Shown here: positions 1 through 46,563 of the stretch, piece by piece
Position numbering within the stretch: position 1 is the first letter of the stretch
How the letters are laid out: every line of letters starts with the position of its first letter
From: Candidatus Woesearchaeota archaeon
Lineage (GTDB): Archaea > Nanobdellota > Nanobdellia > Woesearchaeales > SM23-78
DNA length: 46,563 nucleotides
NCBI GenBank assembly: GCA_016935175.1
Contig: JAFGRK010000002.1
Coordinates: forward strand, 1-46,563
Direction: 5' to 3'
Notes under the pieces: model-generated
Database searches by the model: none
Seen by the model: only the letters and a program-made list of their open reading frames with translations
Told to the model about the DNA's origin: nothing
Program-made: the position numbers and the translations under genes

Positions 1-497
1 GCGCAGGCTGCAATGAAAAAATATTTTGCAATAGTATTCTTGAAATCATCCTTGAAAAGAAGGATGAGCATCCCAAAATAAATCGCTGCCATGGTCGCGT
101 GGCCAGAAGGAAAGCTAAATCCAGTTACATAGGCAAGCCTTATATCAGGCCTTGGCCTTTGCAAAATAGCCTTGAATATCTCAGTGGCAAGATAGCCAAC
201 AACCATTGCGAGTATCAGCATTGTGGCCTGCCTGTGCCTTTTCAATCCAATCAGAGCAATGAGCGCAAGCAAGCCAAGAAACATCGCTCCCCCAGGATTC
301 ATGATGCCGGAAATCAGCATCATCACAAGAGGTATCGTGGGCTTGGGCATAGATAAGTTCCATTGATAGACCCAGTTGTCAACAGGCACAAGAAATCTGC
401 CTTTGAGAGAGCCCACTAAAAGAATTGCAAAAATCACTATTGAGATTATAAGCACTTGCATAGCAAGATTATTCTTTTTATCTTTTTTAGCTGGCAT
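1..497 (-). CDS. PAP2-family phosphatase (phosphatidic-acid phosphatase type 2 / undecaprenyl-diphosphatase-like), N-terminal portion; ORF runs off the left edge
   Basis: My own reverse-strand translation from the ATG at 495-497 is open to position 1. It gives MPAKKDKK..LVGSLKG.., KAILQRPRP (PAP2 motif KX6RP) and PSGH (PAP2 motif 2), with hydrophobic segments. The track ORFs 99..356(+) and 181..363(-) are off-frame shadows of it. Confidence 0.6.
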   Translation of the reverse strand, partial: MPAKKDKKNNLAMQVLIISIVIFAILLVGSLKGRFLVPVDNWVYQWNLSMPKPTIPLVMMLISGIMNPGGAMFLGLLALIALIGLKRHRQATMLILAMVVGYLATEIFKAILQRPRPDIRLAYVTGFSFPSGHATMAAIYFGMLILLFKDDFKNTIAKYFFIAAC

Positions 498-522
498 AAC
501 TATAACCTTGAATTGTTATTAT

Positions 523-1491
523 TTAAATTTTCCTTATCTTCGCTACGAAAAAACCCTCGGAGTCATTATCCTGAGGCCATATTCTCAGGCACTTCCTGAC
601 TTCAGGATTATATTTTTCTCCGCCAAACTCCAGTATCGCAGGGCTTCTCTTGATGTCAAGCTTTATCTCCTCTAGCTTTGCATCCTTGTGATTATTAAGC
701 AGCCAGCTCACAACTGCCTCATCCTCTTCTGGCTCCATTGTGCAAGTGGAATAAACCATTGTGCCGCCAGCTTTCAATGCTTCAAAGCCGCTGTCAATGA
801 GCTGCTTTTGGTCAGCAGCCATCCTCTTCACCAGGTGAGGGCTCCACATGGCCAAGGTTTTTAATGAGCGCCTTATTGTTCCTGTGCCTGAGCAAGGAGC
901 ATCCACCAGCACCTTGTCAAACCTTACTTTTAATTTGCTGAACTTGTAGCCAGGAACCTGGGTGATAAGGGCATTGCTGGCTCCTGTTCGCTGAAGATTA
1001 ATGCCAAGGGCTTTTAGCCTGTCGCTCTGCAAGTCATTAGCTATGAGCAAGCCTTTGTTCTGCATCATCGCTGCTATCTGGCTTGCCTTGCTTCCAGGGG
1101 CACTGCACATGTCAAGCACAACCTCGCCTGCTTTTGGCTCTAGCACTACTGGCGGTATCATGCTGGCAGCGTCCTGCACATAGATGTATCCTAATTGGTG
1201 CTCAAGAGTGTTGCCAATGTCAAACCTTTTGTCCTCTGCAGCCTCTGCCCTGTAATCAATCCAGGATCCTTCCTTGCACCAGGGAATAGGAGTGAGAGCC
1301 CAGTTCTTTTGCATCCTCTTTGCAACCTCTTTAACTTCAGCCTTTAGAATATTAACTCTTATGCTCTTTCTTATGTAAGCAAAGGAATAATCAATGAACT
1401 CATCATACCTGTCTCCTAATAGCTCCTTGTACCTCTGCGCAAAGCCCTCTTTGATTTCAATCTTCTCGCTGTCAGGGATTTTCTCAAGCAT
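523..1491 (-). CDS. NOL1/NOP2/Sun-family RNA (cytosine-C5)-methyltransferase
   Basis: 322 aa. Contains the SAM-binding DMCSAPGSK motif and the catalytic DAPCSGTG..R and TCT cysteine motifs typical of RsmB/NSUN enzymes. Confidence 0.85.
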   Translation of the reverse strand: MLEKIPDSEKIEIKEGFAQRYKELLGDRYDEFIDYSFAYIRKSIRVNILKAEVKEVAKRMQKNWALTPIPWCKEGSWIDYRAEAAEDKRFDIGNTLEHQLGYIYVQDAASMIPPVVLEPKAGEVVLDMCSAPGSKASQIAAMMQNKGLLIANDLQSDRLKALGINLQRTGASNALITQVPGYKFSKLKVRFDKVLVDAPCSGTGTIRRSLKTLAMWSPHLVKRMAADQKQLIDSGFEALKAGGTMVYSTCTMEPEEDEAVVSWLLNNHKDAKLEEIKLDIKRSPAILEFGGEKYNPEVRKCLRIWPQDNDSEGFFVAKIRKI

Positions 1492-1530
1492 AGAGGAACA
1501 GAAAATAGGTGTTTTAATAAAGGTTGCGGC

Positions 1531-3132
1531 TCACTTAGATTTTTTGCGCCTGCGGCGGGCCTTATCATCATTCTTAGGCTTAGCTTTTTGCATTTTCTTC
1601 TCTTTTTTTATGTACTTCAGCTTCCTCTCGTACTTTTCCTCGCCAGTAATCCTGTCAACAAAGTCCTCTATGGGCTCGAATATTGACCTGAAAGTCTTCT
1701 TGGCAGGGGCAGCTATGAACTCAATGTCCTTGTCAAGCTCTTTCTCAACACTGGCTAATATGTTATTAGTCTTGTTAAAGACTATGTCCACTGGCTTGAG
1801 CACTGCTAGCTCAAGGAAAAGCCCTCTCTGCCTTATGCTCTTGTTGATCTTGACCTCTTTTATCCTGGAGACAAAGATAACAGCTACTAGCAGCCTGGCT
1901 ATGAATGAAAGCAGGAAGAGGAATAGTATTATGTGCACGCCAGCAATGGCCAGTCCAGAAGGCATATGCTTGGCAAGGAACGAGCCGATCAATCCGCCTG
2001 CAAGTATCCCGACTCCCCAGAAGGCATTGAAGTAGGCAAAGCTCTTAGCCCTTTTCTGGGGCTCCACAGTCTCAAGCATGTAATTAAAAGAGGTGAGCTC
2101 AAACCCTCCCCAGCCAAACCCGCTGATAGCCTCTGACAAAATGATGAAGAAAAATATGTCAGGCTTGCCTTCGAACAGGATTCCTGAGAAGAACCATGCC
2201 AAGGGCACAAGGCATATCAGGAAGATGGAGATGTACATGATATTCCTTGTGCCGAACTTCACAGAATGCTTACCCCAGTACTGGATGGTGAAGAACTTGA
2301 TGACCATCGGCACCAGCACTACGGCTGTGTATTGCAGGTAGGTGAAGTCAAGGTTCTTGAGCATGTAAACTGCAAAGAAAGGCGCAGCTATCATTATGGC
2401 AACTGAGAACAATGAGCGGAAGAGCATGAAGTTGCCGAAATTAGTTCCGGGAGCTGACTTGATGAACTGCTTAAGGCTCAAGGCTTTCCTCTCATCAACC
2501 ACATAGCTCGGCTCATAGTGCTTCTGCAATGAGAAGAATGACACCATCCTTCCTATGAAAGCCACTAGGAAGAGCAGGCCAAAGCCTAGCCAGATGTTCC
2601 TGTCAGTGAAATAATTCAGAATGATGCCTCCTAGCAGTATGGAGATTGAAAGCACAACGATTATAACCTTGCTCCTCAGCCCGAAGTACTTAGCCCTCTC
2701 ATGCTCCTCCACAACATCCCCTATCCATGAGCTCCATGCGACTCCTGCTATGTTGCCAAAGACCAGGTAGAGCGAGAAGATTATTATCAGTAGCATTATG
2801 TTGTGGGTTATCAGTGGCAGCAGGAACAAAGGCAGCAATGAGAACGCCTGCAGAAGCACTGCTATCGAAGTGATTTTTTTCCTGTTCTTGTAGCGGTCAG
2901 TCAGGCTTGCGCCTATTATCTGCGAGAATGAAGCTATGAAAGCAGGAACTGATGATAGTATGCCTACTTCTGAGCTGGTAGCCCCTAATCTTATTGCAAA
3001 AGGAGGCACGTACTGCTCGCCAAAGCCGTACATCACATTATAGCCAGAGCCATCGAGAATAGAGGCTTTCTTGGTCTTCCTTGCCTGCTCATGGGTGAGC
3101 TTGTCAGGCTTGATGAGCTTAATCTTTTTCAT
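1531..3132 (-). CDS. MFS-type transporter with Lys/Arg-rich C-terminal tail
   Basis: 533 aa with about 12 hydrophobic helices in MFS-like organisation. The long basic C-terminus (KKEKKMQKAKPKNDDKARRRRKKSK) is unusual. Confidence 0.75.
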   Translation of the reverse strand: MKKIKLIKPDKLTHEQARKTKKASILDGSGYNVMYGFGEQYVPPFAIRLGATSSEVGILSSVPAFIASFSQIIGASLTDRYKNRKKITSIAVLLQAFSLLPLFLLPLITHNIMLLIIIFSLYLVFGNIAGVAWSSWIGDVVEEHERAKYFGLRSKVIIVVLSISILLGGIILNYFTDRNIWLGFGLLFLVAFIGRMVSFFSLQKHYEPSYVVDERKALSLKQFIKSAPGTNFGNFMLFRSLFSVAIMIAAPFFAVYMLKNLDFTYLQYTAVVLVPMVIKFFTIQYWGKHSVKFGTRNIMYISIFLICLVPLAWFFSGILFEGKPDIFFFIILSEAISGFGWGGFELTSFNYMLETVEPQKRAKSFAYFNAFWGVGILAGGLIGSFLAKHMPSGLAIAGVHIILFLFLLSFIARLLVAVIFVSRIKEVKINKSIRQRGLFLELAVLKPVDIVFNKTNNILASVEKELDKDIEFIAAPAKKTFRSIFEPIEDFVDRITGEEKYERKLKYIKKEKKMQKAKPKNDDKARRRRKKSK

Positions 3133-3206
3133 GACAGCCCAGAAACCATTAGGTTGAGTTTAAAAATCTTTCTTATAAAAAAGAAGCCATTATTCTAAAA
3201 AAAGGA

Positions 3207-3677
3207 TTACTTTAGCAGCGCATCCTGGTTCCACCACCTTTCAAAGCCTTCAAAGCTTGTGAAGATGCGATCTGAGTGGTATCTCAGCCACGGTCGATCA
3301 TGGTCTCCGTTGGTTATGATTGAGAGCACTTCCTTCTGAAAAAGCTTTTTTGCATAGACAATCTCCATTATGGTCCCTTGGCTGCTAGAGCCGTCTATAA
3401 CCGCAATCACTCCTTTTCTTACCTTGCTGATGGCGTAAAGGTCCCTTTCAACTATGATTGCAGGCTCCCTTTCTCCTCTTTTTTCTTTTCCTGAGTCAAT
3501 CAGGGCCACATCATCCCTTATTATATCATAGAATGGGTTGACTAGCTTGATACCTGCTCTTTGCTCAAACCCAAGCTCCCATTCCCTTATCTTCTCCCTT
3601 GAAAGGAATGGGTGTGCCAGGTAGTAATCGCCTTCAATCTTTATGTGCGAAAAATCAATTTTTGATTCTAGCCCCAT
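3207..3677 (-). CDS. Nucleoside 2-deoxyribosyltransferase-like (Rossmann-like) protein, tentative
   Basis: 156 aa. The N-terminal DYYLAHPF...W.LG......G..LVNP pattern resembles the PF05014-like family. This is pattern recognition only. Confidence 0.35.
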   Translation of the reverse strand: MGLESKIDFSHIKIEGDYYLAHPFLSREKIREWELGFEQRAGIKLVNPFYDIIRDDVALIDSGKEKRGEREPAIIVERDLYAISKVRKGVIAVIDGSSSQGTIMEIVYAKKLFQKEVLSIITNGDHDRPWLRYHSDRIFTSFEGFERWWNQDALLK

Positions 3678-3683
3678 TTTTTT

Positions 3684-4742
3684 TCACCCTTTTTCAAGCC
3701 AGTCCAGCCCTGGCTCAGAATAATCTATCCTCTTGTCTTTTAGCTCAGGCAGGACTTCAAAAGCGCCGAAATGCTCGATATCCTCTAGAGAGTTTTTTTT
3801 GGATATGAACTGGCGAGTGCCAAAATAAGTTACTTCCTTGTCTGTGAGCAAGGTTATGAAAAGCACAGGGTCAAAGCCATTGTACTTGCTGACGAACTCA
3901 GAGTCTGTCTTGATGAACTGGTATAGGTCTGTGAGAGCTGTCTCGTGCACGTGCGCTTGGATGCTAGGGTATACTTGGCTGTAGAGCATGCTTCTCAGCT
4001 CCTTGAAAGCCTCATGCTCAGGCCCTTCTGAAAAAGCTATCATGCCATCTTTTTTGCTCTGCTCAACCAAGGCCTTGACACAAGCTTCTCTCCTGTCATT
4101 GGTCTTCTTCCCAAGGTATTTCTCAATCTTCTCTGCCAGGCCAAAAGCTTCCTGGCTTTTTGGGAAGTAGCCAACCCTGTAAGAGGCATCGCTGTAATCC
4201 CCTAAGGTGTAAGATATCTTGTCAGCCAGCATGACTGCAGTGTATTCTGCTGGCTTGGAATAGTCAATTGCTAAGTCTTTTTTTCCTCTTGCGTGGAGGA
4301 GCATGCCTTCAAGAGTCTCGTAGCTCAGGTTAAGCCCTTTGCCTCTGTTCTCTATCTCTTGGGCTACTACTGGGCCGAATACTGAATGATGAAATGGCTT
4401 TTTGCCGATTTTAGCAAGCACTTTCTCCCCTAGGTGGCCGTATGGCGCGTGGCCTATGTCGTGGCCTGCTGCTATTGCCATGCAAAGCTCTGTGTTAAGC
4501 CCGAGAAGCTCGCTTATCTTCATCGAGGTGCTTATTACTTCGTCTGTATGGACTTTTCTTGTCCTTATGTGGGAATGTTCTGGAAGCGAGAATGCCTGGG
4601 TCTTGTCAGCAAGCCGACGGTATGCCTTGGTCTCGATAATCCTCTGGAAGTCTGTCATGTAAGGCTTTCTTGAGGCTACTGGGTTATCAGCGGTCTTTCT
4701 GCCTTTAGAACCCTTGTTGTCAAAAGCCTTGATCAAATTCAT
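3684..4742 (-). CDS. HD-domain dGTP triphosphohydrolase-like protein
   Basis: 352 aa. RTRKVHTDEV..AAGHDIGHAPYGH matches the Dgt-like HD phosphohydrolase signature. Confidence 0.7.
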   Translation of the reverse strand: MNLIKAFDNKGSKGRKTADNPVASRKPYMTDFQRIIETKAYRRLADKTQAFSLPEHSHIRTRKVHTDEVISTSMKISELLGLNTELCMAIAAGHDIGHAPYGHLGEKVLAKIGKKPFHHSVFGPVVAQEIENRGKGLNLSYETLEGMLLHARGKKDLAIDYSKPAEYTAVMLADKISYTLGDYSDASYRVGYFPKSQEAFGLAEKIEKYLGKKTNDRREACVKALVEQSKKDGMIAFSEGPEHEAFKELRSMLYSQVYPSIQAHVHETALTDLYQFIKTDSEFVSKYNGFDPVLFITLLTDKEVTYFGTRQFISKKNSLEDIEHFGAFEVLPELKDKRIDYSEPGLDWLEKG

Positions 4743-4843
4743 CCAGCCCCCTAAAAAACCAAAACCCTAAAATTGAATTAAAACAAGATTATGTTTCCAC
4801 TAGCGCGTAGGGTTATTTAAAGTTTGCGGTAGTTGAGAATGGC

Positions 4844-5893
4844 CTAGCTAGAAATCGCCTTCAGGACCTTGTAATAGTTCTCCAATGCTTGCTCTGAAGT
4901 TGTCTCGTGGTTAGAATGATAACCTGTGGTTGGTACTTGGACTGTTGCTCCGTTCAATGCTCCGCGAGTCTCCTCCACAATCCTCCCGAGTTCAGTGATC
5001 CCAAGCTTTTTTGGCTTTGCGCCGCTTTCAGCTAACTTCCTGTTCTGAGTCTCAATGAACTCGTCTTTAAGCTCATACTTAATCCCTTCCCTATCACAAG
5101 TATTTTTCAGCTCTTGCACAATAACAGGATTGAACACTCCGTGCTGGTCCTTGTTCCTTAGCACTATCAATCCCTTCGAGATTGCCCTGTCATCATCATA
5201 AGGCGTGGTGTCAATGCTTATCAGGCTTTTAGATGATATTTCTTGCGATGTCAAATAGTCAACAAGGTGCTTCCAGCTCCTTCCTATTTCTTCTTCTGTC
5301 GCAAATAAAAATGTGCCGTCAAAGCCATCTTTCGCAAGCTGCCTTGCCACTGCTGCGCTTATTGCATTGTCTATCTGTGAAGAAACTCTTCCATTTTCTT
5401 GTGATAACTGCGAAAAGTAAGCAATTGGCGTGCCTGGAGCAAGCTTGCCCATGCCTTCTATTTCAAAATATAATCTTGCAGCAACCTGGTCTATTGAAAG
5501 GCCTTTGACTTTTCCTTCTGCAATTGTGTTGCCTGCAATGCCGTATGCAAACACAGGCTCACCAATGAAGCGCTCTCCTAGCTTTGTTAAGAACTTCTCA
5601 GAATGCTTCTCTTGCTCGCCATAGAATCTTTCTGCGTTAAAGGCTGCATACTCAAAATTCCCATTCTCATCGGCCACTATGCCGTGGCGGTCAATGTGTG
5701 CGGTTATTATCTTGTCGCTTGCAAGGCCTTTCTTCCTTACTGTTAGGATCCTGTCGTGCTTTTCCACTTCATAGCCCGGGATATTGAAATCATCTGCAAG
5801 ATAATCGAGAAATGGCTGCTCAAACCTGATTACAGCAGGCACATTCAAGTATTCATTTGTCTTTGACAATATGTTTTGTAAATCTTCCCCCAT
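4844..5893 (-). CDS. M42-family metallo-aminopeptidase-like protein (FrvX/TET-like)
   Basis: 349 aa. ITAHIDRHGIV resembles the M42 H-x-D metal site, FATEEEIG resembles the catalytic EE(V/I)G motif, and there is a C-terminal GYHS..E motif. Confidence 0.55.
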   Translation of the reverse strand: MGEDLQNILSKTNEYLNVPAVIRFEQPFLDYLADDFNIPGYEVEKHDRILTVRKKGLASDKIITAHIDRHGIVADENGNFEYAAFNAERFYGEQEKHSEKFLTKLGERFIGEPVFAYGIAGNTIAEGKVKGLSIDQVAARLYFEIEGMGKLAPGTPIAYFSQLSQENGRVSSQIDNAISAAVARQLAKDGFDGTFLFATEEEIGRSWKHLVDYLTSQEISSKSLISIDTTPYDDDRAISKGLIVLRNKDQHGVFNPVIVQELKNTCDREGIKYELKDEFIETQNRKLAESGAKPKKLGITELGRIVEETRGALNGATVQVPTTGYHSNHETTSEQALENYYKVLKAISS

Positions 5894-6007
5894 GGAGCCT
5901 ATTGGAGGCTTTCTCCTTTATAAATCTTTCGGTTTTTTAACCACTTAGAAGTGACAAATATACTAAAATCCACATTATCACAGTATATATAGTGTCATAT
6001 TATAGTG

Positions 6008-7699
6008 TCATATCTGCCTGCTCATGTAAGGCCCTTCTTTCCTGTAGCCAAGCTTACGATAGTAGTCCCTGGCCCCGACTCCAGAAATCACAACCATTTT
6101 CTTCCTGCCAGCTTTCTTTGCAATGCTTTCAGCCTCTTTGAGCAATTGCTTTCCAAAGCCCTTGTGCTGTGCATCGCTTCCTTTTCCTTTGGCTCCAAGA
6201 GCCACAGATGCCCCATAAACATGAAGCTCTCGTATAAGCGCAGAGTCATTGGCAATCTCCTTGCGAAGAGCTTGCGACGGGAACCTTAAGCGGCAGAACC
6301 CGACAATACTGTCATGGTTCTCCAGGCTGATGAAGTATTCAGTTCCGCCGGAAGCCAAATACTCATTTACTTTTAGTTCAACTTTTCCTTTGATTGCCTC
6401 TCCCTTTATCTCCCTGCACCTGATGCACCTGCAAGTGGTGCCTTGCCTTTTCATCTGCGCGCTAATCATTTGCCTGAGGTTAGTCTTGTCAACTCCTGCT
6501 TCTGTCTGCTCAGTCGGTATGTCCCTTTGAACTCTCATTATGCGCACGTATTCTGGAACATGCTTCTTGAACTCTGAGATCAGCTTTGCAGCCTGCTCTG
6601 TGGTTAATGGCTTGTAAAGCCCGCTCTTCCACTGCTCATGCAGTTTTGTGCCCCTGAGCACCATGCAAGGGTAGAGCTTGAGCATGTCAGGCCTGAAGCG
6701 AGAGTCATCAAACAATTTCTTTAGCCCCAGCATGTCATGCAGGAAATCAACTCCAGGCAAGCCCAGCATCATGTGATAGTTTATCTTGAATCCAAGGTCT
6801 TTCAAGGCCTTAGTAGCTGCAACTGATTCAGCAACATCATGGCCTCTCTCCACTCTTGTGAGGGCATCATCATACACGCTCTGAACCCCGAGCTCAACCC
6901 TGGTGCAGCCTAGCCTGAGCATCTCGTTTGCATGCGATAGTTTCGCATAGTCAGGCCTAGTCTCAATTGTCAATCCAACGCATCTAATGTTTGATGTCTC
7001 GTTTTTCTTCTGCTCACTCTCAAGGCTTTTTTTTCCAGCTTTCTTCATCTTGAGCAGCTTTTCATGTATGCTTTTCACTCGCGCAGCACTTCCAATCTTT
7101 CCTGGCAATTCAAAGAACTTCCTGAACTTGATTATGTCGAGCTCTCCAGGGCTGGAGTAAAACATCTTGGAAAAGTCATTCATTGCCTTGAATGCATAAT
7201 ACACAAACTCTTCCTGGTAATTCTTGGGAAAGCTAGGGAAAGTCCCGCCCATGATTATAAGCTCAACCTTTTCAGGGCTCTGGCCTAGAACGATGTACTG
7301 CTCAAGCCTGTTAAATACCTGCAAGTAAGAATCATACTTGTTCCTTATTGCCCGAAGAGTTGCAGGCTCTTTTCCTGTGTAGCTCTGGGGAACATCCCCA
7401 AACTCGCTCTGAATACCTCCTGGGCACATGGTGCACTTGCCATGAGGGCACTTAAAGGGCGCAGTCATGATTGCAATCACAGCAACACCGCTAATTGTCC
7501 TTGTGGGCTTGGTCTGCAAGTATTTTTTCAAGAAAGCCAAGTCTTTTTTGTCTGCGTGCAGCAAGACCTCTATGTCCGTAGGAATCTTAGCTGCCTTGTG
7601 CTTAGAGCAAAGCCTGACCTTCTCCTTCATCAGCTTGTCCTTTTGGGGCTTTGCTTTTTTCACGTAAGATATTATCTCTCTGAAAAAATCTTTTGGCAT
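6008..7699 (-). CDS. elp3: Elongator complex protein 3 homologue (radical-SAM + GNAT, tRNA wobble-uridine modification)
   Basis: 563 aa. It has an N-terminal radical-SAM Cys cluster (CPHGKCTMCPGG), a radical-SAM core and a C-terminal GNAT acetyl-CoA motif (IRELHVYG...KGFGKQLL). Confidence 0.9.
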   Translation of the reverse strand: MPKDFFREIISYVKKAKPQKDKLMKEKVRLCSKHKAAKIPTDIEVLLHADKKDLAFLKKYLQTKPTRTISGVAVIAIMTAPFKCPHGKCTMCPGGIQSEFGDVPQSYTGKEPATLRAIRNKYDSYLQVFNRLEQYIVLGQSPEKVELIIMGGTFPSFPKNYQEEFVYYAFKAMNDFSKMFYSSPGELDIIKFRKFFELPGKIGSAARVKSIHEKLLKMKKAGKKSLESEQKKNETSNIRCVGLTIETRPDYAKLSHANEMLRLGCTRVELGVQSVYDDALTRVERGHDVAESVAATKALKDLGFKINYHMMLGLPGVDFLHDMLGLKKLFDDSRFRPDMLKLYPCMVLRGTKLHEQWKSGLYKPLTTEQAAKLISEFKKHVPEYVRIMRVQRDIPTEQTEAGVDKTNLRQMISAQMKRQGTTCRCIRCREIKGEAIKGKVELKVNEYLASGGTEYFISLENHDSIVGFCRLRFPSQALRKEIANDSALIRELHVYGASVALGAKGKGSDAQHKGFGKQLLKEAESIAKKAGRKKMVVISGVGARDYYRKLGYRKEGPYMSRQI

Positions 7700-7722
7700 A
7701 TATGGTCCCTCTATTTTTTAAA

Positions 7723-8400
7723 CTAACCCTTCCCTTCCCACTCTTTGTAGAACTCAGACAAATACTTGAGCATGAAATTGTGCCTCTTCATCGCGAGCTT
7801 TTTCCCAGTCTTGGTATTCATTAAGCCCTTTAGTAGCAATAGCTTTTCATAGAAATGGTTTATAGTGTGGCTTTTGCTGTTCTTGTAATCTTCTGCAGAC
7901 GTGTGCAGCACTGGCTTTTCGTCTGGGTTGTAAAGCTCTCTTTGGGTGAAGCCGCCATAAGCAAACGCTCTTGCGACTCCAACGGCTCCCATGGCATCAA
8001 GCCTGTCAGCATCCTGCACTACCATCCCTTCTTTCGTGGTTATCCCTGATTTCACTTTCGCCCCTTTGAAAGAGACGTTCTTAACAATTTCTGCGACATG
8101 GTTTGTTGTGGTTTCATCAACTTCAATAGAGGAAAGCCATTTCCTTGTCACCCTTTCACCTGCAGAGAAGTCTCCTCCGTGGAACTTGAAGTCAGCAATG
8201 TCATGAAGCAATGCTCCTAGCTGGACTATGAACAAGTCGGCTTTTTCCTCCTTGCCAATGCGCAAAGCAGTCCTCCACACCCTGTACACATGCCACCAAT
8301 CATGGCCTGTGCCTTCTCCTTGCATTTTTTGCTTGACAAACTCTGCAGTCTTCCTTATTATTTCTTCCTTGTCCATAACTGCTAATAATTCAGTTTTCAT
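7723..8400 (-). CDS. HD-domain phosphohydrolase
   Basis: The HD motif is HDWWHVYRV...LLHDIADFKF. I place the start at the internal Met (MKTELLAV..., ATG at 8398-8400). The 112-aa upstream extension in the track ORF (7723..8736) is Pro/Met-rich, non-protein-like, and overlaps the divergent promoter of the CaCA gene. Confidence 0.65.
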   Translation of the reverse strand: MKTELLAVMDKEEIIRKTAEFVKQKMQGEGTGHDWWHVYRVWRTALRIGKEEKADLFIVQLGALLHDIADFKFHGGDFSAGERVTRKWLSSIEVDETTTNHVAEIVKNVSFKGAKVKSGITTKEGMVVQDADRLDAMGAVGVARAFAYGGFTQRELYNPDEKPVLHTSAEDYKNSKSHTINHFYEKLLLLKGLMNTKTGKKLAMKRHNFMLKYLSEFYKEWEGKG

Positions 8401-8467
8401 TATAAATCTTTTCCTCGAGCTCAAATTTCCGCTAAATTTAAAAATAACCTCTCCAGGTGTATAAGCC

Positions 8468-9475
8468 ATGATTGTTGCTATCCTTTTATTGGTTCTTGGG
8501 CTGGCATTGCTCTGGTTTGGGGCTGACTTCATCATTGAGGGTGCTAAGAAGCTTGCCCAGCGCTTCAAGCTGTCGCATGCTTTTGTCGGGCTCACCATCG
8601 TGAGCATAGGCACTTCCCTGCCTGAGATTTCTACTACCATCGCATCTGCCCTTGATATATTGAAAGGAGTGCCTGCCAGCGGCATAGGCATTGGAGTTAA
8701 CATCGGGGCCTGCATAGGCCAGATAACCTTGGTCATCGGATTGGTGGCTTATGCTAGCGTACTCCACACCAAAAAGAAGAGCCTTATCAGGGATGGTGTC
8801 TTTATTCTCTTTTCAATCCTAACCCTTTTCATAATGGGCATGAACGGCTTTATCAGCAGGGAAGAAGGCGTAATATTGCTTATGCTTTTCCTGGTATACT
8901 TATTCATGGTAAGCATTGAAGAAAGAGAAGACCAGTTACTCAGGGAAGTGAAAGAGGAGCTGAGGGAAGAGGACTTAATCGAGCTTAAGTCCAGGAAGCT
9001 AATCCACCATCCCTTGGTGGTGGGGTTGATAATGCTTGGAGGATTTGCCTTGTTGGGTGTTGGCAGCGCCTTGGTGCTTAAGAACGCCCTTGCCTTGTCA
9101 GAATCCCTTAGCCTGACGCAAAGCTTTGTAGGAGTCCTTATAGTCGGCATTGGCGGCTTTCTTCCTGAATTGTCAACTGCCATCAAGGGCATCCTTAAGA
9201 AAGAATCTGAAATCAGCTTGGGTGTGCTCATAGGCTCTAATATCACTAACCCATTATTCTCCATTGGGCTTGGAGCATTCATCTCTGGCTTTGAGTTCAA
9301 CAGGAACCTTTTGATATTTGACATGCCTTTCTGGGCTCTTTCAGCATTGCTTGTAATCATGATGCTAAGGAAGAACATGAGGATTCATAAGCATGAGAAG
9401 AAGCAAGGCCTGGCATTGATGGGCTTGTACGCTCTTTTTGTTATCATGAAATTCGTGTTCTTCAGGCACGCATAG
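8468..9475 (+). CDS. Ca2+/cation antiporter (CaCA family, YrbG/NCX-like)
   Basis: 335 aa with two alpha-repeat signatures (GTSLPEISTTIASA and GSNITNPLFSIGLGA) and about 10 TM helices. Confidence 0.85.
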   Translation: MIVAILLLVLGLALLWFGADFIIEGAKKLAQRFKLSHAFVGLTIVSIGTSLPEISTTIASALDILKGVPASGIGIGVNIGACIGQITLVIGLVAYASVLHTKKKSLIRDGVFILFSILTLFIMGMNGFISREEGVILLMLFLVYLFMVSIEEREDQLLREVKEELREEDLIELKSRKLIHHPLVVGLIMLGGFALLGVGSALVLKNALALSESLSLTQSFVGVLIVGIGGFLPELSTAIKGILKKESEISLGVLIGSNITNPLFSIGLGAFISGFEFNRNLLIFDMPFWALSALLVIMMLRKNMRIHKHEKKQGLALMGLYALFVIMKFVFFRHA

Positions 9476-9648
9476 GAAAGCCTTTTTCGTCTTCAGGCAC
9501 TAGGAATGCCTTTCTCATCTTGATTATCACTGGCGAAAAGCTTATAATAAGGTCGATATTGCCTGGCAGTAGCTGTTTGCATGGCATTGCTGTTTGCTTG
9601 GCGTTAGCTGTTATTTTTGCCTGCCAGTGGTTGAAAAAGTGATGATAC

Positions 9649-10185
9649 ATGCTTATTGTTAGTGGCACAAAAAAGAGCATCACTCCAGAACTAGAAGAGC
9701 TGGTGCAAGAATATGCTGTTAGGGCAAGGAAGCTAGATAAAATACTTGGTGTTCTGACAAAGGATTATTGCGCAACCAGGTGCCCTTCTGCGCCTATAGG
9801 CTGCTGTGATGAAGACCATTACCTTCAAGGCATAGATTATAGTTTAGTGGACATTTTTAATCAAATGCATCAAGAAGAGTCTAAGGGAAAAATCCCTATT
9901 GGCAGGAAGCCCCAGTCTGCCTGTGATTATCATACCGAGCATGGCTGTGTACTTGAGACTAAGCCGCCAGTCTGCCTGGGCTACATGTGCCAGCAGCTGT
10001 CTGACAATATCCTATTGAGATACCGCTTAGAGCGGGATCTTGAGCCCAGGGCTTTTGATTTCCTCAATTTCATGGATAGGTTCCACTCAATAAAGCTCTC
10101 AAAGCATGATTCGCCAAGATTATTCTATTATATGGACAAGGCAATAGTGGCAGGCAATGCATTGCTGGGTTTTAAGAATCCATGA
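9649..10185 (+). CDS. Cysteine-rich hypothetical protein (possible metal-binding)
   Basis: 178 aa with Cys clusters CATRCPSAPIGCC and CDYHTEHGC..PPVCLGYMC. No family assignment. Confidence 0.5.
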   Translation: MLIVSGTKKSITPELEELVQEYAVRARKLDKILGVLTKDYCATRCPSAPIGCCDEDHYLQGIDYSLVDIFNQMHQEESKGKIPIGRKPQSACDYHTEHGCVLETKPPVCLGYMCQQLSDNILLRYRLERDLEPRAFDFLNFMDRFHSIKLSKHDSPRLFYYMDKAIVAGNALLGFKNP

Positions 10186-10213
10186 GCCTTGTGTTTCTAT
10201 GGCTTTTGAGAGC

Positions 10214-12949
10214 CTATGACTTTACCACGAACTTGCTTAGCTCCATAAGCACAAATCCAGTGCTGGCCATGCCAAGTATCAGCACCCAGTCAAGCAATAG
10301 CAAGGGCACTGTCCCGAATATAGCCTGGAAAGGCTTAAGGTAAATCACTATGAGCTGGATGGCTATTGACAATGACACTCCCCCTAGCAGCCATGGGTTG
10401 GAGAAAGGGTTGAGGTGCTTGATGGAGTGGTGAAGGGTCCTGCTGCTCATCACAGCAAACATCTGGAACATCACCAGCGTGGTGAAAGCCACTGTCTGGG
10501 CTTTGGCTAAATCAGTGCTCCTGTACATGTTGAACAACAGCAGAGTGCCTAATCCCATTATCAGGCCAAAAAAGATTATGGACATGAAGAGCTGCTTGGT
10601 TATAGGGTTTTCTTTGGGGTTCCTGGGCTTTCTTTTCATGATGTTCTCCTCGCTTGACTCAAAGCCCAGCCCTAGCGCAGGGAAATTATCAGTGAGCAGG
10701 TTCATCATCAATATCTGGAGGGGCAGCATAGGCAATGGAAGCCCTATCATTATAGCGACAAACACAGAGGTTATCTCCCCTGAGTTGCATGACAGGAAGA
10801 ACTTCACTGACTTTATCATCTTGTCATAGATGTTTCTCCCTTCCTCTATGGCGTTGACTATGCTGGCAAAATTATCATCCTCAAGAACTGCCTTGGAAAC
10901 TTCCTTGGCAACATCTGTGCCTGTGATGCCCATGGCTATGCCTATGTCTGCCTTTTTCAAAGCAGGAGCGTCATTAACCCCGTCTCCAGTCATGGCAACC
11001 ACATGCCCTTTCTTTTGCAGGGCTTCCACAATCCTGAGCTTCTGTATCGGCATAGCCCTGGCTATTATCCTTATGCCCTCGACTTTCTCCTGGAGCTCAT
11101 CATCGCTCATGTTCTCGACTTCATCACCTGTGAGGACTATGTCTCCCTCGCTGAAAAGCCCTATCTGCTGGGCAACAGCCTTGGTGGTTATGGGGTGGTC
11201 TCCTGTTATCACCATCACCTTGATGCCTGCTTCATAGCAGCGCGCAATAGCATCCTTGACTTCATCCCTTGGAGGGTCAATCATGCCTACTAATCCTACG
11301 AAAACAAGGTCTTTCTCAATGTTTGCAATAGTGCACTTGCCAGGCTTGATACCCTTAGGCACTTTCCTGTAAGCCAAAGCCAGCACTCTCAAGGCTTGGG
11401 CTGCAAAAGAATTATTCATGCTCATGATGAGCTGGCGGTCTTTCTTGGTCAAAGCCCTTACCTTGCCCTTGTCAAGGATTGACTTGCAGGCTTTCAGCAA
11501 GAGGTCAGGCGCTCCCTTGACATAAGCTTCCCTTTGCTTTGTACCCTTATCAAAGTATACTGTGCTCATCCTTTTCCTGTCAGAGTCAAAAGGCAATTCA
11601 CATTCTTGCGAGCAAGAGCTGAGCAGCTCCTCTTCCTTTAACCCTCCTTTTTCACCTAGAACGACCAGCGAGCCTTCAGTCGGGTCCCCTATGATTTCAA
11701 AATTTCCGTCTTTCTTTACCAGCTTGGCATTGTTGCACAAGTAGCCTATGCGCAATAGGAGGCTCAGTTGCTTAGGGTAAATCTTATCATTGTTGCCCTG
11801 ATCCTCATTATTACCCTGCTTACCATTCTTGCCCTTCTTATTTCTCTCCTTATAGAATTCACCTACAGGAGTATAGCCAGAGCCAGTGACGCTGATGATG
11901 GAATTATTAGTGAATATCCTGGTGACTGTCATCTGGTTCTTGGTCAAGGTCCCTGTCTTGTCAGTGCAGATGAAAGTGGCAGCCCCAAGGCTTTCAGCGG
12001 CAGGCAGCTTCTTAACCAGCATGTTTTTCTTGGCCAGCCTGTTGGCGCCCATGGAAAGGCTTACAGTCACTACTAATGGCAGGGAGTTAGGGATGGTCGA
12101 AACAGTGAGAGCAAGGGCGAATAAGAGCATCTTCTCAACTGACAATATTCCCTGGATGAAGCCAGTGATGAACACTGCAGCCACCAGGAAGACTACTACT
12201 ATGCCTATCTGCTTTGCAAGCTTGGTGAACTTCTCCTGCAAAGGAGTCTTAACTTCAGAAGTTTCATGTAAAGAGGCAGCTATCTTGCCGAATTCAGTGC
12301 TAAGGCCTGTGCTTATCACCACGCACTTGCCCTTGCCATAAGTCACTGCTGTGCCTGCAAAAGCCATGTTCTCCTGGTCTGCGACAGAGACTGGCTTGCA
12401 GTAAGCCTCAACAACTTTTTTAGAAGGCAAAGACTCTCCTGTGAGCGAAGCCTCGTTTATCTCCAGGCTTGAGACTTCAATGATTCTCATGTCAGCAGGC
12501 ACATTATCCCCTGCCTCTATGATTACAATATCCCCTGGGACCAATTCCTTTGCAAGCACTACTTGTTCCTTGCCGTCACGTATGACTTTTGCATGGGGCG
12601 TTGAGAGCTTTTCTAAAGCCTCCATTGCCTTCTCAGCCCTGTACTCCTGGACGAACCCCAGTATTGCGTTGAGCAATAGGATTCCGAAGATGGCAATAGC
12701 CTCAACCCTTTCTCCCAGCACCAATGATATCATACCTGCTACGAACAGCAAGATTATCATAGTATCCTTGAACTGGTTAAGGAAAAGGATTACTGCAGTC
12801 AGCTTCTTAGACTTAGGAAGCTCGTTCTTGCCGTACTTTTCAAGCCTTGACTGGGCTTCAGGGGAGCTCAGGCCATTGGAAGCAGAGCTAGACAAGCCTT
12901 TTATAACCTCATCAGGAGAAATGCAATGATAGTTTTCCATGGCTACCAA
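10214..12949 (-). CDS. P-type cation-transporting ATPase, P2-type (SERCA/PMCA-like)
   Basis: 911 aa. Phosphorylation site CTDKTGTLT, hinge MTGDGVNDAPALKKADIGIAMG, and a TM6 NLLTDNFPALGLGFE motif are present. The TM4 motif is IPNSLP rather than canonical IPEGLP. A Lys/Asn/Gly-rich low-complexity insert lies in the cytoplasmic domain. Confidence 0.9.
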   Translation of the reverse strand: MVAMENYHCISPDEVIKGLSSSASNGLSSPEAQSRLEKYGKNELPKSKKLTAVILFLNQFKDTMIILLFVAGMISLVLGERVEAIAIFGILLLNAILGFVQEYRAEKAMEALEKLSTPHAKVIRDGKEQVVLAKELVPGDIVIIEAGDNVPADMRIIEVSSLEINEASLTGESLPSKKVVEAYCKPVSVADQENMAFAGTAVTYGKGKCVVISTGLSTEFGKIAASLHETSEVKTPLQEKFTKLAKQIGIVVVFLVAAVFITGFIQGILSVEKMLLFALALTVSTIPNSLPLVVTVSLSMGANRLAKKNMLVKKLPAAESLGAATFICTDKTGTLTKNQMTVTRIFTNNSIISVTGSGYTPVGEFYKERNKKGKNGKQGNNEDQGNNDKIYPKQLSLLLRIGYLCNNAKLVKKDGNFEIIGDPTEGSLVVLGEKGGLKEEELLSSCSQECELPFDSDRKRMSTVYFDKGTKQREAYVKGAPDLLLKACKSILDKGKVRALTKKDRQLIMSMNNSFAAQALRVLALAYRKVPKGIKPGKCTIANIEKDLVFVGLVGMIDPPRDEVKDAIARCYEAGIKVMVITGDHPITTKAVAQQIGLFSEGDIVLTGDEVENMSDDELQEKVEGIRIIARAMPIQKLRIVEALQKKGHVVAMTGDGVNDAPALKKADIGIAMGITGTDVAKEVSKAVLEDDNFASIVNAIEEGRNIYDKMIKSVKFFLSCNSGEITSVFVAIMIGLPLPMLPLQILMMNLLTDNFPALGLGFESSEENIMKRKPRNPKENPITKQLFMSIIFFGLIMGLGTLLLFNMYRSTDLAKAQTVAFTTLVMFQMFAVMSSRTLHHSIKHLNPFSNPWLLGGVSLSIAIQLIVIYLKPFQAIFGTVPLLLLDWVLILGMASTGFVLMELSKFVVKS

Positions 12950-13075
12950 TTCCCAACCTCTTCTTATAAATATCCTCTTTTTTGCCTGGCTCTTTTATAA
13001 CTCTTTCCTTATACTAAGGGTTTATTAATGTTTTGGAAAAATATGCATTCATTGAAAAAAGAAGTGACTGGATGC

Positions 13076-13699
13076 TCACTCTACCTTGCATTCCTCAAGC
13101 CAGGGTTCCTTGTAGATTTCTTTAACCATCCTGTTGATGCTGTCACGTGAGCCTTCAATAAGGTATTTGATGGTTACCTTGCTGTTCTTCTTCTCTATGT
13201 GCACGCTTATCATCTTGTGGCTCTGGGTGTGGATGGCAAAAATGCTCTTGAGCTCCTTTTCCCCTATTACTTTGTTGGCTACCAGGGTCATCCTTCGCTG
13301 GTAAGAGCCTACCCCTGTCTTTTCCAGGCGCGCATCAAAGATGAGAATCGACCATATTAGCAGGTAGATTATTGCTGCAAGGAAGTATTCTCCCACGCCA
13401 ATAATCAGTCCTAGGCTTGCAAACAGCCAGATGCTTGCTGCGCTCACAGCGCCCATAAGCTTTTCTCCAGTCTTAATCAAGGCCCCTGCGCCTAGGAAAC
13501 CTATGCCTGTGATGATGGCTGCCATGAGATGGGGTGATTCCATGTCTGAAGCAACAATTGCCAGGCCGCATGCTCCTATAGCCACGAAGGTATACGTGCC
13601 AAATCCTAAGGGCTTATGCGCTTTCTGCCTTTGCATGCCAAAAGCAAATGACAGCGCAAAGGTTATTAGGATTTTCAGCAATACTACCAAAGCATTCAT
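13076..13699 (-). CDS. mgtC: MgtC/SapB-family membrane protein
   Basis: 207 aa. It has the MgtC N-terminal membrane domain (LKILITFALSFAFGMQRQ...) and a C-terminal soluble domain. It lies directly upstream of, and co-directional with, the P-type ATPase. Confidence 0.8.
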   Translation of the reverse strand: MNALVVLLKILITFALSFAFGMQRQKAHKPLGFGTYTFVAIGACGLAIVASDMESPHLMAAIITGIGFLGAGALIKTGEKLMGAVSAASIWLFASLGLIIGVGEYFLAAIIYLLIWSILIFDARLEKTGVGSYQRRMTLVANKVIGEKELKSIFAIHTQSHKMISVHIEKKNSKVTIKYLIEGSRDSINRMVKEIYKEPWLEECKVE

Positions 13700-13835
13700 G
13701 GGCTTGGCTATCTGTTTCCCTATATATATAGTTTTCGCACAAGCCTTTTGATAGCCTTGAGGCCATTAAGGTGAATATGCAGCATTCGCAAGCTATGCTT
13801 GCCCAGTCCCATGGTGTAAATCCTTCACTAAAAAC

Positions 13836-14013
13836 GGGTGCGTCCAGAATCTCCTACTCGCCAGTCCAAAACGCCACACTGAAGTGTGGCAACTTGTCCT
13901 GTCTCGCCTGGCCTGCCTTCATTATCATTCAGGCAATGAAGGCACAGACGTGTGTTAACTTGTTAACACGCTTAGAGGACAGCAGTCCTCTTACGCAGAT
14001 TCTGGACGCATCC
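13836..14013. mobile_element. MITE-like non-autonomous element: imperfect terminal inverted repeats plus 10-bp target-site duplication
   Basis: Left TIR is GGGTGCGTCCAGAATCTCC (13836-13854) and right TIR is GCAGATTCTGGACGCATCC (13995-14013), with 14 contiguous perfectly complementary bp. It is flanked by a direct repeat CACTAAAAAC at 13826-13835 and 14014-14023. It has no coding capacity. Confidence 0.55.
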
Positions 14014-14086
14014 ACTAAAAACAGTTACGTTTATATAGTCTAAGTGCCAATAATATATCATCAAAAGTAAAAAAGAGGGTTTTTGG

Positions 14087-16360
14087 GTGAATAATAAAGC
14101 CTCTGCCTTAGGGCTAGCCATAGTATTCTTCTTTTTTCTAGAGCTAACACTAGCATTTGCAGCCTGCACCACTGAAAATACCCCTCGAATTATATCTGCT
14201 GATTATTTTGAGCTGTATGAAGGCTTAACGTTTGTGAACGACTTTAATGTCAGCAACATGCTAGAGGAGAGCATCAATTATGCTTATGCATCAGTGGACC
14301 CTGGGTTGTCAGGCATAAGCATAGATAAACAAGGGGTGCTGAAGTTTACCCCTGCAGATTCTGAGACTGGCTTGCACAGGGTTGCTGTATTGGCTGTGAA
14401 GGATGATTGCTCAGACACCAGGATCATAACTTTCAGGATTTTTGACAGGCCTGACATAACCTCCTTTGACCCTGCTGATTCCTTTGTCCAGATAAGCCAG
14501 GCAGAGACCCTCCTGTTCAGGATAAGCGCAGTGGATAGGGATGAGAACGAAAGCCTGTCTTACCTATGGTTTGTCGGCTCAAAGCTCATCAATGATTCAA
14601 TTAATAAGACTACCATATTCTTCAATCCTGGATTTGATATATCAGGGACCCAGGAGCTAAGCGTGAATGTGACTGATTCCAAGGGCCTTATGAGAAAGAA
14701 GTCATGGAGCTTGCAAGTGTCCAAGGTCAACAGGCCCCCTGTGCTGATGTTCAACATCCCTAACTTCATGATTTTCTGGAATACTGCGTCAGGAGCCTAT
14801 AACCTGGCTGATTATTTCAAGGACCCAGAAGGAGGGTTGCTTAATTACTCCCATCGCCAAGTTATCCCTCAGTTTGAGGTCAAGGGATTGGCTTATGCCA
14901 ACGTCACTGTGAAGATAGACGGCACAAGCTTTGTCACTTATGACCCTATAATTAACACCAGCGGCTATACTTATTTTGTCTTCACAGCAACTGACATGCT
15001 AGGGTTAAGCACTGACAGCAACATTGTAAAGGTGGAAGTGGTTGGCAGCGACGATTTCCAGGACCTTGAAAGCGCTTCGCAAAAGGATTATTGCGGAGAC
15101 AAGATATGCAGCGTGCTTGAGGATTGCAAGAGCTGCCCTTATGATTGCGGTGAGTGCGAAGGGGAGCAGGAGACTGGCTGCAAGCCTGATTGGAACTGCA
15201 CAGAATGGGGTCCTTGCCAGCCTGCAGGCTTCCAGGTTAGGAATTGCACTGACAACAATGAGTGCGAGGATAACAGGAGCAAGCCTGATGAGATTAAGAG
15301 ATGCATCTATAATGCTACTTGCGATGATGGCTTGAAGAATGGGATTGAGGAAGGTGTTGATTGTGGCGGCCCATGCGGCCCTTGCCCTACCTGCCTTGAC
15401 GGGATTCAGAACCAGGGCGAGGAAGGTGTTGATTGCGGAGGGCCTTGCAGTGATGCATGCCCTTCATGCAATGACACCATCCTGAACCAGAACGAGTCTG
15501 ATGTTGATTGCGGGGGCTCTTGCCCTGGTTGCGCAGGAGGCAAGCTATGCCTGGGCTCCCATGATTGCGAAAGCCTGAAGTGCATCTCAGGATTATGCAC
15601 TTACCCTAGCTGCGATGACGAGGTAAAGAACCAGGGTGAGGAAGGCATTGATTGCGGAGGCCCTTGCACTAAGCTTTGCGGCAACTGTTCAGATGGGATG
15701 CAGAACCGTGGTGAGGAAGGTGTTGATTGTGGAGGAAGATGCCCTCCGTGCCCAAGATGTGATGATGGCATACTAAATGATAATGAGACTATGGTTGACT
15801 GCGGCGGCGTATGCAGGGAATGCGGCTTTGCTGACTATTTCAACAAGTACCGATTGCTGTTCATAGCTATTTTTGTAATATTAGGATTCATACCTTTGCT
15901 GCTGGTGACTTACTTCTTCTTCCTCCTGGCAAGCCTTGACAGGGCAAGAAAGCTTTATGAGAACAACACCGCCTTTGCATTCATCGTAGGCACTAACAGG
16001 TTCTTGCGCAAATTCAGGAGGATGAGAGGCAAAGGCCCTGCCTTGAATGAGTCTGCCATAAACACCTTCATAGGGGAGCTTATGTCCATGGCCAAGAGGC
16101 CTGACTTGACCAGTAAGCAGCTATATGACGAGATAGCCAAGATTTATTCTGCAGTGCTAGGCTTGTCAGAGGATTCTGACCAGCACTCATTCCAAGCCAA
16201 GATAAGAGGCTCAAGCCTACCCTTGTTACTGAAAGTCCTGTACGCAGGCTATTACAAGAAGGCAGATATACTAGCCATGGCTACTTATGTAGCCCCAGAG
16301 CAGAGAATTGACATGATAATGGAATTGCAGTTCCTGCTAAGCGAGGCTGCGAAGGGCTAG
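14087..16360 (+). CDS. Large secreted/membrane-anchored surface protein with Ig/cadherin-like N-terminal region and 6 tandem Cys-rich repeats; C-terminal TM anchor
   Basis: 757 aa with a GTG start. It has a signal peptide (ALGLAIVFFFFLELTLAFAAC), a repeat core C-x-D-G-x-x-N-x-x-EEGVDCGG-x-C-x-x-C occurring six times, and a TM helix (LLFIAIFVILGFIPLLLVTYFFFLL) followed by a cytoplasmic tail. Confidence 0.75.
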   Translation: MNNKASALGLAIVFFFFLELTLAFAACTTENTPRIISADYFELYEGLTFVNDFNVSNMLEESINYAYASVDPGLSGISIDKQGVLKFTPADSETGLHRVAVLAVKDDCSDTRIITFRIFDRPDITSFDPADSFVQISQAETLLFRISAVDRDENESLSYLWFVGSKLINDSINKTTIFFNPGFDISGTQELSVNVTDSKGLMRKKSWSLQVSKVNRPPVLMFNIPNFMIFWNTASGAYNLADYFKDPEGGLLNYSHRQVIPQFEVKGLAYANVTVKIDGTSFVTYDPIINTSGYTYFVFTATDMLGLSTDSNIVKVEVVGSDDFQDLESASQKDYCGDKICSVLEDCKSCPYDCGECEGEQETGCKPDWNCTEWGPCQPAGFQVRNCTDNNECEDNRSKPDEIKRCIYNATCDDGLKNGIEEGVDCGGPCGPCPTCLDGIQNQGEEGVDCGGPCSDACPSCNDTILNQNESDVDCGGSCPGCAGGKLCLGSHDCESLKCISGLCTYPSCDDEVKNQGEEGIDCGGPCTKLCGNCSDGMQNRGEEGVDCGGRCPPCPRCDDGILNDNETMVDCGGVCRECGFADYFNKYRLLFIAIFVILGFIPLLLVTYFFFLLASLDRARKLYENNTAFAFIVGTNRFLRKFRRMRGKGPALNESAINTFIGELMSMAKRPDLTSKQLYDEIAKIYSAVLGLSEDSDQHSFQAKIRGSSLPLLLKVLYAGYYKKADILAMATYVAPEQRIDMIMELQFLLSEAAKG

Positions 16361-16397
16361 AAATTGAAAATAACAAGAAAAAATAATTTTATATCTA

Positions 16398-16841
16398 TTA
16401 TTCCTGCCTAACAACATTCTCATGATACATGTTCAGTATTTTTGAATAAAAGTCTCTTTGCTCAGGAGTCATTGGAGTTATGTTGTTTAACACAATAGGG
16501 TTTTTCGCATCTGGCGCAACATAGTGCTTGACTCTGTGAACAGGTATGAACATCATGTCTCGCACTAAGTTAGGAAGCAACCCGGGATCTCCTTCATAGA
16601 TGAATGCTTCGTCTGCTGTCACTTTTCCGTTTGCATCATGCTTTCCATCCAGGTCAAGTATTCTTACCATTAAACCTGGCTTGTAAGGGTCTTCTTTGCT
16701 GTATGTATGAATGACTGCTTCCTGCTGGTAATTAACTTCTCCTAATTTTGCATGTTCTACTTTTGGCCCGCATGCAGAAAACGCAAGCAATCCTGCCAAT
16801 CCCATCGCCATTATCTTTTTTGGTAGTTTCATATTAAACAC
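16398..16841 (-). CDS. Secreted lipoprotein, hypothetical
   Basis: 147 aa with a signal peptide and lipobox-like LAFSAC. A strong SD (AAAGGAGGTG) lies upstream. Confidence 0.6.
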   Translation of the reverse strand: MFNMKLPKKIMAMGLAGLLAFSACGPKVEHAKLGEVNYQQEAVIHTYSKEDPYKPGLMVRILDLDGKHDANGKVTADEAFIYEGDPGLLPNLVRDMMFIPVHRVKHYVAPDAKNPIVLNNITPMTPEQRDFYSKILNMYHENVVRQE

Positions 16842-16920
16842 CTCCTTTTATGTAACTACTATACAGTAGGATTAGTATATAAACTTTTGTCATACTAAAA
16901 TATGATGACAAAAACAAACA

Positions 16921-16929
16921 TTTAAATAT
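16921..16929 (+). promoter_or_regulatory. Archaeal TATA box (TTTAAATAT) 22-30 bp upstream of the TrmB-family gene start
   Basis: The identical 9-mer recurs upstream of the next gene (17706-17714). The spacing suggests leaderless or short-leader transcripts. Confidence 0.5.
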
Positions 16930-16950
16930 CACGGGATTAACTGCTATCCT

Positions 16951-17703
16951 ATGGATGAGATAGACCTTGAGAAGCTGGGACTAAATAGGAACGAGGCAAG
17001 AGTCTACTATGCACTAATACAGAAGAAGGAAGCGACAGCAGCAGAAATTATCAAGATAACAGGGGCGCACAGGGGAATAGTGTATGATAACCTTGAGCGC
17101 TTAATAGAGAAGGGGCTTGTGTCTTTTGTGATGAAAGAAGGAAAGAAGTATTTTGTGGCAGAAGAGCCAGAAGCCATCATTGACTTCCTTGACTTAAAAA
17201 AGCAAGCAATAGATTCGGAGATAAAAAATGCCCGCAAGCTTATGCCAGAGATATCCAAGTACCTAAAAGCGCAGGCAGAGGAGAAGTCAGACACACGAGT
17301 GTTTCGCGGCGCAAAGGGGGTGAAAAAGGTCCTTGCTGAAATACTGACTGCTAAAGAAAGCTGGTGTATTGGCATGACAAACGAATCTGTTAATGTCCTG
17401 AGCACGAATTACTGGGAGAACTACAATGCTAAAGTAAATGATTTGAAGATAAAGGAGCATTTCCTGCTTAACGCTGACTACAAGGATACCTATTTTTTTG
17501 ACAAGATAAAGACAGTTGACTACAGAAGGCTTCCTCCTGAGCTTAACCAAATGACAGAGATAGTGCTTTACAATAACAGCATAGCAATTTTCATATTCAC
17601 AAGAATTCCAACCGTGGTTGTCATTGATGACAAGAACCTGTTCCAAACCTTCAAGCAGCAGTTTGACTTATTCTGGAAGATGTCCAAGCCTGGCAAAGGT
17701 TAA
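16951..17703 (+). CDS. TrmB-family transcriptional regulator
   Basis: 250 aa with an N-terminal wHTH (LNRNEARVYYALIQKKEATAAEIIKITGAHRGIVYDNLERLIEKGLV) and a C-terminal sensor-like domain. Confidence 0.8.
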   Translation: MDEIDLEKLGLNRNEARVYYALIQKKEATAAEIIKITGAHRGIVYDNLERLIEKGLVSFVMKEGKKYFVAEEPEAIIDFLDLKKQAIDSEIKNARKLMPEISKYLKAQAEEKSDTRVFRGAKGVKKVLAEILTAKESWCIGMTNESVNVLSTNYWENYNAKVNDLKIKEHFLLNADYKDTYFFDKIKTVDYRRLPPELNQMTEIVLYNNSIAIFIFTRIPTVVVIDDKNLFQTFKQQFDLFWKMSKPGKG

Positions 17704-17705
17704 GA

Positions 17706-17714
17706 TTTAAATAT
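17706..17714 (+). promoter_or_regulatory. Archaeal TATA box (TTTAAATAT) upstream of the PHP-domain nuclease gene
   Basis: It is the same 9-mer as at 16921 and sits about 25-33 bp upstream of the ATG at 17739. Confidence 0.5.
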
Positions 17715-17738
17715 CCGATTTGATTTTGCATAATAATC

Positions 17739-19091
17739 ATGAAAATAATTGCTGACCTGCACATCCACTCAAGGTATTCTAGAGCTTGCTCTTCTGACTT
17801 ATCAATCCCTAACCTTGAGAAATGGGCAAGAGTCAAGGGTTTAGGGCTTCTTGGCACTGGGGACTTCTCCCATCCAGAATGGCAGGAGGAGCTCAGGAAA
17901 TATCTTAAGGAGGATGGCTCAGGCATCTTGCGCACAGAATCAGGCTTTGCTTTTGTTTTGCAGAACGAAGTCTCGCTGATGTACAGCCAGGGTGGCAAGG
18001 GAAGAAGGATTCACCTGGTTCTTCTTGCTCCTAGCTTTGAAGTTGTCGATAAAATCACTTCCTATTTGAAATCCAAGGGAAGGGTTGATTATGATGGCAG
18101 GCCGATATTCAATATATCGTGCATTGAGTTTGCTGAGGCCATGCTCAAGATAAGCGACCAGATTGAGATTATCCCAGCTCATGCCTGGACCCCGTGGTTC
18201 GGCATCTTTGGCAGCAAGACAGGATTTGACAGCATAGAAGAGTCTTTTGGGCCTTTTGCAAAGAGCATCCATGCTATTGAGTCAGGATTGTCAAGTGACC
18301 CTGAGATGAATTGGCGATTGTCCAGGCTTGATAATTATAATATAGTTAGCTTTTCAGACAGCCACTCTTATTGGCCTTGGAGGATTGGGAGGGAAGCTAC
18401 TGTATTTGATTTCGAAGAGGAGGGATTCACCTACTCTAACCTTATCAAGGCCTTGCGCACAGGGGAAGGGTTGGTTGAGACTATCGAGGTTGACCCTGGC
18501 TATGGAAAGTATCACTATGACGGCCATAGGGATTGCAAGGTAAGCTTCAGCCCGGAAGAGACTAAAAAGCTAAAAGGAATGTGCCCTGTGTGCAAACGCC
18601 CATTGACTATTGGAGTGCTTAACCGTGTTGACAATCTTGCTGATAGGGAAGAAAAGGGAGTGCGGGAAGGATTTAGGCCTGCAAATGCCAAGCCTTTCAG
18701 GAGGATAATCCCTTTGCATGATATCATCGCCCTTGCATTGCAGAGCGGAGTTGCGACAAAAAAATCATGGGCTAAGTATTACGAGATAATGAAGATAGGC
18801 AAGGATGAGTTTGACATCTTGCTTGATATTCCTGAGGAGAAATTGCTTGAAGCTGCAGAAAGCGGCGTTGACAAGGAAATCGCTGGTTTAATCATTAAGA
18901 ACAGGCGCGGAGAGATAGCCATAAAGCCAGGCTATGACGGTGAGTACGGAGTGCCAATAATCGGCGGCAGGGAGATGAAGATGGAAAGCGGTGATGAGGA
19001 TAAGAGAGAAAAGCCAAAGAAAGAAAAGTCCAGGGAAGCAGAAGAAGCTCCTGAAAAAAAGAGTCAGACTGGCCTCGGAGCATATTTCTAG
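17739..19091 (+). CDS. PHP-domain protein, Endonuclease Q (EndoQ)-like, with Glu/Lys-rich C-terminal tail
   Basis: 450 aa. The N-terminal PHP motif ADLHIHSRYSRACS and a Zn-finger-like GHRDC...(17)...CPVCKRPLTIGVLNRVDNLADRE match my memory of the EndoQ architecture. Confidence 0.55.
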   Translation: MKIIADLHIHSRYSRACSSDLSIPNLEKWARVKGLGLLGTGDFSHPEWQEELRKYLKEDGSGILRTESGFAFVLQNEVSLMYSQGGKGRRIHLVLLAPSFEVVDKITSYLKSKGRVDYDGRPIFNISCIEFAEAMLKISDQIEIIPAHAWTPWFGIFGSKTGFDSIEESFGPFAKSIHAIESGLSSDPEMNWRLSRLDNYNIVSFSDSHSYWPWRIGREATVFDFEEEGFTYSNLIKALRTGEGLVETIEVDPGYGKYHYDGHRDCKVSFSPEETKKLKGMCPVCKRPLTIGVLNRVDNLADREEKGVREGFRPANAKPFRRIIPLHDIIALALQSGVATKKSWAKYYEIMKIGKDEFDILLDIPEEKLLEAAESGVDKEIAGLIIKNRRGEIAIKPGYDGEYGVPIIGGREMKMESGDEDKREKPKKEKSREAEEAPEKKSQTGLGAYF

Positions 19092-19100
19092 ATGGTTAGA

Positions 19101-19110
19101 TTTATAAATA
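19101..19110 (+). promoter_or_regulatory. Archaeal TATA box (TTTATAAATA) about 25 bp upstream of the SDR-fusion gene
   Basis: Position and AT-rich context are consistent with a TATA box. Confidence 0.45.
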
Positions 19111-19134
19111 ACGTTCTGTTACCATTATCTCGTT

Positions 19135-20397
19135 ATGACATCAACAAATGAGATTAATCAGAGCTTCATTGAATTTGCAGAAGCGGTAATGGGGCGTGAA
19201 ATGGCACGCCCTTCACATGAAAGGATTGTTACTAGCTTTCAGGACGCAAGGATAGCAGGGCTCCAGGCAATAGTAGACTACATTTTCTCTATGGGAGGGA
19301 AATACCCTAACCCGGTGTCAGCTGATATAACTGAATTCTTCTTGGCAGGTGAGCCATTCAATACGGGCTATCAAATCACTGAGCAGATTATTGGCCCTTC
19401 ACTTGTTAGCAAAGTCAAACCTAACAAGACAGAGGAAATGACTCGGCTGATTACAGGATTTGAACAAGCATCATATGGCATAGTCACACCAGAGTTCAAG
19501 AAATCATTAGACAGCTTGCTTGAAAGAAGCATCAGTAAGGCAAGCATGCTGCTAAATGGAACTTATCTCAAGAGCGAAAACCCCGATAATGAGTTCCAAG
19601 GCCAAAATGTTATTGTGACTGGTTCAAACACAGGTATTGGCAGGGCTGTTGCATTGGAATTCGCAAGAAGAGGAGCAAAGGTGGTTTTGCATTACAGTGC
19701 TCCTGGCTTTGCAAGAGGAGCGCTTTCAGCCCAAGAGATGGTATTAGAATCATCGGGGGAGGCGAAGATATTCCAAGGTGATTTCAGGAAGACAGAAGAA
19801 ATATTTTCTTTCGCAGACCAATCAGCAGAGTATCTTGGCAAGGTTGATGTGATTGTGAATAATGCAGGAATTACCTTAAACAAGGCTTTTGATAAGACCA
19901 CGCCAGAAGACTTTGACAGCCTTTTCAGCGTAAATGTTAAAGGGGCTTATTTCTTGACACAAAAGATGCTACCATATCTTAATAAGAAAGCAAGGATAAT
20001 CAATCTTTCCTCTAACCACGGAGTGAGAGGAATGGCAGGTTATTCAGTGTATGCTTCCACCAAAGCTGCTATAGCTGGTTTGACAAGAGTGCTTGCAATG
20101 GAGCTTTCTCCTATCACAGTCAACTCAATAAGCCCGGGATGGGTGGCGGGAGTAAATCATTTCAAGCTTTCTCCTGAAGTTGATTTCAATGATGAAGGGA
20201 AAAAACAGGTCCCTAACGGCAGGATTGCGAGACCTGACGAGTTTGCCAAGAATGTTGTATGGTTAGCATCCAAAGGCTCAATGAATGTCACTGGCCAAGA
20301 CATAGCAAGCGATGGAGGCCTTTCTATAGGCATGTATTGTGGCAATAGTTGCACAATGGTGAGTGATAAAGAGTGGGGCAAGCAATATTTGAAATGA
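19135..20397 (+). CDS. Two-domain protein: unknown N-terminal domain (~150 aa) fused to short-chain dehydrogenase/reductase (SDR)
   Basis: 420 aa. The C-terminal half has TGSNTGIGRAVALEFARRGAKV (NAD(P) binding), NNAG, and the catalytic Y-x3-K (YSVYASTKAA). Confidence 0.8.
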   Translation: MTSTNEINQSFIEFAEAVMGREMARPSHERIVTSFQDARIAGLQAIVDYIFSMGGKYPNPVSADITEFFLAGEPFNTGYQITEQIIGPSLVSKVKPNKTEEMTRLITGFEQASYGIVTPEFKKSLDSLLERSISKASMLLNGTYLKSENPDNEFQGQNVIVTGSNTGIGRAVALEFARRGAKVVLHYSAPGFARGALSAQEMVLESSGEAKIFQGDFRKTEEIFSFADQSAEYLGKVDVIVNNAGITLNKAFDKTTPEDFDSLFSVNVKGAYFLTQKMLPYLNKKARIINLSSNHGVRGMAGYSVYASTKAAIAGLTRVLAMELSPITVNSISPGWVAGVNHFKLSPEVDFNDEGKKQVPNGRIARPDEFAKNVVWLASKGSMNVTGQDIASDGGLSIGMYCGNSCTMVSDKEWGKQYLK

Positions 20398-20519
20398 TTT
20401 CTTTAAAGCCACAACAAAAATACATTACATCTTTGAATTCCCCAAGAATTGTGATTTTTAATAACGCCGGCTCGAGGCGCAAATATAGGTAGTGCAAATA
20501 TAAAAATTGCTGATTAGAA

Positions 20520-22715
20520 TCACTTGTTTATGATTATGTCCACTAGTTCCTTGAATTCAGCCTTTTCTCGTACGCTATCAAGGTTGCTGTCCTGCTTTAG
20601 CCACTCTACATGCGCAAACCCGCAGCTGACAGCTCGCTGCAGGGATATGATTGCTAGGTCTGTCTCTTCTGCCAAGGAATATATGCAGGCCAGGTTGTAT
20701 AGTAACATGGAATCCTTGGGCTCTAGCTCATAAGCCCTTCTTGCCCATTCAAGGGCTTTTTCCTTTTCTCCAAGGCACACCAATGAATTGGCTCCCATGT
20801 AAAGCGCCCTGGTATCATCAGGGTGAAGCTCAAGATGCTTTTCAACTGCCTTCACCCCTCTTCTCCTTGCATCAGCCCCTTTTTCTTTCATCCCAAGGTC
20901 ATCATATGACTGGGCTACTAGCGTTGGCGGCTGGTAATCTTCAGGCCTTAGCTCATAGGCTCGCTCATAGTGCTTGATAGCCATGTCTTTTTTTCCCTGT
21001 GAGAATAATTCCCTTGCATAAGTGTAGTGGGCTTCAAATGAGTTAGGTGCGAGCTTTACTGCTGCATCAAATTCTTTCTCTGCCTCTTCTGCCTTGTCCA
21101 TTAAAGAGAGCACTGTTCCCCTGGATATGTGGACTTCCATCAGGTCAGGGTCGAGCTTGAGGGCTTTCTTGCTTACAGCATCAGCTTGAGCTATGTAATC
21201 AGGGTTTCTCTGGGAATGTAAATAGAGGAAGGCTAGCGAATCTGCCATGCCTGCATGCGCCAGTGCGTAGTTGCGGTCTATCTCAATTGCGCGGGAGAAT
21301 AGCTGGATTGCAAATTCCATCCCTTTCTTGTTGGTGAGCCTGAAGTATTCTCTTCCCCTGAGGTAATGCTCGTAGGCATCTATGTTCTCTGTCGAGACCT
21401 GCCTCATGAATCTTCTCTCGCTAGGGGTGAGTGAGAGCTCAAAGGTCTTGACTACCCCTTCTGAAATCTCGTTTTGTATCTGGAAGATGTCCTTTAGCTC
21501 CTTATCATATTTCTTGGACCAGAGCTGGAAGCCGTCAGCTACATTGATGAGCTTGACAGTTACTCTCACACGGTTTTCATACTTGAAGATGCTTCCTTCG
21601 ATGACAGCATTCACCTCTAGATTGTCTCCTATCTCCTGAGAGTCCATCTCCTTTCCCTTGAACTTGAAGGATGAAGTCCTAGATTTCACTCTTATGTCTT
21701 TCACATGGCTGAGCGCGTTGATGAGCTCCTCTGCGAGGCCATCGCAGAAATATTCCTGGTCTTTTGCAGGGCTGATGTCCATGAAAGGAAGCACTGCGAT
21801 TGATAATGACTTGCGGTCTGATGGGGAGTAAGGCTGCTTCATTGCATTGCTGAGCTCCTCGAGAAGCTCTGTTGCTGAGCCAAACCTTTTCTCAGGCTCC
21901 TTGGAAAGGCACTTGCTCACGAGGCGGTCAAGCCTTGCGCTGACATTCATGTTGATTTCGCTTGGCATGCGGGGAGTGTCCTTGAGCACTGAGGCTATGA
22001 CTTCGCTTGGTGTCCTGCCCTTAAATGGCTTTTTGCCTGTGAGCATCTCATAGAATATTATTCCGAGTGAGAAGACATCTGATTGCAGGACTTTTGGCTT
22101 GCCCACAATGTTCTCAGGAGACATGTAATGGTAAGTTCCTGTCAGCCCCTTCTCGCCGACAAATGTCATGGTCTTGTCTTGGTCGGGGTCGAACTCTTTT
22201 TCTTGGTAGCGGCTTGCTAGCCCGAAATCAAGCACTTTGACGATACCTTCTTCATCTGTTATCATAATATTTGCTGGCTTAAGGTCACCGTGTATGATGT
22301 TTTTATTATGGGCAGCTCCTACTGCTTGAACTATAGGAATGGAGGCATTGAAAAAAGTTTTAATGGCCATTCCTCTCTTGGGCATTAGCTCCTTGAGGGT
22401 TTTACCCTTGATGTATTCCATGGTTATGCAATTTAACCCTTCAAGCTTCCCTATGCTATAGATGGTGACTATGTTAGGGTGCTTGAGTTTGGCCACAGTC
22501 CTTGCCTCTTGTGCGAACCTGTTTAGCCATCCCAAGTCATTGTTATATTTTTCTGGCAAGAACTTTATGGCAATCTCCCTGTTCAGGCGCTCATCCATTG
22601 CCTTCCATACCACGCCCATGCCGCCTTCACCTAGCTTATCAATGAAGCTGTAATGGTATATTTGTGCTCCAGGCTTTATCTGCGTAAGCATTGATTCAAG
22701 ATTTGTTTCACCCAT
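20520..22715 (-). CDS. Ser/Thr protein kinase fused to C-terminal TPR repeats
   Basis: 731 aa. It has GEGGMGVVWKA (Gly loop), AIK, HGDLKPANIM, DFGLA, and at least 6 TPR-like repeats in the C-terminal half. Confidence 0.9.
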   Translation of the reverse strand: MGETNLESMLTQIKPGAQIYHYSFIDKLGEGGMGVVWKAMDERLNREIAIKFLPEKYNNDLGWLNRFAQEARTVAKLKHPNIVTIYSIGKLEGLNCITMEYIKGKTLKELMPKRGMAIKTFFNASIPIVQAVGAAHNKNIIHGDLKPANIMITDEEGIVKVLDFGLASRYQEKEFDPDQDKTMTFVGEKGLTGTYHYMSPENIVGKPKVLQSDVFSLGIIFYEMLTGKKPFKGRTPSEVIASVLKDTPRMPSEINMNVSARLDRLVSKCLSKEPEKRFGSATELLEELSNAMKQPYSPSDRKSLSIAVLPFMDISPAKDQEYFCDGLAEELINALSHVKDIRVKSRTSSFKFKGKEMDSQEIGDNLEVNAVIEGSIFKYENRVRVTVKLINVADGFQLWSKKYDKELKDIFQIQNEISEGVVKTFELSLTPSERRFMRQVSTENIDAYEHYLRGREYFRLTNKKGMEFAIQLFSRAIEIDRNYALAHAGMADSLAFLYLHSQRNPDYIAQADAVSKKALKLDPDLMEVHISRGTVLSLMDKAEEAEKEFDAAVKLAPNSFEAHYTYARELFSQGKKDMAIKHYERAYELRPEDYQPPTLVAQSYDDLGMKEKGADARRRGVKAVEKHLELHPDDTRALYMGANSLVCLGEKEKALEWARRAYELEPKDSMLLYNLACIYSLAEETDLAIISLQRAVSCGFAHVEWLKQDSNLDSVREKAEFKELVDIIINK

Positions 22716-22865
22716 AGCACTAGCAGTTAATAGGCTCCTAGTTAAATATTTTGCTTTGCATAGTTAAAAGAGCCCCGCCGGCGAGGCGCAAATAATGTTT
22801 CAGTAGAGCAATATTTCACTATTATTTGCCATTATTATCTTCAATATAGAAACTAAATAAGCGAA

Positions 22866-22935
22866 AAAAAGAGAGGGACCAGGCCAGGAAACCATACCTT
22901 TGGCTTTCACCAAAGAAGCTTCCTAGCCTGGCTTA
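22866..22935 (-). terminator. Putative intrinsic terminator for the minus-strand gene array (compound hairpin followed by T-tract on the minus strand)
   Basis: GGCCAGG..CCTGGC and inner CTTTGG/CCAAAG stems. On the minus strand the hairpin is followed by TCCCTCTCTTTTTTTCGC. It lies about 110-180 bp downstream of the flotillin stop. Confidence 0.4.
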
Positions 22936-23042
22936 GCATCCCACGCTAAACTTCCCCCTCATTTCTCAAAATAAAATTCGGGTTTAATCTCCTTTCCACA
23001 TCTTTCTTACATCGAAGAGCGATTCAGCATCCCTTCTTGCTG

Positions 23043-24452
23043 TTAGCTCTTCTTGGCCTGCTTGCCGTCATCCTTCTTGACTTCCGCGGCATCCTCTGCG
23101 TCAGGCAGCTTCTTGCCGAGGAAATCCGGAAGCTGCAGGCCGGCGACTTCCATGATGCTGGCCAGCGGAGGGATGGACTTCACGATGCCAGAGATGAACT
23201 TGGCCGTGATAGGGGTTCCGTCGCCGTTGCCTCCGCCCATGTTGTCCCAGACAACGATCTTGCCGAAGTCGATGTTCTTGATGGCGTCGGCGTTGATGGT
23301 AGCGAGCTCCTTCATCTGCTCGATGATGAGCATGGTGGCAGCGGCCTTGGGATCTCCCCCGACAGAATCAACCAGCTTCTTGAAGCCCTCTGCCTTCTTC
23401 TCGAGGATGGCGAGGATGCCCTGGGCCTGGCCTTCCATCTCGCGCTGAACCTTGAGACCCTGCCCCATGCCTTCCTGCTCCAGGCGGATCTTCTCAGCCT
23501 CAGCTTCGTTCCTGATTTTCTCCTTCTGGAGCTCAGCAGGGACAACGATATTGATGGACTCAGAGACCTTTTCCCTTTCCCTACGCGCAGCCTCAGCTTT
23601 TTGCTCGGCCACATAAGCTTCTTCCAAGGCCTTGGCAGCGTTGACCTTCTCGGCGCTCACAGCCAGCTTGTCGGCCTCAGCCACCTTTTCCCGGCGCTCA
23701 GCATTGGACTGCGCGATCTTGACCTTGGACTTGTTCTCGCCCTCGACGGCCGTGGCATCGGCAGAAGCGACGTTGATGCGCTCAATCTTCTTGGCATCAG
23801 CCTGCCCTGTGGCGCCGTCTCTCTCCTTCTCGGCGACGTCGACGCGTGCCTGCTGGATTGCGTTAGCAGCAGCTTTCTTGCCCAGGGCCTCAATGTACCC
23901 GCTTTCGTCCGTGATGTCCTTGATGTTGACGTTGATGAGCTTCAGGCCCAGCTTCTTCAGCTCGTTCTCAACGTTGTCCTGGACTTTCTTCTCGAAAATC
24001 TCGCGATCGGTGTTGATCTCCTCGATGTCCATCGTGGCCACTGTGGTCCTGAGCTGGCCGTAGATGATCTCCTCGGCATTCTTTTCGATCTCCGGCCTCT
24101 TCATGCTCAGGAGGCGGGATGCAGCCAACTGCATTATCTCAGGCTCAGTGGAGATGGCAATCGTGAACCTGGAAGGCACATTGATGCGGATATTCTGCTT
24201 GGAGAGCGCGTTCTTCAGGTCGATATCGATGGTCATGGGTGTGAGATCCAGGAAGCCATAGTCCTGAATCATAGGCCAGATGAACTTGGCTCCTCCGTGC
24301 TGGCACTTGCCGGCTTGCTTGCCACCGATCTTTCCCCAGACGACCAGGATCTTGTCAGAAGGGCACCTCTTGTATCGCGCCATGGCGACCAGGAAGGTGA
24401 CGAAAGCCATGACTACAAGAGCTGCGACCAGATACAACCAAGATAAGCTCAT
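23043..24452 (-). CDS. Flotillin (SPFH/Band-7 domain, FloT/YqiK-like)
   Basis: 469 aa. It has an N-terminal TM, an SPFH domain, then a long Ala/Glu/Lys-rich coiled coil (EAEKIRLEQEG, AEQKAEAARREREK). Confidence 0.9.
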   Translation of the reverse strand: MSLSWLYLVAALVVMAFVTFLVAMARYKRCPSDKILVVWGKIGGKQAGKCQHGGAKFIWPMIQDYGFLDLTPMTIDIDLKNALSKQNIRINVPSRFTIAISTEPEIMQLAASRLLSMKRPEIEKNAEEIIYGQLRTTVATMDIEEINTDREIFEKKVQDNVENELKKLGLKLINVNIKDITDESGYIEALGKKAAANAIQQARVDVAEKERDGATGQADAKKIERINVASADATAVEGENKSKVKIAQSNAERREKVAEADKLAVSAEKVNAAKALEEAYVAEQKAEAARREREKVSESINIVVPAELQKEKIRNEAEAEKIRLEQEGMGQGLKVQREMEGQAQGILAILEKKAEGFKKLVDSVGGDPKAAATMLIIEQMKELATINADAIKNIDFGKIVVWDNMGGGNGDGTPITAKFISGIVKSIPPLASIMEVAGLQLPDFLGKKLPDAEDAAEVKKDDGKQAKKS

Positions 24453-24552
24453 TCAATTTCTCCTTGTTGATGAATTTTTTTGCCAGTTAGCAATGGTAAA
24501 ACTGTTTCTAGCAAATCGCCACGAAGTTTTTACTCCTTGTGCTCCTCCTTTC

Positions 24553-25218
24553 CTATGTGTTGAGAGAGGTCACGATGAGCGTCTTTCCGCCGATGATCCC
24601 TGTGATCTTGCACTTCTCGTAAGGGTGAAGGGTGGTTTCGCCCTTGGTCATCGCGTCAAAATCCATGAGCCTTCCCTGGATCTTAACCTCGACCTTGCCA
24701 GTGCCCTTCATCTCTCCGTCGATGCGGATGGTCACAGTAGCCTCTTGGCCAACGGCGTTCTGGATGTTGACTGTGCCGTCATCTTGGAGCTTGGAAAGCA
24801 AGCCCAGGATAGCCATGTTGATGACGACAAACCCAAAGCCGAAGGCCAAAGCCAGAATCACAGACCAGGCATCTGCCAGTCCAGAGCCCTTACAGGCAAT
24901 GCCTGACCATCCGAGCCCCACGAAGAACGATATCAGGTTGCGGATAGTGAGGTATTGCAGAATCGAGCTGTATCCTCCGCTGTCATCATGGCTGCCATGG
25001 GCGTCATGACCGTGAGCATCGCTGATGCTGCTGTCACTGATGCCCTCGTGGGAACCTGAGAATCCATCGTGGCCATCAAAGCCCCCGACATCAGTGTCAT
25101 GATGGCCCATGCCGACCAGGAAAAGGATGAACTGGATCAGGAAAAGAAGGCTTGCGATTAGCGCTGATCCCCAGAAGAATTGGAGAATAGGCTCCAATCC
25201 ATTCCACCACTCATTCAT
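24553..25218 (-). CDS. NfeD-like membrane protein (flotillin-associated; OB-fold C-terminus) with His/Asp/Gly-rich insert
   Basis: 221 aa. It has TM helices and a C-terminal beta-rich domain (TVTIRIDGEMKGTGKVEVKIQGRLMDF) typical of short NfeD. It is upstream of and co-directional with flotillin, as in yuaF-floT. Confidence 0.7.
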   Translation of the reverse strand: MNEWWNGLEPILQFFWGSALIASLLFLIQFILFLVGMGHHDTDVGGFDGHDGFSGSHEGISDSSISDAHGHDAHGSHDDSGGYSSILQYLTIRNLISFFVGLGWSGIACKGSGLADAWSVILALAFGFGFVVINMAILGLLSKLQDDGTVNIQNAVGQEATVTIRIDGEMKGTGKVEVKIQGRLMDFDAMTKGETTLHPYEKCKITGIIGGKTLIVTSLNT

Positions 25219-25438
25219 TAGGTTCTCCTTTTAAGAGTGTTTTTTCCATCGGCCTAAGGAAGAAAGACAGAACTATCATAGCCCTTAGCGTTCTTCCCTT
25301 CTAATCACCCTCAATTTTTCCTTCTTGCCCTAAAGCTCCTTTCAAACACTAGATTATTGTCACGTAATCATCTTTAGTGTTATTATTGGATTGCTTTCTC
25401 ACATTAAGAAAGCCCTCTCCCTTCCTCGGCTCGTTTGG

Positions 25439-25663
25439 CTACGTCTTGATAGTGGACAGGTCCACGCCTTGCCTGAGGACACGGCACATCTCAGAGCTGC
25501 AGAACTTGATGTCTTCCATGACCTGGATGAACATGAGGGCTGTGGGCCTGAACTTGTAGGCGTGGATGTACCTGAGCAGGTGCCTTGCAGCTTCCTTGTT
25601 CACGCCAGGCATGTCGACAGCGAGCAATGAACCAATCTCCCCTTGCGAAAGACGCCTAAGCAT
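25439..25663 (-). CDS. Small hypothetical protein, possibly helix-hairpin-helix-like
   Basis: 74 aa with an SD AAGGAGG 8 nt upstream. A weak HhH-like pattern (EIGSLLAVDMPGVNKEAARHLLRYI) is present. Confidence 0.45.
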   Translation of the reverse strand: MLRRLSQGEIGSLLAVDMPGVNKEAARHLLRYIHAYKFRPTALMFIQVMEDIKFCSSEMCRVLRQGVDLSTIKT

Positions 25664-25737
25664 GATGTTGCCTCCTTTTCTCTTTTTGGATTATCTATCT
25701 AAACAACGCAGCGATGAGTCGCGCCAGTCATTAAGCT

Positions 25738-26211
25738 TCAGCTTCCCTGCTGCTTCTTGGCTGATTGCAGGATGCTGACGAGGTTCTTGCCTTCCAGCTT
25801 GTTCTTTTCTAGGGCCTTCTGCTTGAGCTCCCTGATCTTGCCTTCCAGGGCCTTCTTGAGCCTCTTGAAACCATCGGTGTCATTGAGGATATCATCCTCG
25901 CAGTCGTACTCCTTCTGATCACCGATGCTGATGGAGAGGTAATAAGCCTTGTCGGGCTCAGGTTCAGTTGGCCTGAAAGGGGAGTCGGTGATGAAGGAGA
26001 GCTTGATGATCGTGACCTCTTGCCCCATAGGAGGTGTGTCCTCGGTCAGCTTGAACTCCACAGCTGCCCAGAACTTGCCTTCGATGGAGTCGCCTGCTGG
26101 CTTGAACTCCCACTTAGGGCCGGGGTTCTCCAGGATGTCAGAGAAGAGGTTGCCGATGAGATCGAGCTGATCCCTGTCGAAGAGCGAGATTTTTTTTTTC
26201 TCTTTGCGCAA
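25738..26211 (-). CDS. Hypothetical protein with C-terminal coiled coil
   Basis: 157 aa, no recognisable domain. Confidence 0.5.
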   Translation of the reverse strand: MRKEKKKISLFDRDQLDLIGNLFSDILENPGPKWEFKPAGDSIEGKFWAAVEFKLTEDTPPMGQEVTIIKLSFITDSPFRPTEPEPDKAYYLSISIGDQKEYDCEDDILNDTDGFKRLKKALEGKIRELKQKALEKNKLEGKNLVSILQSAKKQQGS

Positions 26212-26340
26212 TGTGGTTTTCCTCCTTGTAGATTATTTATAACAAAAAAAGAAAGGGCTTACTTGGCCTCTGCTTTTTTTTAGAGCATTAACTTTTCAGC
26301 CCTTCTCTTGGAAAACTGTGCAGGCCTCTTTTTCTGGCTC

Positions 26341-27399
26341 TTACCTTGGAGCTACCAGGACCAAGGCTTCCAGGATGAAAATAGCACCGATGTCCAAAGC
26401 TTCATTCTGGATGTACTCAACTGCGAGCTTCATCCTGTCTAAGAAGACTTGTGCAATGCTTTGCGACGGCCCGCGAGGATGGTGAGGAATCTGGTTGGGA
26501 TAGGCTTGGTTGATCTCAGCGAGCATTCCTGAGATGAGCCTTGCTCCTTCCTGGAATTTGCCCTGCTTGAAAAGCTCCTTGATAGGCAATAGTTGGTCCA
26601 CAAAGCGCTGCTCTAGCATCACGAACTTGGGCTTGAGCTCAAGGATGGCGTCTATGAGCAATTCTGCTCCTTGGCTATGGTTGCCTTGCCTGAACTGCTC
26701 CATGCCTTCCATGATGAAAGCCCTGTGTGCGCCTTGGAAATCTCCAGGGTTCTTGTCAGGAGGCTGGCCTGGCCTATCGCTGGGAAACCTCTTGCGAGGA
26801 GGGCGAGGATGCTCTTTCTCCCATTGCTGGCGCAGATCTTCTGCTTTGCTGATGTGCTTTGAGAACTTCTGCCTGGCTGCTTCCAGCTTTTTCTCTGCGA
26901 TGGGAATGTAGTGGTTGATGTCCTTCTCAGCCTCTGCTCCTGTCACATCTAATGTGGCCTTGCCCTTGGTCATCTCGACTTTGAAGCTCGGAGCAGCTTT
27001 CTCGCCCGGCCTCTGCCTTTCTCTCGTGATCTCGTAGCGCTTGTTGCCTTCTCTTACCCAGACCTTCTCGACGCCCATCATCTGGTTGTACTGCACGCCG
27101 AAGCGCAAGGTTTTCAGGTTCTTGAGCAGGAAGATGCTCTTGTATTCGTGCAGGGCTTGACCTGTGTGGTGCCTGCCTAAGCCCTGGGCGTACACGATGG
27201 ACAAGGCCTTGAATGGCTCTGTCTTGGTGATCCTGAGCCCGATGGGAGCCTTGCTCCTCTCCTGGTAGTTGATGGTCGTTCTGGCCTTGGTGAGAAGCAG
27301 GTAGGCTGCGATCAGGGTGGCGCATATGCTGGCGATGATGATAAGCCAAGCTTTGCCTTTCCTGGGCAAAGGCTGATTGATGGTTGCGGTATCGTTCAT
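26341..27399 (-). CDS. Membrane-anchored hypothetical protein (single N-terminal TM)
   Basis: I place the start at the internal Met (MNDTATINQ..., ATG at 27397-27399), preceded by GGAG 9 nt upstream. The longer track ORF (to 27609) would overlap the upstream permease by 185 nt. Confidence 0.55.
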   Translation of the reverse strand: MNDTATINQPLPRKGKAWLIIIASICATLIAAYLLLTKARTTINYQERSKAPIGLRITKTEPFKALSIVYAQGLGRHHTGQALHEYKSIFLLKNLKTLRFGVQYNQMMGVEKVWVREGNKRYEITRERQRPGEKAAPSFKVEMTKGKATLDVTGAEAEKDINHYIPIAEKKLEAARQKFSKHISKAEDLRQQWEKEHPRPPRKRFPSDRPGQPPDKNPGDFQGAHRAFIMEGMEQFRQGNHSQGAELLIDAILELKPKFVMLEQRFVDQLLPIKELFKQGKFQEGARLISGMLAEINQAYPNQIPHHPRGPSQSIAQVFLDRMKLAVEYIQNEALDIGAIFILEALVLVAPR

Positions 27400-27424
27400 G
27401 TTGTTTCTCCTTTTGTGATGCGCC

Positions 27425-28675
27425 TTACTCGTACCTGAGCGCTTCGATAGGGTCAAGCCTTGAAGCCTTGCGCGCAGGGTAGAAGCCGAAGAACACTCCG
27501 ACTGCGACTGAGAATCCGAAAGCCAGGAAGATGGAGCTAGGAGATACGATGGTGGTGATGGTGGCGAACATTGGTATGAAGTGGAGTAGCTTGGAGACTG
27601 CGAAGCCAAAGCCTATGCCTATTAATCCTCCTGTTACGCTGAGCACTATGGCTTCAAAGAGGAACTGGATGAGGATGTCCTCTTCCTGGCCGCCCACTGC
27701 CATCCTGATGCCTATCTCCCTGATGCGCTCGGTGACTGACACCAGCATGATGTTCATGATGCCGATGCCACCGACGAGCAATGAGATGGAGGCTATGCTT
27801 CCTAGCAGGATGGTGAAGATGTTCTGCGACTCTGCAGCGCTCTCTGCGATGTCTGCCATGTTGCGCACAGAAAAATTGTCAGCTTGGCCTGGCTGGACTC
27901 TGTTGTACTCGCGCATTAGCGTCTCAACTTCTCTCTGGGCAGCGTCAGTGGAAGAGGCGCTGTAAGCAGCCATCTGGATTTCCTGCAGCTGGGCATTGGC
28001 GCCGATAATCCTAGTGGATACAGTGGTGTAAGGCGCTAGTATCAGGTCATCCCTGCTGCCGAACCCTCCTGACTGTCCCTTGGCCCTGAGTACCCCTATG
28101 ACTTCGAAAACCACAGTCTTGATCCTGAGGATTTGGCCTATGGGGTCGTCGTCTGGGAAGATCTTGGCGACTGTGTCAGCTCCGAGCACGCAAACCCTTG
28201 CCCCTTCTTCTACTTCTTTCTGGGTGAAGAACCTGCTGCCAGAGTAGGTGTAGTCCAGGTTCCAGTTGCCTATGATTTCATAGTTCTCGTTCACTCCCTG
28301 GATTGAGGTGTTCCAGTTCTTGTTGCCGAACACGACCTGGGCCCTGGTCTGGTAGAGGGGTGTGATGTACTGCACGCTCGGGCATCTCTGCTTGATGAGA
28401 TCTACTAGCTCGAGCTTCAAGGGCAGGCTTCCTGCTCCGCTCTGAACCCCTCCTGGGCCCCTGAAACTGCCTGACCTGAGGCTGAGGTTGTTGGTGCCCA
28501 TGGCTTCGAACCTGGACTGGACAGCAGCCTTGGCGCCTGCGCCGATGCTCACCATTGCAATGACTGCCCCGACGCCGATGATAATGCCAAGCATAGTGAG
28601 AGCTGTGCGCATCTTGTTGCGGGTGAGAGCCCTGAGCGAGAGCCTGAAAATCCTTAGCACTCTCATTGGCTTCAT
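27425..28675 (-). CDS. ABC transporter permease, MacB/FtsX type (N-terminal TM, periplasmic core domain, C-terminal FtsX 3-TM bundle)
   Basis: 416 aa with the architecture described. Its start overlaps the upstream ATPase stop. Confidence 0.85.
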   Translation of the reverse strand: MKPMRVLRIFRLSLRALTRNKMRTALTMLGIIIGVGAVIAMVSIGAGAKAAVQSRFEAMGTNNLSLRSGSFRGPGGVQSGAGSLPLKLELVDLIKQRCPSVQYITPLYQTRAQVVFGNKNWNTSIQGVNENYEIIGNWNLDYTYSGSRFFTQKEVEEGARVCVLGADTVAKIFPDDDPIGQILRIKTVVFEVIGVLRAKGQSGGFGSRDDLILAPYTTVSTRIIGANAQLQEIQMAAYSASSTDAAQREVETLMREYNRVQPGQADNFSVRNMADIAESAAESQNIFTILLGSIASISLLVGGIGIMNIMLVSVTERIREIGIRMAVGGQEEDILIQFLFEAIVLSVTGGLIGIGFGFAVSKLLHFIPMFATITTIVSPSSIFLAFGFSVAVGVFFGFYPARKASRLDPIEALRYE

Positions 28676-29388
28676 CAGCGTTCTCCTCTCTTGCTTAGGT
28701 CCCTGGTGATTTCCTCGCTTTCGATGAGCCCGTCCTTGATGTGTATGCGCCTGTTGGCATAGTCCGCGATGTCAGGTTCGTGAGTGACCAGGATGATGGT
28801 GATGCCCTGCTTGTTAAGGCTGGTGAAGAGGCTCATGATCTCAATGCTGGTCTTGGAGTCCAGGTTGCCTGTGGGCTCATCAGCCATCAAGACAATGGGG
28901 TTGTTGACAAGTGAGCGTGCGATGGCTACGCGCTGCATTTCTCCGCCAGAGATCTGGTTGGTCTTGTGCGTCTCCCTTCCCTTGAGCCCGACCATGGCAA
29001 GCTTCTCATAAGCTACTTGCCTGGCTTTCTTGCTGGGCACGTCAGCATAGAGCATGGGAAGCTCAACATTCTCCAATGCAGTGGTGCGGGTGAGCAGGTT
29101 GAAGCTCTGGAAGACGAATCCGAACTTCTTGTTGCGAAGCGTGGCGAGCTGCCTTCGCGTGTAGTTGGATATGTCTTTCCCCTGGAAGAAATATTTTCCT
29201 GAAGTGGGGCGGTCAAGGCATCCCAGGATGTTCATCAGCGTGGACTTGCCAGAGCCTGAAGGGCCCATGATGGCGATGAAGTCCCCTTCCTCGATCTCGT
29301 AGCTGATGCCATCGAGAGCCCTGACCACGACGTCGCTGCTGATAGGGTAGATACGCTTGATGTCCTTGAGCTCTATGATGCGGCTCAT
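28675..29388 (-). CDS. ABC transporter ATP-binding protein (MacB/LolD-like)
   Basis: 237 aa with Walker [10 protein letters not shown], signature [13 protein letters not shown], and Walker [13 protein letters not shown]. Confidence 0.9.
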
Positions 29389-29453
29389 GGCGATTCCTCC
29401 TTTGCTTTCCCTTTGCAGGGATTAGTTTTGTGTTTCATCTATGCTCAGGCTCC

Positions 29454-30716
29454 TTAGCGCCTGACTCCGCCCATGCCTGGGATCTGAGACGGCTGCTGGG
29501 ATTGGGTGGTTTGCTTAGCAGGGTTGAGCCCTACAATGACCAGGTCTCCTTCCTTTAGCTCTCCGCTCAGCACTTCTTTGACTTCAGTCTTGGTGCTGTC
29601 AGCTACGCCGGTCCTGACACTGACTGGGGCAGGATTGCCTGAGCTGTCCAGTTTCCAGACCGTGCCGATATCATCAGCTTGCTGAGGCTTGGCTTTGGCT
29701 TTAGCTGAAGCAGAGCCAGCTTGCTTTTTCTCAACAGCCTTGCCTGCTGCTTGCTGTGTAGGGGTGAACCTTAGGGCAGCTCCAGGCACTAGCAATGCAC
29801 CCTTGGCTTCTGCTGAGATGATGGTGACAGTTGCTGTCATGCCAGGCATGAGGGCGCCGTCAGAATTCTCAACGTGGATGATTGCCGGATAAGTTACCAC
29901 GTTGGAAGTGGATTCAGATTTCAGGCGCTTCTGAATAACCTTGCCAGTAAAGGTCCTCCTAGGATAAGCAGATACTGTGAATTGCACGTTCTGGCCAGGC
30001 TCCACCTTGCCGATATCTGTCTCATCAACATTGCACGCTAACTGCATCTTGCTCAGGTCATTGGCGATCTCGTAGAGCACAGGAGTCTGCATGCCAGAGG
30101 TGACAGTCTGCCCTACATTCACAGCCCTGTTAATGACAATGCCATCGATGGGAGAGCGGATGACTGTATGGGTCAGGTCGACCTTGGCTGCCTCGAGCTG
30201 GGCCTCTGACTGCTTCAGGCGCGCATCTGCGCTTTGCACGTCTGCCTCTGAGTTCTGGTAGGTGATCTCAGCAGCCTCAAGCTCTTCCACAGAGAGAAGC
30301 TCCTTGTCAAACAACTGCTTGGAGCGATTGTACTTGATCTTGGCATTGTCCCTGGTGAGCTTGGCCTTATCCAGCGCAGTCTTGGAAATAAGGTAGTTGG
30401 CTTCCTGCTGCCTGATCTGCTGGTTGATGCTTTCCTGGTCGAGCTCTGCGAGCTTGTCACCCTTCTTAACCTTGTCGTTGAAGTCAGCGTACAATGAAAT
30501 GATCTTGCCAGAAACTTGGCTTCCGACTTGCACCAGGGTGATGGCTGACAAGGTGCCGGAAGTCACGACCTGTAACCTGACGTCGCCGATTGTGACAGCC
30601 TCGGTCCTGTAGGTTGCAGCCTCCTCCTTCTTGGGCTTGTTGAAGAATAAGAGGTAAGCAGCTACAACGGCCAGGATGATGACGATGGAGACAGAGACTT
30701 TCTTGCTGATTTTCAT
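29454..30716 (-). CDS. Periplasmic adaptor / membrane-fusion protein (HlyD/MacA family)
   Basis: 420 aa. It has an N-terminal TM, coiled-coil hairpin, lipoyl-like and beta-barrel regions, and a Gln/Pro-rich C-terminus. Confidence 0.8.
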   Translation of the reverse strand: MKISKKVSVSIVIILAVVAAYLLFFNKPKKEEAATYRTEAVTIGDVRLQVVTSGTLSAITLVQVGSQVSGKIISLYADFNDKVKKGDKLAELDQESINQQIRQQEANYLISKTALDKAKLTRDNAKIKYNRSKQLFDKELLSVEELEAAEITYQNSEADVQSADARLKQSEAQLEAAKVDLTHTVIRSPIDGIVINRAVNVGQTVTSGMQTPVLYEIANDLSKMQLACNVDETDIGKVEPGQNVQFTVSAYPRRTFTGKVIQKRLKSESTSNVVTYPAIIHVENSDGALMPGMTATVTIISAEAKGALLVPGAALRFTPTQQAAGKAVEKKQAGSASAKAKAKPQQADDIGTVWKLDSSGNPAPVSVRTGVADSTKTEVKEVLSGELKEGDLVIVGLNPAKQTTQSQQPSQIPGMGGVRR

Positions 30717-30778
30717 GATATTCCTCCTTAAAGGCTTAGGATTTTTATATTAGCGAAAGCGTATATGTAAACCAAGAT

Positions 30779-30818
30779 GCTTAGTAAAGCTTAGTAAATT
30801 AGTAAAGCTTGGTAAAGC
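30779..30818. repeat. Four tandem ~10-bp direct repeats (GCTTAGTAAA-like) in the 300-bp leader of the efflux operon
   Basis: The sequence is gcttagtaaa gcttagtaaa ttagtaaa gcttggtaaa, about 65-100 bp upstream of the adaptor-gene start. It is operator-like. Confidence 0.5.
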
Positions 30819-31017
30819 ACTTGTGTAATAAAAGAAAGCTTTAGGTAAGAGAATGCTAGGTGAACCTTACTGATTATCATCACCTCCTTATTTTTTTTAA
30901 GGGAGGAGCTTGCTACTCACTCTCTGTTCATGATAGAAAGCTTTCACAAGCCCCTCCTTGCATCGTGGTTATATCATCGTGTTTATATGTTATTAAGCGC
31001 TCTATGTTAAGCAGCTG

Positions 31018-31476
31018 TCAAGAAGGATAAGTAGCCTCGACCCTTTTTGACCTGCAAAGATACGCGTACCAAAAGCCGAAGAAGGCAAGGTAATAAGCAG
31101 TTTGCTTTAGCAGGAGGATTATGAGCGCTGAATTAGTGTAAGAACTGAAGCCACCGATAAGGGGATAAGTTAAGGTGAGCAAGCCATAAGCTATGCAGAT
31201 GAGCATGAAAGCCTTGGCAATCCCCACTGCGCCTTTTCTTCTTAGCCAAAGCCCTAACCCTGCGTAGAGGCTGAAGATTATCAGGGCGACAACCAGTAAT
31301 GAGTCAAGGATAACCAAGGCCTTTTCCTGAGGGTTGTGGAACGAGGGATAGCCGACTTCTTCCCTGAGCGAGCTTGCTAAGGTGGTGCTGCGCAGCAGCG
31401 GGATGATGATGGTGAGTATGATGCACAGCACAAGAAGCCAGCCCTTGACTCCGTAGTATTTGTTCTCTTGAGCCAC
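31018..31476 (-). CDS. Hypothetical 4-TM membrane protein
   Basis: 152 aa, SD-led, hydrophobic segments. Confidence 0.55.
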   Translation of the reverse strand: MAQENKYYGVKGWLLVLCIILTIIIPLLRSTTLASSLREEVGYPSFHNPQEKALVILDSLLVVALIIFSLYAGLGLWLRRKGAVGIAKAFMLICIAYGLLTLTYPLIGGFSSYTNSALIILLLKQTAYYLAFFGFWYAYLCRSKRVEATYPS

Positions 31477-31529
31477 GAGCGCCTCCTTTCTTTTTGCCTA
31501 GAACTGTGAAAATGAATACTGCCCCTGAG

Positions 31530-31823
31530 CTAAGGCCTCCTCCTGAGCCAAGGATACTTTTCCCTGGGGCGAGGATGCTCCTGGATTTCAGGATAGTATT
31601 CCTTGCCTCCGATGTGAAGAGAAAAACCAATCGGGGATTGGGCGTCCTTGCTTGCAAAGGTGAGGAATGATCTCTTGCAGCAGATGCATCGAAGGTAATC
31701 TGAACCGTGGTGCCTGAGCTTGATCTCAGAGTGAGTGTACCCGCAGTAAGGGCACCCATACCTTTCATAGTCAGACTGAAGAATAGCCATGACTAGGTAA
31801 GGCTTGGTTTTCGTGGAAATCAT
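31530..31823 (-). CDS. Small zinc-ribbon protein (CPYC...CICC)
   Basis: 97 aa with a GGAGGGAG SD. Confidence 0.5.
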   Translation of the reverse strand: MISTKTKPYLVMAILQSDYERYGCPYCGYTHSEIKLRHHGSDYLRCICCKRSFLTFASKDAQSPIGFSLHIGGKEYYPEIQEHPRPREKYPWLRRRP

Positions 31824-32007
31824 GATGAAACTCTCCCTCCTATTGGTGTCTTTAATTTTTTTCCCATATTATAATTAAGCCTTTTTCACGCCAAGGCTAA
31901 TCCGCGAAAAGGCAGTATAGGAATAGGTGGAGGAGAGGCTTACTCGCCCTGCTGTTAGCAAAAGTTTTCAGCCTCTCCTACCAAAATGTGCTTCTCCCCC
32001 TGGGTTT

Positions 32008-32244
32008 CTAGGAGAAGAGCATGGCCAGGCAGGCGACCAAGACCATCAACAAGATGAAGGCAAAGGCTCCTGCTACTCCAAGCGCGATGCCGATAAGGGT
32101 GAGCAAGAAAGCTAAGCCCGGGAAGAAAATGACTAGTAATAGCCCGATGATAAGCCACTTGCCCAGAGTCATCTTCTTGCCCTTGATCACCTTGATCAGG
32201 ACGAACAGGAATAGCCCTAGAAGAATGAGCTCACCAACTCCCAT
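32008..32244 (-). CDS. Small 2-TM membrane protein
   Basis: 78 aa with an AAGGAGGTGA SD. Confidence 0.5.
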   Translation of the reverse strand: MGVGELILLGLFLFVLIKVIKGKKMTLGKWLIIGLLLVIFFPGLAFLLTLIGIALGVAGAFAFILLMVLVACLAMLFS

Positions 32245-32312
32245 TTGCTAATCACCTCCTTTCATAGCCGGGATAAATTCATGAGATGATGCAAGCTTGG
32301 CGAAAAGCTGCT

Positions 32313-32642
32313 TCAGACAGCTGGAGCAGTGGGTGGCGCGGCGGGCGGCTCCTGGGATGGGGGTTCCTTGCGCTGCTTCTTGGCCTTGTCCACGAACCAC
32401 TTTCCAACGTAGTAGACCAGAAGCAGGAAGCCCATCCAGAACAGGAAGCCGGCGATCTTGCCCAGGAACTCGAAAGTGTTGCCGAGGACGTCGAATAAGT
32501 ACTCCAGGCCTCCGAGGAAGATGAACAGGCTGATCCAAAAAGCAGGCCAGGAATAGCCCTTGCCCTTCTTCTTCCCGAAGAGCTTGCCGAAAGCCCAGCC
32601 GATTAAGAGAGCCAAAAGAAGGATACCGATGGCTTTGAACAT
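32313..32642 (-). CDS. Small membrane protein with Pro-rich C-terminal tail
   Basis: 109 aa with a tail of PPSQEPPAAPPTAPAV. Confidence 0.5.
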   Translation of the reverse strand: MFKAIGILLLALLIGWAFGKLFGKKKGKGYSWPAFWISLFIFLGGLEYLFDVLGNTFEFLGKIAGFLFWMGFLLLVYYVGKWFVDKAKKQRKEPPSQEPPAAPPTAPAV

Positions 32643-32708
32643 GTTACCTTTCTCCTTGTTGAGATTAGATTATTTATGTGAAAGCGAAATGCAGTTCTGA
32701 AGAAAATT

Positions 32709-32927
32709 TCAATGGTCGATTATCTCGACGCTCTGCTTTGCCACGATGACAGTGGAATTGCATGTGCAGCAGTGCACAAGCCTGCCCTGGGGGTAGATGA
32801 GCATGTTATGGTCCTTGATGATGCACAGGGTGCCGATAGCCTTGCACAGCGGGCAGTTGAACCTGGCGTATATGTTCAACTTGTGGCTATCTTTTTTCAT
32901 GGTGCTTATTTTTTGCATGGTGCTCAC
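32709..32927 (-). CDS. Small zinc-ribbon protein (CPLC...CCTC), GTG start
   Basis: 72 aa. Its Cys spacing is similar to the 31530-31823 protein. Confidence 0.45.
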   Translation of the reverse strand: MSTMQKISTMKKDSHKLNIYARFNCPLCKAIGTLCIIKDHNMLIYPQGRLVHCCTCNSTVIVAKQSVEIIDH

Positions 32928-33076
32928 GATAGTTTCAGGCCTTCCTTGCCTGCGCCCTTAGTTCCTTCAGGCTCTGCCTCTTCTCCTGATCTGCCTTTTG
33001 CTGCTTGTGCTTCTGGCAGAGGAATAGCCTGATCCTATGCCTTAATTTCTCCTTGATGGAAACCTTGCACACGACT

Positions 33077-33643
33077 TTATCCTCCTTTTCTAAAGATCTT
33101 GGTGAAGTCCTTCAGGTAGACTATGCGAGCGGTGTCTGCATCCTCTGATGTCACCCACCATTTGCCGATCTTATCGTATCCGTGCTTCTCTAGCATTGCA
33201 TCCCGCTTGGCAATGACTGCGTCCAGTTCTCCTTTGTAGTCAAGCTTGACTCCGCTCACAACTGAATCATCCAGGAGCTCTCGTGGCTGGGTGGCAAGGG
33301 TGATGCTCTTGAACTCTTTCTTTATCGGCGCAAGCTGGACGCTCATGATGATGTGGAAGGCAAACAATGTGATGAAGAGCAGCAGCGAGAATACGAGTAT
33401 GAACTTTAAAAAGCGGTGGCCTGTATACTCCCCAAAGCGCTTCTCCAAATAGGCATCCCAGATCTGTGCAGCCAGGCGATTACCCAACCAGAAGATGAAG
33501 TATAATCCTCCGCTTATGCTCCCGAAAAACAGCAGCGGGTTGATCAGCCCGACTTTCTCTTCCAGGTGGATGAAGCTTATGAGCAAGATGATGCCTAAAG
33601 CCATCCAACCCAGAGCCTTCAGAAAGCTCAGAAAAATCTTCAT
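33077..33643 (-). CDS. Hypothetical membrane protein (N-terminal TMs + soluble C-terminal domain)
   Basis: 188 aa. Confidence 0.5.
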   Translation of the reverse strand: MKIFLSFLKALGWMALGIILLISFIHLEEKVGLINPLLFFGSISGGLYFIFWLGNRLAAQIWDAYLEKRFGEYTGHRFLKFILVFSLLLFITLFAFHIIMSVQLAPIKKEFKSITLATQPRELLDDSVVSGVKLDYKGELDAVIAKRDAMLEKHGYDKIGKWWVTSEDADTARIVYLKDFTKIFRKGG

Positions 33644-33700
33644 GCAGAAATCTCCTTTCCCGTTGAAATTAGTTATTGTAGGGGCGCCTGGCAGATACGC

Positions 33701-33988
33701 CTATAATACGAGCCTGCTCAGCAGCTCATAAGCAGTCCATGCCCGCTTGCAGGAAGGGCAGGCGACAAAGATGCTCCATTTTTTTCCGTACTTGTCGTAG
33801 AACCCTTCTGCTCCTTCCTTGTAGCCTTTGAAATCCTTGAGATTGAAGCTGTGCTTGCAGCTGCAGGTAAATGCCTTGTTGCGCAGGCTCTTGATGATTT
33901 TAGCTACGTCCCCGCCGAAGCAAGGGTTGAGCACTGCCTCTGATGTGCTGCTGCCGTCTATGCCATTACCATTGCCATATTTGTTCAT
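33701..33988 (-). CDS. Small Cys-rich protein (CSC...CPSC zinc-ribbon-like)
   Basis: 95 aa. Confidence 0.45.
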   Translation of the reverse strand: MNKYGNGNGIDGSSTSEAVLNPCFGGDVAKIIKSLRNKAFTCSCKHSFNLKDFKGYKEGAEGFYDKYGKKWSIFVACPSCKRAWTAYELLSRLVL

Positions 33989-34211
33989 CTATTCTCCTTT
34001 TATGTGAAAAGCATGATTGGTGTTGTTATGATAGAAGCGAAAAAACAAGACAAAAGGAAAAACAAACCTTGTAGGGAGGGGGAGGCTAGGCCTGCACCAA
34101 AAGGAGGGGTTTGATATTTTTTTGAAAAAAAGCCTGCCTCCCCCATACTAGCTATTGCTAACCCTCCTTTTTTGCTAATATTCGCTAATCCTCTTCTTTT
34201 AGATGAAGAGC

Positions 34212-34643
34212 CTAGATGAAGAACCCTCTCTTATACCAAGGCCTGTAAGAATTGATCAGCTCATGTGCCTTGCCTAGGAATTCCTTTGTCTGTGCCTCGT
34301 CAGAGTATTCTGCGTCCTCGAGCTGGTTCATGATGATGTCAATCTCAACATCAGTTGCAGGTGATCCGCGGTCAGGGTCTTGGCTGGTCCCTCTCTTAAG
34401 TGAAAGTCCTAGCTCTGCAAAAATCTGTTCTGAATCGAACAGGGAATTCTTCTTCTCACGGCAATTTATGTAAAGGTAGCATAAGCTAATGCTGATTGCT
34501 GTGATGGCAAGGATGATATGCCAAGGCTTGTTATTGCCTAAGAGCAGGATGATGCAGCTGGCCAGAATGATCTGAACCGCAATTCCTGCCTTGAAGCCAA
34601 TCGCGGAATAGGTTTTCATGAGAAGCCTCCCTCCTTTTCTCAT
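34212..34643 (-). CDS. Hypothetical membrane protein with acidic cytoplasmic domain
   Basis: 143 aa. Confidence 0.5.
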   Translation of the reverse strand: MRKGGRLLMKTYSAIGFKAGIAVQIILASCIILLLGNNKPWHIILAITAISISLCYLYINCREKKNSLFDSEQIFAELGLSLKRGTSQDPDRGSPATDVEIDIIMNQLEDAEYSDEAQTKEFLGKAHELINSYRPWYKRGFFI

Positions 34644-34655
34644 GTTTTGAAAACC

Positions 34656-34946
34656 TTAGAACACAGGCCCTATGATGGCTTCTTCCTCTGAGAGATGGAG
34701 AACCTGAAAAGTGTACTTGTATTCCCGCGCTGTGAAAAGCCCGCCTTCTTCTGCGCGAAAGCCATGCGCCTGCTTAGGGTTGTCTGCGTATGAAAAGATG
34801 AAATGGCCAAGGCCAAGCCTGTCAAAGCCAAAGTACATGAGATTGATCTGGAACCCGTCAGTGAAGGTGATGACTGCTAGCACTCTTTTCTTGAGCATGA
34901 GCTTTTGGCTGATGGTAAAAACATTGACTCCTGGAATAAGCTCCAT
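34656..34946 (-). CDS. Hypothetical soluble protein
   Basis: 96 aa. Confidence 0.45.
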   Translation of the reverse strand: MELIPGVNVFTISQKLMLKKRVLAVITFTDGFQINLMYFGFDRLGLGHFIFSYADNPKQAHGFRAEEGGLFTAREYKYTFQVLHLSEEEAIIGPVF

Positions 34947-35032
34947 GGATTTATCCTCCTTATCTATCTGCTATAAGAAAAATAATAAGAGGAATAGCAG
35001 GGCGCGTTGCTGATTGAATCGAAATGAAATCG

Positions 35033-35233
35033 TCAGAAATTGCCGAGCAGTCTTGCGATTCCCATGGCAATGGCGACAAGGCCGCCCATGACGAAAGCCA
35101 GGAAGACGAGCGCCTTGTCAGCCTTGGCTACACTCTTGCTCTCAGCCCACTTGTTCAGGATGAACGGGATCTTGATGAGCACGTAGCCTATGCCGATGAA
35201 TACAAGGCCTGTGATAGCGGTGATGGGTTTCAT
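35033..35233 (-). CDS. Small 2-TM membrane protein
   Basis: 66 aa. Confidence 0.45.
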   Translation of the reverse strand: MKPITAITGLVFIGIGYVLIKIPFILNKWAESKSVAKADKALVFLAFVMGGLVAIAMGIARLLGNF

Positions 35234-35236
35234 ACT

Positions 35237-35539
35237 TTATTCTCCTCCTCTGGATTTCCCTGCTTCAGCTCGGGTGATCCCGAGAAACAAGGATGCTTCC
35301 TCGACTCTTCTGATGCATTCCTCGCAGCCTTCCTCGTAGAGGTGGTTGTCCACGATCCTCTTCTCTGCCTCTCCCAGCTTGCCGAGCAGGTAGGCGTTGA
35401 TGGTCTCATCGTCGAGCTGCGCAGGGCAGATTCTTTGGTTGATCTCTTGCTCAGGCTCCAATCCAAGGCTGTGGCCTGTTGAAAGCATTGTGTCGATAAA
35501 GAATTCCCCTATGAGATCTTGGTTTCCCATAGCAAGCAT
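35237..35539 (-). CDS. Putative anti-sigma-factor-like protein (zf-HC2-like H-x5-C-x2-C)
   Basis: 100 aa. AYLLGKLGEAEKRIVDNHLYEEGCEEC resembles the N-terminal motif of zinc-binding anti-sigma factors. Confidence 0.4.
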   Translation of the reverse strand: MLAMGNQDLIGEFFIDTMLSTGHSLGLEPEQEINQRICPAQLDDETINAYLLGKLGEAEKRIVDNHLYEEGCEECIRRVEEASLFLGITRAEAGKSRGGE

Positions 35540-35614
35540 TTCTCCTTTTATATGGGGATATCTATTCTGTTATGGCGGCTAGCCTATTGAAAAGGCAAGT
35601 ACCTGTTGAAAACC

Positions 35615-35806
35615 TTAGCAAAGCTTTGACACGAGCAGTAGCAGAAAGGACAGGATGATCAGCACTGCTGGAAGCACGAACCAGAAGGCTCTTTTGCAGT
35701 GCTTCTCATCACCGGTCTTCTTGTGGAGCTCACGAAAGAAGCATCCGAGTGACACTGAACTGATGGTTAGGACCATGACGGGGAGCATGATTCCTAATGG
35801 TTTCAA
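35615..35806 (-). CDS. Small membrane protein
   Basis: 63 aa. Confidence 0.4.
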   Translation of the reverse strand: MKPLGIMLPVMVLTISSVSLGCFFRELHKKTGDEKHCKRAFWFVLPAVLIILSFLLLLVSKLC

Positions 35807-35852
35807 GCAGTTCTCCTTTCTTTTTTCAGGTTATTCCTCTATTAGCATGCTG

Positions 35853-36311
35853 TCAGCATGCAGGCCTGTTCTCCTTTAAGTGCGAGATGAAATGGCAGGA
35901 GCCGAACTCAAGGTGTTGTAGCTGGGATTCCAGGGTATTGAAAAGGTTCTCGACGCCATGGTAGATGATGCTTGTGTCCTTGCACTTCTCGCAGAAAGGA
36001 GCTATAGGGCAGCCCTCCATGATAGGGATGTCTGCGAGCAGGTCTGCTGCCACTCTTAACCCGTCATTTATAGACCTCCTTTTTAACTCTGCCTCTTGGT
36101 GCGCTATGTTAGGGTTGGTGACATCAGACACTCGCTTGAATTCTTGCTCCAGGAAAATGAGCTTCTTCTTCAGTGCGATGAGCCTGTCTGGCTCTTTTGG
36201 CTTTTGCTGATCAGCAGCAGGCGTTTTTGCAGCCTCTGCTTTTCCTTGGAGGATGAGCTCGAAGCCTTGGAGGAAACTAATAGCTATCTGGATAATCTTT
36301 ATTCTTTTCAT
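35853..36311 (-). CDS. Secreted Cys-containing hypothetical protein
   Basis: 152 aa with a signal-peptide-like N-terminus and a CPIAPFCEKC cluster. Confidence 0.5.
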   Translation of the reverse strand: MKRIKIIQIAISFLQGFELILQGKAEAAKTPAADQQKPKEPDRLIALKKKLIFLEQEFKRVSDVTNPNIAHQEAELKRRSINDGLRVAADLLADIPIMEGCPIAPFCEKCKDTSIIYHGVENLFNTLESQLQHLEFGSCHFISHLKENRPAC

Positions 36312-36532
36312 ATGGCTCTCCTTTCATATTACTCTCAGCTTTGCAACGAGCTGATGCTTTAACTTATGGTTTATATTGAACTGATTGATTATCAGGCTGT
36401 TATGCAGTTGTTAATGCGGGTGGAAATGGCAGAGGAGAGGAAGGGGATTGGTTCCTGCTCCTTTCTTGAGGAATCAGTTCTTCTAACCCCCCTTCACTCT
36501 TGCTATTTCAGGAGTTGAGGCTATGCTTGAGG

Positions 36533-38311
36533 CTATGCTCTCCTTGAACGAGACTCTTTGGCTGAGCTATTCTTCCTGAGCATTTTCCTGAGCTCCTTTT
36601 CCTGCTGCTTGGCTTCCTTCTCTCTCCTCTTCCTGATAGCCTCCTCAAGCTTCTTCCTGTTCTGCTCCCTTTTCCTCTCCCACTTCATCAGGGCTTCCCT
36701 TCGTTTCCTCAGCTCTTTTTCCTGATCGCTCTCTGCTCTCTCTTGAGGCTTCTTAGGCTCGGTATTTTCATCGGGGCTGGAGTCGTTTTGCCGCTTCATT
36801 GAGATTCTGAAAAGAAAGCCTCTTCTCTCTTTCTTCTCGCTGCCAGGATAGGTGAGCACTGGCCTCCTGTCATAGATGCTCAGCTTAGGATTAGTTAGCT
36901 CTGGGGTTGCAGGGAGAACCTGGGTGTCTTCCAGCTCTTCTTTTTTTAGCTCAGGCTCCGGGGTTGCTTCGGGTGTTGTCTCATCATTAGGGGTAGGAAC
37001 TAGCGTATCCTCTTCCTTAAGAGCTTCCTCGATGTCCTTGGAGAGATTGTCATCCTCAGTAAAGGTTAAGTTAGTGATAGCGCTGGGAAGGATGGTAGGA
37101 GTTGATGGGGTTTCAGGCTCTTCTGGTGCTTTCTCTTGCACTGACTCCTCATTAGGAAGGACTTCACTAGCGAGATTACCTGCAGAGGGAGCATCATGGT
37201 TCTTGAGCATTCCATTGATGCCTGCTTTTAGGTCATCAGTGGCTTTTTGCATTTCCTTATCTAGCTCTTCATCGCTAGGCAGAATGCTCGTGATTGGAAG
37301 CGGAAGAACTGGCGGCAGTTGTATACGATTGGCAGGAGATTCAGCTTCTTGTTCATCATCTTCAGCATTAGGAGCTGGCTCTGGAATGTCAGGGATGATC
37401 CGGGTTTCTTCTTTTGCTTCTTCCTCAATATGTTCTTGTTCAGGCTGATCCTCAGTAGGCACTTCCCTAAGAGGAATAACAGCAAGAGTAGATGTAGGAA
37501 GAAGAATAGGATCCTTGGGCTGCTCAGCAGCTTGCTCTGTATGATTTCCCTGAGCTTTAGACTCATCTGCCTCTTCAAGCTCATCATCTTCATCATATAC
37601 CTTAGGCAGGTTGAGCCTGGAGATGTCATTGCCAGCCCAGACATTGCCACACTTAGGGCAGACAAAGACGATTATGAAAAGATCTCTTTCCAGCTGGTTG
37701 TCATAAAGGATATTCGCGCTTATTTCCCTGTTGAAGTCCTTGAAAAGGTTGTTCCACTTGGTAAGGAATGAGTGGTCGCCGCACCTGACATCCCTTCCTA
37801 AGAAATCTTGCTTGACATAGAACTGGGTGCGAGGGCTGAGGTTCTCCTTTTTGACCTTGCTGAGCAGCAAGTGCTTGTTAAGGTCAGTTAGCTTGACTTC
37901 CTCTTCAGGCTCAATTGGCTTAGGCTTACTATCAAGCTTAGCTGCTGCCTGGCATCCATTTATGTAGTTGATCAATGATTGGCTAAGTGAGTCAAGCTCT
38001 TTCTTCTTGAACTCCAACAAGGTGCCCTTGACATCCCTCTTGGCGTCTTCTTGAAAAATGCTCAGCCGATCGTCGATGTCATCTTTGATGCATTGGAGGC
38101 TTCGGCCCATTAACTCCTTGACAGCTTCCTCTGCGCTTTCATGGGAGCTTACCTTGACGTGCTTCTTAACGTGCTTTTTCATGGAACGCCACAGGATAGT
38201 TCCGAACAGGAATCCGATAAGAAAAGGGATGACCAAGGTCCTGACTTCCTCATAGCTCCAGACCTCTTGAAAGAACCCAAGGATAGCGTTGAGTGCTACC
38301 TCGAAATCCAT
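36533..38311 (-). CDS. Large hypothetical membrane protein: N-terminal TM, zinc ribbon, acidic Pro/Glu-rich low-complexity linker, basic Lys/Arg/Glu coiled-coil C-terminus
   Basis: 592 aa. The start is placed at MDFEVALN (ATG at 38309-38311, GGAG SD) rather than the longer ORF. Confidence 0.6.
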   Translation of the reverse strand: MDFEVALNAILGFFQEVWSYEEVRTLVIPFLIGFLFGTILWRSMKKHVKKHVKVSSHESAEEAVKELMGRSLQCIKDDIDDRLSIFQEDAKRDVKGTLLEFKKKELDSLSQSLINYINGCQAAAKLDSKPKPIEPEEEVKLTDLNKHLLLSKVKKENLSPRTQFYVKQDFLGRDVRCGDHSFLTKWNNLFKDFNREISANILYDNQLERDLFIIVFVCPKCGNVWAGNDISRLNLPKVYDEDDELEEADESKAQGNHTEQAAEQPKDPILLPTSTLAVIPLREVPTEDQPEQEHIEEEAKEETRIIPDIPEPAPNAEDDEQEAESPANRIQLPPVLPLPITSILPSDEELDKEMQKATDDLKAGINGMLKNHDAPSAGNLASEVLPNEESVQEKAPEEPETPSTPTILPSAITNLTFTEDDNLSKDIEEALKEEDTLVPTPNDETTPEATPEPELKKEELEDTQVLPATPELTNPKLSIYDRRPVLTYPGSEKKERRGFLFRISMKRQNDSSPDENTEPKKPQERAESDQEKELRKRREALMKWERKREQNRKKLEEAIRKRREKEAKQQEKELRKMLRKNSSAKESRSRRA

Positions 38312-38516
38312 GGTTAAACTCCTTTCATCCTTATTGATGTGCATGATGATACTGTTTATGTTAAGAAGAATTAATAGTGAATGAAGCATAAATCATTCTA
38401 TTTATCTGAAAGCCTGCCTTTGGCTGTTATATGCGGGGAAAGGCGCCTTGCACAGGCCTGCCTTAGCTTCTCGACAGCAAAGCGCCTGAAAAACAGCTTG
38501 CAATCCAGGCAAAAAG

Positions 38517-38687
38517 CTAATCCTCAACCACTTCAGCCACAATCACTTCTTGTTCGGGCTCCTCAGGCCGGGCAAAAGGCTTCTCCTTCCTGGTCTCAGG
38601 GAAAAGGACTTGCTCAGTGATCTGGATCTCGTTCTTGAAATCATCTTCCCTGGGGGTTTCCTTCAAAGCTCTATTGTTTCTTATCAT
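38517..38687 (-). CDS. Small acidic hypothetical protein (56 aa), tentative
   Basis: My own translation is MIRNNRALKETPREDDFKNEIQITEQVLFPETRKEKPFARPEEPEQEVIVAEVVED. GGAGAG lies upstream. It is below the track length cut-off. Confidence 0.35.
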   Translation of the reverse strand: MIRNNRALKETPREDDFKNEIQITEQVLFPETRKEKPFARPEEPEQEVIVAEVVED

Positions 38688-38732
38688 TATGTGGTTACTC
38701 TCCTTTCTTTTCTAATAGAAATGTTATAGGCT

Positions 38733-38954
38733 TTAATTAGCCCTTATGTCATGGATGTCAATCTCGGCCAGGGCTGCTTCTAACTTGGCTACTTCTGCCG
38801 ATCGCTTGCGCTCCTCCTCACCTTTCCATCTCTGCCCTTTCTTGCGAGCCCTGATTCTCAGGTGGGCATAATAGCTGGTCGCGTAGATGAGGAAGACAGC
38901 CAAGGCAATGAGGAATATGCCTCCTGAAGCCAGCCAAGGGCTTGCGTTGATCAT
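38733..38954 (-). CDS. Small membrane protein
   Basis: 73 aa. Confidence 0.45.
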   Translation of the reverse strand: MINASPWLASGGIFLIALAVFLIYATSYYAHLRIRARKKGQRWKGEEERKRSAEVAKLEAALAEIDIHDIRAN

Positions 38955-39014
38955 GGATTTAGCCCTCCTTCTTTGCCTTTTCTTTAAGTGGCAAAAATCC
39001 TAGAGAAACCCTAG

Positions 39015-39362
39015 TTATCCCTCCTCTTTTCCATCGCCATCTTCCTGCTTGGGTTGTTCTGAGCAATCTTTATACACAGCCTTGTTTTTGCGTGCTATCC
39101 TAAAAAAGCAGCTTGTCAAAATCAAGACAAAAATTATGAACACCAAGCTTATACAGATGATGCTAGCAACCAGAAAGAATAATACTGGAACAGCGACCAG
39201 GAGGATAAGAGATTTCCACCACCAAGCCAGATGGATGATGCCCCAGATCTGAAAGCCAGCAAATATAGCATAGGCCAAGGCTCCCAGAACAGAAAGCCCC
39301 ATTACCACCCGGGAACACCAGCGGGATATCTTATCGAGATTTTGTTCTATGTAGAAACACAT
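39015..39362 (-). CDS. Hypothetical membrane protein
   Basis: 115 aa. Confidence 0.5.
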   Translation of the reverse strand: MCFYIEQNLDKISRWCSRVVMGLSVLGALAYAIFAGFQIWGIIHLAWWWKSLILLVAVPVLFFLVASIICISLVFIIFVLILTSCFFRIARKNKAVYKDCSEQPKQEDGDGKEEG

Positions 39363-39401
39363 ATTAGATCTCCTTTCACAGGGTGATATGTGACCAGAGG
39401 C

Positions 39402-39632
39402 TTACTTCTTCTTCCTGAAGACCAGGGTGCAGTCGGGAAGCTTCATGTTAGGCCTGGGCCTGGAGAGGAGGAAGCCGAGCCTGGCCATGTGGCTGAAGAA
39501 CTTCTGCTCGTCGATGTACATCTTGTTGATGACCGAGATCCTGGTGGCCTTGGCGGTCTTGCCCTTGTTTGAGAAGACGATCCTGTAGCCGTGGATATGA
39601 AAGGACTTGGGATTCGCGGATTCTTTTTTCAT
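39402..39632 (-). CDS. Small basic hypothetical protein
   Basis: 76 aa. Confidence 0.4.
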   Translation of the reverse strand: MKKESANPKSFHIHGYRIVFSNKGKTAKATRISVINKMYIDEQKFFSHMARLGFLLSRPRPNMKLPDCTLVFRKKK

Positions 39633-39700
39633 GACAGTCTCCTTTCTGTCCTTTGGATTATTTATGTGAAGAGCTAGTGCTCTTGAAACGCTAAGGCTTC

Positions 39701-40282
39701 TTATGCTTGCGGGAGGAGATTATCCTTGATCTGCCCGATGGAAAGCTCTCCCTGAGAGATGAGGCTGACCAGCTCAGCAGCGTTCTCGAGGTAGTTGAAC
39801 TGGGCGGTCTTGATGTTGATGTCGTTCTCATCGAAGACCAGGTACTTGACCTCGATGGAGAAAAAGCCGTGCTTCTTCTCGAACTTGTTGTTGGGATCGG
39901 TGAGCTTGGCTGTCAGGAGCAAGTCATAGCGATAGTCGTATGTCTTGCCCATGTAGTTGACGAAGTGGATCATCTTGCTTTCCTTGTCGATCTCCACCTT
40001 CGGAGCGCGGTTCGGCTTGAGCATGTCGGTGAGCTGCTTGGATTTTTTGAAGTTCTCCCATAAGGAGATCATGAGACCCCAATTGAGGATCAAGAAAATG
40101 ATAAGCGTAACGCTAATTCCGAAGTCTACTAACTCGGGGTTGCGAATCATACCCCTGATTACCAGAAAGTTTAAGCATAGGAGGCCGAGCCCGGAGACTA
40201 GTGAAAAGATGAAAGTCCTCCTGGGCCAGATAGCGGCGAAGTGAAGAGCCCTGGGTGAAGGGCTGAGGTCGATGGGATTCAT
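39701..40282 (-). CDS. Hypothetical membrane protein (2 TM + soluble domain)
   Basis: 193 aa. Confidence 0.5.
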   Translation of the reverse strand: MNPIDLSPSPRALHFAAIWPRRTFIFSLVSGLGLLCLNFLVIRGMIRNPELVDFGISVTLIIFLILNWGLMISLWENFKKSKQLTDMLKPNRAPKVEIDKESKMIHFVNYMGKTYDYRYDLLLTAKLTDPNNKFEKKHGFFSIEVKYLVFDENDINIKTAQFNYLENAAELVSLISQGELSIGQIKDNLLPQA

Positions 40283-40339
40283 GTTGATGCTCCTTGTTTT
40301 GTTTGGTTTTGGGTTATCTATCTTGACTCAGGCTTGCTG

Positions 40340-41158
40340 CTAGGCTTCCTGCTTCTTGGCTTCTTCGGGCTTTTTCTTGAAGAGAAGCTCGTAAGCCCCG
40401 AAGCCTGTGAGCCCACCGACAACAGCGCCGATGAAGAGCTTGAGGGCACTGCCGCCAGGGATGATGTAGCCTATGAGCACGCCAGCAGCAGCATAAGACA
40501 TGCAGATGAGCCGCTCGTCAGAGTGGATGAGCACGAAGACTTTCTTGACGAACTTGAAGATGATGGCAAAGAACTTGGCGACCTTGACAGCTGCCCTGGG
40601 AATCCACTTGGTGAAGAGCTTGGGGAATGAAAGGATGTAAAACCTGAAGGGATTGAAACGCTTGATAAACTCCCTAGATATGTCCTGATGCTCTGCTTTT
40701 CCGAAAAAGCTTGAGCCCTCAGTCTTTTGCTGTGCAAGGATCATGAAAATTGATGTGAAGACGAAGCCAAGCGGATAGAAGACAACAAACACCGTGATTG
40801 TTAGAGAGGCAATCTTAGGAGCTGTATTGGTAATTGCACCAATAATCAAAAGGATTGCTGCAAAAAGAATCCAAATACCGATTATCATTGACAATACCAT
40901 GTTGTGGCAAGCCAATAATTCCAGGAAGCGCCCGCGCCAGTTCTCCTTGTTAAATTTGAAGCTGATGATCTGCTTCCAGGCAGCCTTGACAGCGGCTTTG
41001 ACCTGCTTGAAGTCGTAGGCAAGGTAGCCGAAGAGGCCGCCGAGAGCCATGCCGATGAGGCAGGCGAAAAAGGACGAGTCGCTGATGGAAAGCGCTGCGA
41101 TGAGGCCGATGATGGCTCCAAAGGCGCAGGCCAGAAAGACTTTGAAAGAGGTTTTCAT
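40340..41158 (-). CDS. Hypothetical polytopic membrane protein
   Basis: 272 aa. Confidence 0.55.
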   Translation of the reverse strand: MKTSFKVFLACAFGAIIGLIAALSISDSSFFACLIGMALGGLFGYLAYDFKQVKAAVKAAWKQIISFKFNKENWRGRFLELLACHNMVLSMIIGIWILFAAILLIIGAITNTAPKIASLTITVFVVFYPLGFVFTSIFMILAQQKTEGSSFFGKAEHQDISREFIKRFNPFRFYILSFPKLFTKWIPRAAVKVAKFFAIIFKFVKKVFVLIHSDERLICMSYAAAGVLIGYIIPGGSALKLFIGAVVGGLTGFGAYELLFKKKPEEAKKQEA

Positions 41159-41191
41159 GATGGTCTCCTTTTTTTTTCTTCCCGTGGTTTA

Positions 41192-41710
41192 CTAGTTGGT
41201 TACCACAAAAATGAGATAGCCGAGGCCGATAAGCACAATGACAAGAATCCAGCCCACTGCGATAAGCACCTGATAAGGGAACCACACGATATTTTTCGGG
41301 GTTGTGACCTTGGCTCCTTGCTTGGTGTGGTCAATGACGACTTCCCGGATCTTCATCAGGGCGTTGTCGTTCTCGATCTGCTCCAGCTCTGTCTTGGGCT
41401 CGCCTTTCTGCAGAATTCGGTCAGCAGTGTTCTTGGCACCTAGGATTTGTTTGTACCAAATCTCCAGGTCAGACTCTGATGTTGGGAAGAGGATAGCGGA
41501 GTTTCCTTTGGTGAGGTTATGCCTCTCAATATAATCGAGGGCATGGCTCAGGAATTCATTGGCCAGCTGGACTGTCGGCGCGTCCCCTGTGAGCTTGAGA
41601 TAGGAAGTGCACCCCTTCTTCATGCTGTACCAGCGGGTGATGCACAGGACACTCAGGAAGATGAAAAGAATCACGCCTAGGGTGACCAGAACTTTTCCGA
41701 AAGATCTCAT
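41192..41710 (-). CDS. Hypothetical bitopic membrane protein (TM at both termini)
   Basis: 172 aa. Confidence 0.5.
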   Translation of the reverse strand: MRSFGKVLVTLGVILFIFLSVLCITRWYSMKKGCTSYLKLTGDAPTVQLANEFLSHALDYIERHNLTKGNSAILFPTSESDLEIWYKQILGAKNTADRILQKGEPKTELEQIENDNALMKIREVVIDHTKQGAKVTTPKNIVWFPYQVLIAVGWILVIVLIGLGYLIFVVTN

Positions 41711-41858
41711 TGTGTTTCTCCTTTTTTGTTTAGGATTTATTTATGTGAAAGCAATTAAGCTTTTCTATGTGACGCAAAAGCGCCCTGCCAGTACTCTATA
41801 TTTAACTGTCAAGTTGCCAGGGCGCTGAGTAGAACGGCTTGGTGTTTTCACCAAAACT

Positions 41859-42167
41859 TTAAATGTGATACTTGACTTCGAGGAACTCGCCGTATTTCTT
41901 GATCTGCTTGTCCAGCCACTTCTTCCAGTTTCTGCGATTAACTCCCTTGGCATTCACCTTCTTGAGATGGGGGAACTGCTTGAGCAGGTCTCGCTTGCAT
42001 ATGGAAGCAGCAGCAAGGAAAGCATGCGGAAGATTGGATTCAGGCATGTGAGCCATGAAAAAAACGATTTTTTCCAGGCCCTCTCCTCCTTCGGGAGAAA
42101 CCAGTTTGCCAGTTGTTACTGACAGCACATCTCCCAGGTGGAACTTTTTGGTTTGATGCTTTGACAT
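41859..42167 (-). CDS. Hypothetical soluble protein
   Basis: 102 aa. Confidence 0.45.
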   Translation of the reverse strand: MSKHQTKKFHLGDVLSVTTGKLVSPEGGEGLEKIVFFMAHMPESNLPHAFLAAASICKRDLLKQFPHLKKVNAKGVNRRNWKKWLDKQIKKYGEFLEVKYHI

Positions 42168-42231
42168 AGATCTAACTCTCCTTTTAGTAAGTATGGGTTA
42201 CATCAGGATTGTGGCTCTTGAAAGCTTCCTG

Positions 42232-42660
42232 CTAGATCTCCCACTTGCCCTTCATCGACTCGACAAAGTTGACCAGTTCAGCCCTTACCTTCCAGGCGCT
42301 CTCAAAGATGACGTCCTCCCCTTTGTACTTGGCAGGGTAGTCAGTGTATTGGATGAGAAGCCTGCTCCTGGTCACGCCTTCTGCGTCCTTGCTCTGAGGA
42401 TAAGCTTTTTTCCAGAGCTGCTTGTGCAGCCTGACATAGCCTGAGGTGACGATGTAAACCTGCTCGTTGATAGCTTCGTCAATGAAGGGTCCTTCGATGA
42501 TGAGAGGCCCGTCAGAGATGAGGCTATTGATCATGAACGGCTTGTACTCGCTGCTCGGCGACATGACCTGGATGCGTTTCATGAACGAGCAGTTGATTAC
42601 CATGATTCCTGCCAAAATGACAAAAGCAAATTTTTTCATGATAGTCTCCTTTCCTTTCAC
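42232..42660 (-). CDS. Putative lipoprotein
   Basis: 142 aa with a signal peptide and VINCS lipobox-like motif. Confidence 0.5.
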   Translation of the reverse strand: MKGKETIMKKFAFVILAGIMVINCSFMKRIQVMSPSSEYKPFMINSLISDGPLIIEGPFIDEAINEQVYIVTSGYVRLHKQLWKKAYPQSKDAEGVTRSRLLIQYTDYPAKYKGEDVIFESAWKVRAELVNFVESMKGKWEI

Positions 42661-42683
42661 TAGGTGAGATAAATAAAATTATA

Positions 42684-43298
42684 TCAAACAGGTTCTTGTG
42701 AGAACTCTGAGATTTGGGTTTTACGGTTACGTAGAAAAGCGATTATGGCTACGCTTAAGTTTCCAAGAAAGCCGTTGACAAATGGGTACAGCAGGGGAAG
42801 CAGCCCTTGGTAGTTAAGGATGTTGGAAGCTACAAGCAGTGAATAGGCTAGAGCGCTTATTGCCCATGAAAGGGGTTTTTCTCTGAGGGTTCCTTTAAGT
42901 AGTCCTTCCAGGGTAGGCCACCATGCTACAAGGAGTGAGATCTGGAGTACGATATTGGTTTGCTGGTTGTTGCGTGTGATGAACCAGTAGGTGAAGCTGA
43001 TAAGTGCGAAAACCATGGTGATGATGCCGCTTTTGCCGATTGGGCCGAATTTCCTTTTGGTGAACGAGTAGGCAACAAGAAAAAACATTGCTACAGTGAT
43101 GACTATGGGAAGAGTAGTCTTGAACCAGTTTCCTTTTACAACATCGTGGTAAGTGAAGGTGTTAAGAGTGAGTACTGCGAGGGCGATGAGCCAGGTGATT
43201 GGATGAGGTGTTGAGCCGCCTTGCTTGATTTGCCTGAAATAGATAAAGGGGACGGGTAAAAAGATGATGCCTGATAAGAGTCCTAATAGGTCGCTCAT
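42684..43298 (-). CDS. Hypothetical polytopic membrane protein (first gene of the array)
   Basis: 204 aa. Confidence 0.55.
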   Translation of the reverse strand: MSDLLGLLSGIIFLPVPFIYFRQIKQGGSTPHPITWLIALAVLTLNTFTYHDVVKGNWFKTTLPIVITVAMFFLVAYSFTKRKFGPIGKSGIITMVFALISFTYWFITRNNQQTNIVLQISLLVAWWPTLEGLLKGTLREKPLSWAISALAYSLLVASNILNYQGLLPLLYPFVNGFLGNLSVAIIAFLRNRKTQISEFSQEPV

Positions 43299-43385
43299 TG
43301 TTTTTTTTCCTTTCTTTGATGTTTGGTTTAAAGAAATAAAAAGAAGAAGTTTTGAAAATCAAAAATCCAAAATTACGTATTTCAA

Positions 43386-43560
43386 GAGTTTCCGGGTTTA
43401 TCCGTGAAGAATTCACTTAAATAAAGGTTTTAGATGTAAGTAAAACTAAGAAGAGGTCCGATTTGTTTTCGTTTCCGAAAGCCTGATTCTGAGGTTTTCT
43501 GGGTTTTCCGGTCACAAAAAAGCTTTTGTTTAATGGGTTTTCCGCTTGGGTTTTTAGGTC
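43386..43560. repeat. Cluster of at least 5 GGTTTTCC(G)-type direct repeats (iteron-like)
   Basis: GGGTTTTCCG is identical at 43501-43510 and 43535-43544. Variants lie at 43388-43400, 43465-43480 and 43491-43500. Confidence 0.55.
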
Positions 43561-43739
43561 CTTGGCAAAAAATTCCTGTTTTGTCTGTAAAGCTTTTGTC
43601 GGGTGTGCTATATTTCAATCCGCTGTGGGGTTGAGATATTTGTTTTGGTTTTGTTTGTATGTTTTAGGTTTGTTCTATGTTGTGTGTGTTTGTTGTGTGA
43701 TATAAGTGAATATGATTTTGTGAAATGTGAATGTGAGGT

Positions 43740-45509
43740 TTAAGCTGTCACGCTAGCCGCTACGGCAGGCATGAGCAGTTTCTTCCATCCTTTCTCATTC
43801 TTCTCTTCCTTTACTTGTATGAGCTGCTTCTTGATGAGCGAGTCCTTTAGGGCATTGCCTTTTCTTGCGCTTAGCCCCAGTTTTGCATAGGCCTGGCTCA
43901 CGCTTAGCTCTTGGCTCTTCACCAGCTCTAGGAATGCGTTCTCCTCCCCTGTGAGATTATCAACCACTACTTCGTGGAAGGTTTTAGGAGCTTCATCAAT
44001 GTGGATCCTTTTTAGCTCTGAGGCAGTGGTGTTCACCCCGCTCTTGAAATAGATTTTTCTCAAGCCTTCCATCTCTTCATTGATTTTCTTCTCTTCTGTG
44101 CTATTATTTATTGCTTTCTTGAGAAGGCAGGTCCTGATGTAGGCCTTCATTCTTTGGATTACATAATCATTCTCCACATTCTCTTTCTTCAATGGGATGT
44201 ATGGCACTTTGATCATGAATGGGTCATTGTACCTCTCTGCAAGCCTCACAACTGCCTGGCCTACGTCGAGCATTGAGAAATAATTCCTCTTGTCCCTTAG
44301 CTGGGTGAGGGTGCTTATCACTTCCACGTCCTGGGGCAGTATCTGCTGGAAAGCCACAATGCAGGCGCTGTTGCCTACGACTGTCTCTGACAGCTTTGAG
44401 ATGTGCTGGTCAAGGCAGATAAGGCTTTCTCCGTACTCTCTCATCTCCCTGTATATCATGTCTGTGACTGTCTCCCTCATGAAGCTAGGCCTCTCCCTCA
44501 GGAAGATGTTATGGGCTTCATCAACTATGATGGCATGCTCAAACTCATCAGCTGTCATGTTAAGGTTCTTTTTCATCTTGTAGATATATGTGAGCAGGTA
44601 TTCGCAGAAGAACTTCTTCTGTACTGTGTTGAGCGAGTAGAGCTCAAATACTACTCTCTTATCCATTATCTCTTCGACTGTCATCTCCTCTGTCCCTTTG
44701 GTGCAAAGGCATTTTCCATAATCTCCAAAGGTGAGCATGTGGGCGATCCTGACAGCAGTAGTGAGCCATTCAGTCTCCCTCCTGTTCATCCTGCTCTCAT
44801 TCTCTTTCTCAAGAAGCCTGTCATATATCTGCCTCCAGGTAGGATAGTTTTCTGAGCCTTGGTACACCTTGAAGTCCTTGAAGGCCTGGTCAAGGGTCTC
44901 TGCCAGTATCTTGGCTGTGCCATGGCTTGCAGTGAAGCTCTCAAGGATGACGTCTGTGAGTATGCTTATCCATTCCTTTGGCGGCACTCCTTTTGGTGGC
45001 CTGTTGATGTTGACCTTGAAGCCGTTGCTTATAGTCTCATTGCCTACAGTAAAAAGCAATATGTCCTGGTCTATGAGCATAAGCGGCCTGAAGCTTTTCT
45101 TCCAGTCCATTATCAGGAACGGCTTGTTCTTGACTATGAAGTTCCTTATCAGTTGATAGGCAAGGGTGGTCTTTCCTGAGCCGCTCATGCCTGTTATGCA
45201 CATATGCCTTTGCCAGTCATGCTCTCTCATGTTGAAGGAGTACAGGTCGTTGTTGGCATAGCTGATTATGCCTATAGGGTATTCCCCTTTCACCATCTCC
45301 TTTGTAGGGGGCTCCAGGAGTATCTGGTCTTTTAGCACTGCATGGCTTATGTACTTGATGTAGAGCGCGTAGATTATGTTGGCTATCTGCTTTTTCTTCT
45401 CAAGCTCCTCTGCCATGTTGTAGTTCATGAAGAGCTGGTCCATTTTCTCCCCGAGTATGGGCCTGAGCTTCCTGCTCATTTCCTCGATGGTGATTGGGTG
45501 CTGCATCAT
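43740..45509 (-). CDS. HerA/FtsK/VirB4-superfamily P-loop ATPase (DUF87-like) with C-terminal winged-helix-like domain
   Basis: 589 aa with Walker A CITGMSGSGKTT, FLIMDWKKSF (equivalent to the DPKGE position), Walker B AIIVDEAHNIF, and a C-terminal HTH-like LSVSQAYAKLGLSARKGNALKDSLIKKQLI. Confidence 0.75.
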   Translation of the reverse strand: MMQHPITIEEMSRKLRPILGEKMDQLFMNYNMAEELEKKKQIANIIYALYIKYISHAVLKDQILLEPPTKEMVKGEYPIGIISYANNDLYSFNMREHDWQRHMCITGMSGSGKTTLAYQLIRNFIVKNKPFLIMDWKKSFRPLMLIDQDILLFTVGNETISNGFKVNINRPPKGVPPKEWISILTDVILESFTASHGTAKILAETLDQAFKDFKVYQGSENYPTWRQIYDRLLEKENESRMNRRETEWLTTAVRIAHMLTFGDYGKCLCTKGTEEMTVEEIMDKRVVFELYSLNTVQKKFFCEYLLTYIYKMKKNLNMTADEFEHAIIVDEAHNIFLRERPSFMRETVTDMIYREMREYGESLICLDQHISKLSETVVGNSACIVAFQQILPQDVEVISTLTQLRDKRNYFSMLDVGQAVVRLAERYNDPFMIKVPYIPLKKENVENDYVIQRMKAYIRTCLLKKAINNSTEEKKINEEMEGLRKIYFKSGVNTTASELKRIHIDEAPKTFHEVVVDNLTGEENAFLELVKSQELSVSQAYAKLGLSARKGNALKDSLIKKQLIQVKEEKNEKGWKKLLMPAVAASVTA

Positions 45510-45542
45510 TTTGACTATTGCCTCTTTTTTTTCTTCTCAGGT

Positions 45543-46001
45543 CTAAAGGTCAACCATGCTTTCGAGCACGTTGAAGTTGTCTTTCTTGTCCTTGAACTCC
45601 CTTAGATGGTCCCTTAGCTCCTTTTTCAGGTTCGAGACGTCCCTCCAGGCATTGAGCTTTTCTTGTGTCTTGGCCTGCTCTAGCTCGGTTACTTTTCTCT
45701 TGAGCTCTACTACCTCTTCGGGCTTCATCTCTTCTTTCTTCTCATTCAAGAAATTGGTTATGCTGAGTATCATCTTGTCCATGTCCACAAAGATCTCGTC
45801 CCTTAACTTCTGCCTTTCATCTATCAGGACTTGGATGTCGTTTATGACTTCCTTTATTGAATCGAGCTTCTTGTTTTCCATGTCCTTGAAGATGTATTCT
45901 ACTTCTAGCTTGTTGTCTTCCCTTTTCTTCTTCATTAGGACATAGCAGTCATCCAGCTCTTGTATGAATCCTTGTAGCAGGTTGGAATATTTTGCATCCA
46001 T
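45543..46001 (-). CDS. Coiled-coil hypothetical protein co-transcribed with the ATPase
   Basis: 152 aa with heptad-rich Lys/Glu sequence. It lies 33 bp upstream of the ATPase. Confidence 0.55.
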   Translation of the reverse strand: MDAKYSNLLQGFIQELDDCYVLMKKKREDNKLEVEYIFKDMENKKLDSIKEVINDIQVLIDERQKLRDEIFVDMDKMILSITNFLNEKKEEMKPEEVVELKRKVTELEQAKTQEKLNAWRDVSNLKKELRDHLREFKDKKDNFNVLESMVDL

Positions 46002-46073
46002 TTTGGTTAACCCCCTTAATTAGTAACTTAATCATAATCAATATTTACTTAATAGTGATAACGAAAAGTAGGC

Positions 46074-46086
46074 TTTTATTTATAAA
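46074..46086 (-). promoter_or_regulatory. Archaeal-type TATA box (minus strand CTTTATAAATAAAAG) upstream of the coiled-coil/ATPase operon
   Basis: It sits about 75 bp upstream of the ATG at 46001. A perfect palindrome TTTTTTCCGGAAAAA (46095-46109) lies immediately upstream of it. Confidence 0.45.
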
Positions 46087-46563
46087 GCTTTCGATTTTTT
46101 CCGGAAAAACTACGGAAAATGGCGAATTCAGGGTTTTTGAGGATTTGAAAGGAAGCGAAATTCTTCCTGCTTCTCTCAGTACTTTTTCAGCTTTAACTGT
46201 GCTTCTTTCACTAAACCCACGGATCTGCTAGCTGTGCCTGCCTGATGTGAGCCGCACAAGAGCTGGCCTATAGAGTTTGGAAATGCGTTTTTCACCGTTT
46301 TCCAGGCTGGAAAATGCAGAATAAAAAGCGCCAGCGGCAGGATTTTCATCAACCCTATAAAGGCTGCTTTGAACCTGCGATTCCTTGCGGAACCGGTTTG
46401 CTCTGGAGCATTCGAGACCGGCGCAATACCCCTATGCGACGCTGGCACTTAGCAAAAATGAAACACTTATAAGTTAAAAAAGGTTTCTGTTGAATAAATG
46501 GTAATAGCCACATACCTTGTTATTCTCTTCAGCTTTGCCTTCATAGCATTCTACCTTATCAAC

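Follow-up and report, generated by a model that had tools for sequence, protein, structure and literature searches.

A 178-bp intergenic element of a Woesearchaeota archaeon is very probably a miniature inverted-repeat transposable element with the ends of an IS5-type insertion sequence

[quoted passage not shown] Short transposon-derived repeats such as Correia (NEMIS), ERIC/IRU and RUP fold into stable hairpins, and when co-transcribed with their neighbours they have been shown experimentally to alter mRNA processing, mRNA stability or the promoter activity of the adjacent gene. Given that the genomes of small-celled archaea such as Woesearchaeota are highly reduced, active families of insertion sequences (ISs) and MITEs in these organisms are of some interest for genome plasticity. 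In a census of 8220 archaeal genomes, a Woesearchaea genome was among those with the highest MITE densities, with 105 MITEs per Mb (PMC11602168). As to insertion sequences that make long target-site duplications, elements of the IS903 group are about 1050 bp long and generate a 9-bp duplication (PMC3281130, table 2).

The element described here was found in a 46.5-kb stretch of DNA (referred to below as the window) from a Candidatus Woesearchaeota MAG. It occupies positions 13836-14013 and lies within a 387-bp divergent intergenic region, between mgtC (13076-13699, - strand; Pfam MgtC) and the gene of a 757-aa cysteine-rich surface protein (14087-16360, + strand; Big_9 domain, GTG start at 14087); a P-type ATPase and a TrmB-family regulator are encoded further away. 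We conclude with high confidence that 13836-14013 is a non-autonomous MITE, probably mobilised in trans by a DDE transposase of the IS5 type. The element is small, carries no transposase gene, has terminal inverted repeats and a target duplication, shares its ends with an IS, and is present or absent between relatives. A sequence-only reading of the window had proposed a MITE insertion with a target-site duplication, and this proposal is supported by a matching autonomous IS, a sibling MITE family and empty orthologous sites.

A repeat scan of the region placed the left terminal inverted repeat, GGGTGCGTCCAGAATCT, at 13836-13852 (+ strand) and the right one, AGATTCTGGACGCATCC, at 13997-14013 (- strand), with a non-coding interior of 144 bp (13853-13996) between them. 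The arms are 17 nt each and are complementary at 16/17 positions (94%). The lone non-Watson-Crick position is a G.T on the + strand, and the reverse complement of the right arm, GGATGCGTCCAGAATCT, accordingly differs from the left arm at one position. Arms of 19 nt with a 14-bp perfect core, TGCGTCCAGAATCT, had been reported before, which is correct as read from the sequence; the repeat scan gives arms of 17 nt. When the 17-mer was searched in the window with up to 3 mismatches, it was found at two places only, namely the two arms, against 0.10 matches expected, and none of 100 shuffles gave two matches.

The element is bracketed by the direct repeat CACTAAAAAC, which occurs in the window only at 13826-13835 and 14013-14022 (0.06 occurrences expected). 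Position C14013 is common to the right arm and the right copy of this repeat. With full-length arms, the unambiguous target-site duplication is therefore the 9-bp ACTAAAAAC, at 13827-13835 and 14014-14022; with an element of 177 bp that ends at 14012, it becomes 10 bp. The size of the element is thus given as 177-178 bp. A 10-bp direct repeat had been read at 13826-13835 and 14014-14023: the left copy is as described, the right copy was placed one position too far, and the length of 10 bp holds only with C14013 counted, being 9 bp otherwise. The identity of the two copies of the duplication, together with the 16/17 match of the arms, suggests a fairly recent insertion.

The element had also been said to be without coding capacity. 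A 90-aa ORF (13771-14043, + strand) does read through and spans the whole element, but it is without homologues, was not called as a gene in an independent Logan assembly, and is missing at the empty orthologous site.

To find ISs with the same ends, the pattern GGRTGCGTCCAGAATCT was scanned against one genome each from 185,579 species (596 Gb). The scan returned 116 loci, close in number to the 139 or so that chance would give for a 17-mer in which one position is two-fold. Nearly all of the 116 loci were lone unpaired matches in unrelated bacteria, and paired arms were found only in DPANN loci. In the archaeal MAG JAZDMG010000007 (locus L018), two perfect inward-facing 17-mers delimit an element of 907 bp (1150-2056). 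Each end reads GGGTGCGTCCAGAATCT, identical at 17/17 positions to the left arm in the window, and CGGTCCAAA(G) flanks the element on both sides as a 9/10-bp duplication. The single ORF of this IS matches Pfam DDE_Tnp_1 (PF01609) at 3.7e-20, and its best NCBIfam model is the equivalog for the IS5 family transposase (NF033579, 1.5e-40), with a score of 139.5 bits, marginally below the curated cut-off of 140, and far ahead of the IS4, IS982 and IS1182 models. The search for an IS with the same terminal repeats, which the sequence-only reading had advised, thus led to the IS of L018, which encodes a DDE transposase and whose 17-nt ends are identical. The statement that no transposase is present in the window was also upheld, since a tblastn search of the 46.5 kb with the matching transposase found nothing below E = 0.76.

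The L018 transposase was aligned with nine homologues. D101, D173 and E229 were invariant; of the Y-2-R-3-E-6-K signature, which typifies transposases of the IS4/IS5 type, Y222, R225 and E229 were invariant and K236 was at least 90% conserved. At E <= 1e-10 the transposase had 639 homologues, most of them 272-290 aa long and mostly on contigs of about 1 kb, and some were labelled as IS5 family transposase of a Candidatus Woesearchaeota archaeon. With a single ORF, a DDE_Tnp_1 domain, the DDE triad, the YREK signature and short ends that begin with GG, the partner IS most probably belongs to the IS5 family.

Further copies of the partner IS were compared for their ends and flanks. A second complete copy (L243) is 908 bp long, has the ends GGGTGCGTTGAAAATCT and is flanked by a perfect 10-bp duplication, GCTCGGGTTA, and a 903-bp copy (L241) has the ends GGGCGCGTTCAAAATCT and no clear duplication; the lengths of the partner IS thus range from 903 to 908 bp. 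In these distant copies (77-80% protein identity) the ends are related but distinct, whereas closer copies (86-87% identity) retain GGGTG(C/T)GTCCAGAATCT, as seen in L251. Comparison of the closer with the distant ends assigns the arms in the window to the L018-like clade in particular. The same IS terminus is found at the end of two JGI metagenome contigs, L130 and L198. The duplication is absent from L241, L251 and L252, the last two of which lie on metagenome contigs of about 1.3 kb whose flanks may be chimeric. The duplication of the window element agrees in length with that of the partner IS family (9-10 bp).

In this IS group, the transposase ORF lacks a stop codon within the element: it continues across the terminal repeat (ATT CTG GAC GCA CCC = ILDAP) and terminates in the flank, 6-108 nt outside the element (L018 1042-1974, - strand; L241 3001-3831; L243 143-985; L251 568-1398; L252 352-1185). 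The C-terminal tail of the protein therefore differs by insertion site, and the IS end is also under coding constraint. The full copy in L241, at 2923-3825 of a contig of the Woesearchaeota MAG GCA_016930415.1, is separated by 54 bp from the P-type cation ATPase gene (227-2869) upstream of it; the resemblance of this neighbourhood to that of the MITE in the window is probably a coincidence.

Six of the 116 loci with this end sequence lie on six different contigs of the MAG Candidatus Woesearchaeota Zod_Metabat.1039 (JAFGBP01), where the sequence bounds a family of 123-bp elements. Four of these are complete (L020 2152-2274, L067 3683-3805, L095 6885-7007 and L110 622-744), and truncated or variant copies are present in L049, L089 and at position 6510 of L110. 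The left ends in L020, L095 and L110 (622-744) are exactly the left arm of the window element. The L067 element has a 10-bp duplication, TATTAATTAT, the L110 element a 9/10-bp duplication, (C)AAAGCAGGC, and the L020 element none. Membership of the window element in this family was considered and rejected: although the first 20 nt agree fully, no convincing alignment of the interiors was obtained. A deletion derivative of the IS was rejected as well, since only the 17-bp ends (plus 1-3 nt) are held in common with L018, L130 and L198. The interior thus showed no similarity beyond the ends to either the partner IS or the 123-bp family. Given that the 178-bp and 123-bp elements have the same ends and unlike interiors, one type of transposase would have two or more short passengers that are unrelated to each other, as is usual for MITEs.

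Other copies of the 178-bp element were sought in several collections. No second copy was found in the 46.5-kb window, and none with exact ends and size in the 185,579 representative genomes, a set that does not include the source MAG. A six-frame concatenated translation of the element had no match among 5.8 billion proteins. Three scans of viral contigs with interior or paired-arm patterns returned nothing, a scan with a single arm returned three lone unpaired matches, and plasmid and phage searches gave no match to the element. In the Logan assembly of SRR13394437, contig L001 contains an identical 6.5-kb stretch including the element, which represents the same locus. This subfamily is so far known from a single copy.

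The orthologous locus was then compared in relatives. The closest MgtC homologues are 83%, 73% and 72% identical to that of the window. The gene order of surface protein, MgtC and P-type ATPase is the same in L245, L246 and L247, which are three assemblies with an identical intergenic sequence, and in L250; the identities to the window in L245-L247 and L250 are 69% and 66% for the surface protein and 83% and 72% for MgtC, and 46% for the P-type ATPase. The intergenic regions measure 276 bp in L245-L247 and 185 bp in L250, and they contain neither a copy of the arms nor the element. When 13836-14022 (the element plus one copy of the repeat) is removed from the window, the remaining sequence aligns with L245 unbroken across the junction, ...AGTCCCATGGTGTAAATCCTTCACTAAAAACAGTTACGTTTATATAGTC... 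in the window corresponding to ...AGTCCCATGAGGTAAATCCTGCA-AAAAAATAGTTACGTTTATATAGTC... in L245, and the empty site of L245 has a single related copy of the target, TGCAAAAAAAT. The sequence-only reading had held that a lack of empty-site alleles would speak against an insertion; two orthologous syntenic loci without the element were found, and these belong to different species (MgtC 83% and 72% identical), not to strains. An empty allele within the population would read ...TCCTTCACTAAAAAC joined directly to AGTTACG and, if it exists, would point to recent or ongoing mobility.

The interior contains four stems, all perfect or nearly perfect, at 13873-13890 (7 bp), 13914-13944 (10 bp), 13950-13971 (9 bp) and 13974-13991 (7 bp). 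Four stem-loops had been described earlier, and all of them are present, each within 1-2 nt of the coordinates first given. The predicted fold of the whole element consists of a 17-bp closing helix and a multi-branch junction, and it is far more stable than that of shuffled sequences (z = -8.4 for the + strand and -8.9 for the - strand). The interior alone (13853-13996) has a z of -4.55 and was beaten by just 1 of 200 shuffles. The sibling 123-bp elements fold well too (z = -3.1 to -6.7), indicating that strong folding is general in such palindromic elements and is no sign of function.

The interior also contains imperfect direct repeats, 13877-13897 with 13943-13963 (21 nt, 81%) and 13857-13867 with 13903-13913 (11 nt, 82%). 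Given these two repeats, part of the interior seems to be the product of an internal duplication of a hairpin-containing unit.

The strong fold, for which folding and an Rfam scan had been suggested at the outset, does not correspond to any known ncRNA family. Rfam 15 gave no match at the gathering score in the whole window and none at E <= 10 in 13650-14200, ARAGORN found no tRNA or tmRNA gene, and a known RNA family was rejected on these grounds. Because of the size of the element and its closing helix, a retron ncRNA, an IS110 bridge RNA and an IS605 omega RNA were considered as well. These were rejected since the adjacent genes, mgtC and that of the Big_9 surface protein, include none for a reverse transcriptase, a recombinase or a TnpB-like protein, and since the ends match those of a DDE IS.

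The position of the element relative to the promoters of the two neighbouring genes was examined. A putative TATA-like box of the surface-protein gene, GTTTATATAG, is at 14029-14038 (+ strand), about 50 nt upstream of the GTG start at 14087, and the element ends 7-16 bp upstream of this box. The block AGTTACGTTTATATAGTC, which directly follows the right copy of the direct repeat, is conserved in L245, whereas the part conserved in L250 is TTTATATA. From general knowledge of archaeal promoters, we take the block AGTTACGTTTATATAGTC to be a plausible BRE/TATA region. On the mgtC side, a putative TATA-like box, CTATATATATAG, is found at 13721-13732 (- strand), about 25-35 nt upstream of the mgtC start at 13699; its assignment is presumed on the same general grounds. 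This box is about 100 bp from the element, is uninterrupted, and is conserved in L245, L250 and L248. We infer that the insertion occurred just upstream of the putative core promoter of the surface-protein gene and left the promoter intact. It would have shifted the former upstream sequence 187 bp away, with the first 9-10 bp kept by the duplication. Inspection of the element by eye revealed neither a TATA-like box nor a run of five T or longer; it is therefore not expected to supply a promoter or an archaeal terminator. The sequence does not favour the earlier suggestions of a compact structured transcript of about 180 nt and of promoter or terminator effects.

Three other explanations were weighed against a plain MITE. 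The least probable of all is a chance origin of the inverted and direct repeats in AT-rich intergenic sequence. Apart from the frequency of short repeats between genes, nothing speaks in its favour. It is already refuted by the shuffles, none of which reproduced the two arm matches, by the expectation of 0.06 for the 10-mer in the window, by the probability of about 4e-6 for a 9-nt match at two fixed flanking positions, and by the recurrence of the same ends, paired, inverted and with duplications, in other archaeal genomes. A resident gene for a structured ncRNA, closed by the long terminal helix and with a direct repeat that is coincidental or serves as a processing signal, would account for the very stable fold, with its 17-bp closing helix, multi-branch junction and z of -8.4, and for a G+C content of 52% against about 40% in intergenic DNA. 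However, the closing helix is base for base the terminal repeat of a transposase-encoding IS, the flanks carry a 9-10-bp duplication, a length also found in that IS family, the element is missing from orthologous loci of relatives that are otherwise colinear to the base, and no Rfam family is matched. We regard such a gene as highly improbable, and the match to the IS ends together with the empty sites refutes it for practical purposes.

A third explanation accepts the MITE and adds a functional cargo, in which the hairpins act as a structured RNA or as palindromic binding sites for a protein, for example GTGTTAAC-TT-GTTAACAC, are spread by transposition, and modulate the surface-protein gene or mgtC. 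Several observations are consistent with it: the interior folds better than all but one of the 200 shuffles, the four stems of 7-10 bp are perfect or nearly so, the interior is unrelated to the parent IS, and 7-16 bp separate the insertion from the putative TATA box of the surface-protein gene. In addition, the one flaw in the terminal helix would be a G.U pair in an RNA of the + strand, where it is tolerable, and an A.C mismatch in one of the - strand. Against these stand the lack of an Rfam match at E <= 10 and of a second copy for covariation, the absence of a TATA-like box or a T-run of five or more inside the element and of a convergent gene that reads into it, the comparable folding of the sibling 123-bp MITEs, and the fact that related species manage without the element. 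We therefore consider a functional cargo distinctly unlikely. Its wider form, in which the interior would be a portable module (a structured small RNA or a group of palindromic sites resembling operators) scattered near promoters by IS5-type transposases of Woesearchaeota and would rewire the regulation of the surface-protein gene, is at least as doubtful. The extra structure of the interior (z = -4.55) is left unaccounted for by the plain MITE explanation.

For the preferred explanation, a MITE mobilised in trans, the following mechanism is proposed. The only functional parts of the element would be its two 17-bp ends, at which a DDE transposase binds and cuts. This transposase would be encoded elsewhere in the genome, or by a former resident of it, on an IS5-family IS of about 905 bp that circulates among Woesearchaeota and their DPANN relatives. 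Such an L018-type transposase would bind both ends in trans, excise the element from a donor site and join it to a target cut with a stagger of 9-10 bp, the repair of which would leave the flanking (C)ACTAAAAAC duplication. The landing site would have been the divergent intergenic region between mgtC and the cysteine-rich surface-protein gene. Mobilisation in trans, the cut-and-paste mechanism and the neutrality of the hairpin-rich interior are all inferred.

Compared with other prokaryotic MITEs that resemble an IS in their terminal repeats alone, the window element is likewise small, non-coding and intergenic; its terminal repeats are those of an autonomous IS, its duplication is as long as the one which that IS makes, and its insertion is polymorphic between relatives. 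It differs in being known from one copy and in having an interior of four separate hairpins instead of one long palindrome. It resembles Correia (NEMIS), ERIC/IRU and RUP in being short, transposon-derived and folded into hairpins, but it has no internal promoter- or terminator-like sequence, its host is an archaeon, and it is known from sequence alone. The partner IS is similar to the IS903 group in making a long duplication of 9-10 bp, but at about 905 bp it is some 150 bp shorter, and the duplication is clearly 10 bp at the L243 IS and the L067 MITE. Among annotated elements on plasmids, the haloarchaeal ISHla2 and ISHxa2 come closest to it, with only about 28% identity. The element is thus newly catalogued, but it is an ordinary kind of genomic parasite, and nothing in the finding challenges current understanding.

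What is gained is a defined pair of MITE and IS in Woesearchaeota, with 17-bp ends GGGTGCGTCCAGAATCT, a 9-10-bp duplication and an IS5-type partner of about 905 bp. Since the mobile elements of Woesearchaeota are barely described, the value of this pair is mostly in annotation. As a probe, the 17-mer GGGTGCGTCCAGAATCT is useful for masking repeats, for accounting for contig breaks in DPANN MAGs and for following recent transposition among close populations.

Some further features of the locus and its relatives were noted. The P-type ATPase of the window (10214-12949) is 46% identical to those of L245 (6741-9479) and L250 (6639-9386), which is below the identity of the adjacent MgtC and of the surface protein. 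The low value suggests either a replacement of the ATPase gene or a comparison of different paralogues.

In the orthologous intergenic region of L245, a 31-bp mini-palindrome at 5873-5903 (reverse-complemented GGGTGCTCAGAAACTTTGTTTCTGACACACC) resembles two degenerate IS ends placed back to back, and its flanks are ATAGCCTTGA and AAAACCTTGA (8/10). At the matching place in the window (13755-13771) there is no palindrome, just the abutting similar motifs CCTTGAGG and CCATTAAGG. The mini-palindrome of L245 could be an independent old insertion, or the window could hold an excision footprint. In L250, the relative with 72% identity, the stretch that precedes the TATA box at the empty site (about 5680-5720) contains AAAACCATTATGT twice in tandem.

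The 757-aa surface protein (14087-16360) contains about six tandem cysteine-rich modules with the motif ...G(E/I)EEG(V/I)DCGG(P/R/S)C..., followed by a C-terminal transmembrane segment, and its sole Pfam match is a weak Big_9 over the N-terminal part. Elsewhere in the window, two ORFs of 469 aa overlap almost completely on opposite strands, at 23037-24446 (+ strand) and 23043-24452 (- strand); the one on the - strand has an SPFH/Band 7 domain, and the one on the + strand is presumably a shadow ORF.

What the first reader, a model, noticed from the sequence alone, without database searches (positions are those of the whole stretch)
15320..15830. Six tandem ~25-aa cysteine repeats with an invariant EEGVDCGG-x-C core, including near-identical DNA copies
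The surface protein carries the repeats CxDG(L/I)xN(G/Q)xEEGVDCGGPCxxCxx, one with a longer C-rich insertion. It sits between an Ig/cadherin-like N-terminal region and a C-terminal TM anchor. A preceding ~75-aa stretch holds about 14 more cysteines. I do not recognise this repeat as a named domain. The D/N/E positions suggest a disulfide-stabilised, possibly Ca-binding module. At DNA level the cores are nearly identical (GAGGAAGGTGTTGATTG(T/C)GG at about 15347, 15419, 15638 and 15713). This implies recent duplication and gives a substrate for repeat-number variation of a cell-surface protein.
Basis: partly seen in the sequence, partly recalled or inferred. Interest (0 to 1): 0.6.

Follow-up and report, generated by a model that had tools for sequence, protein, structure and literature searches.

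The report
Unnamed cysteine-repeat stalk in archaeal adhesin
A membrane protein of a Woesearchaeota archaeon carries six copies of a small four-cysteine module that is common in secreted proteins of many bacteria and archaea but has no name, no solved structure and no literature; it most likely forms a stiff stalk, possibly stabilised by calcium, that holds adhesion domains away from the cell.

Summary
ORF 14087-16360 (+) encodes a 757-aa protein with six tandem units C-x-D-G-x-x-N-x-x-E-x-x-[VI]-D-C-G-G-x-C-x(2,3)-C at nt 15320-15829. Unit 3 carries a 26-aa extra cysteine knot.

- **No known family:** No Pfam or NCBIfam model, PDB sequence or PDB fold matches the repeat.
- **Not rare:** A two-unit profile finds 6,394 cluster representatives. 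The hosts include Bacteroidota, Myxococcota, candidate-phyla-radiation (CPR) bacteria, Altiarchaeota and DPANN archaea. The proteins include metalloproteases, carbohydrate-binding proteins and type IX secretion (T9SS) cargo.
- **"Recent duplication" is not supported:** Six position-specific units persist in orthologues down to about 30% identity (46 of 53). Whole units share only 64-82% of their DNA, and codon sharing outside the 20-nt core is at chance level.
- **Copy-number change is rare but real:** Seven of 53 orthologues have five units. The closest relative carries an exact 72-nt deletion whose junction lies in the shared core.
- **Best reading:** A disulfide-bonded, probably Ca2+-binding spacer module forms a membrane-proximal stalk. 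It sits under three Ig/cadherin-like domains in a type I membrane protein that also has a 140-aa cytoplasmic helical domain.
- **Ca2+ binding is inferred:** It rests on four near-invariant D/N/E/D positions and a weak resemblance to Ca2+ site II of ADAM (a disintegrin and metalloproteinase) proteins.

The parts
14087..16360 (+). Whole gene: 757-aa type I membrane protein (GTG start, stop included). Identical to NCBI JXB28_00245, Candidatus Woesearchaeota.
14087..14164 (+). Signal peptide, aa 1-26: hydrophobic helix ending in ...LAFA|AC. C27 is invariant in orthologues.
   Evidence: Hydropathy; AF2 helix 3-25; invariant C27
14186..15046 (+). Three tandem beta-sandwich (Ig/cadherin-like) domains, aa 34-320.
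   Evidence: Pfam Big_9 E=1.7e-7 at aa 131-202 and Cadherin_5 at E=0.0012 (19.1 bits, below its 26.5-bit gathering cut-off); AF2 pLDDT about 90; Foldseek E about 1e-13 to titin I67-69, neurofascin and protocadherins over about 310-350 columns
15092..15319 (+). Cys-rich pre-region, aa 336-411, with 12 Cys. It holds a CGDxxC...CxxCxxDCGxC segment (aa 336-357) and a W-x-C-x-x-W-x-x-C...G-x-Q-x-R-x-C three-strand unit resembling a thrombospondin type 1 repeat (aa 365-406).
   Evidence: no Pfam hit
15320..15391 (+). Repeat unit 1, CDDGLKNGIEEGVDCGGPCGPCPT. The signature LKNGIEEG is conserved at this position in orthologues.
15392..15466 (+). Repeat unit 2, CLDGIQNQGEEGVDCGGPCSDACPS.
15467..15532 (+). 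Repeat unit 3 core, CNDTILNQNESDVDCGGSCPGC. The signature NQNESD is conserved at this position in orthologues.
15533..15610 (+). Extra 26-aa cysteine knot appended to unit 3, AGGKLCLGSHDCESLKCISGLCTYPS. It has four more Cys and is conserved in all orthologues. The same 'long unit' (period 48-50 aa) recurs in unrelated bacterial and archaeal proteins.
   Evidence: non-significant Foldseek similarity to knottin toxins (E 4-9, rmsd 1.4-1.7 over 26 aa)
15611..15685 (+). Repeat unit 4, CDDEVKNQGEEGIDCGGPCTKLCGN.
15686..15757 (+). Repeat unit 5, CSDGMQNRGEEGVDCGGRCPPCPR.
15758..15829 (+). Repeat unit 6, CDDGILNDNETMVDCGGVCRECGF. The signature E-x-[LM]-x-DCGG is conserved at this position. The unit ends 7 residues before the transmembrane helix.
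15347..15366 (+). 20-nt DNA core GAGGAAGGTGTTGATTGTGG in unit 1. Other copies: 15419-15438 and 15713-15732 (exact), 15638-15657 (2 mismatches).
15851..15937 (+). Transmembrane helix, aa 589-617.
   Evidence: Hydropathy; AF2 helix 589-615
15938..16357 (+). Cytoplasmic all-helical domain, aa 618-757. No Pfam or PDB match. Conserved in orthologues with at least about 40% identity.

Best explanation
The six repeats are copies of a widespread but uncurated extracellular mini-domain of about 24 aa: C1-x-D3-G-[IV]-x-N7-x-x-E10-x-x-[VI]-D14-C15-G-G-x-C19-x(2,3)-C22.

- **Each unit is self-contained.** Its four cysteines most likely form two disulfides.
- **Probable calcium site.** Its four near-invariant oxygen-donor residues (D3, N7, E10, D14) most likely hold one structural Ca2+.
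- **Role in this protein.** The protein is a type I membrane protein of a Woesearchaeota (DPANN) archaeon. The array, together with the 12-Cys pre-region, lies directly above the transmembrane helix. It acts as a stiff, protease-resistant stalk of fixed length that presents three N-terminal Ig/cadherin-like adhesion domains outward. A 140-aa helical domain sits in the cytoplasm.
- **Role elsewhere.** In bacteria the same module serves as an inter-domain connector or spacer in secreted enzymes and adhesins.

Shown here: the repeat anatomy, its conservation, its distribution, the protein topology and the absence of any curated family.

Inferred: the disulfides, Ca2+ binding and the stalk role.
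For: - **Anatomy and topology**: signal peptide, three beta-sandwich domains, Cys-rich region, transmembrane helix, helical tail. 16 of 18 N-x-S/T sequons lie in the ectodomain.
- **Motif conservation:** across 1,089 units in 120 proteins, C1, E10 and C15 are 100% conserved, D3 94%, D14 95%, N7 87% (plus 8% D) and G16/G17 93-94%. The period is 24-25 aa, or 48-50 aa for the long form.
- **Four Cys per unit** also holds in single-copy occurrences and in terminal units, so each unit closes on itself.
- **Distribution:** the two-unit profile finds 6,394 proteins at E<=1e-3 and 2,601 at E<=1e-10 among 1.84e9 representatives. Partner domains are extracellular: M43 and reprolysin-like peptidases, CBM3, CBM96, CARDB, fn3, CAP, GH8 and T9SS tails. 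Units often sit singly or in pairs between domains.
- **Fixed copy number:** six position-specific units in 46 of 53 orthologues fits a length or geometry constraint.
- **Ca2+ lead:** ADAM Ds site II is XCGN(X)3EXGEXCD with ligands at C+2, +6, +9 and +12 (PMC4885070). Here the conserved D/N/E/D lie at C+2, +6, +9 and +13. hhalign pairs exactly these positions.
- **N-terminal domains** resemble adhesion-molecule Ig/cadherin arrays.
Against: - No structure or experiment exists.
- AF2 confidence is moderate: 75-90 for units 1-3, below 50 around units 4-5. Only one of the five models of the isolated array is confident.
- Similarity to ADAM site II is weak: hhalign probability 17.6%, 13 of 300 column shuffles score as well, and hmmsearch against PDB returns nothing.
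- Woesearchaeota are mostly anaerobes (my own knowledge), so extracellular disulfide formation is an assumption.
- A stalk role does not exclude direct ligand binding by the repeats.
Confidence: 0.55

Rival explanations
1. The repeats are themselves the binding surface. They would form an adhesive or receptor-recognition array that contacts host-cell or matrix ligands, in the way disintegrin, EGF or LDL-A modules do, rather than acting as a passive stalk.
For: - Each of the six positions has its own conserved signature, for example LKNGIEEG in unit 1 and NQNESD in unit 3. This suggests position-specific roles beyond spacing.
- The modules accompany adhesion-type and carbohydrate-binding domains.
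- DPANN and CPR organisms, which carry many such proteins, depend on cell-cell contact (my own knowledge).
Against: - The most conserved residues are the cysteines, the glycines and four buried-type acidic or amide residues. The variable positions (2, 6, 8, 9, 11, 18) show no shared binding motif across families.
- The module joins very different catalytic domains as one or two copies at domain borders. This is typical of connectors.
- In this protein the array is the membrane-proximal part, and the Ig-like domains are distal.
Confidence: 0.2
2. The four cysteines of each unit bind a metal (Zn2+ or an Fe-S cluster) instead of forming disulfides. The run C15-x3-C19-x2-C22-x2-C1' would then be a metal-thiolate site.
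For: - The spacing C-x3-C-x2-C-x2-C across unit borders, read directly from the sequence, mirrors ferredoxin-type CxxCxxCxxxC motifs (my own knowledge).
- The host is probably anaerobic (my own knowledge).
Against: - Single isolated units in bacterial proteins still have exactly four Cys, without a following C1'.
- The carriers are exported by Sec or T9SS routes in aerobic Flavobacteriia and Sorangium, where cofactor-loaded Fe-S domains are not expected.
- C3-C4 and C4-C1' spacing varies (x2 or x3, 1-5 residues), which is unlike metal sites.
Confidence: 0.07
3. The array arose by recent tandem duplication and is a contingency locus whose copy number changes quickly to vary the cell surface.
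For: - Three exact 20-nt cores and one near-exact core.
- Five-unit variants occur in 7 of 53 orthologues, with a deletion junction in the core in L001.
Against: - Six positional orthologues persist down to about 30% identity.
- Units are 64-82% identical at DNA level.
- Codon sharing is at chance level outside the core.
- Within-protein identity between units equals between-protein identity.
- The core codons are already present in orthologous genes.
- No variant has more than six units.
Confidence: 0.05

Closest known systems
Ca2+-binding site II of the disintegrin-like 'shoulder' (Ds) subdomain of ADAMs and P-III snake venom metalloproteinases, consensus XCGN(X)3EXGEXCD
   Same: - A short disulfide-rich extracellular segment that starts with Cys.
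- Oxygen-donor side chains at C+2, C+6 and C+9, and an Asp just before a Cys-Gly.
- The module often follows reprolysin-like or M43 metalloprotease domains in bacteria, as Ds follows the ADAM catalytic domain.
   Different: - The fourth ligand is shifted by one residue.
- The cysteine pattern differs: DCGG against CDCG.
- It is a free-standing tandem 24-aa unit, not part of a roughly 90-aa disintegrin domain.
- No Pfam Disintegrin hit, no hmmsearch hit against PDB and no fold match.
- The profile similarity is only marginally above composition.
Myxococcus cysteine-rich repeat (Pfam DUF4215/PF13948, TIGR02232), CGNGxxExGEECDDGN...
   Same: A short tandem Cys-rich repeat with a G-x-x-E acidic core, found in secreted proteins and abundant in Myxococcota (motif recalled from memory). 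P0064 from Chondromyces carries both kinds of sequence.
   Different: - No hit to these models at E<=10 in Pfam or E<=1 in NCBIfam.
- The Cys spacing differs, and the DCGG-x-C signature is absent from that family.
Tandem Ca2+-binding extracellular modules used as rods: cbEGF, LDL-receptor class A and thrombospondin type 3 repeats
   Same: Small disulfide-bonded units with conserved D/N/E residues, arranged in tandem and placed between functional domains or next to the membrane. This comparison is about what it works like.
   Different: - No sequence or fold match.
- The unit is shorter (24 aa, 4 Cys).
- It is prokaryotic.
CysRReps of rusticalin-like proteins (Daugavet et al., PMC7379824; bioRxiv 10.64898/2026.06.07.730663)
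   Same: Uncurated cysteine-rich repeats attached to many prokaryote-type domains.
   Different: - They are described as almost exclusively eukaryotic.
- They are longer than 30 positions, with conserved Gly and Pro at other positions.
- They are likened to tick carboxypeptidase inhibitor and beta-defensin.
- Those papers contain no DCGG motif.
Inhibitor cystine knot (knottin) peptides, for the 26-aa insert of unit 3 only
   Same: Size and four to six close cysteines. Foldseek aligns 26-27 residues at rmsd 1.4-1.7 Å.
   Different: E-values of 4-9 are not significant, and the connectivity is unknown.

Membership tests
Unnamed 'CxDGxxNxxExxxDCGGxC' module (defined here from 1,089 units) | Four Cys at positions 1, 15, 19 and 22/23 | tested here: met
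   All six window units. 1,089 units in 120 proteins fit the Cys-spacing pattern used to collect them.
Unnamed 'CxDGxxNxxExxxDCGGxC' module (defined here from 1,089 units) | D3, N7, E10, D14 and G16-G17 conserved | tested here: met
   All six units have D3 (N in unit 3), N7, E10, D14 and GG. Family frequencies are 87-100%.
Unnamed 'CxDGxxNxxExxxDCGGxC' module (defined here from 1,089 units) | Tandem period of 24-25 aa, or 48-50 aa with the appended knot | tested here: met
   Window spacings are 24, 25, 48, 25 and 24 aa. The family modes are 24/25 and 48/49/50.
Disintegrin / ADAM Ds Ca2+ site II | Significant match to the disintegrin family by sequence or profile | tested here: not met
   No Pfam hit at E<=10. 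The profile against PDB sequences gives 0 hits at E<=10, although ADAM and SVMP chains are in that library.
Disintegrin / ADAM Ds Ca2+ site II | Ligand pattern C-x-N-(x)3-E-x-x-E-x-x-D | tested here: inconclusive
   Three of four positions coincide and the fourth is off by one. hhalign P=0.0014 with probability 17.6%. 13 of 300 column shuffles score as high.
Disintegrin / ADAM Ds Ca2+ site II | Fold similarity to solved ADAM or SVMP D domains | tested here: not met
Disintegrin / ADAM Ds Ca2+ site II | Bound structural Ca2+ | not testable with these tools
   Needs metal analysis or a structure.
Myxococcus cysteine-rich repeat (PF13948 / TIGR02232) | Match to the family HMM | tested here: not met
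EGF-like, LDL-A, TSP type 3 and Notch/LNR repeats | Match to the family HMMs | tested here: not met
   No Pfam family hits the 170-aa array at E<=10.
Bacterial Ig-like (Big_9) / cadherin-like domains (N-terminal region only) | HMM match above the gathering score, and a beta-sandwich fold | tested here: met
   Big_9 scores 32.5 bits against a cut-off of 23.6. Foldseek E about 1e-13 to Ig and cadherin arrays.
Archaeosortase / PGF-CTERM-type sorted surface proteins | C-terminal sorting signal: a tripartite motif at the extreme C-terminus | tested here: not met
   No NCBIfam hit. The transmembrane helix is followed by a 140-aa folded helical domain.
Rusticalin-type CysRRep (Daugavet et al.) | Repeat logo of more than 30 positions with Gly at 10, 21, 26, 30 and Pro at 29, 31; eukaryotic distribution | tested here: not met
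   The description in PMC7379824 does not fit a 24-aa DCGG unit, and the distribution here is prokaryotic. No direct sequence comparison was made.

The most novel reading that the evidence does not exclude
The 24-aa DCGG unit is a new, ancient Ca2+-dependent mini-fold. It would be the free-standing prokaryotic relative of the Ca2+ 'shoulder' loop of ADAM disintegrin domains. Bacteria and archaea, notably host-dependent CPR and DPANN lineages, would use it as a general building block for rigid extracellular rods of set length. In this protein, together with the cytoplasmic helical domain, it would form part of a contact-sensing receptor.
Probability: 0.2. Interest if true: 0.6.

Novelty: new variant of a known kind. 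Interest (0 to 1): 0.4.

Why it matters
Thousands of secreted and surface proteins contain this module: at least 6,394 clusters at 50% identity. They come from cultured Flavobacteriia and Sorangium, from CPR bacteria, and from DPANN and Altiarchaeota archaea. The stretch is left blank by Pfam, NCBIfam and the PDB.

- **Annotation:** Defining the module would annotate a recurrent 'dark' segment, give a boundary marker for domain parsing, and provide a compact candidate scaffold (24 aa, two disulfides, possibly one Ca2+).
- **DPANN biology:** It marks a conserved type I membrane protein with an adhesion-like ectodomain and a cytoplasmic domain. This is a reasonable candidate for host contact.
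- **Limits:** It is not a new principle. Small Cys-rich Ca2+-binding tandem modules are well known in eukaryotes.

Tried and rejected
- **Pfam and NCBIfam** on the protein, the isolated array, the pre-region and four bacterial or archaeal carriers: nothing on the repeats.
- **PDB by sequence**, with both the protein and the profile: nothing.
- **Tandem Repeats Finder:** does not see the array, because the units are too diverged at DNA level.
- **Literature:** searches for DCGG, GVDCGG and similar strings, and for Woesearchaeota with cysteine-rich, found nothing relevant. The Daugavet CysRRep papers were read and judged to describe a different repeat.
- **The search for related loci** with the two-unit alignment failed for lack of a conserved stretch. 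I replaced it with a degenerate DNA pattern scan.
- **Alignment of 67 diverse carriers** for a bulk Pfam census failed. I replaced it with a 10-protein scan.
- **Recent duplication or gene conversion:** rejected on the unit identity matrices and codon statistics.
- **Operon link to the neighbouring cation transporters:** the synteny holds down to 43% identity but is lost in more distant orthologues. I treat it as lineage synteny, not a functional link.
- **Disulfide pairing from natural Cys-loss variants:** too few informative cases.
Full report
**What is there**

The finding lies inside one ORF, window 14087-16360 (+), 757 aa. The ORF is identical to the NCBI entry 'hypothetical protein JXB28_00245 [Candidatus Woesearchaeota archaeon]', whose contig length equals the window.

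Six units start at aa 412, 436, 461, 509, 534 and 558 (nt 15320-15829). Their spacings are 24, 25, 48, 25 and 24 aa. Each unit reads C-x-D-G-x-x-N-x-x-E-x-x-[VI]-D-C-G-G-x-C-x(2,3)-C.

Unit 3 carries an extra 26-aa segment with four more cysteines (nt 15533-15610).

The DNA core GAGGAAGGTGTTGATTGYGG occurs exactly at 15347, 15419 and 15713, and with two mismatches at 15638. Shuffles give 0.02 expected matches.

- The literal EEGVDCGG is present in three units only.
- The preceding 76 aa hold 12 cysteines, not about 14.
- Whole units are only 64-82% identical at DNA level, too diverged for Tandem Repeats Finder.

**The protein**

Hydropathy and an AlphaFold2 model built on 53 orthologues (mean pLDDT 80) give the following layout:
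- An N-terminal signal helix (aa 3-25).
- Three beta-sandwich domains (aa 34-320, pLDDT about 90).
- A Cys-rich region (aa 336-581).
- One transmembrane helix (aa 589-617).
- A 140-aa all-helical domain (aa 618-757).

The 'C-terminal anchor' is therefore really a transmembrane helix followed by a cytoplasmic domain. Sixteen of the 18 N-x-S/T sequons are in the ectodomain.

The N-terminal part hits Pfam Big_9 (E=1.7e-7) and, at E=0.0012 and below its gathering cut-off, Cadherin_5. As a three-domain array it matches titin Ig, neurofascin and protocadherin structures at E about 1e-13.

No archaeosortase-type signal is present. The cytoplasmic domain has no Pfam or PDB relative. It is conserved among orthologues of at least about 40% identity.

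**Is the repeat a named domain?**

No.
- Pfam-A and NCBIfam give nothing on the repeats at E<=10 (Pfam) or E<=1 (NCBIfam). This holds for this protein and for bacterial and archaeal carriers.
- A two-unit profile (alignment A2) finds no PDB sequence at E<=10.
- Text searches for the motif found nothing.
- The 'CysRReps' of Daugavet et al. are a different, longer, mostly eukaryotic repeat.

**Is it rare?**

No.
- The whole-protein search returned full-length orthologues in Woesearchaeota and Nanoarchaeota (30-69% identity). It also returned many bacterial and archaeal proteins that match only across the repeats. These include:
  - Saprospiraceae M43 metalloproteases and reprolysin-like proteins with T9SS tails.
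  - CBM3 and GH8 cellulase-type proteins.
  - Chondromyces and Sorangium CBM96/DNRLRE proteins.
  - An Altiarchaeales CARDB protein.
- Among the 120 listed proteins I counted 1,089 units.
- The two-unit profile found 6,394 proteins at E<=1e-3, and 2,601 at E<=1e-10, among 1.84 billion 50%-identity representatives.
The hosts include:
  - Cultured Flavobacteriia: Tenacibaculum, Aquimarina, Croceivirga, Winogradskyella.
  - Complete Sorangium genomes and other Myxococcota.
  - Saccharibacteria and Paceibacterota (CPR).
  - Chloroflexota.
  - Altiarchaeota, Pacearchaeota and Woesearchaeota.
- The same pattern hit only 11 viral contigs.
- In bacterial proteins the module often occurs once or twice at domain borders. 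Its partners are extracellular domains.
- The long form, a unit plus a C..G..C....DC.S..C....C knot with a 48-50 aa period, is also recurrent.

**Age of the array**

In an alignment of 53 orthologues, 46 have six units and seven have five.

Each position has its own conserved signature:
- Unit 1: LKNGIEEG.
- Unit 3: NQNESD plus the knot.
- Unit 5: GGRC in the closer orthologues.
- Unit 6: E-x-L-x-DCGG.

Same-position identity between proteins (0.64-0.73) exceeds different-position identity (0.58-0.68). The latter equals the identity between different units within one protein (0.58-0.71). There is thus no sign of homogenisation.

At residues shared by two units, the number of identical codons is close to that expected from the window's codon usage, for example 7 against 7.0 and 8 against 7.5.

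The array is therefore old, and the 'recent duplication' reading fails.

**The identical 20-nt cores**

The cores reflect an invariant peptide plus a shared codon choice, GGT-GTT. This choice is unusual for this genome, where GGT is 9% of Gly codons and GTT 22% of Val codons.

It is already present in the orthologous genes of two other genomes, L001 and L003. It is absent from more distant ones, L004-L006.

Core codons are somewhat better conserved between orthologues (0.74-0.77) than the rest of the gene (0.51-0.58). I could not decide between an AT-rich ancestral remnant, short-tract conversion and selection on the mRNA.

**Copy-number change does occur, but rarely**

The closest relative (P0002, locus L001) has five units.
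- Its first unit has the head of unit 1 and the tail of unit 2.
- At DNA level it follows window unit 1 through ...GGTGTTGATTGTGGCGGCCCATGC, and then follows unit 2.
- This is an exact 72-nt deletion whose junction lies in or just after the shared core.

P0020 shows the same chimera. Other five-unit orthologues lack one unit elsewhere: P0058 lacks unit 2, and P0033, P0040 and P0050 appear to lack one of units 4-6. No orthologue has more than six units.

But six units is clearly the maintained state, which itself argues that the length of the array matters.

**How it probably works**

The conserved set has three parts: four Cys; two Gly after C15; and D3, N7, E10 and D14, with hydrophobic residues at positions 5 and 13. 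This is typical of a small disulfide-locked loop built around a buried metal site. The acidic and amide residues are as invariant as the cysteines.

The nearest documented pattern is Ca2+ site II of the ADAM and SVMP disintegrin-like 'shoulder', XCGN(X)3EXGEXCD. There, Asn408, Glu412, Glu415 and Asp418, plus two backbone carbonyls, hold a permanently bound Ca2+ (PMC4885070).

Counting from the first Cys, those ligands sit at +2, +6, +9 and +12. Here the conserved residues sit at +2, +6, +9 and +13. hhalign pairs exactly these positions against six PDB-verified ADAM and SVMP segments.

The score is weak, however. The probability is 17.6%, and 13 of 300 column-shuffled controls do as well. The Cys pattern differs, and no fold match was found.

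I therefore keep Ca2+ binding as the most likely inference, not as a demonstrated feature. I do not file the module as a disintegrin.

Three observations lead me to read the array as a rigid stalk of defined length that projects the Ig/cadherin-like adhesion domains:
- The array ends seven residues before the transmembrane helix.
- The module serves as a connector in unrelated secreted proteins.
- The copy number is held at six.

The rivals are direct ligand binding by the repeats, metal-thiolate sites instead of disulfides, and a fast-varying contingency repeat. They are listed with their evidence in the Rival explanations section.

**Context**

The gene is divergently adjacent to MgtC, a P-type cation ATPase and a Na+/Ca2+ exchanger. 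This arrangement is kept in orthologous loci down to 43% identity. It is lost in more distant ones. I regard it as lineage synteny and only note it.

**Verdict**

This is a genuine, correctly located repeat. It belongs to a very widespread but uncurated family of 24-aa four-cysteine extracellular modules.

It is new to the databases rather than new in principle: a new variant of the known class of small disulfide-rich, probably Ca2+-binding tandem modules. The duplication is ancient, and copy number is nearly fixed.

Interest is moderate. The family deserves a model, a structure and a Ca2+ test.

Noticed in passing
window 8468-13699 (Na/Ca exchanger 8468-9475 +, P-type cation ATPase 10214-12949 -, MgtC 13076-13699 -): Cation-transport genes sit divergently upstream of the repeat protein. 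The same neighbours occur in orthologous loci L001, L003 and L004 (43% identity), and CorA lies nearby in L004 and L006. The link is lost in L005.
   Followed up: partly
window 15179-15304 (aa 365-406): A conserved W-x-C-x-x-W-x-x-C...G-x-Q-x-R-x-C unit with three or four short strands in the AF2 model. It is reminiscent of a thrombospondin type 1 repeat and has no Pfam hit.
   Followed up: no
window 15092-15157 (aa 336-357): A conserved CGDxxC...E.C..C..DCGxC segment opens the Cys-rich region. It has low AF2 confidence and no family match.
   Followed up: no
window 15347-15732 (unit cores); L001 and L003 orthologous genes: Gly12-Val13 of the units are encoded GGT-GTT far more often than the genome's codon usage predicts (9% and 22%). 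The same holds in two orthologous genes but not in more distant ones. The cause is unresolved.
   Followed up: partly
L001 6001-8274 (protein P0002): The closest relative lost exactly one unit. The survivor is a unit 1-unit 2 chimera with its junction in the shared core. The protein is still 757 aa because its N-terminal region is 24 aa longer.
   Followed up: partly
window 16398-16841 (-): A 147-aa ORF with a lipobox-like LLAFSACG and no Pfam match. This ORF and the TrmB-family regulator (16951-17703) lie between the repeat gene and the MJ0043-like gene. Those two genes are adjacent in L001 and L003.
   Followed up: no
window 23037-24452: Two ORFs of 469 aa each lie fully antisense to one another: 23037-24446 (+) and 23043-24452 (-).
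   Followed up: no
L001 8315-10813: The MJ0043_C-type neighbour is 832 aa there and has a weak intein-splicing hit. It is 450 aa in the window (17739-19091) and 421 aa in L003.
   Followed up: no
proteins P0247 and P0207: Module variants. P0247 units lack C15 (ID-x-GG) and have an extra Cys three residues before C1. P0207 has the Cys moved to position 12 (ETCIDGGG), which recalls ADAM EECDCG.
   Followed up: no
L127-L137 (IMG/VR contigs): The module's DNA pattern occurs on 11 viral contigs. I did not examine the genes.
   Followed up: no

Follow-up and report, generated by a model that had tools for sequence, protein, structure and literature searches.

The Woesearchaeal window analyzed here contains a block of about 20.5 kb that truly belongs to a Woesearchaeote chromosome and is compositionally foreign relative to its flanks. 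It recurs at the same locus in relatives, has been co-inherited with its surroundings, evolves fast yet remains coding, and has a distinct composition that is common to several genomes. We tentatively read it as an accessory island that is conserved in a clade, evolves fast, has a foreign ancestry and occupies one chromosomal position in related Woesearchaeota. We infer the foreign ancestry from the recognizable genes, which belong to bacterial-type envelope families, and from an SD-led, co-directional gene style seldom seen in Woesearchaeota. The window, a complete contig of 46.5 kb, comes from a Candidatus Woesearchaeota MAG, and its features are listed in Table 1.

Table 1. Features of the window, in order of position
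Feature	Position	Strand	Remarks
EndoQ-family gene, host-type core	17739-19091	+	Anchors far side of island locus in relatives
SDR-domain gene	19135-20397	+	Pfam; host-type codons, ATA/Ile 0.41
Ser/Thr kinase-TPR gene	20520-22715	-	Pfam; host-type codons, ATA/Ile 0.49
Left junction, non-coding	22716-23042	-	GC-rich hairpin and T-run inside; spanned by Logan contig L001
Flotillin (SPFH/Band_7), 469 aa	23043-24452	-	PF01145, 1.4e-30
NfeD-like membrane partner of flotillin, 221 aa	24553-25218	-	Two TM-like segments; no Pfam match
Two proteins without assigned family, 157 aa and ~352 aa (latter with membrane anchor)	25738-27399	-	
MacB permease	27425-28675	-	MacB_PCD and FtsX
ABC ATPase of MacAB-type exporter	28675-29388	-	ABC_tran
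Membrane-fusion adaptor of exporter	29454-30716	-	HlyD_D23; TIGR01730, 151 bits (cut-off 94.9 bits)
Array of ~24 small co-directional genes, mostly membrane or CxxC zinc-ribbon proteins	31018-43298	-	
DUF2569 gene	31018-31476	-	In small-gene array
618-aa acidic/Pro-rich protein	36533-38389	-	In small-gene array
DUF7736 gene	41859-42167	-	In small-gene array
First block gene, 204-aa multi-TM protein	42684-43298	-	
Conserved non-coding leader	43299-43739	-	Between ATPase gene and first block gene; spanned by Logan contig L002
HerA/VirB4/CedD-superfamily ATPase	43740-45509	-	DUF87, 4e-8; PDB HerA, 1e-4
Coiled-coil partner of ATPase, 152 aa	45543-46001	-	Host-type codons

A sequence-only reading of this DNA had proposed a distinct block between 22.8 and 43.3 kb, and the codon style does switch there, with breaks exactly in both non-coding gaps. 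Median ATA/Ile was 0.10 in block genes versus 0.47 in flank genes (Mann-Whitney p=2e-8), all 20 flank genes lay between 0.32 and 0.67, and the differences in C3, GC3 and GC were each significant at p<=4e-6. The codon-usage break is much sharper than the GC break: GC is 0.453 at 1-22860, 0.498 in the block and 0.432 in the right flank, with most of the increase at 22.86-30.72 kb (0.532, peaks of 0.57) and only 0.476 at 30.7-43.3 kb. The share of C at four-fold sites climbs from 0.26 in the flanks to 0.46 at 23-30.7 kb and 0.37 at 30.7-43.3 kb, and G is unchanged across flank and block at 0.16-0.18. A tetranucleotide break is real but moderate (r=0.81-0.91 for flank versus block, 0.95 inside the left flank). 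Several host habits are kept in the block, namely, AGG dominance among Arg codons, avoidance of AGT, a preference for CCT, and a CpG depletion common to block and host (NCG codons, 0.017 in both).

The block genes also differ in how they begin. AGGAG or GGAGG stands at -18 to -4 in 25 of 31 block genes versus 0 of 20 flank genes; the claim that every block gene has a strong SD was thus slightly overstated (6 of 31 lack one), while all credible block genes do lie on the minus strand. A GC-rich hairpin with a T-run was located 3' of the last block gene, at 22772-22787 (minus strand). Sigma-70-like promoters were not enriched in the block (16 found, 14.7 expected). Scans gave no Rfam family and no tRNA, integrase or transposase, the last three as had been noted for the edges, and direct repeats at the boundaries did not exceed 9 nt. 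This lack of an integrase, transposase, tRNA or att-like repeat marking an insertion counts against the reading that we favor.

Both junctions are present in independent contigs. Logan contig L001 corresponds to window positions 17940-24030 at 100% identity and crosses the left junction, and L002 corresponds to 40391-44423, likewise at 100% identity, and crosses the right one; both derive from SRR13394437. The same kind of block, with the same host-type-to-block-type transition, stands at this locus in three further Woesearchaeal contigs, all from other samples. The flanks are archaeal, as proposed, and are placed in Woesearchaeota/DPANN by ELP3 (70-76% identity to Woesearchaeota/Nanoarchaeia MAGs), by flank synteny and by NCBI protein names (Candidatus Woesearchaeota). 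The EndoQ-family protein is 100% identical to an NCBI Woesearchaeota protein, with homologues at 75-80%. The SDR and Ser/Thr kinase-TPR genes are the last flank genes ahead of the block, and neither has a homologue in any relative's locus retrieved.

In relatives the block recurs downstream of the VirB4/HerA-like ATPase and a 0.4-kb leader, on the EndoQ side. A close relative, L098 (JGI Ga0315286_10000011), is collinear with the 30.7-43.3 kb half: nine block genes are syntenic at 45-81% identity, and its flanking ATPase is 90% identical. In L098 the codon/SD switch comes directly after the ATPase; in L088/L087 and L089/L090 it follows EndoQ, with the block beginning directly after the EndoQ gene in L088 and L089. 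When the window is compared with L098, the ATPase and its partner show a dS of 0.72-0.76 and six block genes one of 0.42-1.08, and protein divergence of the block scales with host divergence, which together indicate co-inheritance rather than independent arrivals. The block proteins are nevertheless evolving faster, with dN/dS of 0.25-0.48 versus 0.07 for flank genes.

Gene content is mosaic between relatives, with some genes replaced. MacB and small genes are common to the window, L088, L089 and L100 in collinear order, the MacB permease standing alone in L088 and surviving as a 23-aa remnant in L089; in L085, EndoQ has no adjoining block. By RSCU, four blocks correlate at r=0.84-0.95 among themselves and at r=0.43-0.76 with their own flanks, and none of the Woesearchaeal ELP3 loci scored exceeds r=0.80 with the block, strong SDs being rare in all of them. 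The L088 and L089 blocks come from more distant relatives (EndoQ, 75% identical) and are as deviant as the window's, with the same codon usage. Because a neutral foreign signature is expected to decay, these equally deviant blocks count against passive inheritance, and maintained selection or a shared mobile pool fits them better. In the low-GC relatives L099 and L100, the corresponding position holds genes with host-type codons, an observation that runs against the foreign-island reading.

The ATPase and its 152-aa partner form the conserved upstream border of the island and have host-type codons. They are 90% and 91% identical to those of L098 and 77% and 68% identical to those of L099; against L088 the figure is 62% (C-terminal 129 aa). 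Over the DNA that runs from the ATPase gene to the block edge, leader included, identity to L098 is ~86%. The leader itself is ~85% identical, and L088 and L099 share its core elements (four genomes). CGGAAA(A)C motifs recur in it, and a stretch of ~50 nt, GATTCTTCACGGATAAACCCGGAAACTCTTGAAAnACGTGATTT, is nearly invariant; we found no convincing RNA structure and no Rfam match in it. Like the ATPases of Ced/Ted import and VirB4 conjugation (CedB/CedD; PMC11868833, PMC9905601), the border ATPase belongs to the HerA/FtsK/VirB4 P-loop superfamily. Unlike them, it scores an order of magnitude under every family cut-off (59 bits with the CedD model, cut-off 600 bits), with similarly weak matches to VirB4, TraC and a PHROG annotated as large terminase, and no VirB6/CedA-like or pilin-like partner was recognized. 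Its link to the island content is only positional.

The bacterial-flavored modules named by the sequence-only reading were largely borne out (Band_7 flotillin, MacB_PCD/FtsX permease, ABC ATPase and HlyD/MFP adaptor), but its zf-HC2 anti-sigma motif had no Pfam match. The NfeD call is based only on 33% identity to a PF01957 NfeD protein that precedes a bacterial flotillin in L084, with 30% identity to the equivalent gene in L083. As in the bacterial flotillin-NfeD operon (FloT/YuaG with YuaF; SPFH-NfeD), the flotillin lies directly downstream of this small two-TM protein; unlike in that operon, the host is archaeal, the partner has no Pfam NfeD match, and the flotillin scores 145 bits with the FloT equivalog, far below the 700-bit cut-off. 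The exporter resembles MacAB-type tripartite efflux in its YknXYZ split form, with permease, separate ATPase and RND_mfp/HlyD adaptor in one operon, and differs from MacAB in its split ATPase and permease and in the lack of both an outer-membrane factor and, in the host, an outer membrane. The two family-less proteins, also without a Pfam match, have block-type codons and a strong SD.

For the flotillin and the MacAB-type proteins, the nearest named family members are bacterial. The flotillin's closest homologues reach 55-60% identity and, where named, are all bacterial, as are the nearest named homologues among the next-best MacB matches. MacB itself groups with block MacBs of other Woesearchaeota: among 1.84 billion representatives it shares 72% identity with P0258 and 59% with the L088 block MacB, all others being <=52%, and these three are mutual best matches (72/59/60%), with every other representative at <=52-54%. 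The closest MacB outside Woesearchaeota lies in a 4.28-Mb genome, where it is block-like and itself compositionally foreign, so transfer may have been out of the island and not into it, which counts against the reading that we favor.

In the small-gene half, the motif TTCACATAAA occurs five times on the coding strand upstream of array genes, and TM-like segments are present in 21 of the 31 block proteins. Because no homologues of the 30.7-43.3 kb genes could be detected beyond these island loci, it is their style alone that points to a foreign origin.

The alternative that survives best, possible if unlikely, is that the block is or was a Woesearchaeota mobile element (an integrated provirus, a plasmid or a conjugative-type element) whose composition is kept by a shared pool; the ATPase would then be a transfer or packaging motor and the leader an attachment or control region. 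Its small, unidirectional, fast-evolving membrane or zinc-ribbon ORFans and host-distinct composition do resemble integrated archaeal viruses and plasmids. The single codon usage of four blocks in four genomes, unlike every host flank, points the same way, as do the mosaic content, the weak ATPase similarities, the block-type MacAB trio inside an unrelated 4.28-Mb genome and the lack of a block beside EndoQ in L085. Unlike such elements, however, the island has no recognized integrase, replication, capsid or relaxase gene, tRNA target or att repeat. PHROGs and INPHARED gave no match except one PHROG family of unknown function, DUF7736 having none in INPHARED, and an IMG/VR peptide-pattern scan, which detects close relatives only, returned none, with only distant MacB matches (35-54%). 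The host-type codons of the ATPase, the equality of block and flank dS, and a protein divergence that tracks the host also speak against it.

It is doubtful that the block is a native operon set in which C-ending codons (G34 tRNAs), ATA avoidance and strong SDs are maintained by selection for a translation regime of its own, for instance high or conditional expression. Several observations suit this idea: co-inheritance with the flanks and a composition still deviant after dS of ~0.8 and equally so in more distant relatives, a shift specifically to coding-strand C with G constant rather than a simple GC shift, the retained AGG and CpG-poor habits, and the EF-2 of one Woesearchaeote, which also avoids ATA (0.09). 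Nevertheless, in L005, a genome whose usage is of the flank type (r=0.95), ribosomal protein S12 has ATA at 0.38, ATC at 0.25 and no strong SD, the relatives' RNA polymerase subunits and DnaK are not block-like, and no block-like gene was seen among the ORFs of >=90 aa called in the nine closest ELP3 loci. The bacterial nearest relatives of the flotillin and MacAB families and the host-type codons in L099 and L100 also count against a native origin.

The possibly bacterial island proposed by the sequence-only reading stands as to foreign composition and the nearest named flotillin/MacAB members, but not as a single recent, unameliorated insertion of a ~20-kb bacterial chromosome fragment, which we consider improbable. 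The L098 synteny with flank-like dS, the MacB grouping with the L088 block and the dominant AGG and CpG-poor habits, shared with the host and not with the only large genome that has a close MacB, contradict it for the whole block, and no mobility genes or repeats were found. In its favor are the bacterial-type modules, the strong SDs, the hairpin terminator and a G+C content that is raised most at 23-30.7 kb, and none of the eight block proteins found in the collection (10 queried) has a 90%-identity relative from another sample. Since the flotillin, NfeD-like gene, two unknowns, ABC ATPase and adaptor (MacB apart) have so far not been seen in any relative's block, the 23-30.7 kb sub-segment alone could be recent. 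An assembly chimera in which a bacterial fragment was mis-joined twice into an archaeal contig is refuted: a sharp break in non-coding DNA at both ends of a block from a MAG would fit it, but the Logan contigs cross the junctions unbroken and the transition recurs in other samples with a conserved border.

Islands of horizontally acquired genes have been reported in the ARMAN-2-related DPANN genome Mia14 (PMC5498576). The island described here is likewise an atypical accessory segment with non-native, membrane-associated genes in a small symbiotic archaeal genome, and it differs in being conserved at one locus across relatives and co-diverging with the host, with one codon usage in all genomes and SD-led genes on a single strand. 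We identified no donor.

On the favored reading of an accessory island of foreign ancestry, the block has passed down with the host at least since the L098 lineage branched off, its proteins evolving several-fold faster than the flanks as genes were gained and lost, and its youngest layer is probably the segment at 23-30.7 kb, where G+C is higher. The genes would be transcribed from the leader as SD-dependent polycistronic units. Judging from their families, the products may serve the cell envelope through a flotillin/NfeD membrane scaffold, a MacA-MacB-ABC exporter and roughly two dozen small membrane or zinc-ribbon proteins, all of which may plausibly lie at the surface in contact with the partner cell. 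What matters about this island is its persistence: a distinct codon and ribosome-binding style has been kept at the same place in related archaea despite co-inheritance.

The block, the minus-strand segment at about 22.8 to 43.3 kb, breaks with both flanks in GC content, codon usage, and fourfold-degenerate sites, and the compositional distinctness first noticed by eye thus holds. GC content is 0.453 in the left flank, 0.498 in the block, and 0.432 in the right flank, with the elevation concentrated at 22.86 to 30.72 kb (0.532), the segment from flotillin to adaptor; the small-gene array at 30.7 to 43.3 kb reaches just 0.476. Codon usage reveals the break far more clearly than GC content does. 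ATA makes up 0.32 to 0.67 of the Ile codons in all 20 flank genes (0.47 for the flanks) versus a median of 0.10 in block genes (P = 2e-8), and GTC, ACC, CTC, and ATC are commoner in the block than in the flanks. At fourfold sites on the coding strand, C rises from 0.26 in the flank to 0.46 (23 to 30.7 kb) and 0.37 (30.7 to 43.3 kb), with G constant. The block has the atypical composition of a classical genomic island (RSCU r of 0.68 to 0.76 against the flank). Tetranucleotide usage breaks as well, but moderately (r of 0.95 inside the left flank and 0.81 to 0.91 across the border). The switch in codon usage falls precisely within the two noncoding gaps in which the sequence-only reading had placed the boundaries.

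A strong SD (AGGAG or GGAGG) precedes 25 of the 31 block genes versus none of the 20 flank genes, so the claim that every block gene has one stands for these 25 but not for the remainder. The bacterial-type terminator described earlier was seen as a GC-rich hairpin with a T run downstream of the last block gene. Sigma-70-like sites are not enriched in the block. Host habits are present there: AGG is the commonest Arg codon, AGT is avoided, and CCT is favored, and NCG codons account for 1.7% in the block and likewise 1.7% in the flank.

The window makes up one entire MAG contig. GenBank entries MBN24586xx-87xx, labeled "[Candidatus Woesearchaeota archaeon]" with locus tags JXB28_, match the flotillin and further block proteins at 100% identity. 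For the flank protein ELP3, the closest relatives in a listing of 80 loci are 70 to 76% identical and come from MAGs mostly labeled Woesearchaeota or Nanoarchaeia, and five genes are syntenic between the window and the closest of them. By these relatives and this synteny the flanks are DPANN archaeal, in keeping with their earlier description. The left flank also holds an SDR gene with an N-terminal extension of about 150 aa and a gene for a PknB-type Ser/Thr kinase with TPR and FlgO-like regions. The two genes use host-type codons, and neither was seen near EndoQ in the relatives' loci retrieved; they may have been acquired earlier and ameliorated completely since.

Using homologues of the flank EndoQ gene, we retrieved the same locus from relatives. 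In two contigs from other samples (L087/L088, ENA ERZ27247851 and JGI 3300032401; L089/L090, ENA ERZ27248148 and Logan SRR9617952), minus-strand small genes with GGAGG SDs lie directly after EndoQ and use block codons (ATA 0 to 0.15, high ATC and GTC, GC3 0.5 to 0.8); on the opposite side of EndoQ, genes are ATA rich and without SDs. The L088 run opens with a MacB 59% identical to that of the window and closes at a DUF87 ATPase of 590 aa that shares 62% identity with the border ATPase. A metagenome scan added L098 (JGI Ga0315286_10000011, 128.5 kb), whose ATPase and coiled-coil partner are 90 to 91% identical to their window counterparts. Its codon usage switches directly after the ATPase, and nine window block genes have homologues downstream, with order kept and 45 to 81% identity. 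Further small genes are common to the four blocks and roughly collinear in an all-against-all comparison. RSCU correlates at 0.84 to 0.95 among the four blocks but at merely 0.43 to 0.76 between a block and its own flank. The host/block transition, sought in related genomes as a check on the junctions, thus recurs at this position in three relatives, L098, L088, and L089. In L085/L086 (EndoQ 79% identical), host-type genes rather than a block lie beside EndoQ. A classical genomic island would be present in some relatives and missing from others, and among the relatives' loci examined, none showed an exact empty site in which the ATPase adjoins the EndoQ region. In the lower-GC relatives L099 and L100, genes at the equivalent positions have host-type codons; those after EndoQ in L100 include a homologue of one array gene, and two genes after the L099 ATPase retain strong SDs, which the L100 equivalents lack.

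The neighborhood varies in other ways. L098 has six tandem paralogues (154 to 187 aa, soluble, ending in KYxKPxxDxW, without Pfam matches) between its coiled-coil and ATPase genes, which abut in the window, where the paralogues are absent. The L087/L088 neighborhood is plastic on the EndoQ-upstream side too, given the RHS/YD-repeat toxin-like genes and transposase genes (Transposase_20 and Y2_Tnp) there.

Between the window and L098, dS (Nei-Gojobori) is 0.72 and 0.76 in two flank genes and 0.42 to 1.08 in six block genes, and dN/dS is 0.07 in the flank versus 0.25 to 0.48 in the block; these values are approximate, the genes being small and the correction simple. Because dS is comparable in both, the block has codescended with the flank since the two lineages split. 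By these estimates, block proteins are under purifying selection, with protein-level change some 4 to 7 times faster than in the flank. Taken together, the evidence supports the block as an accessory island that is foreign in ancestry, conserved in a clade, chromosomally inherited, and fast evolving, with gene turnover. The G+C-richer flotillin-to-adaptor segment is possibly its newest layer.

Coordinates of the features discussed, in the window and in the sequences compared with it
Feature	Sequence	Position	Strand	Remark
ELP3 gene	window	6008-7699		flank
Gene preceded by TTACATAAAAGGAG	window	16398-16841		flank
EndoQ gene	window	17739-19091		flank
SDR and kinase genes	window	within 19135-22715		flank
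Match to 6,091-bp Logan contig	window	17940-24030		crosses one junction
ORF antisense to flotillin	window	23037-24446	plus	469 aa
Array gene with L100 homologue	window	32313-32642		
Motif TTCACATAAA	window	32673, 33999, 38401, 39661, 41740	minus	
Motif TTCACATAAA	L098	12323, 17244		
Proposed zf-HC2 gene	window	35237-35539		
Gene for 618-aa protein	window	36533-38389		
Match to 4,033-bp Logan contig	window	40391-44423		crosses other junction
Leader	window	43299-43739	minus	noncoding, ATPase gene to first block gene
Leader	L098	11771-12228		
Leader	L088	20471-20910		
Leader	L099	5845-6206		
Border ATPase gene	window	43740-45509		
Tandem paralogues	L098	6891-9960		
RHS/YD-repeat and transposase genes	L087/L088	1-7577		upstream of EndoQ region
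MacB-like stretch	L089	11753-11821		after EndoQ
Genes with host-type codons	L099	6207-6998		
Genes with host-type codons	L100	5142-6557		
ABC-MacB-191-aa trio	L102	2494-5083		NCBI GCA_041489565.1
ABC-MacB-191-aa trio	L103	9285-11853		ENA ERZ25039515 contig_12062

The 441-bp leader is about 85% identical between the window and L098, a conservation equal to that of the ATPase coding DNA. Three sequence blocks are kept also in L088 and L099; they take in recurring CGGAAA(A)C motifs and some 50 nt, GATTCTTCACGGATAAACCCGGAAACTCTTGAAAnACGTGATTT, that hardly vary across the four genomes. A structured RNA was rejected (single-sequence fold z of -1.2, consensus -3.9 kcal/mol, negligible covariation), and no Rfam family matched the leader; it is likeliest a putative DNA-level control region. 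A second element, TTCACATAAA (often TTTCACATAAATAA), stands on the coding strand 10 to 30 nt 5' of the starts of block genes, past the end of the gene before and ahead of the SD, and gives 11 window matches versus 3.6 expected when one mismatch is permitted. It was not found in the L088 and L089 blocks, and a similar TTACATAAAAGGAG lies upstream of one flank gene. The border ATPase belongs to the HerA/FtsK/VirB4 superfamily and is assignable only at the DUF87/HerA superfamily level, reaching none of the family cutoffs (CedD, 59 of 600 bits; VirB4_plasma, 30 of 590; TraC, 22 of 567). CedD is a recently described DNA-import ATPase of Sulfolobales (PMC11868833), and the weak resemblance to it is a lead rather than membership.

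The MacAB-like efflux module recognized earlier was confirmed by Pfam and NCBIfam: a permease with MacB_PCD (PF12704, 2.7e-46) and FtsX (PF02687, 1.1e-20) domains, an ABC ATPase (ABC_tran, 1.1e-31), and an adaptor (TIGR01730, RND_mfp, 151 bits versus a cutoff of 94.9), encoded by overlapping or abutting genes of one operon. No OEP-family gene for a TolC-type exit duct is found in the block, and a weak OEP match below cutoff lies inside the adaptor. The proposed NfeD-flotillin module stands for its flotillin, a Band_7/SPFH protein (PF01145, 1.4e-30) that scores 145 bits in the FloT equivalog model versus a cutoff of 700; its NfeD-like candidate partner has no Pfam match, and its sole link to that family is an alignment over 215 aa (33% identity) with the PF01957 protein ahead of a bacterial flotillin in L084. 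The 469-aa ORF that runs exactly antisense to flotillin was rejected as a shadow ORF (GC1 0.77). From 30.7 to 43.3 kb, about 24 genes are ORFans, except for DUF2569, DUF7736, and a weak DUF6962 match. The zf-HC2 anti-sigma motif suggested there did not survive, as neither the gene in question nor its neighbors matched Pfam at an E value of ≤0.01. The 618-aa product of one array gene has a single TM segment and a zinc-ribbon-like CPKC motif; its middle is long, acidic, and Pro rich, and its C-terminal tail, rich in Lys, Arg, and Glu, is the only part recognizable in L098. TM-like segments occur in 21 of the 31 block proteins and CxxC pairs in several. Gene order and SDs suggest that SD-dependent polycistronic expression of the block would start from the leader and, with the predominance of membrane proteins, point to a putative envelope or contact-surface role.

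Best-hit taxonomy of the block proteins gave a bacterial answer in part. Flotillin homologues reach at most 55 to 60% identity, and every named one is bacterial (Bacteroidales, Clostridia, Desulfobacterota type, and an unclassified digester bacterium), and the best-scoring match lies on a contig that looks bacterial (88-aa S15, MerR-family gene). The MacBs of the window, of Woesearchaeal L088, and of P0258 are mutual best hits. In an exhaustive search of 1.84 billion representatives, P0258 was 72% identical to the window MacB and the rest at most 52%. The P0258 cluster occurs on a 10.9-kb NCBI contig (L102) and a 4.28-Mb contig (L103), each with an ABC-MacB-191-aa trio 66 to 72% identical to the window genes. 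The organism of the 4.28-Mb contig uses CpG-rich codons and CGN for Arg, and the trio there correlates in RSCU at 0.82 with the Woesearchaeal block versus 0.60 with its own genome. We rejected this organism as the donor, since its own usage differs and the trio is foreign there; by codon usage it looks like a recipient or corecipient of block-type DNA, and the comparison suggests that such DNA was also transferred into a non-DPANN organism. A higher-GC Woesearchaeote as donor was likewise rejected: among the Woesearchaeal ELP3 loci scored, the top RSCU match to the block was r = 0.80, in a locus with no SDs, and strong SDs were rare throughout. Just past EndoQ, L089 has, in place of the full MacB of L088, a 23-aa stretch 83% identical to the MacB C terminus; it is weak evidence for a decayed MacB gene, since this motif is conserved across all MacBs.

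The open alternatives differ chiefly over what keeps the composition of the block distinct. A genuine mobile element fed from a shared pool is possible but unlikely: the block codiverges with its host, and neither hallmark genes nor repeats nor relatives among viruses were found for it. The edges are as bare as the sequence-only reading described them: no block protein matched an integrase or transposase in Pfam or PHROGs, the window has no tRNA genes, Rfam searches at the borders were negative, and the longest direct repeat common to both junctions is 9 nt. The only PHROGs match, for one 102-aa block protein, was phrog_15963 (unknown function), with no viral hallmark; searching IMG/VR with the ATPase, with MacB, and with eight block ORFans turned up distant MacBs (35 to 54%) and no other relatives, and INPHARED tblastn with DUF7736 found no match. 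A viral origin was rejected on these searches. That the block is instead a set of native operons, shaped by selection for a translation regime of their own, seems quite improbable and is not supported by the few highly expressed genes checked. High-expression codon bias was rejected because S12, NusA-like, RNA polymerase, and DnaK genes are not block-like, in a thin test with translation genes from relatives only and none from the window's MAG. In L005, an ELP3-locus relative that agrees with the window flank in codon usage (r = 0.95), S12 has ATA at 0.38, ATC at 0.25, and no strong SD, and no ORF of the nine closest ELP3 loci is block-like. The horizontal acquisition proposed earlier, possibly from bacteria, is supported as foreign ancestry, but a recent bacterial insertion is tenable at most for 23 to 30.7 kb. 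An assembly chimera, the mis-join offered beside it, is effectively excluded: both junctions are crossed by contigs identical to the window in Logan, an independent assembly of SRR13394437, and a like block stands at the equivalent locus in Woesearchaeota of other samples, the stronger argument because the MAG is not necessarily from that run.

We consider it highly improbable that the island forms an expression compartment of an episymbiotic archaeon, stable and tuned on its own, with SD-led genes and C-ending codons kept through long codescent with the host genome for use under a different translation regime. In an extreme version, by analogy with Agrobacterium T-DNA, genes would be delivered to and expressed in a partner cell via the VirB4/HerA-like ATPase. 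The leader would then serve as a control or transfer signal.

DPANN archaea are generally regarded as living attached to other cells and as having patchwork genomes; to our knowledge, how they house and retain foreign genes is poorly known. For MAG curation, the locus cautions against taking every abrupt change of composition between two clean junctions for a chimera. Here, a chromosomally inherited island of membrane protein genes occupies one place in several related Woesearchaeota and, after substantial divergence, keeps a common codon usage and an SD-led style lacking elsewhere in these genomes. It offers a comparable locus for asking whether such composition is kept by selection or a shared mobile pool or fades by amelioration, and which symbiont surface proteins change fastest.

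Follow-up and report, generated by a model that had tools for sequence, protein, structure and literature searches.

A conserved intergenic spacer with clustered sequence boxes beside a HerA-fold ATPase gene as a candidate control region of a chromosomal locus in DPANN archaea

The DPANN archaea consist mostly of uncultured symbionts with reduced genomes, and few of the conserved genes specific to the lineage have been characterised. What role is played by the 441-bp spacer (43299–43739) that separates such a gene from an array of small membrane-protein genes was explored in a 46,563-nt stretch of DNA from Candidatus Woesearchaeota archaeon (the window). The original prediction for this spacer had favoured a plasmid or viral origin, partition site or packaging signal, with an array promoter or operator or a CA-rich minus-strand 3'-UTR as its fallback. 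The coordinates and gene context that it gave were right. The stop codon of a 589-aa ATPase gene (43740–45509) was at 43740, and the ATG of a 204-aa polytopic membrane protein, the first gene of the variable array (42684–43298), was at 43298; these genes and the rest of the array were all on the minus strand. The ATPase, with a HerA/VirB4-type P-loop fold and a predicted C-terminal winged helix, was the conserved anchor gene of the locus, and a 152-aa helical-hairpin (coiled-coil) partner (45543–46001, minus strand), the product of the first gene of the ATPase operon, accompanied it in all loci. The order of the locus was the helical-hairpin gene, the ATPase–winged-helix gene, the spacer and the hypervariable array, the gene content of which was a shuffled mosaic from locus to locus. 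The locus was chromosomal and was conserved on Woesearchaeota/Nanoarchaeia contigs of up to 1 Mb. The first array gene had its ATG and a purine-rich Shine–Dalgarno-like stretch at 43296–43313 (minus strand), and GGAGG-type Shine–Dalgarno sequences were seen in orthologues. A scan for tRNA and tmRNA found none, and no description of the locus was found in the literature on DPANN or Woesearchaeota with HerA, DUF87 or VirB4.

The same modules occurred in the same order in 13 orthologous spacers. The conserved fraction of the spacer was 0.82–0.88 in L008 and 0.70–0.77 in L009, whereas that of the four-fold degenerate sites of the ATPase gene was 0.60 and 0.47, respectively. Key parts of the spacer persisted at 45–54% protein identity. 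Conservation ended right after the last box cluster (F), where gene content diverged; the boxes mark the exact boundary between conserved DNA and rapidly exchanged genes. The open reading frames of the spacer (62, 59 and 84 aa) were rejected as genes: they were no more conserved than the nucleotide identity would produce, with a peptide identity of 60% with L008 against a nucleotide identity of 84–88%.

Read on the minus strand from the ATPase stop, the spacer began with a G-free, A/C-rich tract (43624–43739; a C-free GT tract on the top strand), which is the putative 3'-UTR of the ATPase operon. The top-strand composition of 43624–43742 was A21, C1, G36 and T61, i.e., one C in 119 nt, exactly as had been claimed. 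The next-lowest 119-nt window in the contig held 10 C, and this tract, the compositional extreme of the window, also contained its two longest runs without C (69 and 51 nt). The depletion of G after the ATPase stop was kept in close orthologues, in most of which the first G occurred at 28–91 nt; L021 and L024 were the exceptions to this distance. TCA(C/T)A heptad-like repeats were found at 43696–43736 (minus strand), including a conserved block, ATCATATTCAC-N4-ATCACA, that was still recognisable in loci with 45–54% ATPase identity. In 14 loci, 40 copies of TCA(C/T)A were observed against 13.7 expected, with gaps of 6–8 or 13–15 nt. The next module was a conserved hairpin or palindrome, hairpin B (43610–43639, not assigned to a strand), with the sequence ATATCTCAA [CCCCACAGCGGA] TTGAAATAT. 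The paired cells of hairpin B amounted to 82–86%, a level reached by 0 of 500 shuffles, and slid controls gave 27–53%. Conserved block C of the alignments (AGCACACCC(A/G)AC-CAAGCTTTA, 43585–43609, minus strand) was followed by the first oligo-T run (T6) after the ATPase stop (43564–43576, minus strand), and most orthologues had a T4–T6 run at the equivalent position. Archaeal termination takes place at oligo-T, and this run is the putative terminator at which the transcript of the ATPase operon probably ends.

The remaining modules were all on the minus strand. Cluster D (43491–43544) contained three short boxes. Box D1 (CGGAAAACCC, 43535–43544) was placed 33–35 bp from D2 in 10 loci, and D2 and D3 (CGGAAAACCC-AGAAAACCTC, 43491–43510), which were 9 bp apart and preceded a small hairpin or T-run, contained the columns that varied least when the spacers were aligned. 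Extra degenerate boxes (CGGAAACGAAAAC, 43455–43477) were common only to the window and its closest relative, L008. A BRE/TATA-like element (CTAAAACC-TTTATTTAAG, 43416–43433), the putative array promoter, was located between clusters D and F and was compared with the promoters of the organism (cGAAAg-TTTATAWA). Orthologues had a TATA-like or A-rich element at the matching alignment position; the spacer CTAAAACCTTTATTTAAG was good in the window, L001 and L003 and weak in L009, L011 and L017. A conserved GAATTCTTCA block (43405–43414) separated the TATA-like element from cluster F. At the operon promoter, too, GAATTC was seen ahead of the boxes. Cluster F (CGGATAAACC-CGGAAACTCT-TGAAATACGT, 43375–43404) comprised three boxes 9–10 bp apart. 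The TATA centre was 16–19 nt upstream of F1 in the window, L001 and L003; hence, the predicted start site of the array was inside cluster F. Cluster D was ~100–170 bp upstream of the array promoter.

The window contained GGGTTTTCCG exactly twice, at the predicted positions 43501 and 43535, which are 34 bp from each other. The further variants listed in the prediction were uneven: 43491–43500 had one mismatch, whereas those at 43388 and 43465 were looser (2–3 bases off). According to the orthologous loci, the loose variants were genuine members of the two conserved box clusters. On the gene strand, the box was CGGAAAACC, a new sequence with the core CGGAAAAC (GTGAAATACC in distant relatives), and boxes were arranged in triplets with a spacing of 9–11 bp, approximately one helical turn. 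In the window alone, the enrichment was modest. GGTTTTCC with at most one mismatch had 3 matches in the 441-bp spacer and 53 in the other 46 kb (~six-fold enrichment), and the window had 3 exact copies of GGTTTTCC where 1.3 were expected. Across loci, the box distribution was locus-specific: the density of YGGAAAAHB was 5.7/kb in the spacers, 5.5/kb in the operon promoter zone, which took no part in defining the motif, and 0.23/kb in the remaining 167 kb (~25-fold enrichment; Poisson P ~1e-36). Moreover, 47 of the 48 spacer boxes shared one orientation; such uniformity may point to a constraint imposed by transcription or by a directional machine. No further box cluster was found when the opposite end of the variable island was searched.

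The operon promoter (GAATTCGCC, 46076–46129, minus strand) contained two inverted boxes, ATTTTCCG and TTTTTCCG, 11 bp apart, along with an overlapping forward copy, and these boxes abutted a textbook BRE/TATA (CGAAAGCTTTATAAATAA). This layout was present in 11 of the 12 orthologous loci with sequence reaching there. A distal triplet upstream of the operon promoter (46278–46315, minus strand), ATTTTCCA-gcc-TGGAAAAC-gg-TGAAAAAC, consisted of a palindrome and a tandem copy and was conserved in L001, L009, L021, L010 and L024. The boxes had a fixed place relative to BRE/TATA across orthologues at both promoters, and tandem boxes again adjoined TATA-like elements in the distant loci. Boxes occurred upstream of TATA in both orientations, indicating that recognition would take place at the DNA level rather than at the RNA level.

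The proteins of the operon were evaluated as candidates for this recognition. The ATPase matched Pfam DUF87 (4e-08), and its Walker A and Walker B motifs were intact. The best PDB matches of its AlphaFold model (pLDDT 85) were HerA 4d2i (E 3.5e-15), HerA–NurA, DndH-C and VirB4. More than 850 homologues were found, and those with names were Woesearchaeota or Nanoarchaeota; the ATPase was 70–90% identical across many MAGs. The isolated C-terminal 146 aa matched no Pfam family, and thus the winged helix (residues ~521–581) is known solely from the structure model. The recognition helix and wing (LGLSARKGN...EEKNEKGWKK) were almost invariant among homologues, and in the longer homologues the winged helix followed a long low-complexity linker. 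No other module encoded by the conserved operon was predicted to bind DNA in a sequence-specific manner. The partner protein was rejected as a DNA binder: its model was a hairpin of two long antiparallel helices with no significant PDB match (best E 0.04) and no DNA-binding fold. PADLOC gave generic HerA matches only. Identity with the Ced DNA-import ATPases was rejected as well. CedB and CedD have transmembrane and VirB4-like N-terminal domains (bioRxiv 10.1101/2024.09.27.615246), whereas the similarity of the ATPase to the CedD profile was weak (59 bits against an NCBIfam cut-off of 600), and an N-terminal transmembrane segment or membrane anchor was absent from every ATPase homologue inspected.

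With a probability of roughly 0.55, we take the spacer to be a composite control region that is conserved as part of a chromosomal locus specific to DPANN. The fallback of the original prediction is favoured over its first choice by the BRE/TATA-like element between the box clusters and by the position of F over the putative start. The ATPase operon would end in a G-free, A/C-rich 3'-UTR with TCACA heptad-like repeats, the hairpin and the first oligo-T run. The upstream cluster of three boxes (D) would then precede a BRE/TATA-like array promoter, oriented towards the array, and the three phased F boxes would lie over the start of array transcription. The boxes are predicted to be DNA-level binding sites for a locus-specific protein. 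The near-invariant recognition helix and wing match the conserved GAAA..CC core of the box, which makes the tethered winged helix of the neighbouring ATPase the most likely candidate; judged from the model, the boxes are probably bound by this domain. The same boxes, inverted or palindromic, lie directly against the BRE/TATA of the ATPase operon. Since the two promoters share them, occupancy of the boxes would tie the regulation of the operon by its own product to that of the variable array, which would probably be repressed at F.

Several points weigh against such a control region. A HerA-fold hexameric motor is an atypical transcription factor, and an unlinked regulator could recognise the boxes in its place. 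The box core resembles the BRE of the organism (CGAAAG/AC), and several loci have only a weak TATA-like element, as given above. Simple occlusion leaves the role of cluster D at its upstream distance unexplained, and an operator needs neither extreme G depletion nor heptad repeats. The co-orientation of the spacer boxes also counts here, with its hint of a directional machine.

The box arrays could instead act in cis as sites at which the HerA-fold hexameric motor is loaded or recognises DNA, comparable with TraB–clt, FtsK–KOPS or a plasmid centromere. Winged helices on their tethers would dock the ring on GGAAAAC arrays flanking the operon, the motor would translocate or segregate DNA, and the variable small membrane proteins would form an envelope conduit; promoter control would be a by-product, as at parC/parS operators. 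The repeats resemble binding sites for a winged-helix ATPase, and hence a loading or centromere-like role deserves weight, although we regard it as unlikely. The HerA/VirB4 translocase fold with both Walker motifs, the weak CedD similarity, the long linker of the winged helix in longer homologues and the presence of nearly co-oriented boxes on both flanks of the operon are consistent with this role. Furthermore, short direct repeats directly downstream of the ATPase gene were followed by small, poorly conserved membrane proteins, a gene order that matches traB–clt–spd (PMC4447253), and the WATCACW-like heptads recall pSM19035 parS (PMC9499535). Similar to a partition centromere, short-repeat arrays flank the operon, one of them at the operon promoter; similar to TraB–clt, an FtsK/HerA-superfamily ATPase with a predicted C-terminal DNA-recognition domain adjoins clustered short direct repeats. 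However, the NTPase has a HerA/VirB4 fold, the partner has no DNA-binding fold, and no ParA-, ParM- or TubZ-type NTPase was found. The locus is chromosomal, without mobile-element hallmarks or context genes and without relatives in viral or plasmid collections; the ATPase is not membrane-anchored, and its CedD score is far under the family cut-off. A position fixed relative to BRE/TATA at two promoters would also be needless for a pure loading site.

A lineage-wide chromosomal DPANN module, acting like TraB/clt/Spd or as a new kind of centromere with motor, box docking and conduit, is an improbable form of the same idea. A soluble HerA-fold hexamer with six flexibly tethered winged helices would dock on GGAAAAC box triplets, four of which (distal, proximal, D and F) would bracket the operon. 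The motor would move or organise double-stranded DNA, the membrane proteins would provide a conduit to host or sister cells, and the G-free tract with its heptads would serve this machine as another array for protein binding.

It is quite improbable that the spacer works as RNA, either non-coding or as a functional UTR. The RNA could be a G-free, unstructured, A/C-rich gene-strand transcript that serves as a protein-binding platform, or a + strand antisense transcript running from a quasi-symmetric TATA (43419–43430) to hairpin B and the U-rich GT tract. Covariation backs hairpin B, and the composition is strongly strand-asymmetric. Most mismatches in hairpin B are A.C when read on the gene strand and G.U when read on the + strand (9 vs 2 wobble cells, a count that is suggestive only). 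On the + strand, hairpin B is followed by T4–T8 runs in most loci and resembles a terminator, and the promoter/terminator scan likewise reported it as a terminator-like hairpin with a T-rich tail. In one subgroup, another hairpin showed compensatory changes (CTGC/GCAG, GTGC/GCAC, TTGC/GCAA and TCTGT/ACAGA). By contrast, RNAalifold returned essentially no consensus structure on either strand (2–4 trivial pairs), and single-sequence folds of both strands were no better than shuffles (z about −1.1 and −1.2). These null global results led to the dropping of a structured non-coding RNA, with the exception of the local hairpins. Transcription of a + strand RNA would need to pass many T4–T5 runs, and the boxes upstream of TATA in both orientations favour DNA recognition. 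The bacterial-type promoter/terminator scan gave counts not above shuffles and just two + strand hairpins in the spacer. No match to Rfam 15 reached the gathering score in the whole window, and at E<=1 over 43150–43850 the single match had 15 bits against a cut-off of 86, with no Rfam family to be assigned.

A replication origin, in which the boxes would be iteron- or ORB-like repeats, the A-rich strand-asymmetric tract the unwinding element and the ATPase–winged-helix protein the initiator, is very improbable. The direct repeats in the spacer, the inverted repeats at the gene's own promoter (as in iteron plasmids), the A+T content of the neighbouring tract (70%) and the C-terminal winged helix of the neighbouring ATPase would suit it. 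However, the units are 10 bp rather than 17–22-bp iterons, no ORB dyad match was found in the spacer, and the ATPase fold is neither that of an AAA+ initiator nor that of an SF3 helicase. No Orc1/Cdc6, MCM or Rep gene was present among the scanned ORFs of the window. The genes on either side are co-directional, and in L011 an ORF inserted between the ATPase gene and the tract leaves the element intact. The cumulative GC skew of the 46.5-kb window, in which the contig ends 2.8 kb beyond the spacer, had no turning point at the spacer apart from a local bump from the C-poor tract itself. The plasmid or viral origin, partition or packaging site of the original prediction was not borne out, because the locus is chromosomal, the same boxes recur at the ATPase operon promoter, and no relatives were found in plasmid or viral collections: PLSDB gave no DNA match, IMG/VR gave no relatives even by family profile, and phage tblastn gave remote TraC-like matches only. 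An integron-like cassette array was also rejected, with no integrase and with inter-gene gaps too short for attC sites. Finally, chance low-complexity intergenic sequence without function, which would suit the modest enrichment inside the window alone, is refuted by module conservation in 13 loci beyond that of synonymous sites and down to 45–54% protein identity, and by the ~25-fold box density ratio.

The composite control region was compared with known systems. Iteron origins carry three or more direct repeats of ~17–22 bp next to rep on an autonomous replicon, where Rep regulates its own gene; archaeal oriC has ORB/mini-ORB dyads flanking an AT-rich unwinding element, usually by orc1/cdc6. 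The locus shares with them the direct repeats by an ATPase/winged-helix gene, the inverted promoter copies and the adjacent A-rich tract. It differs in repeat length and sequence, in having no initiator-family gene among the scanned ORFs and no skew switch within the window, in being chromosomal and single, and in its ATPase, which is HerA rather than AAA+ or Rep. In pSM19035, omega binds at parS, where contiguous non-palindromic 7-bp WATCACW repeats extend over promoter regions by an NTPase operon (PMC9499535). The (A/T)TCACA units of the present tract, ~7 bp apart (e.g., AATCACAAATCACAA in L018), are similar, but they are fewer and degenerate and come after a stop codon instead of at a promoter. 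Moreover, omega is a ribbon-helix-helix protein that works with ParA on a Firmicute plasmid, whereas neither RHH nor ParA is encoded here; the heptad likeness may serve as a lead only.

In the traB–clt–spd arrangement of Streptomyces conjugative plasmids, the C-terminal domain of TraB recognises clustered 8-bp direct repeats, and small poorly conserved membrane proteins come after them (PMC4447253). The locus likewise combines an FtsK/HerA-superfamily ATPase, adjoining short direct repeats and small variable membrane proteins. TraB is membrane-anchored, plasmid-borne and bacterial, whereas the ATPase here is soluble, chromosomal and archaeal; the boxes are ~10 bp long, unlike the 8-bp clt repeats, and they also occur at the operon promoter, fixed relative to TATA. 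NtrC-type proteins are ring ATPases with a C-terminal DNA-binding domain that use tandem sites ~100–150 bp upstream of the controlled promoter, and cluster D is placed as such sites would be. The NtrC type is AAA+ and works with sigma-54, whereas the present ATPase belongs to the HerA clade; sigma-54 is absent from archaea, and we know of no NtrC-type activator there.

Archaeal regulators of the Lrp, TrmB, Phr and MDR1 types bind just upstream of BRE/TATA or over the start. The boxes of the locus are similarly located directly upstream of BRE/TATA (operon) or over the putative start (F), and their presence at the presumed regulator's own promoter implies autoregulation. They differ from known archaeal promoter-operators in sequence and in their helical-turn-phased triplets, in the third cluster 100–170 bp upstream of the promoter, and in the presumed binder, which is a winged helix on a HerA-fold motor rather than a small dimeric regulator. 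The locus pairs one of the best-conserved DPANN orphan proteins with a hypervariable small membrane-protein island, which is a plausible place for host-interaction functions, and the boxes give the motor its first concrete prediction, namely, a defined sequence at defined positions. Should the boxes be operators, the locus would offer, as far as known, an unusual case for archaea, in which a ring ATPase is joined by a tether to the domain that binds its own operator. Should they be loading sites, the locus would represent a new chromosomal DNA-handling system.

The spacer (43299-43739) is bounded by the stop codon of the ATPase gene (43740-45509, minus strand) and by the start (ATG) of the gene for a 204-aa membrane protein (42684-43298). 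The 589-aa ATPase is identical to an NCBI entry named Candidatus Woesearchaeota archaeon (DPANN). Both flanking genes are on the minus strand; hence, the spacer is to be read on this gene strand, where the repeat noted as GGGTTTTCCG reads CGGAAAACCC and the GT tract is a CA tract. The identical 10-mers at 43501 and 43535 were confirmed as the sole exact copies across 46.5 kb, and the other copies claimed in the original prediction (at least five in all) were looser matches. With at most one mismatch, GGTTTTCC had 3 matches in the spacer versus 53 elsewhere in the window, and 3 exact copies were found versus 1.3 expected, so the repeats on their own were only modestly significant. The C-poor tract was as described: a single C occurred in the 119 nt of 43624-43742, compared with 10 in the next-lowest 119-nt stretch of the contig, and this tract also contained both of the contig's longest C-free runs (69 and 51 nt).

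The spacer was compared among 13 distinct orthologous loci with ATPase identities of 64-90% and six more at 45-54%. The spacers of the closer group were 360-500 nt long, with their modules in the same order on the gene strand. Module A, a G-depleted A/C-rich tract with the block ATCATATTCAC-N4-ATCACA, starts at the ATPase stop codon and is followed by a hairpin (module B) and the block AGCACACCCAACCAAGCTTTAAT (module C), after which a run of T4-T6 mostly occurs. Module D (43491-43544) consists of CGGAAAACCC, a gap of 33-35 bp, and the boxes YGGAAAACCC and GAAAACCY 9 bp apart, often with a T-run after them. Module E is a TCTAAAT or A-rich TATA-like element with GAATTCTTCA, module F (43375-43404) has three boxes (CGGAWARACY-CGGAAASWCT-TGAAAWACGT) and then GATTTGAG, and module G is a Shine-Dalgarno sequence with the ATG. 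The spacer identity was 0.82-0.88 in the orthologous locus L008, compared with 0.60 at four-fold degenerate sites of the ATPase gene, and 0.70-0.77 compared with 0.47 in L009. This conservation stopped abruptly past module F. In L011, on a 570-kb contig, an extra ORF of ~150 aa lies between the ATPase stop and the CA tract (7755-8218), and the complete spacer element is unchanged 3' of it, which indicates that the CA tract belongs to the spacer and not to the stop codon. The distant group retained a TCACA-type motif past the ATPase stop and tandem GTGAAATACC-CTGAAATACG boxes adjoining TATA-like elements.

The distribution of the boxes was evaluated with the degenerate pattern YGGAAAAHB on both strands of 14 loci (~180 kb). 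The spacers contained 36 matches (5.7 per kb), and the 550-bp zone upstream of the helical-hairpin gene, which was not used when the motif was defined, contained another 36 (5.5 per kb), whereas just 38 occurred in the other 167 kb (0.23 per kb). The Poisson probability of the upstream enrichment was ~1e-36. The ATPase operon has its promoter in this zone. At 46076-46129, the window reads GAATTCGCC-ATTTTCCG-tag-TTTTTCCGGAAAAAAT-CGAAAGC-TTTATAAATAA, in which two inverted boxes 11 bp apart and an overlapping forward copy form a palindrome that abuts a BRE/TATA matching the other strong promoters of the organism. A second triplet, ATTTTCCA-gcc-TGGAAAAC-gg-TGAAAAAC, is found ~200 nt farther upstream (46278-46315). 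This layout was repeated in nearly all orthologues, and the box spacing inside clusters was 9-11 bp, approximately one helical turn. Copies lie upstream of the TATA element and in both orientations, indicating that the boxes act at the DNA level. At the operon promoter (GAATTCGCC-ATTTTCCG) as well as at cluster F (43405-43414; GAATTCTTCA-CGGATAAACC), the hexamer GAATTC lies 3-4 nt ahead of the boxes; most orthologues retain it, and it may belong to the recognised site. In three loci of distant relatives (L005, L007 and L013), the operon start has its tandem boxes downstream of TATA, ~2900-3050 nt before the ATPase stop, and they extend into the annotated 5' end of the ORF for the hairpin protein; in L013, for instance, GGAAAAACCCTGAAAAACC encodes NGKNPEKP. 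Either the true start codon is farther downstream, or the boxes are within coding sequence.

The ATPase matched Pfam DUF87 (HerA central domain), and its AlphaFold model from 40 homologues had a pLDDT of 85, with Sulfolobus HerA (E 3.5e-15), HerA-NurA, the DndH C-domain and VirB4 as the top PDB matches. NCBIfam gave sub-threshold matches only, the best named one being the DNA-import ATPase CedD (59 bits versus a cut-off of 600). The last ~70 residues were modelled as a winged helix of three helices and two strands, which longer homologues separate from the motor by a low-complexity linker of up to ~250 residues; no transmembrane segment was present in any homologue inspected. The 152-aa product of the upstream gene (45543-46001) was modelled as a long helical hairpin, for which no structural neighbour was significant. 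This gene pair was kept at all related loci retrieved. In L008, ~3 kb of paralogous ORFs (2424-6001) and, in L017, a MYG1-like exonuclease gene (3039-3977) are inserted between the two genes, and the box-bearing promoter remains with the helical-hairpin gene. More than 850 ATPase homologues were found; the named ones were from Woesearchaeota, Pacearchaeota or Nanoarchaeota, on contigs of up to 1 Mb. IMG/VR yielded no relatives, PLSDB had no match to the spacer, and in a phage collection the ATPase obtained only remote TraC-like matches. Hence, the locus is chromosomal and lineage-wide, and the plasmid or viral setting originally suspected was not borne out.

Between clusters D and F, CTAAAACC-TTTATTTAAG (43416-43433) resembles the local BRE/TATA consensus cGAAAg-TTTATAWA, and the TATA centre is 16-19 nt ahead of the first F box in the window and in the orthologous loci L001 and L003. 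As TATA is usually centred near -26 in archaea, array transcription would start inside cluster F. In archaea, regulators that sit on the start site typically prevent recruitment of RNA polymerase, and sites immediately 5' of BRE can either activate or compete with TFB. The first gene-strand oligo-T run past the ATPase stop is GGAATTTTTTGCC (43564-43576), with comparable runs at the same place in most orthologues. As oligo-T tracts terminate transcription in archaea, the transcript would have a 3'-UTR of ~165 nt consisting of the CA tract, hairpin B and block C. The spacer would then comprise the operon 3'-UTR and terminator, followed by a promoter of the variable array bracketed by operator boxes; as these boxes also occur at the operon promoter, autoregulation of the operon would be coupled to control of the array. 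We assign a probability of roughly 0.55 to this composite control region with the ATPase winged helix as candidate binder. The winged helix appears to be the best candidate; it is the sole predicted sequence-specific DNA-binding module of the conserved pair, and the near invariance of its recognition helix and wing across the family parallels that of the GAAA..CC box core. As this core resembles BRE, an interplay with TFB may exist. The window also encodes a TrmB-family winged-helix regulator (16951-17703), 26 kb away from the spacer; its gene is unlinked to the locus in other genomes, which makes it no obvious candidate.

The array genes encode small, mostly membrane proteins without family assignment. 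Between loci, the array was a shuffled mosaic, its proteins being 32-60% identical or absent even where the ATPase was 90% identical, and the chromosomal flank beyond was conserved. The Ser/Thr kinase-TPR gene (20520-22715) is 21 kb from the ATPase gene in the window versus 1.8 kb in L017 (58% identity), and the orthologue of ORF 17739-19091 is 4.5 kb past the ATPase gene in the orthologous locus L010. Thus, a conserved operon gives way at the spacer to a hypervariable island of 2-20 kb, represented in the window by the same-strand array at 22700-43298. Within it, a GC-rich block (23000-30800; 0.50-0.57 versus 0.42-0.48 elsewhere) may have been horizontally acquired; it contains an SPFH/Band-7 gene together with efflux genes of bacterial type (an HlyD-family fusion protein, MacB/FtsX permeases and an ABC-like ORF). 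The Band-7 ORF (23037-24446, plus strand) is mirrored over its full length by an ORF on the other strand (23043-24452); such mirror ORFs are typical of high-GC DNA. A 618-aa array protein (36533-38389) carries a membrane segment at its N-terminus, a zinc-ribbon-like CPKC motif and a long low-complexity tail that is acidic and rich in proline; it had no family match and no homologue at other loci.

The main alternative is that the motor itself is loaded at, or recognises, the box arrays. Much of the evidence is compatible with it; the arrangement would be a ring ATPase with a C-terminal DNA-recognition domain, clustered direct repeats and small non-conserved membrane proteins. Repeat arrays doubling as operator and centromere are classic in plasmid partition. 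The order of ATPase, repeats and small membrane proteins is that of traB-clt-spd in Streptomyces plasmids (PMC4447253). However, the ATPase lacks a membrane anchor, the context is not that of a mobile element, and the box positions are fixed relative to TATA elements, which weakens this alternative and makes it rather unlikely.

Still less probable is a functional RNA from either strand. Rfam gave nothing, neither strand folded better than shuffled controls, RNAalifold yielded no consensus structure on either, and the spacer held no conserved ORF. Hairpin B (43610-43639) is one real local element: 82-86% of its cells were paired, a value reached by 0 of 500 shuffles and compared with 27-53% in slid controls. 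Its 12-nt loop CCCCACAGCGGA (gene strand) was almost invariant in the window and five orthologous loci (L002, L008, L009, L011 and L017), and the other subgroup differed in its loop and had a further hairpin upstream with compensatory changes. The stem mismatches were mostly A.C on the gene strand, which become G.U on the plus strand (9 versus 2 wobble cells), and T-runs follow there; the hairpin could therefore be the terminator of an antisense transcript, but the wobble asymmetry is only suggestive.

A replication origin, as first suspected, is very unlikely given the 10-bp length of the units, which lack an ORB dyad, the absence of initiator genes from the scanned ORFs of the window, the HerA fold of the ATPase, the co-directional flanking genes and the absence of a skew turning point, the last judged on a short contig only. 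Chance sequence is excluded by the comparative data and has a negligible probability.

The G depletion of the CA tract was kept in the close group except in L021 and L024; the first G mostly occurred 28-91 nt past the stop codon, and A made up ~50%. In the first 90 nt of 14 spacers, TCA(C/T)A occurred 40 times versus 13.7 expected from dinucleotide shuffles, with gaps of 6-8 or 13-15 nt, a heptad-like array. The tract of the orthologous locus L018, AATCACAAATCACAA, is literally the WATCACW heptad of pSM19035 parS (PMC9499535). This likeness is a lead only; the conserved operon does not encode any ribbon-helix-helix protein. No description of the locus emerged from literature searches. Operator boxes in repeated copies are already known from archaeal promoters. 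What is new is the sequence of the boxes and their triplet arrangement on both sides of the operon, the association with a HerA-fold ATPase bearing its own winged helix, the adjoining heptad tract devoid of G, and the location, in DPANN archaea, at the border of a hypervariable island of membrane-protein genes.
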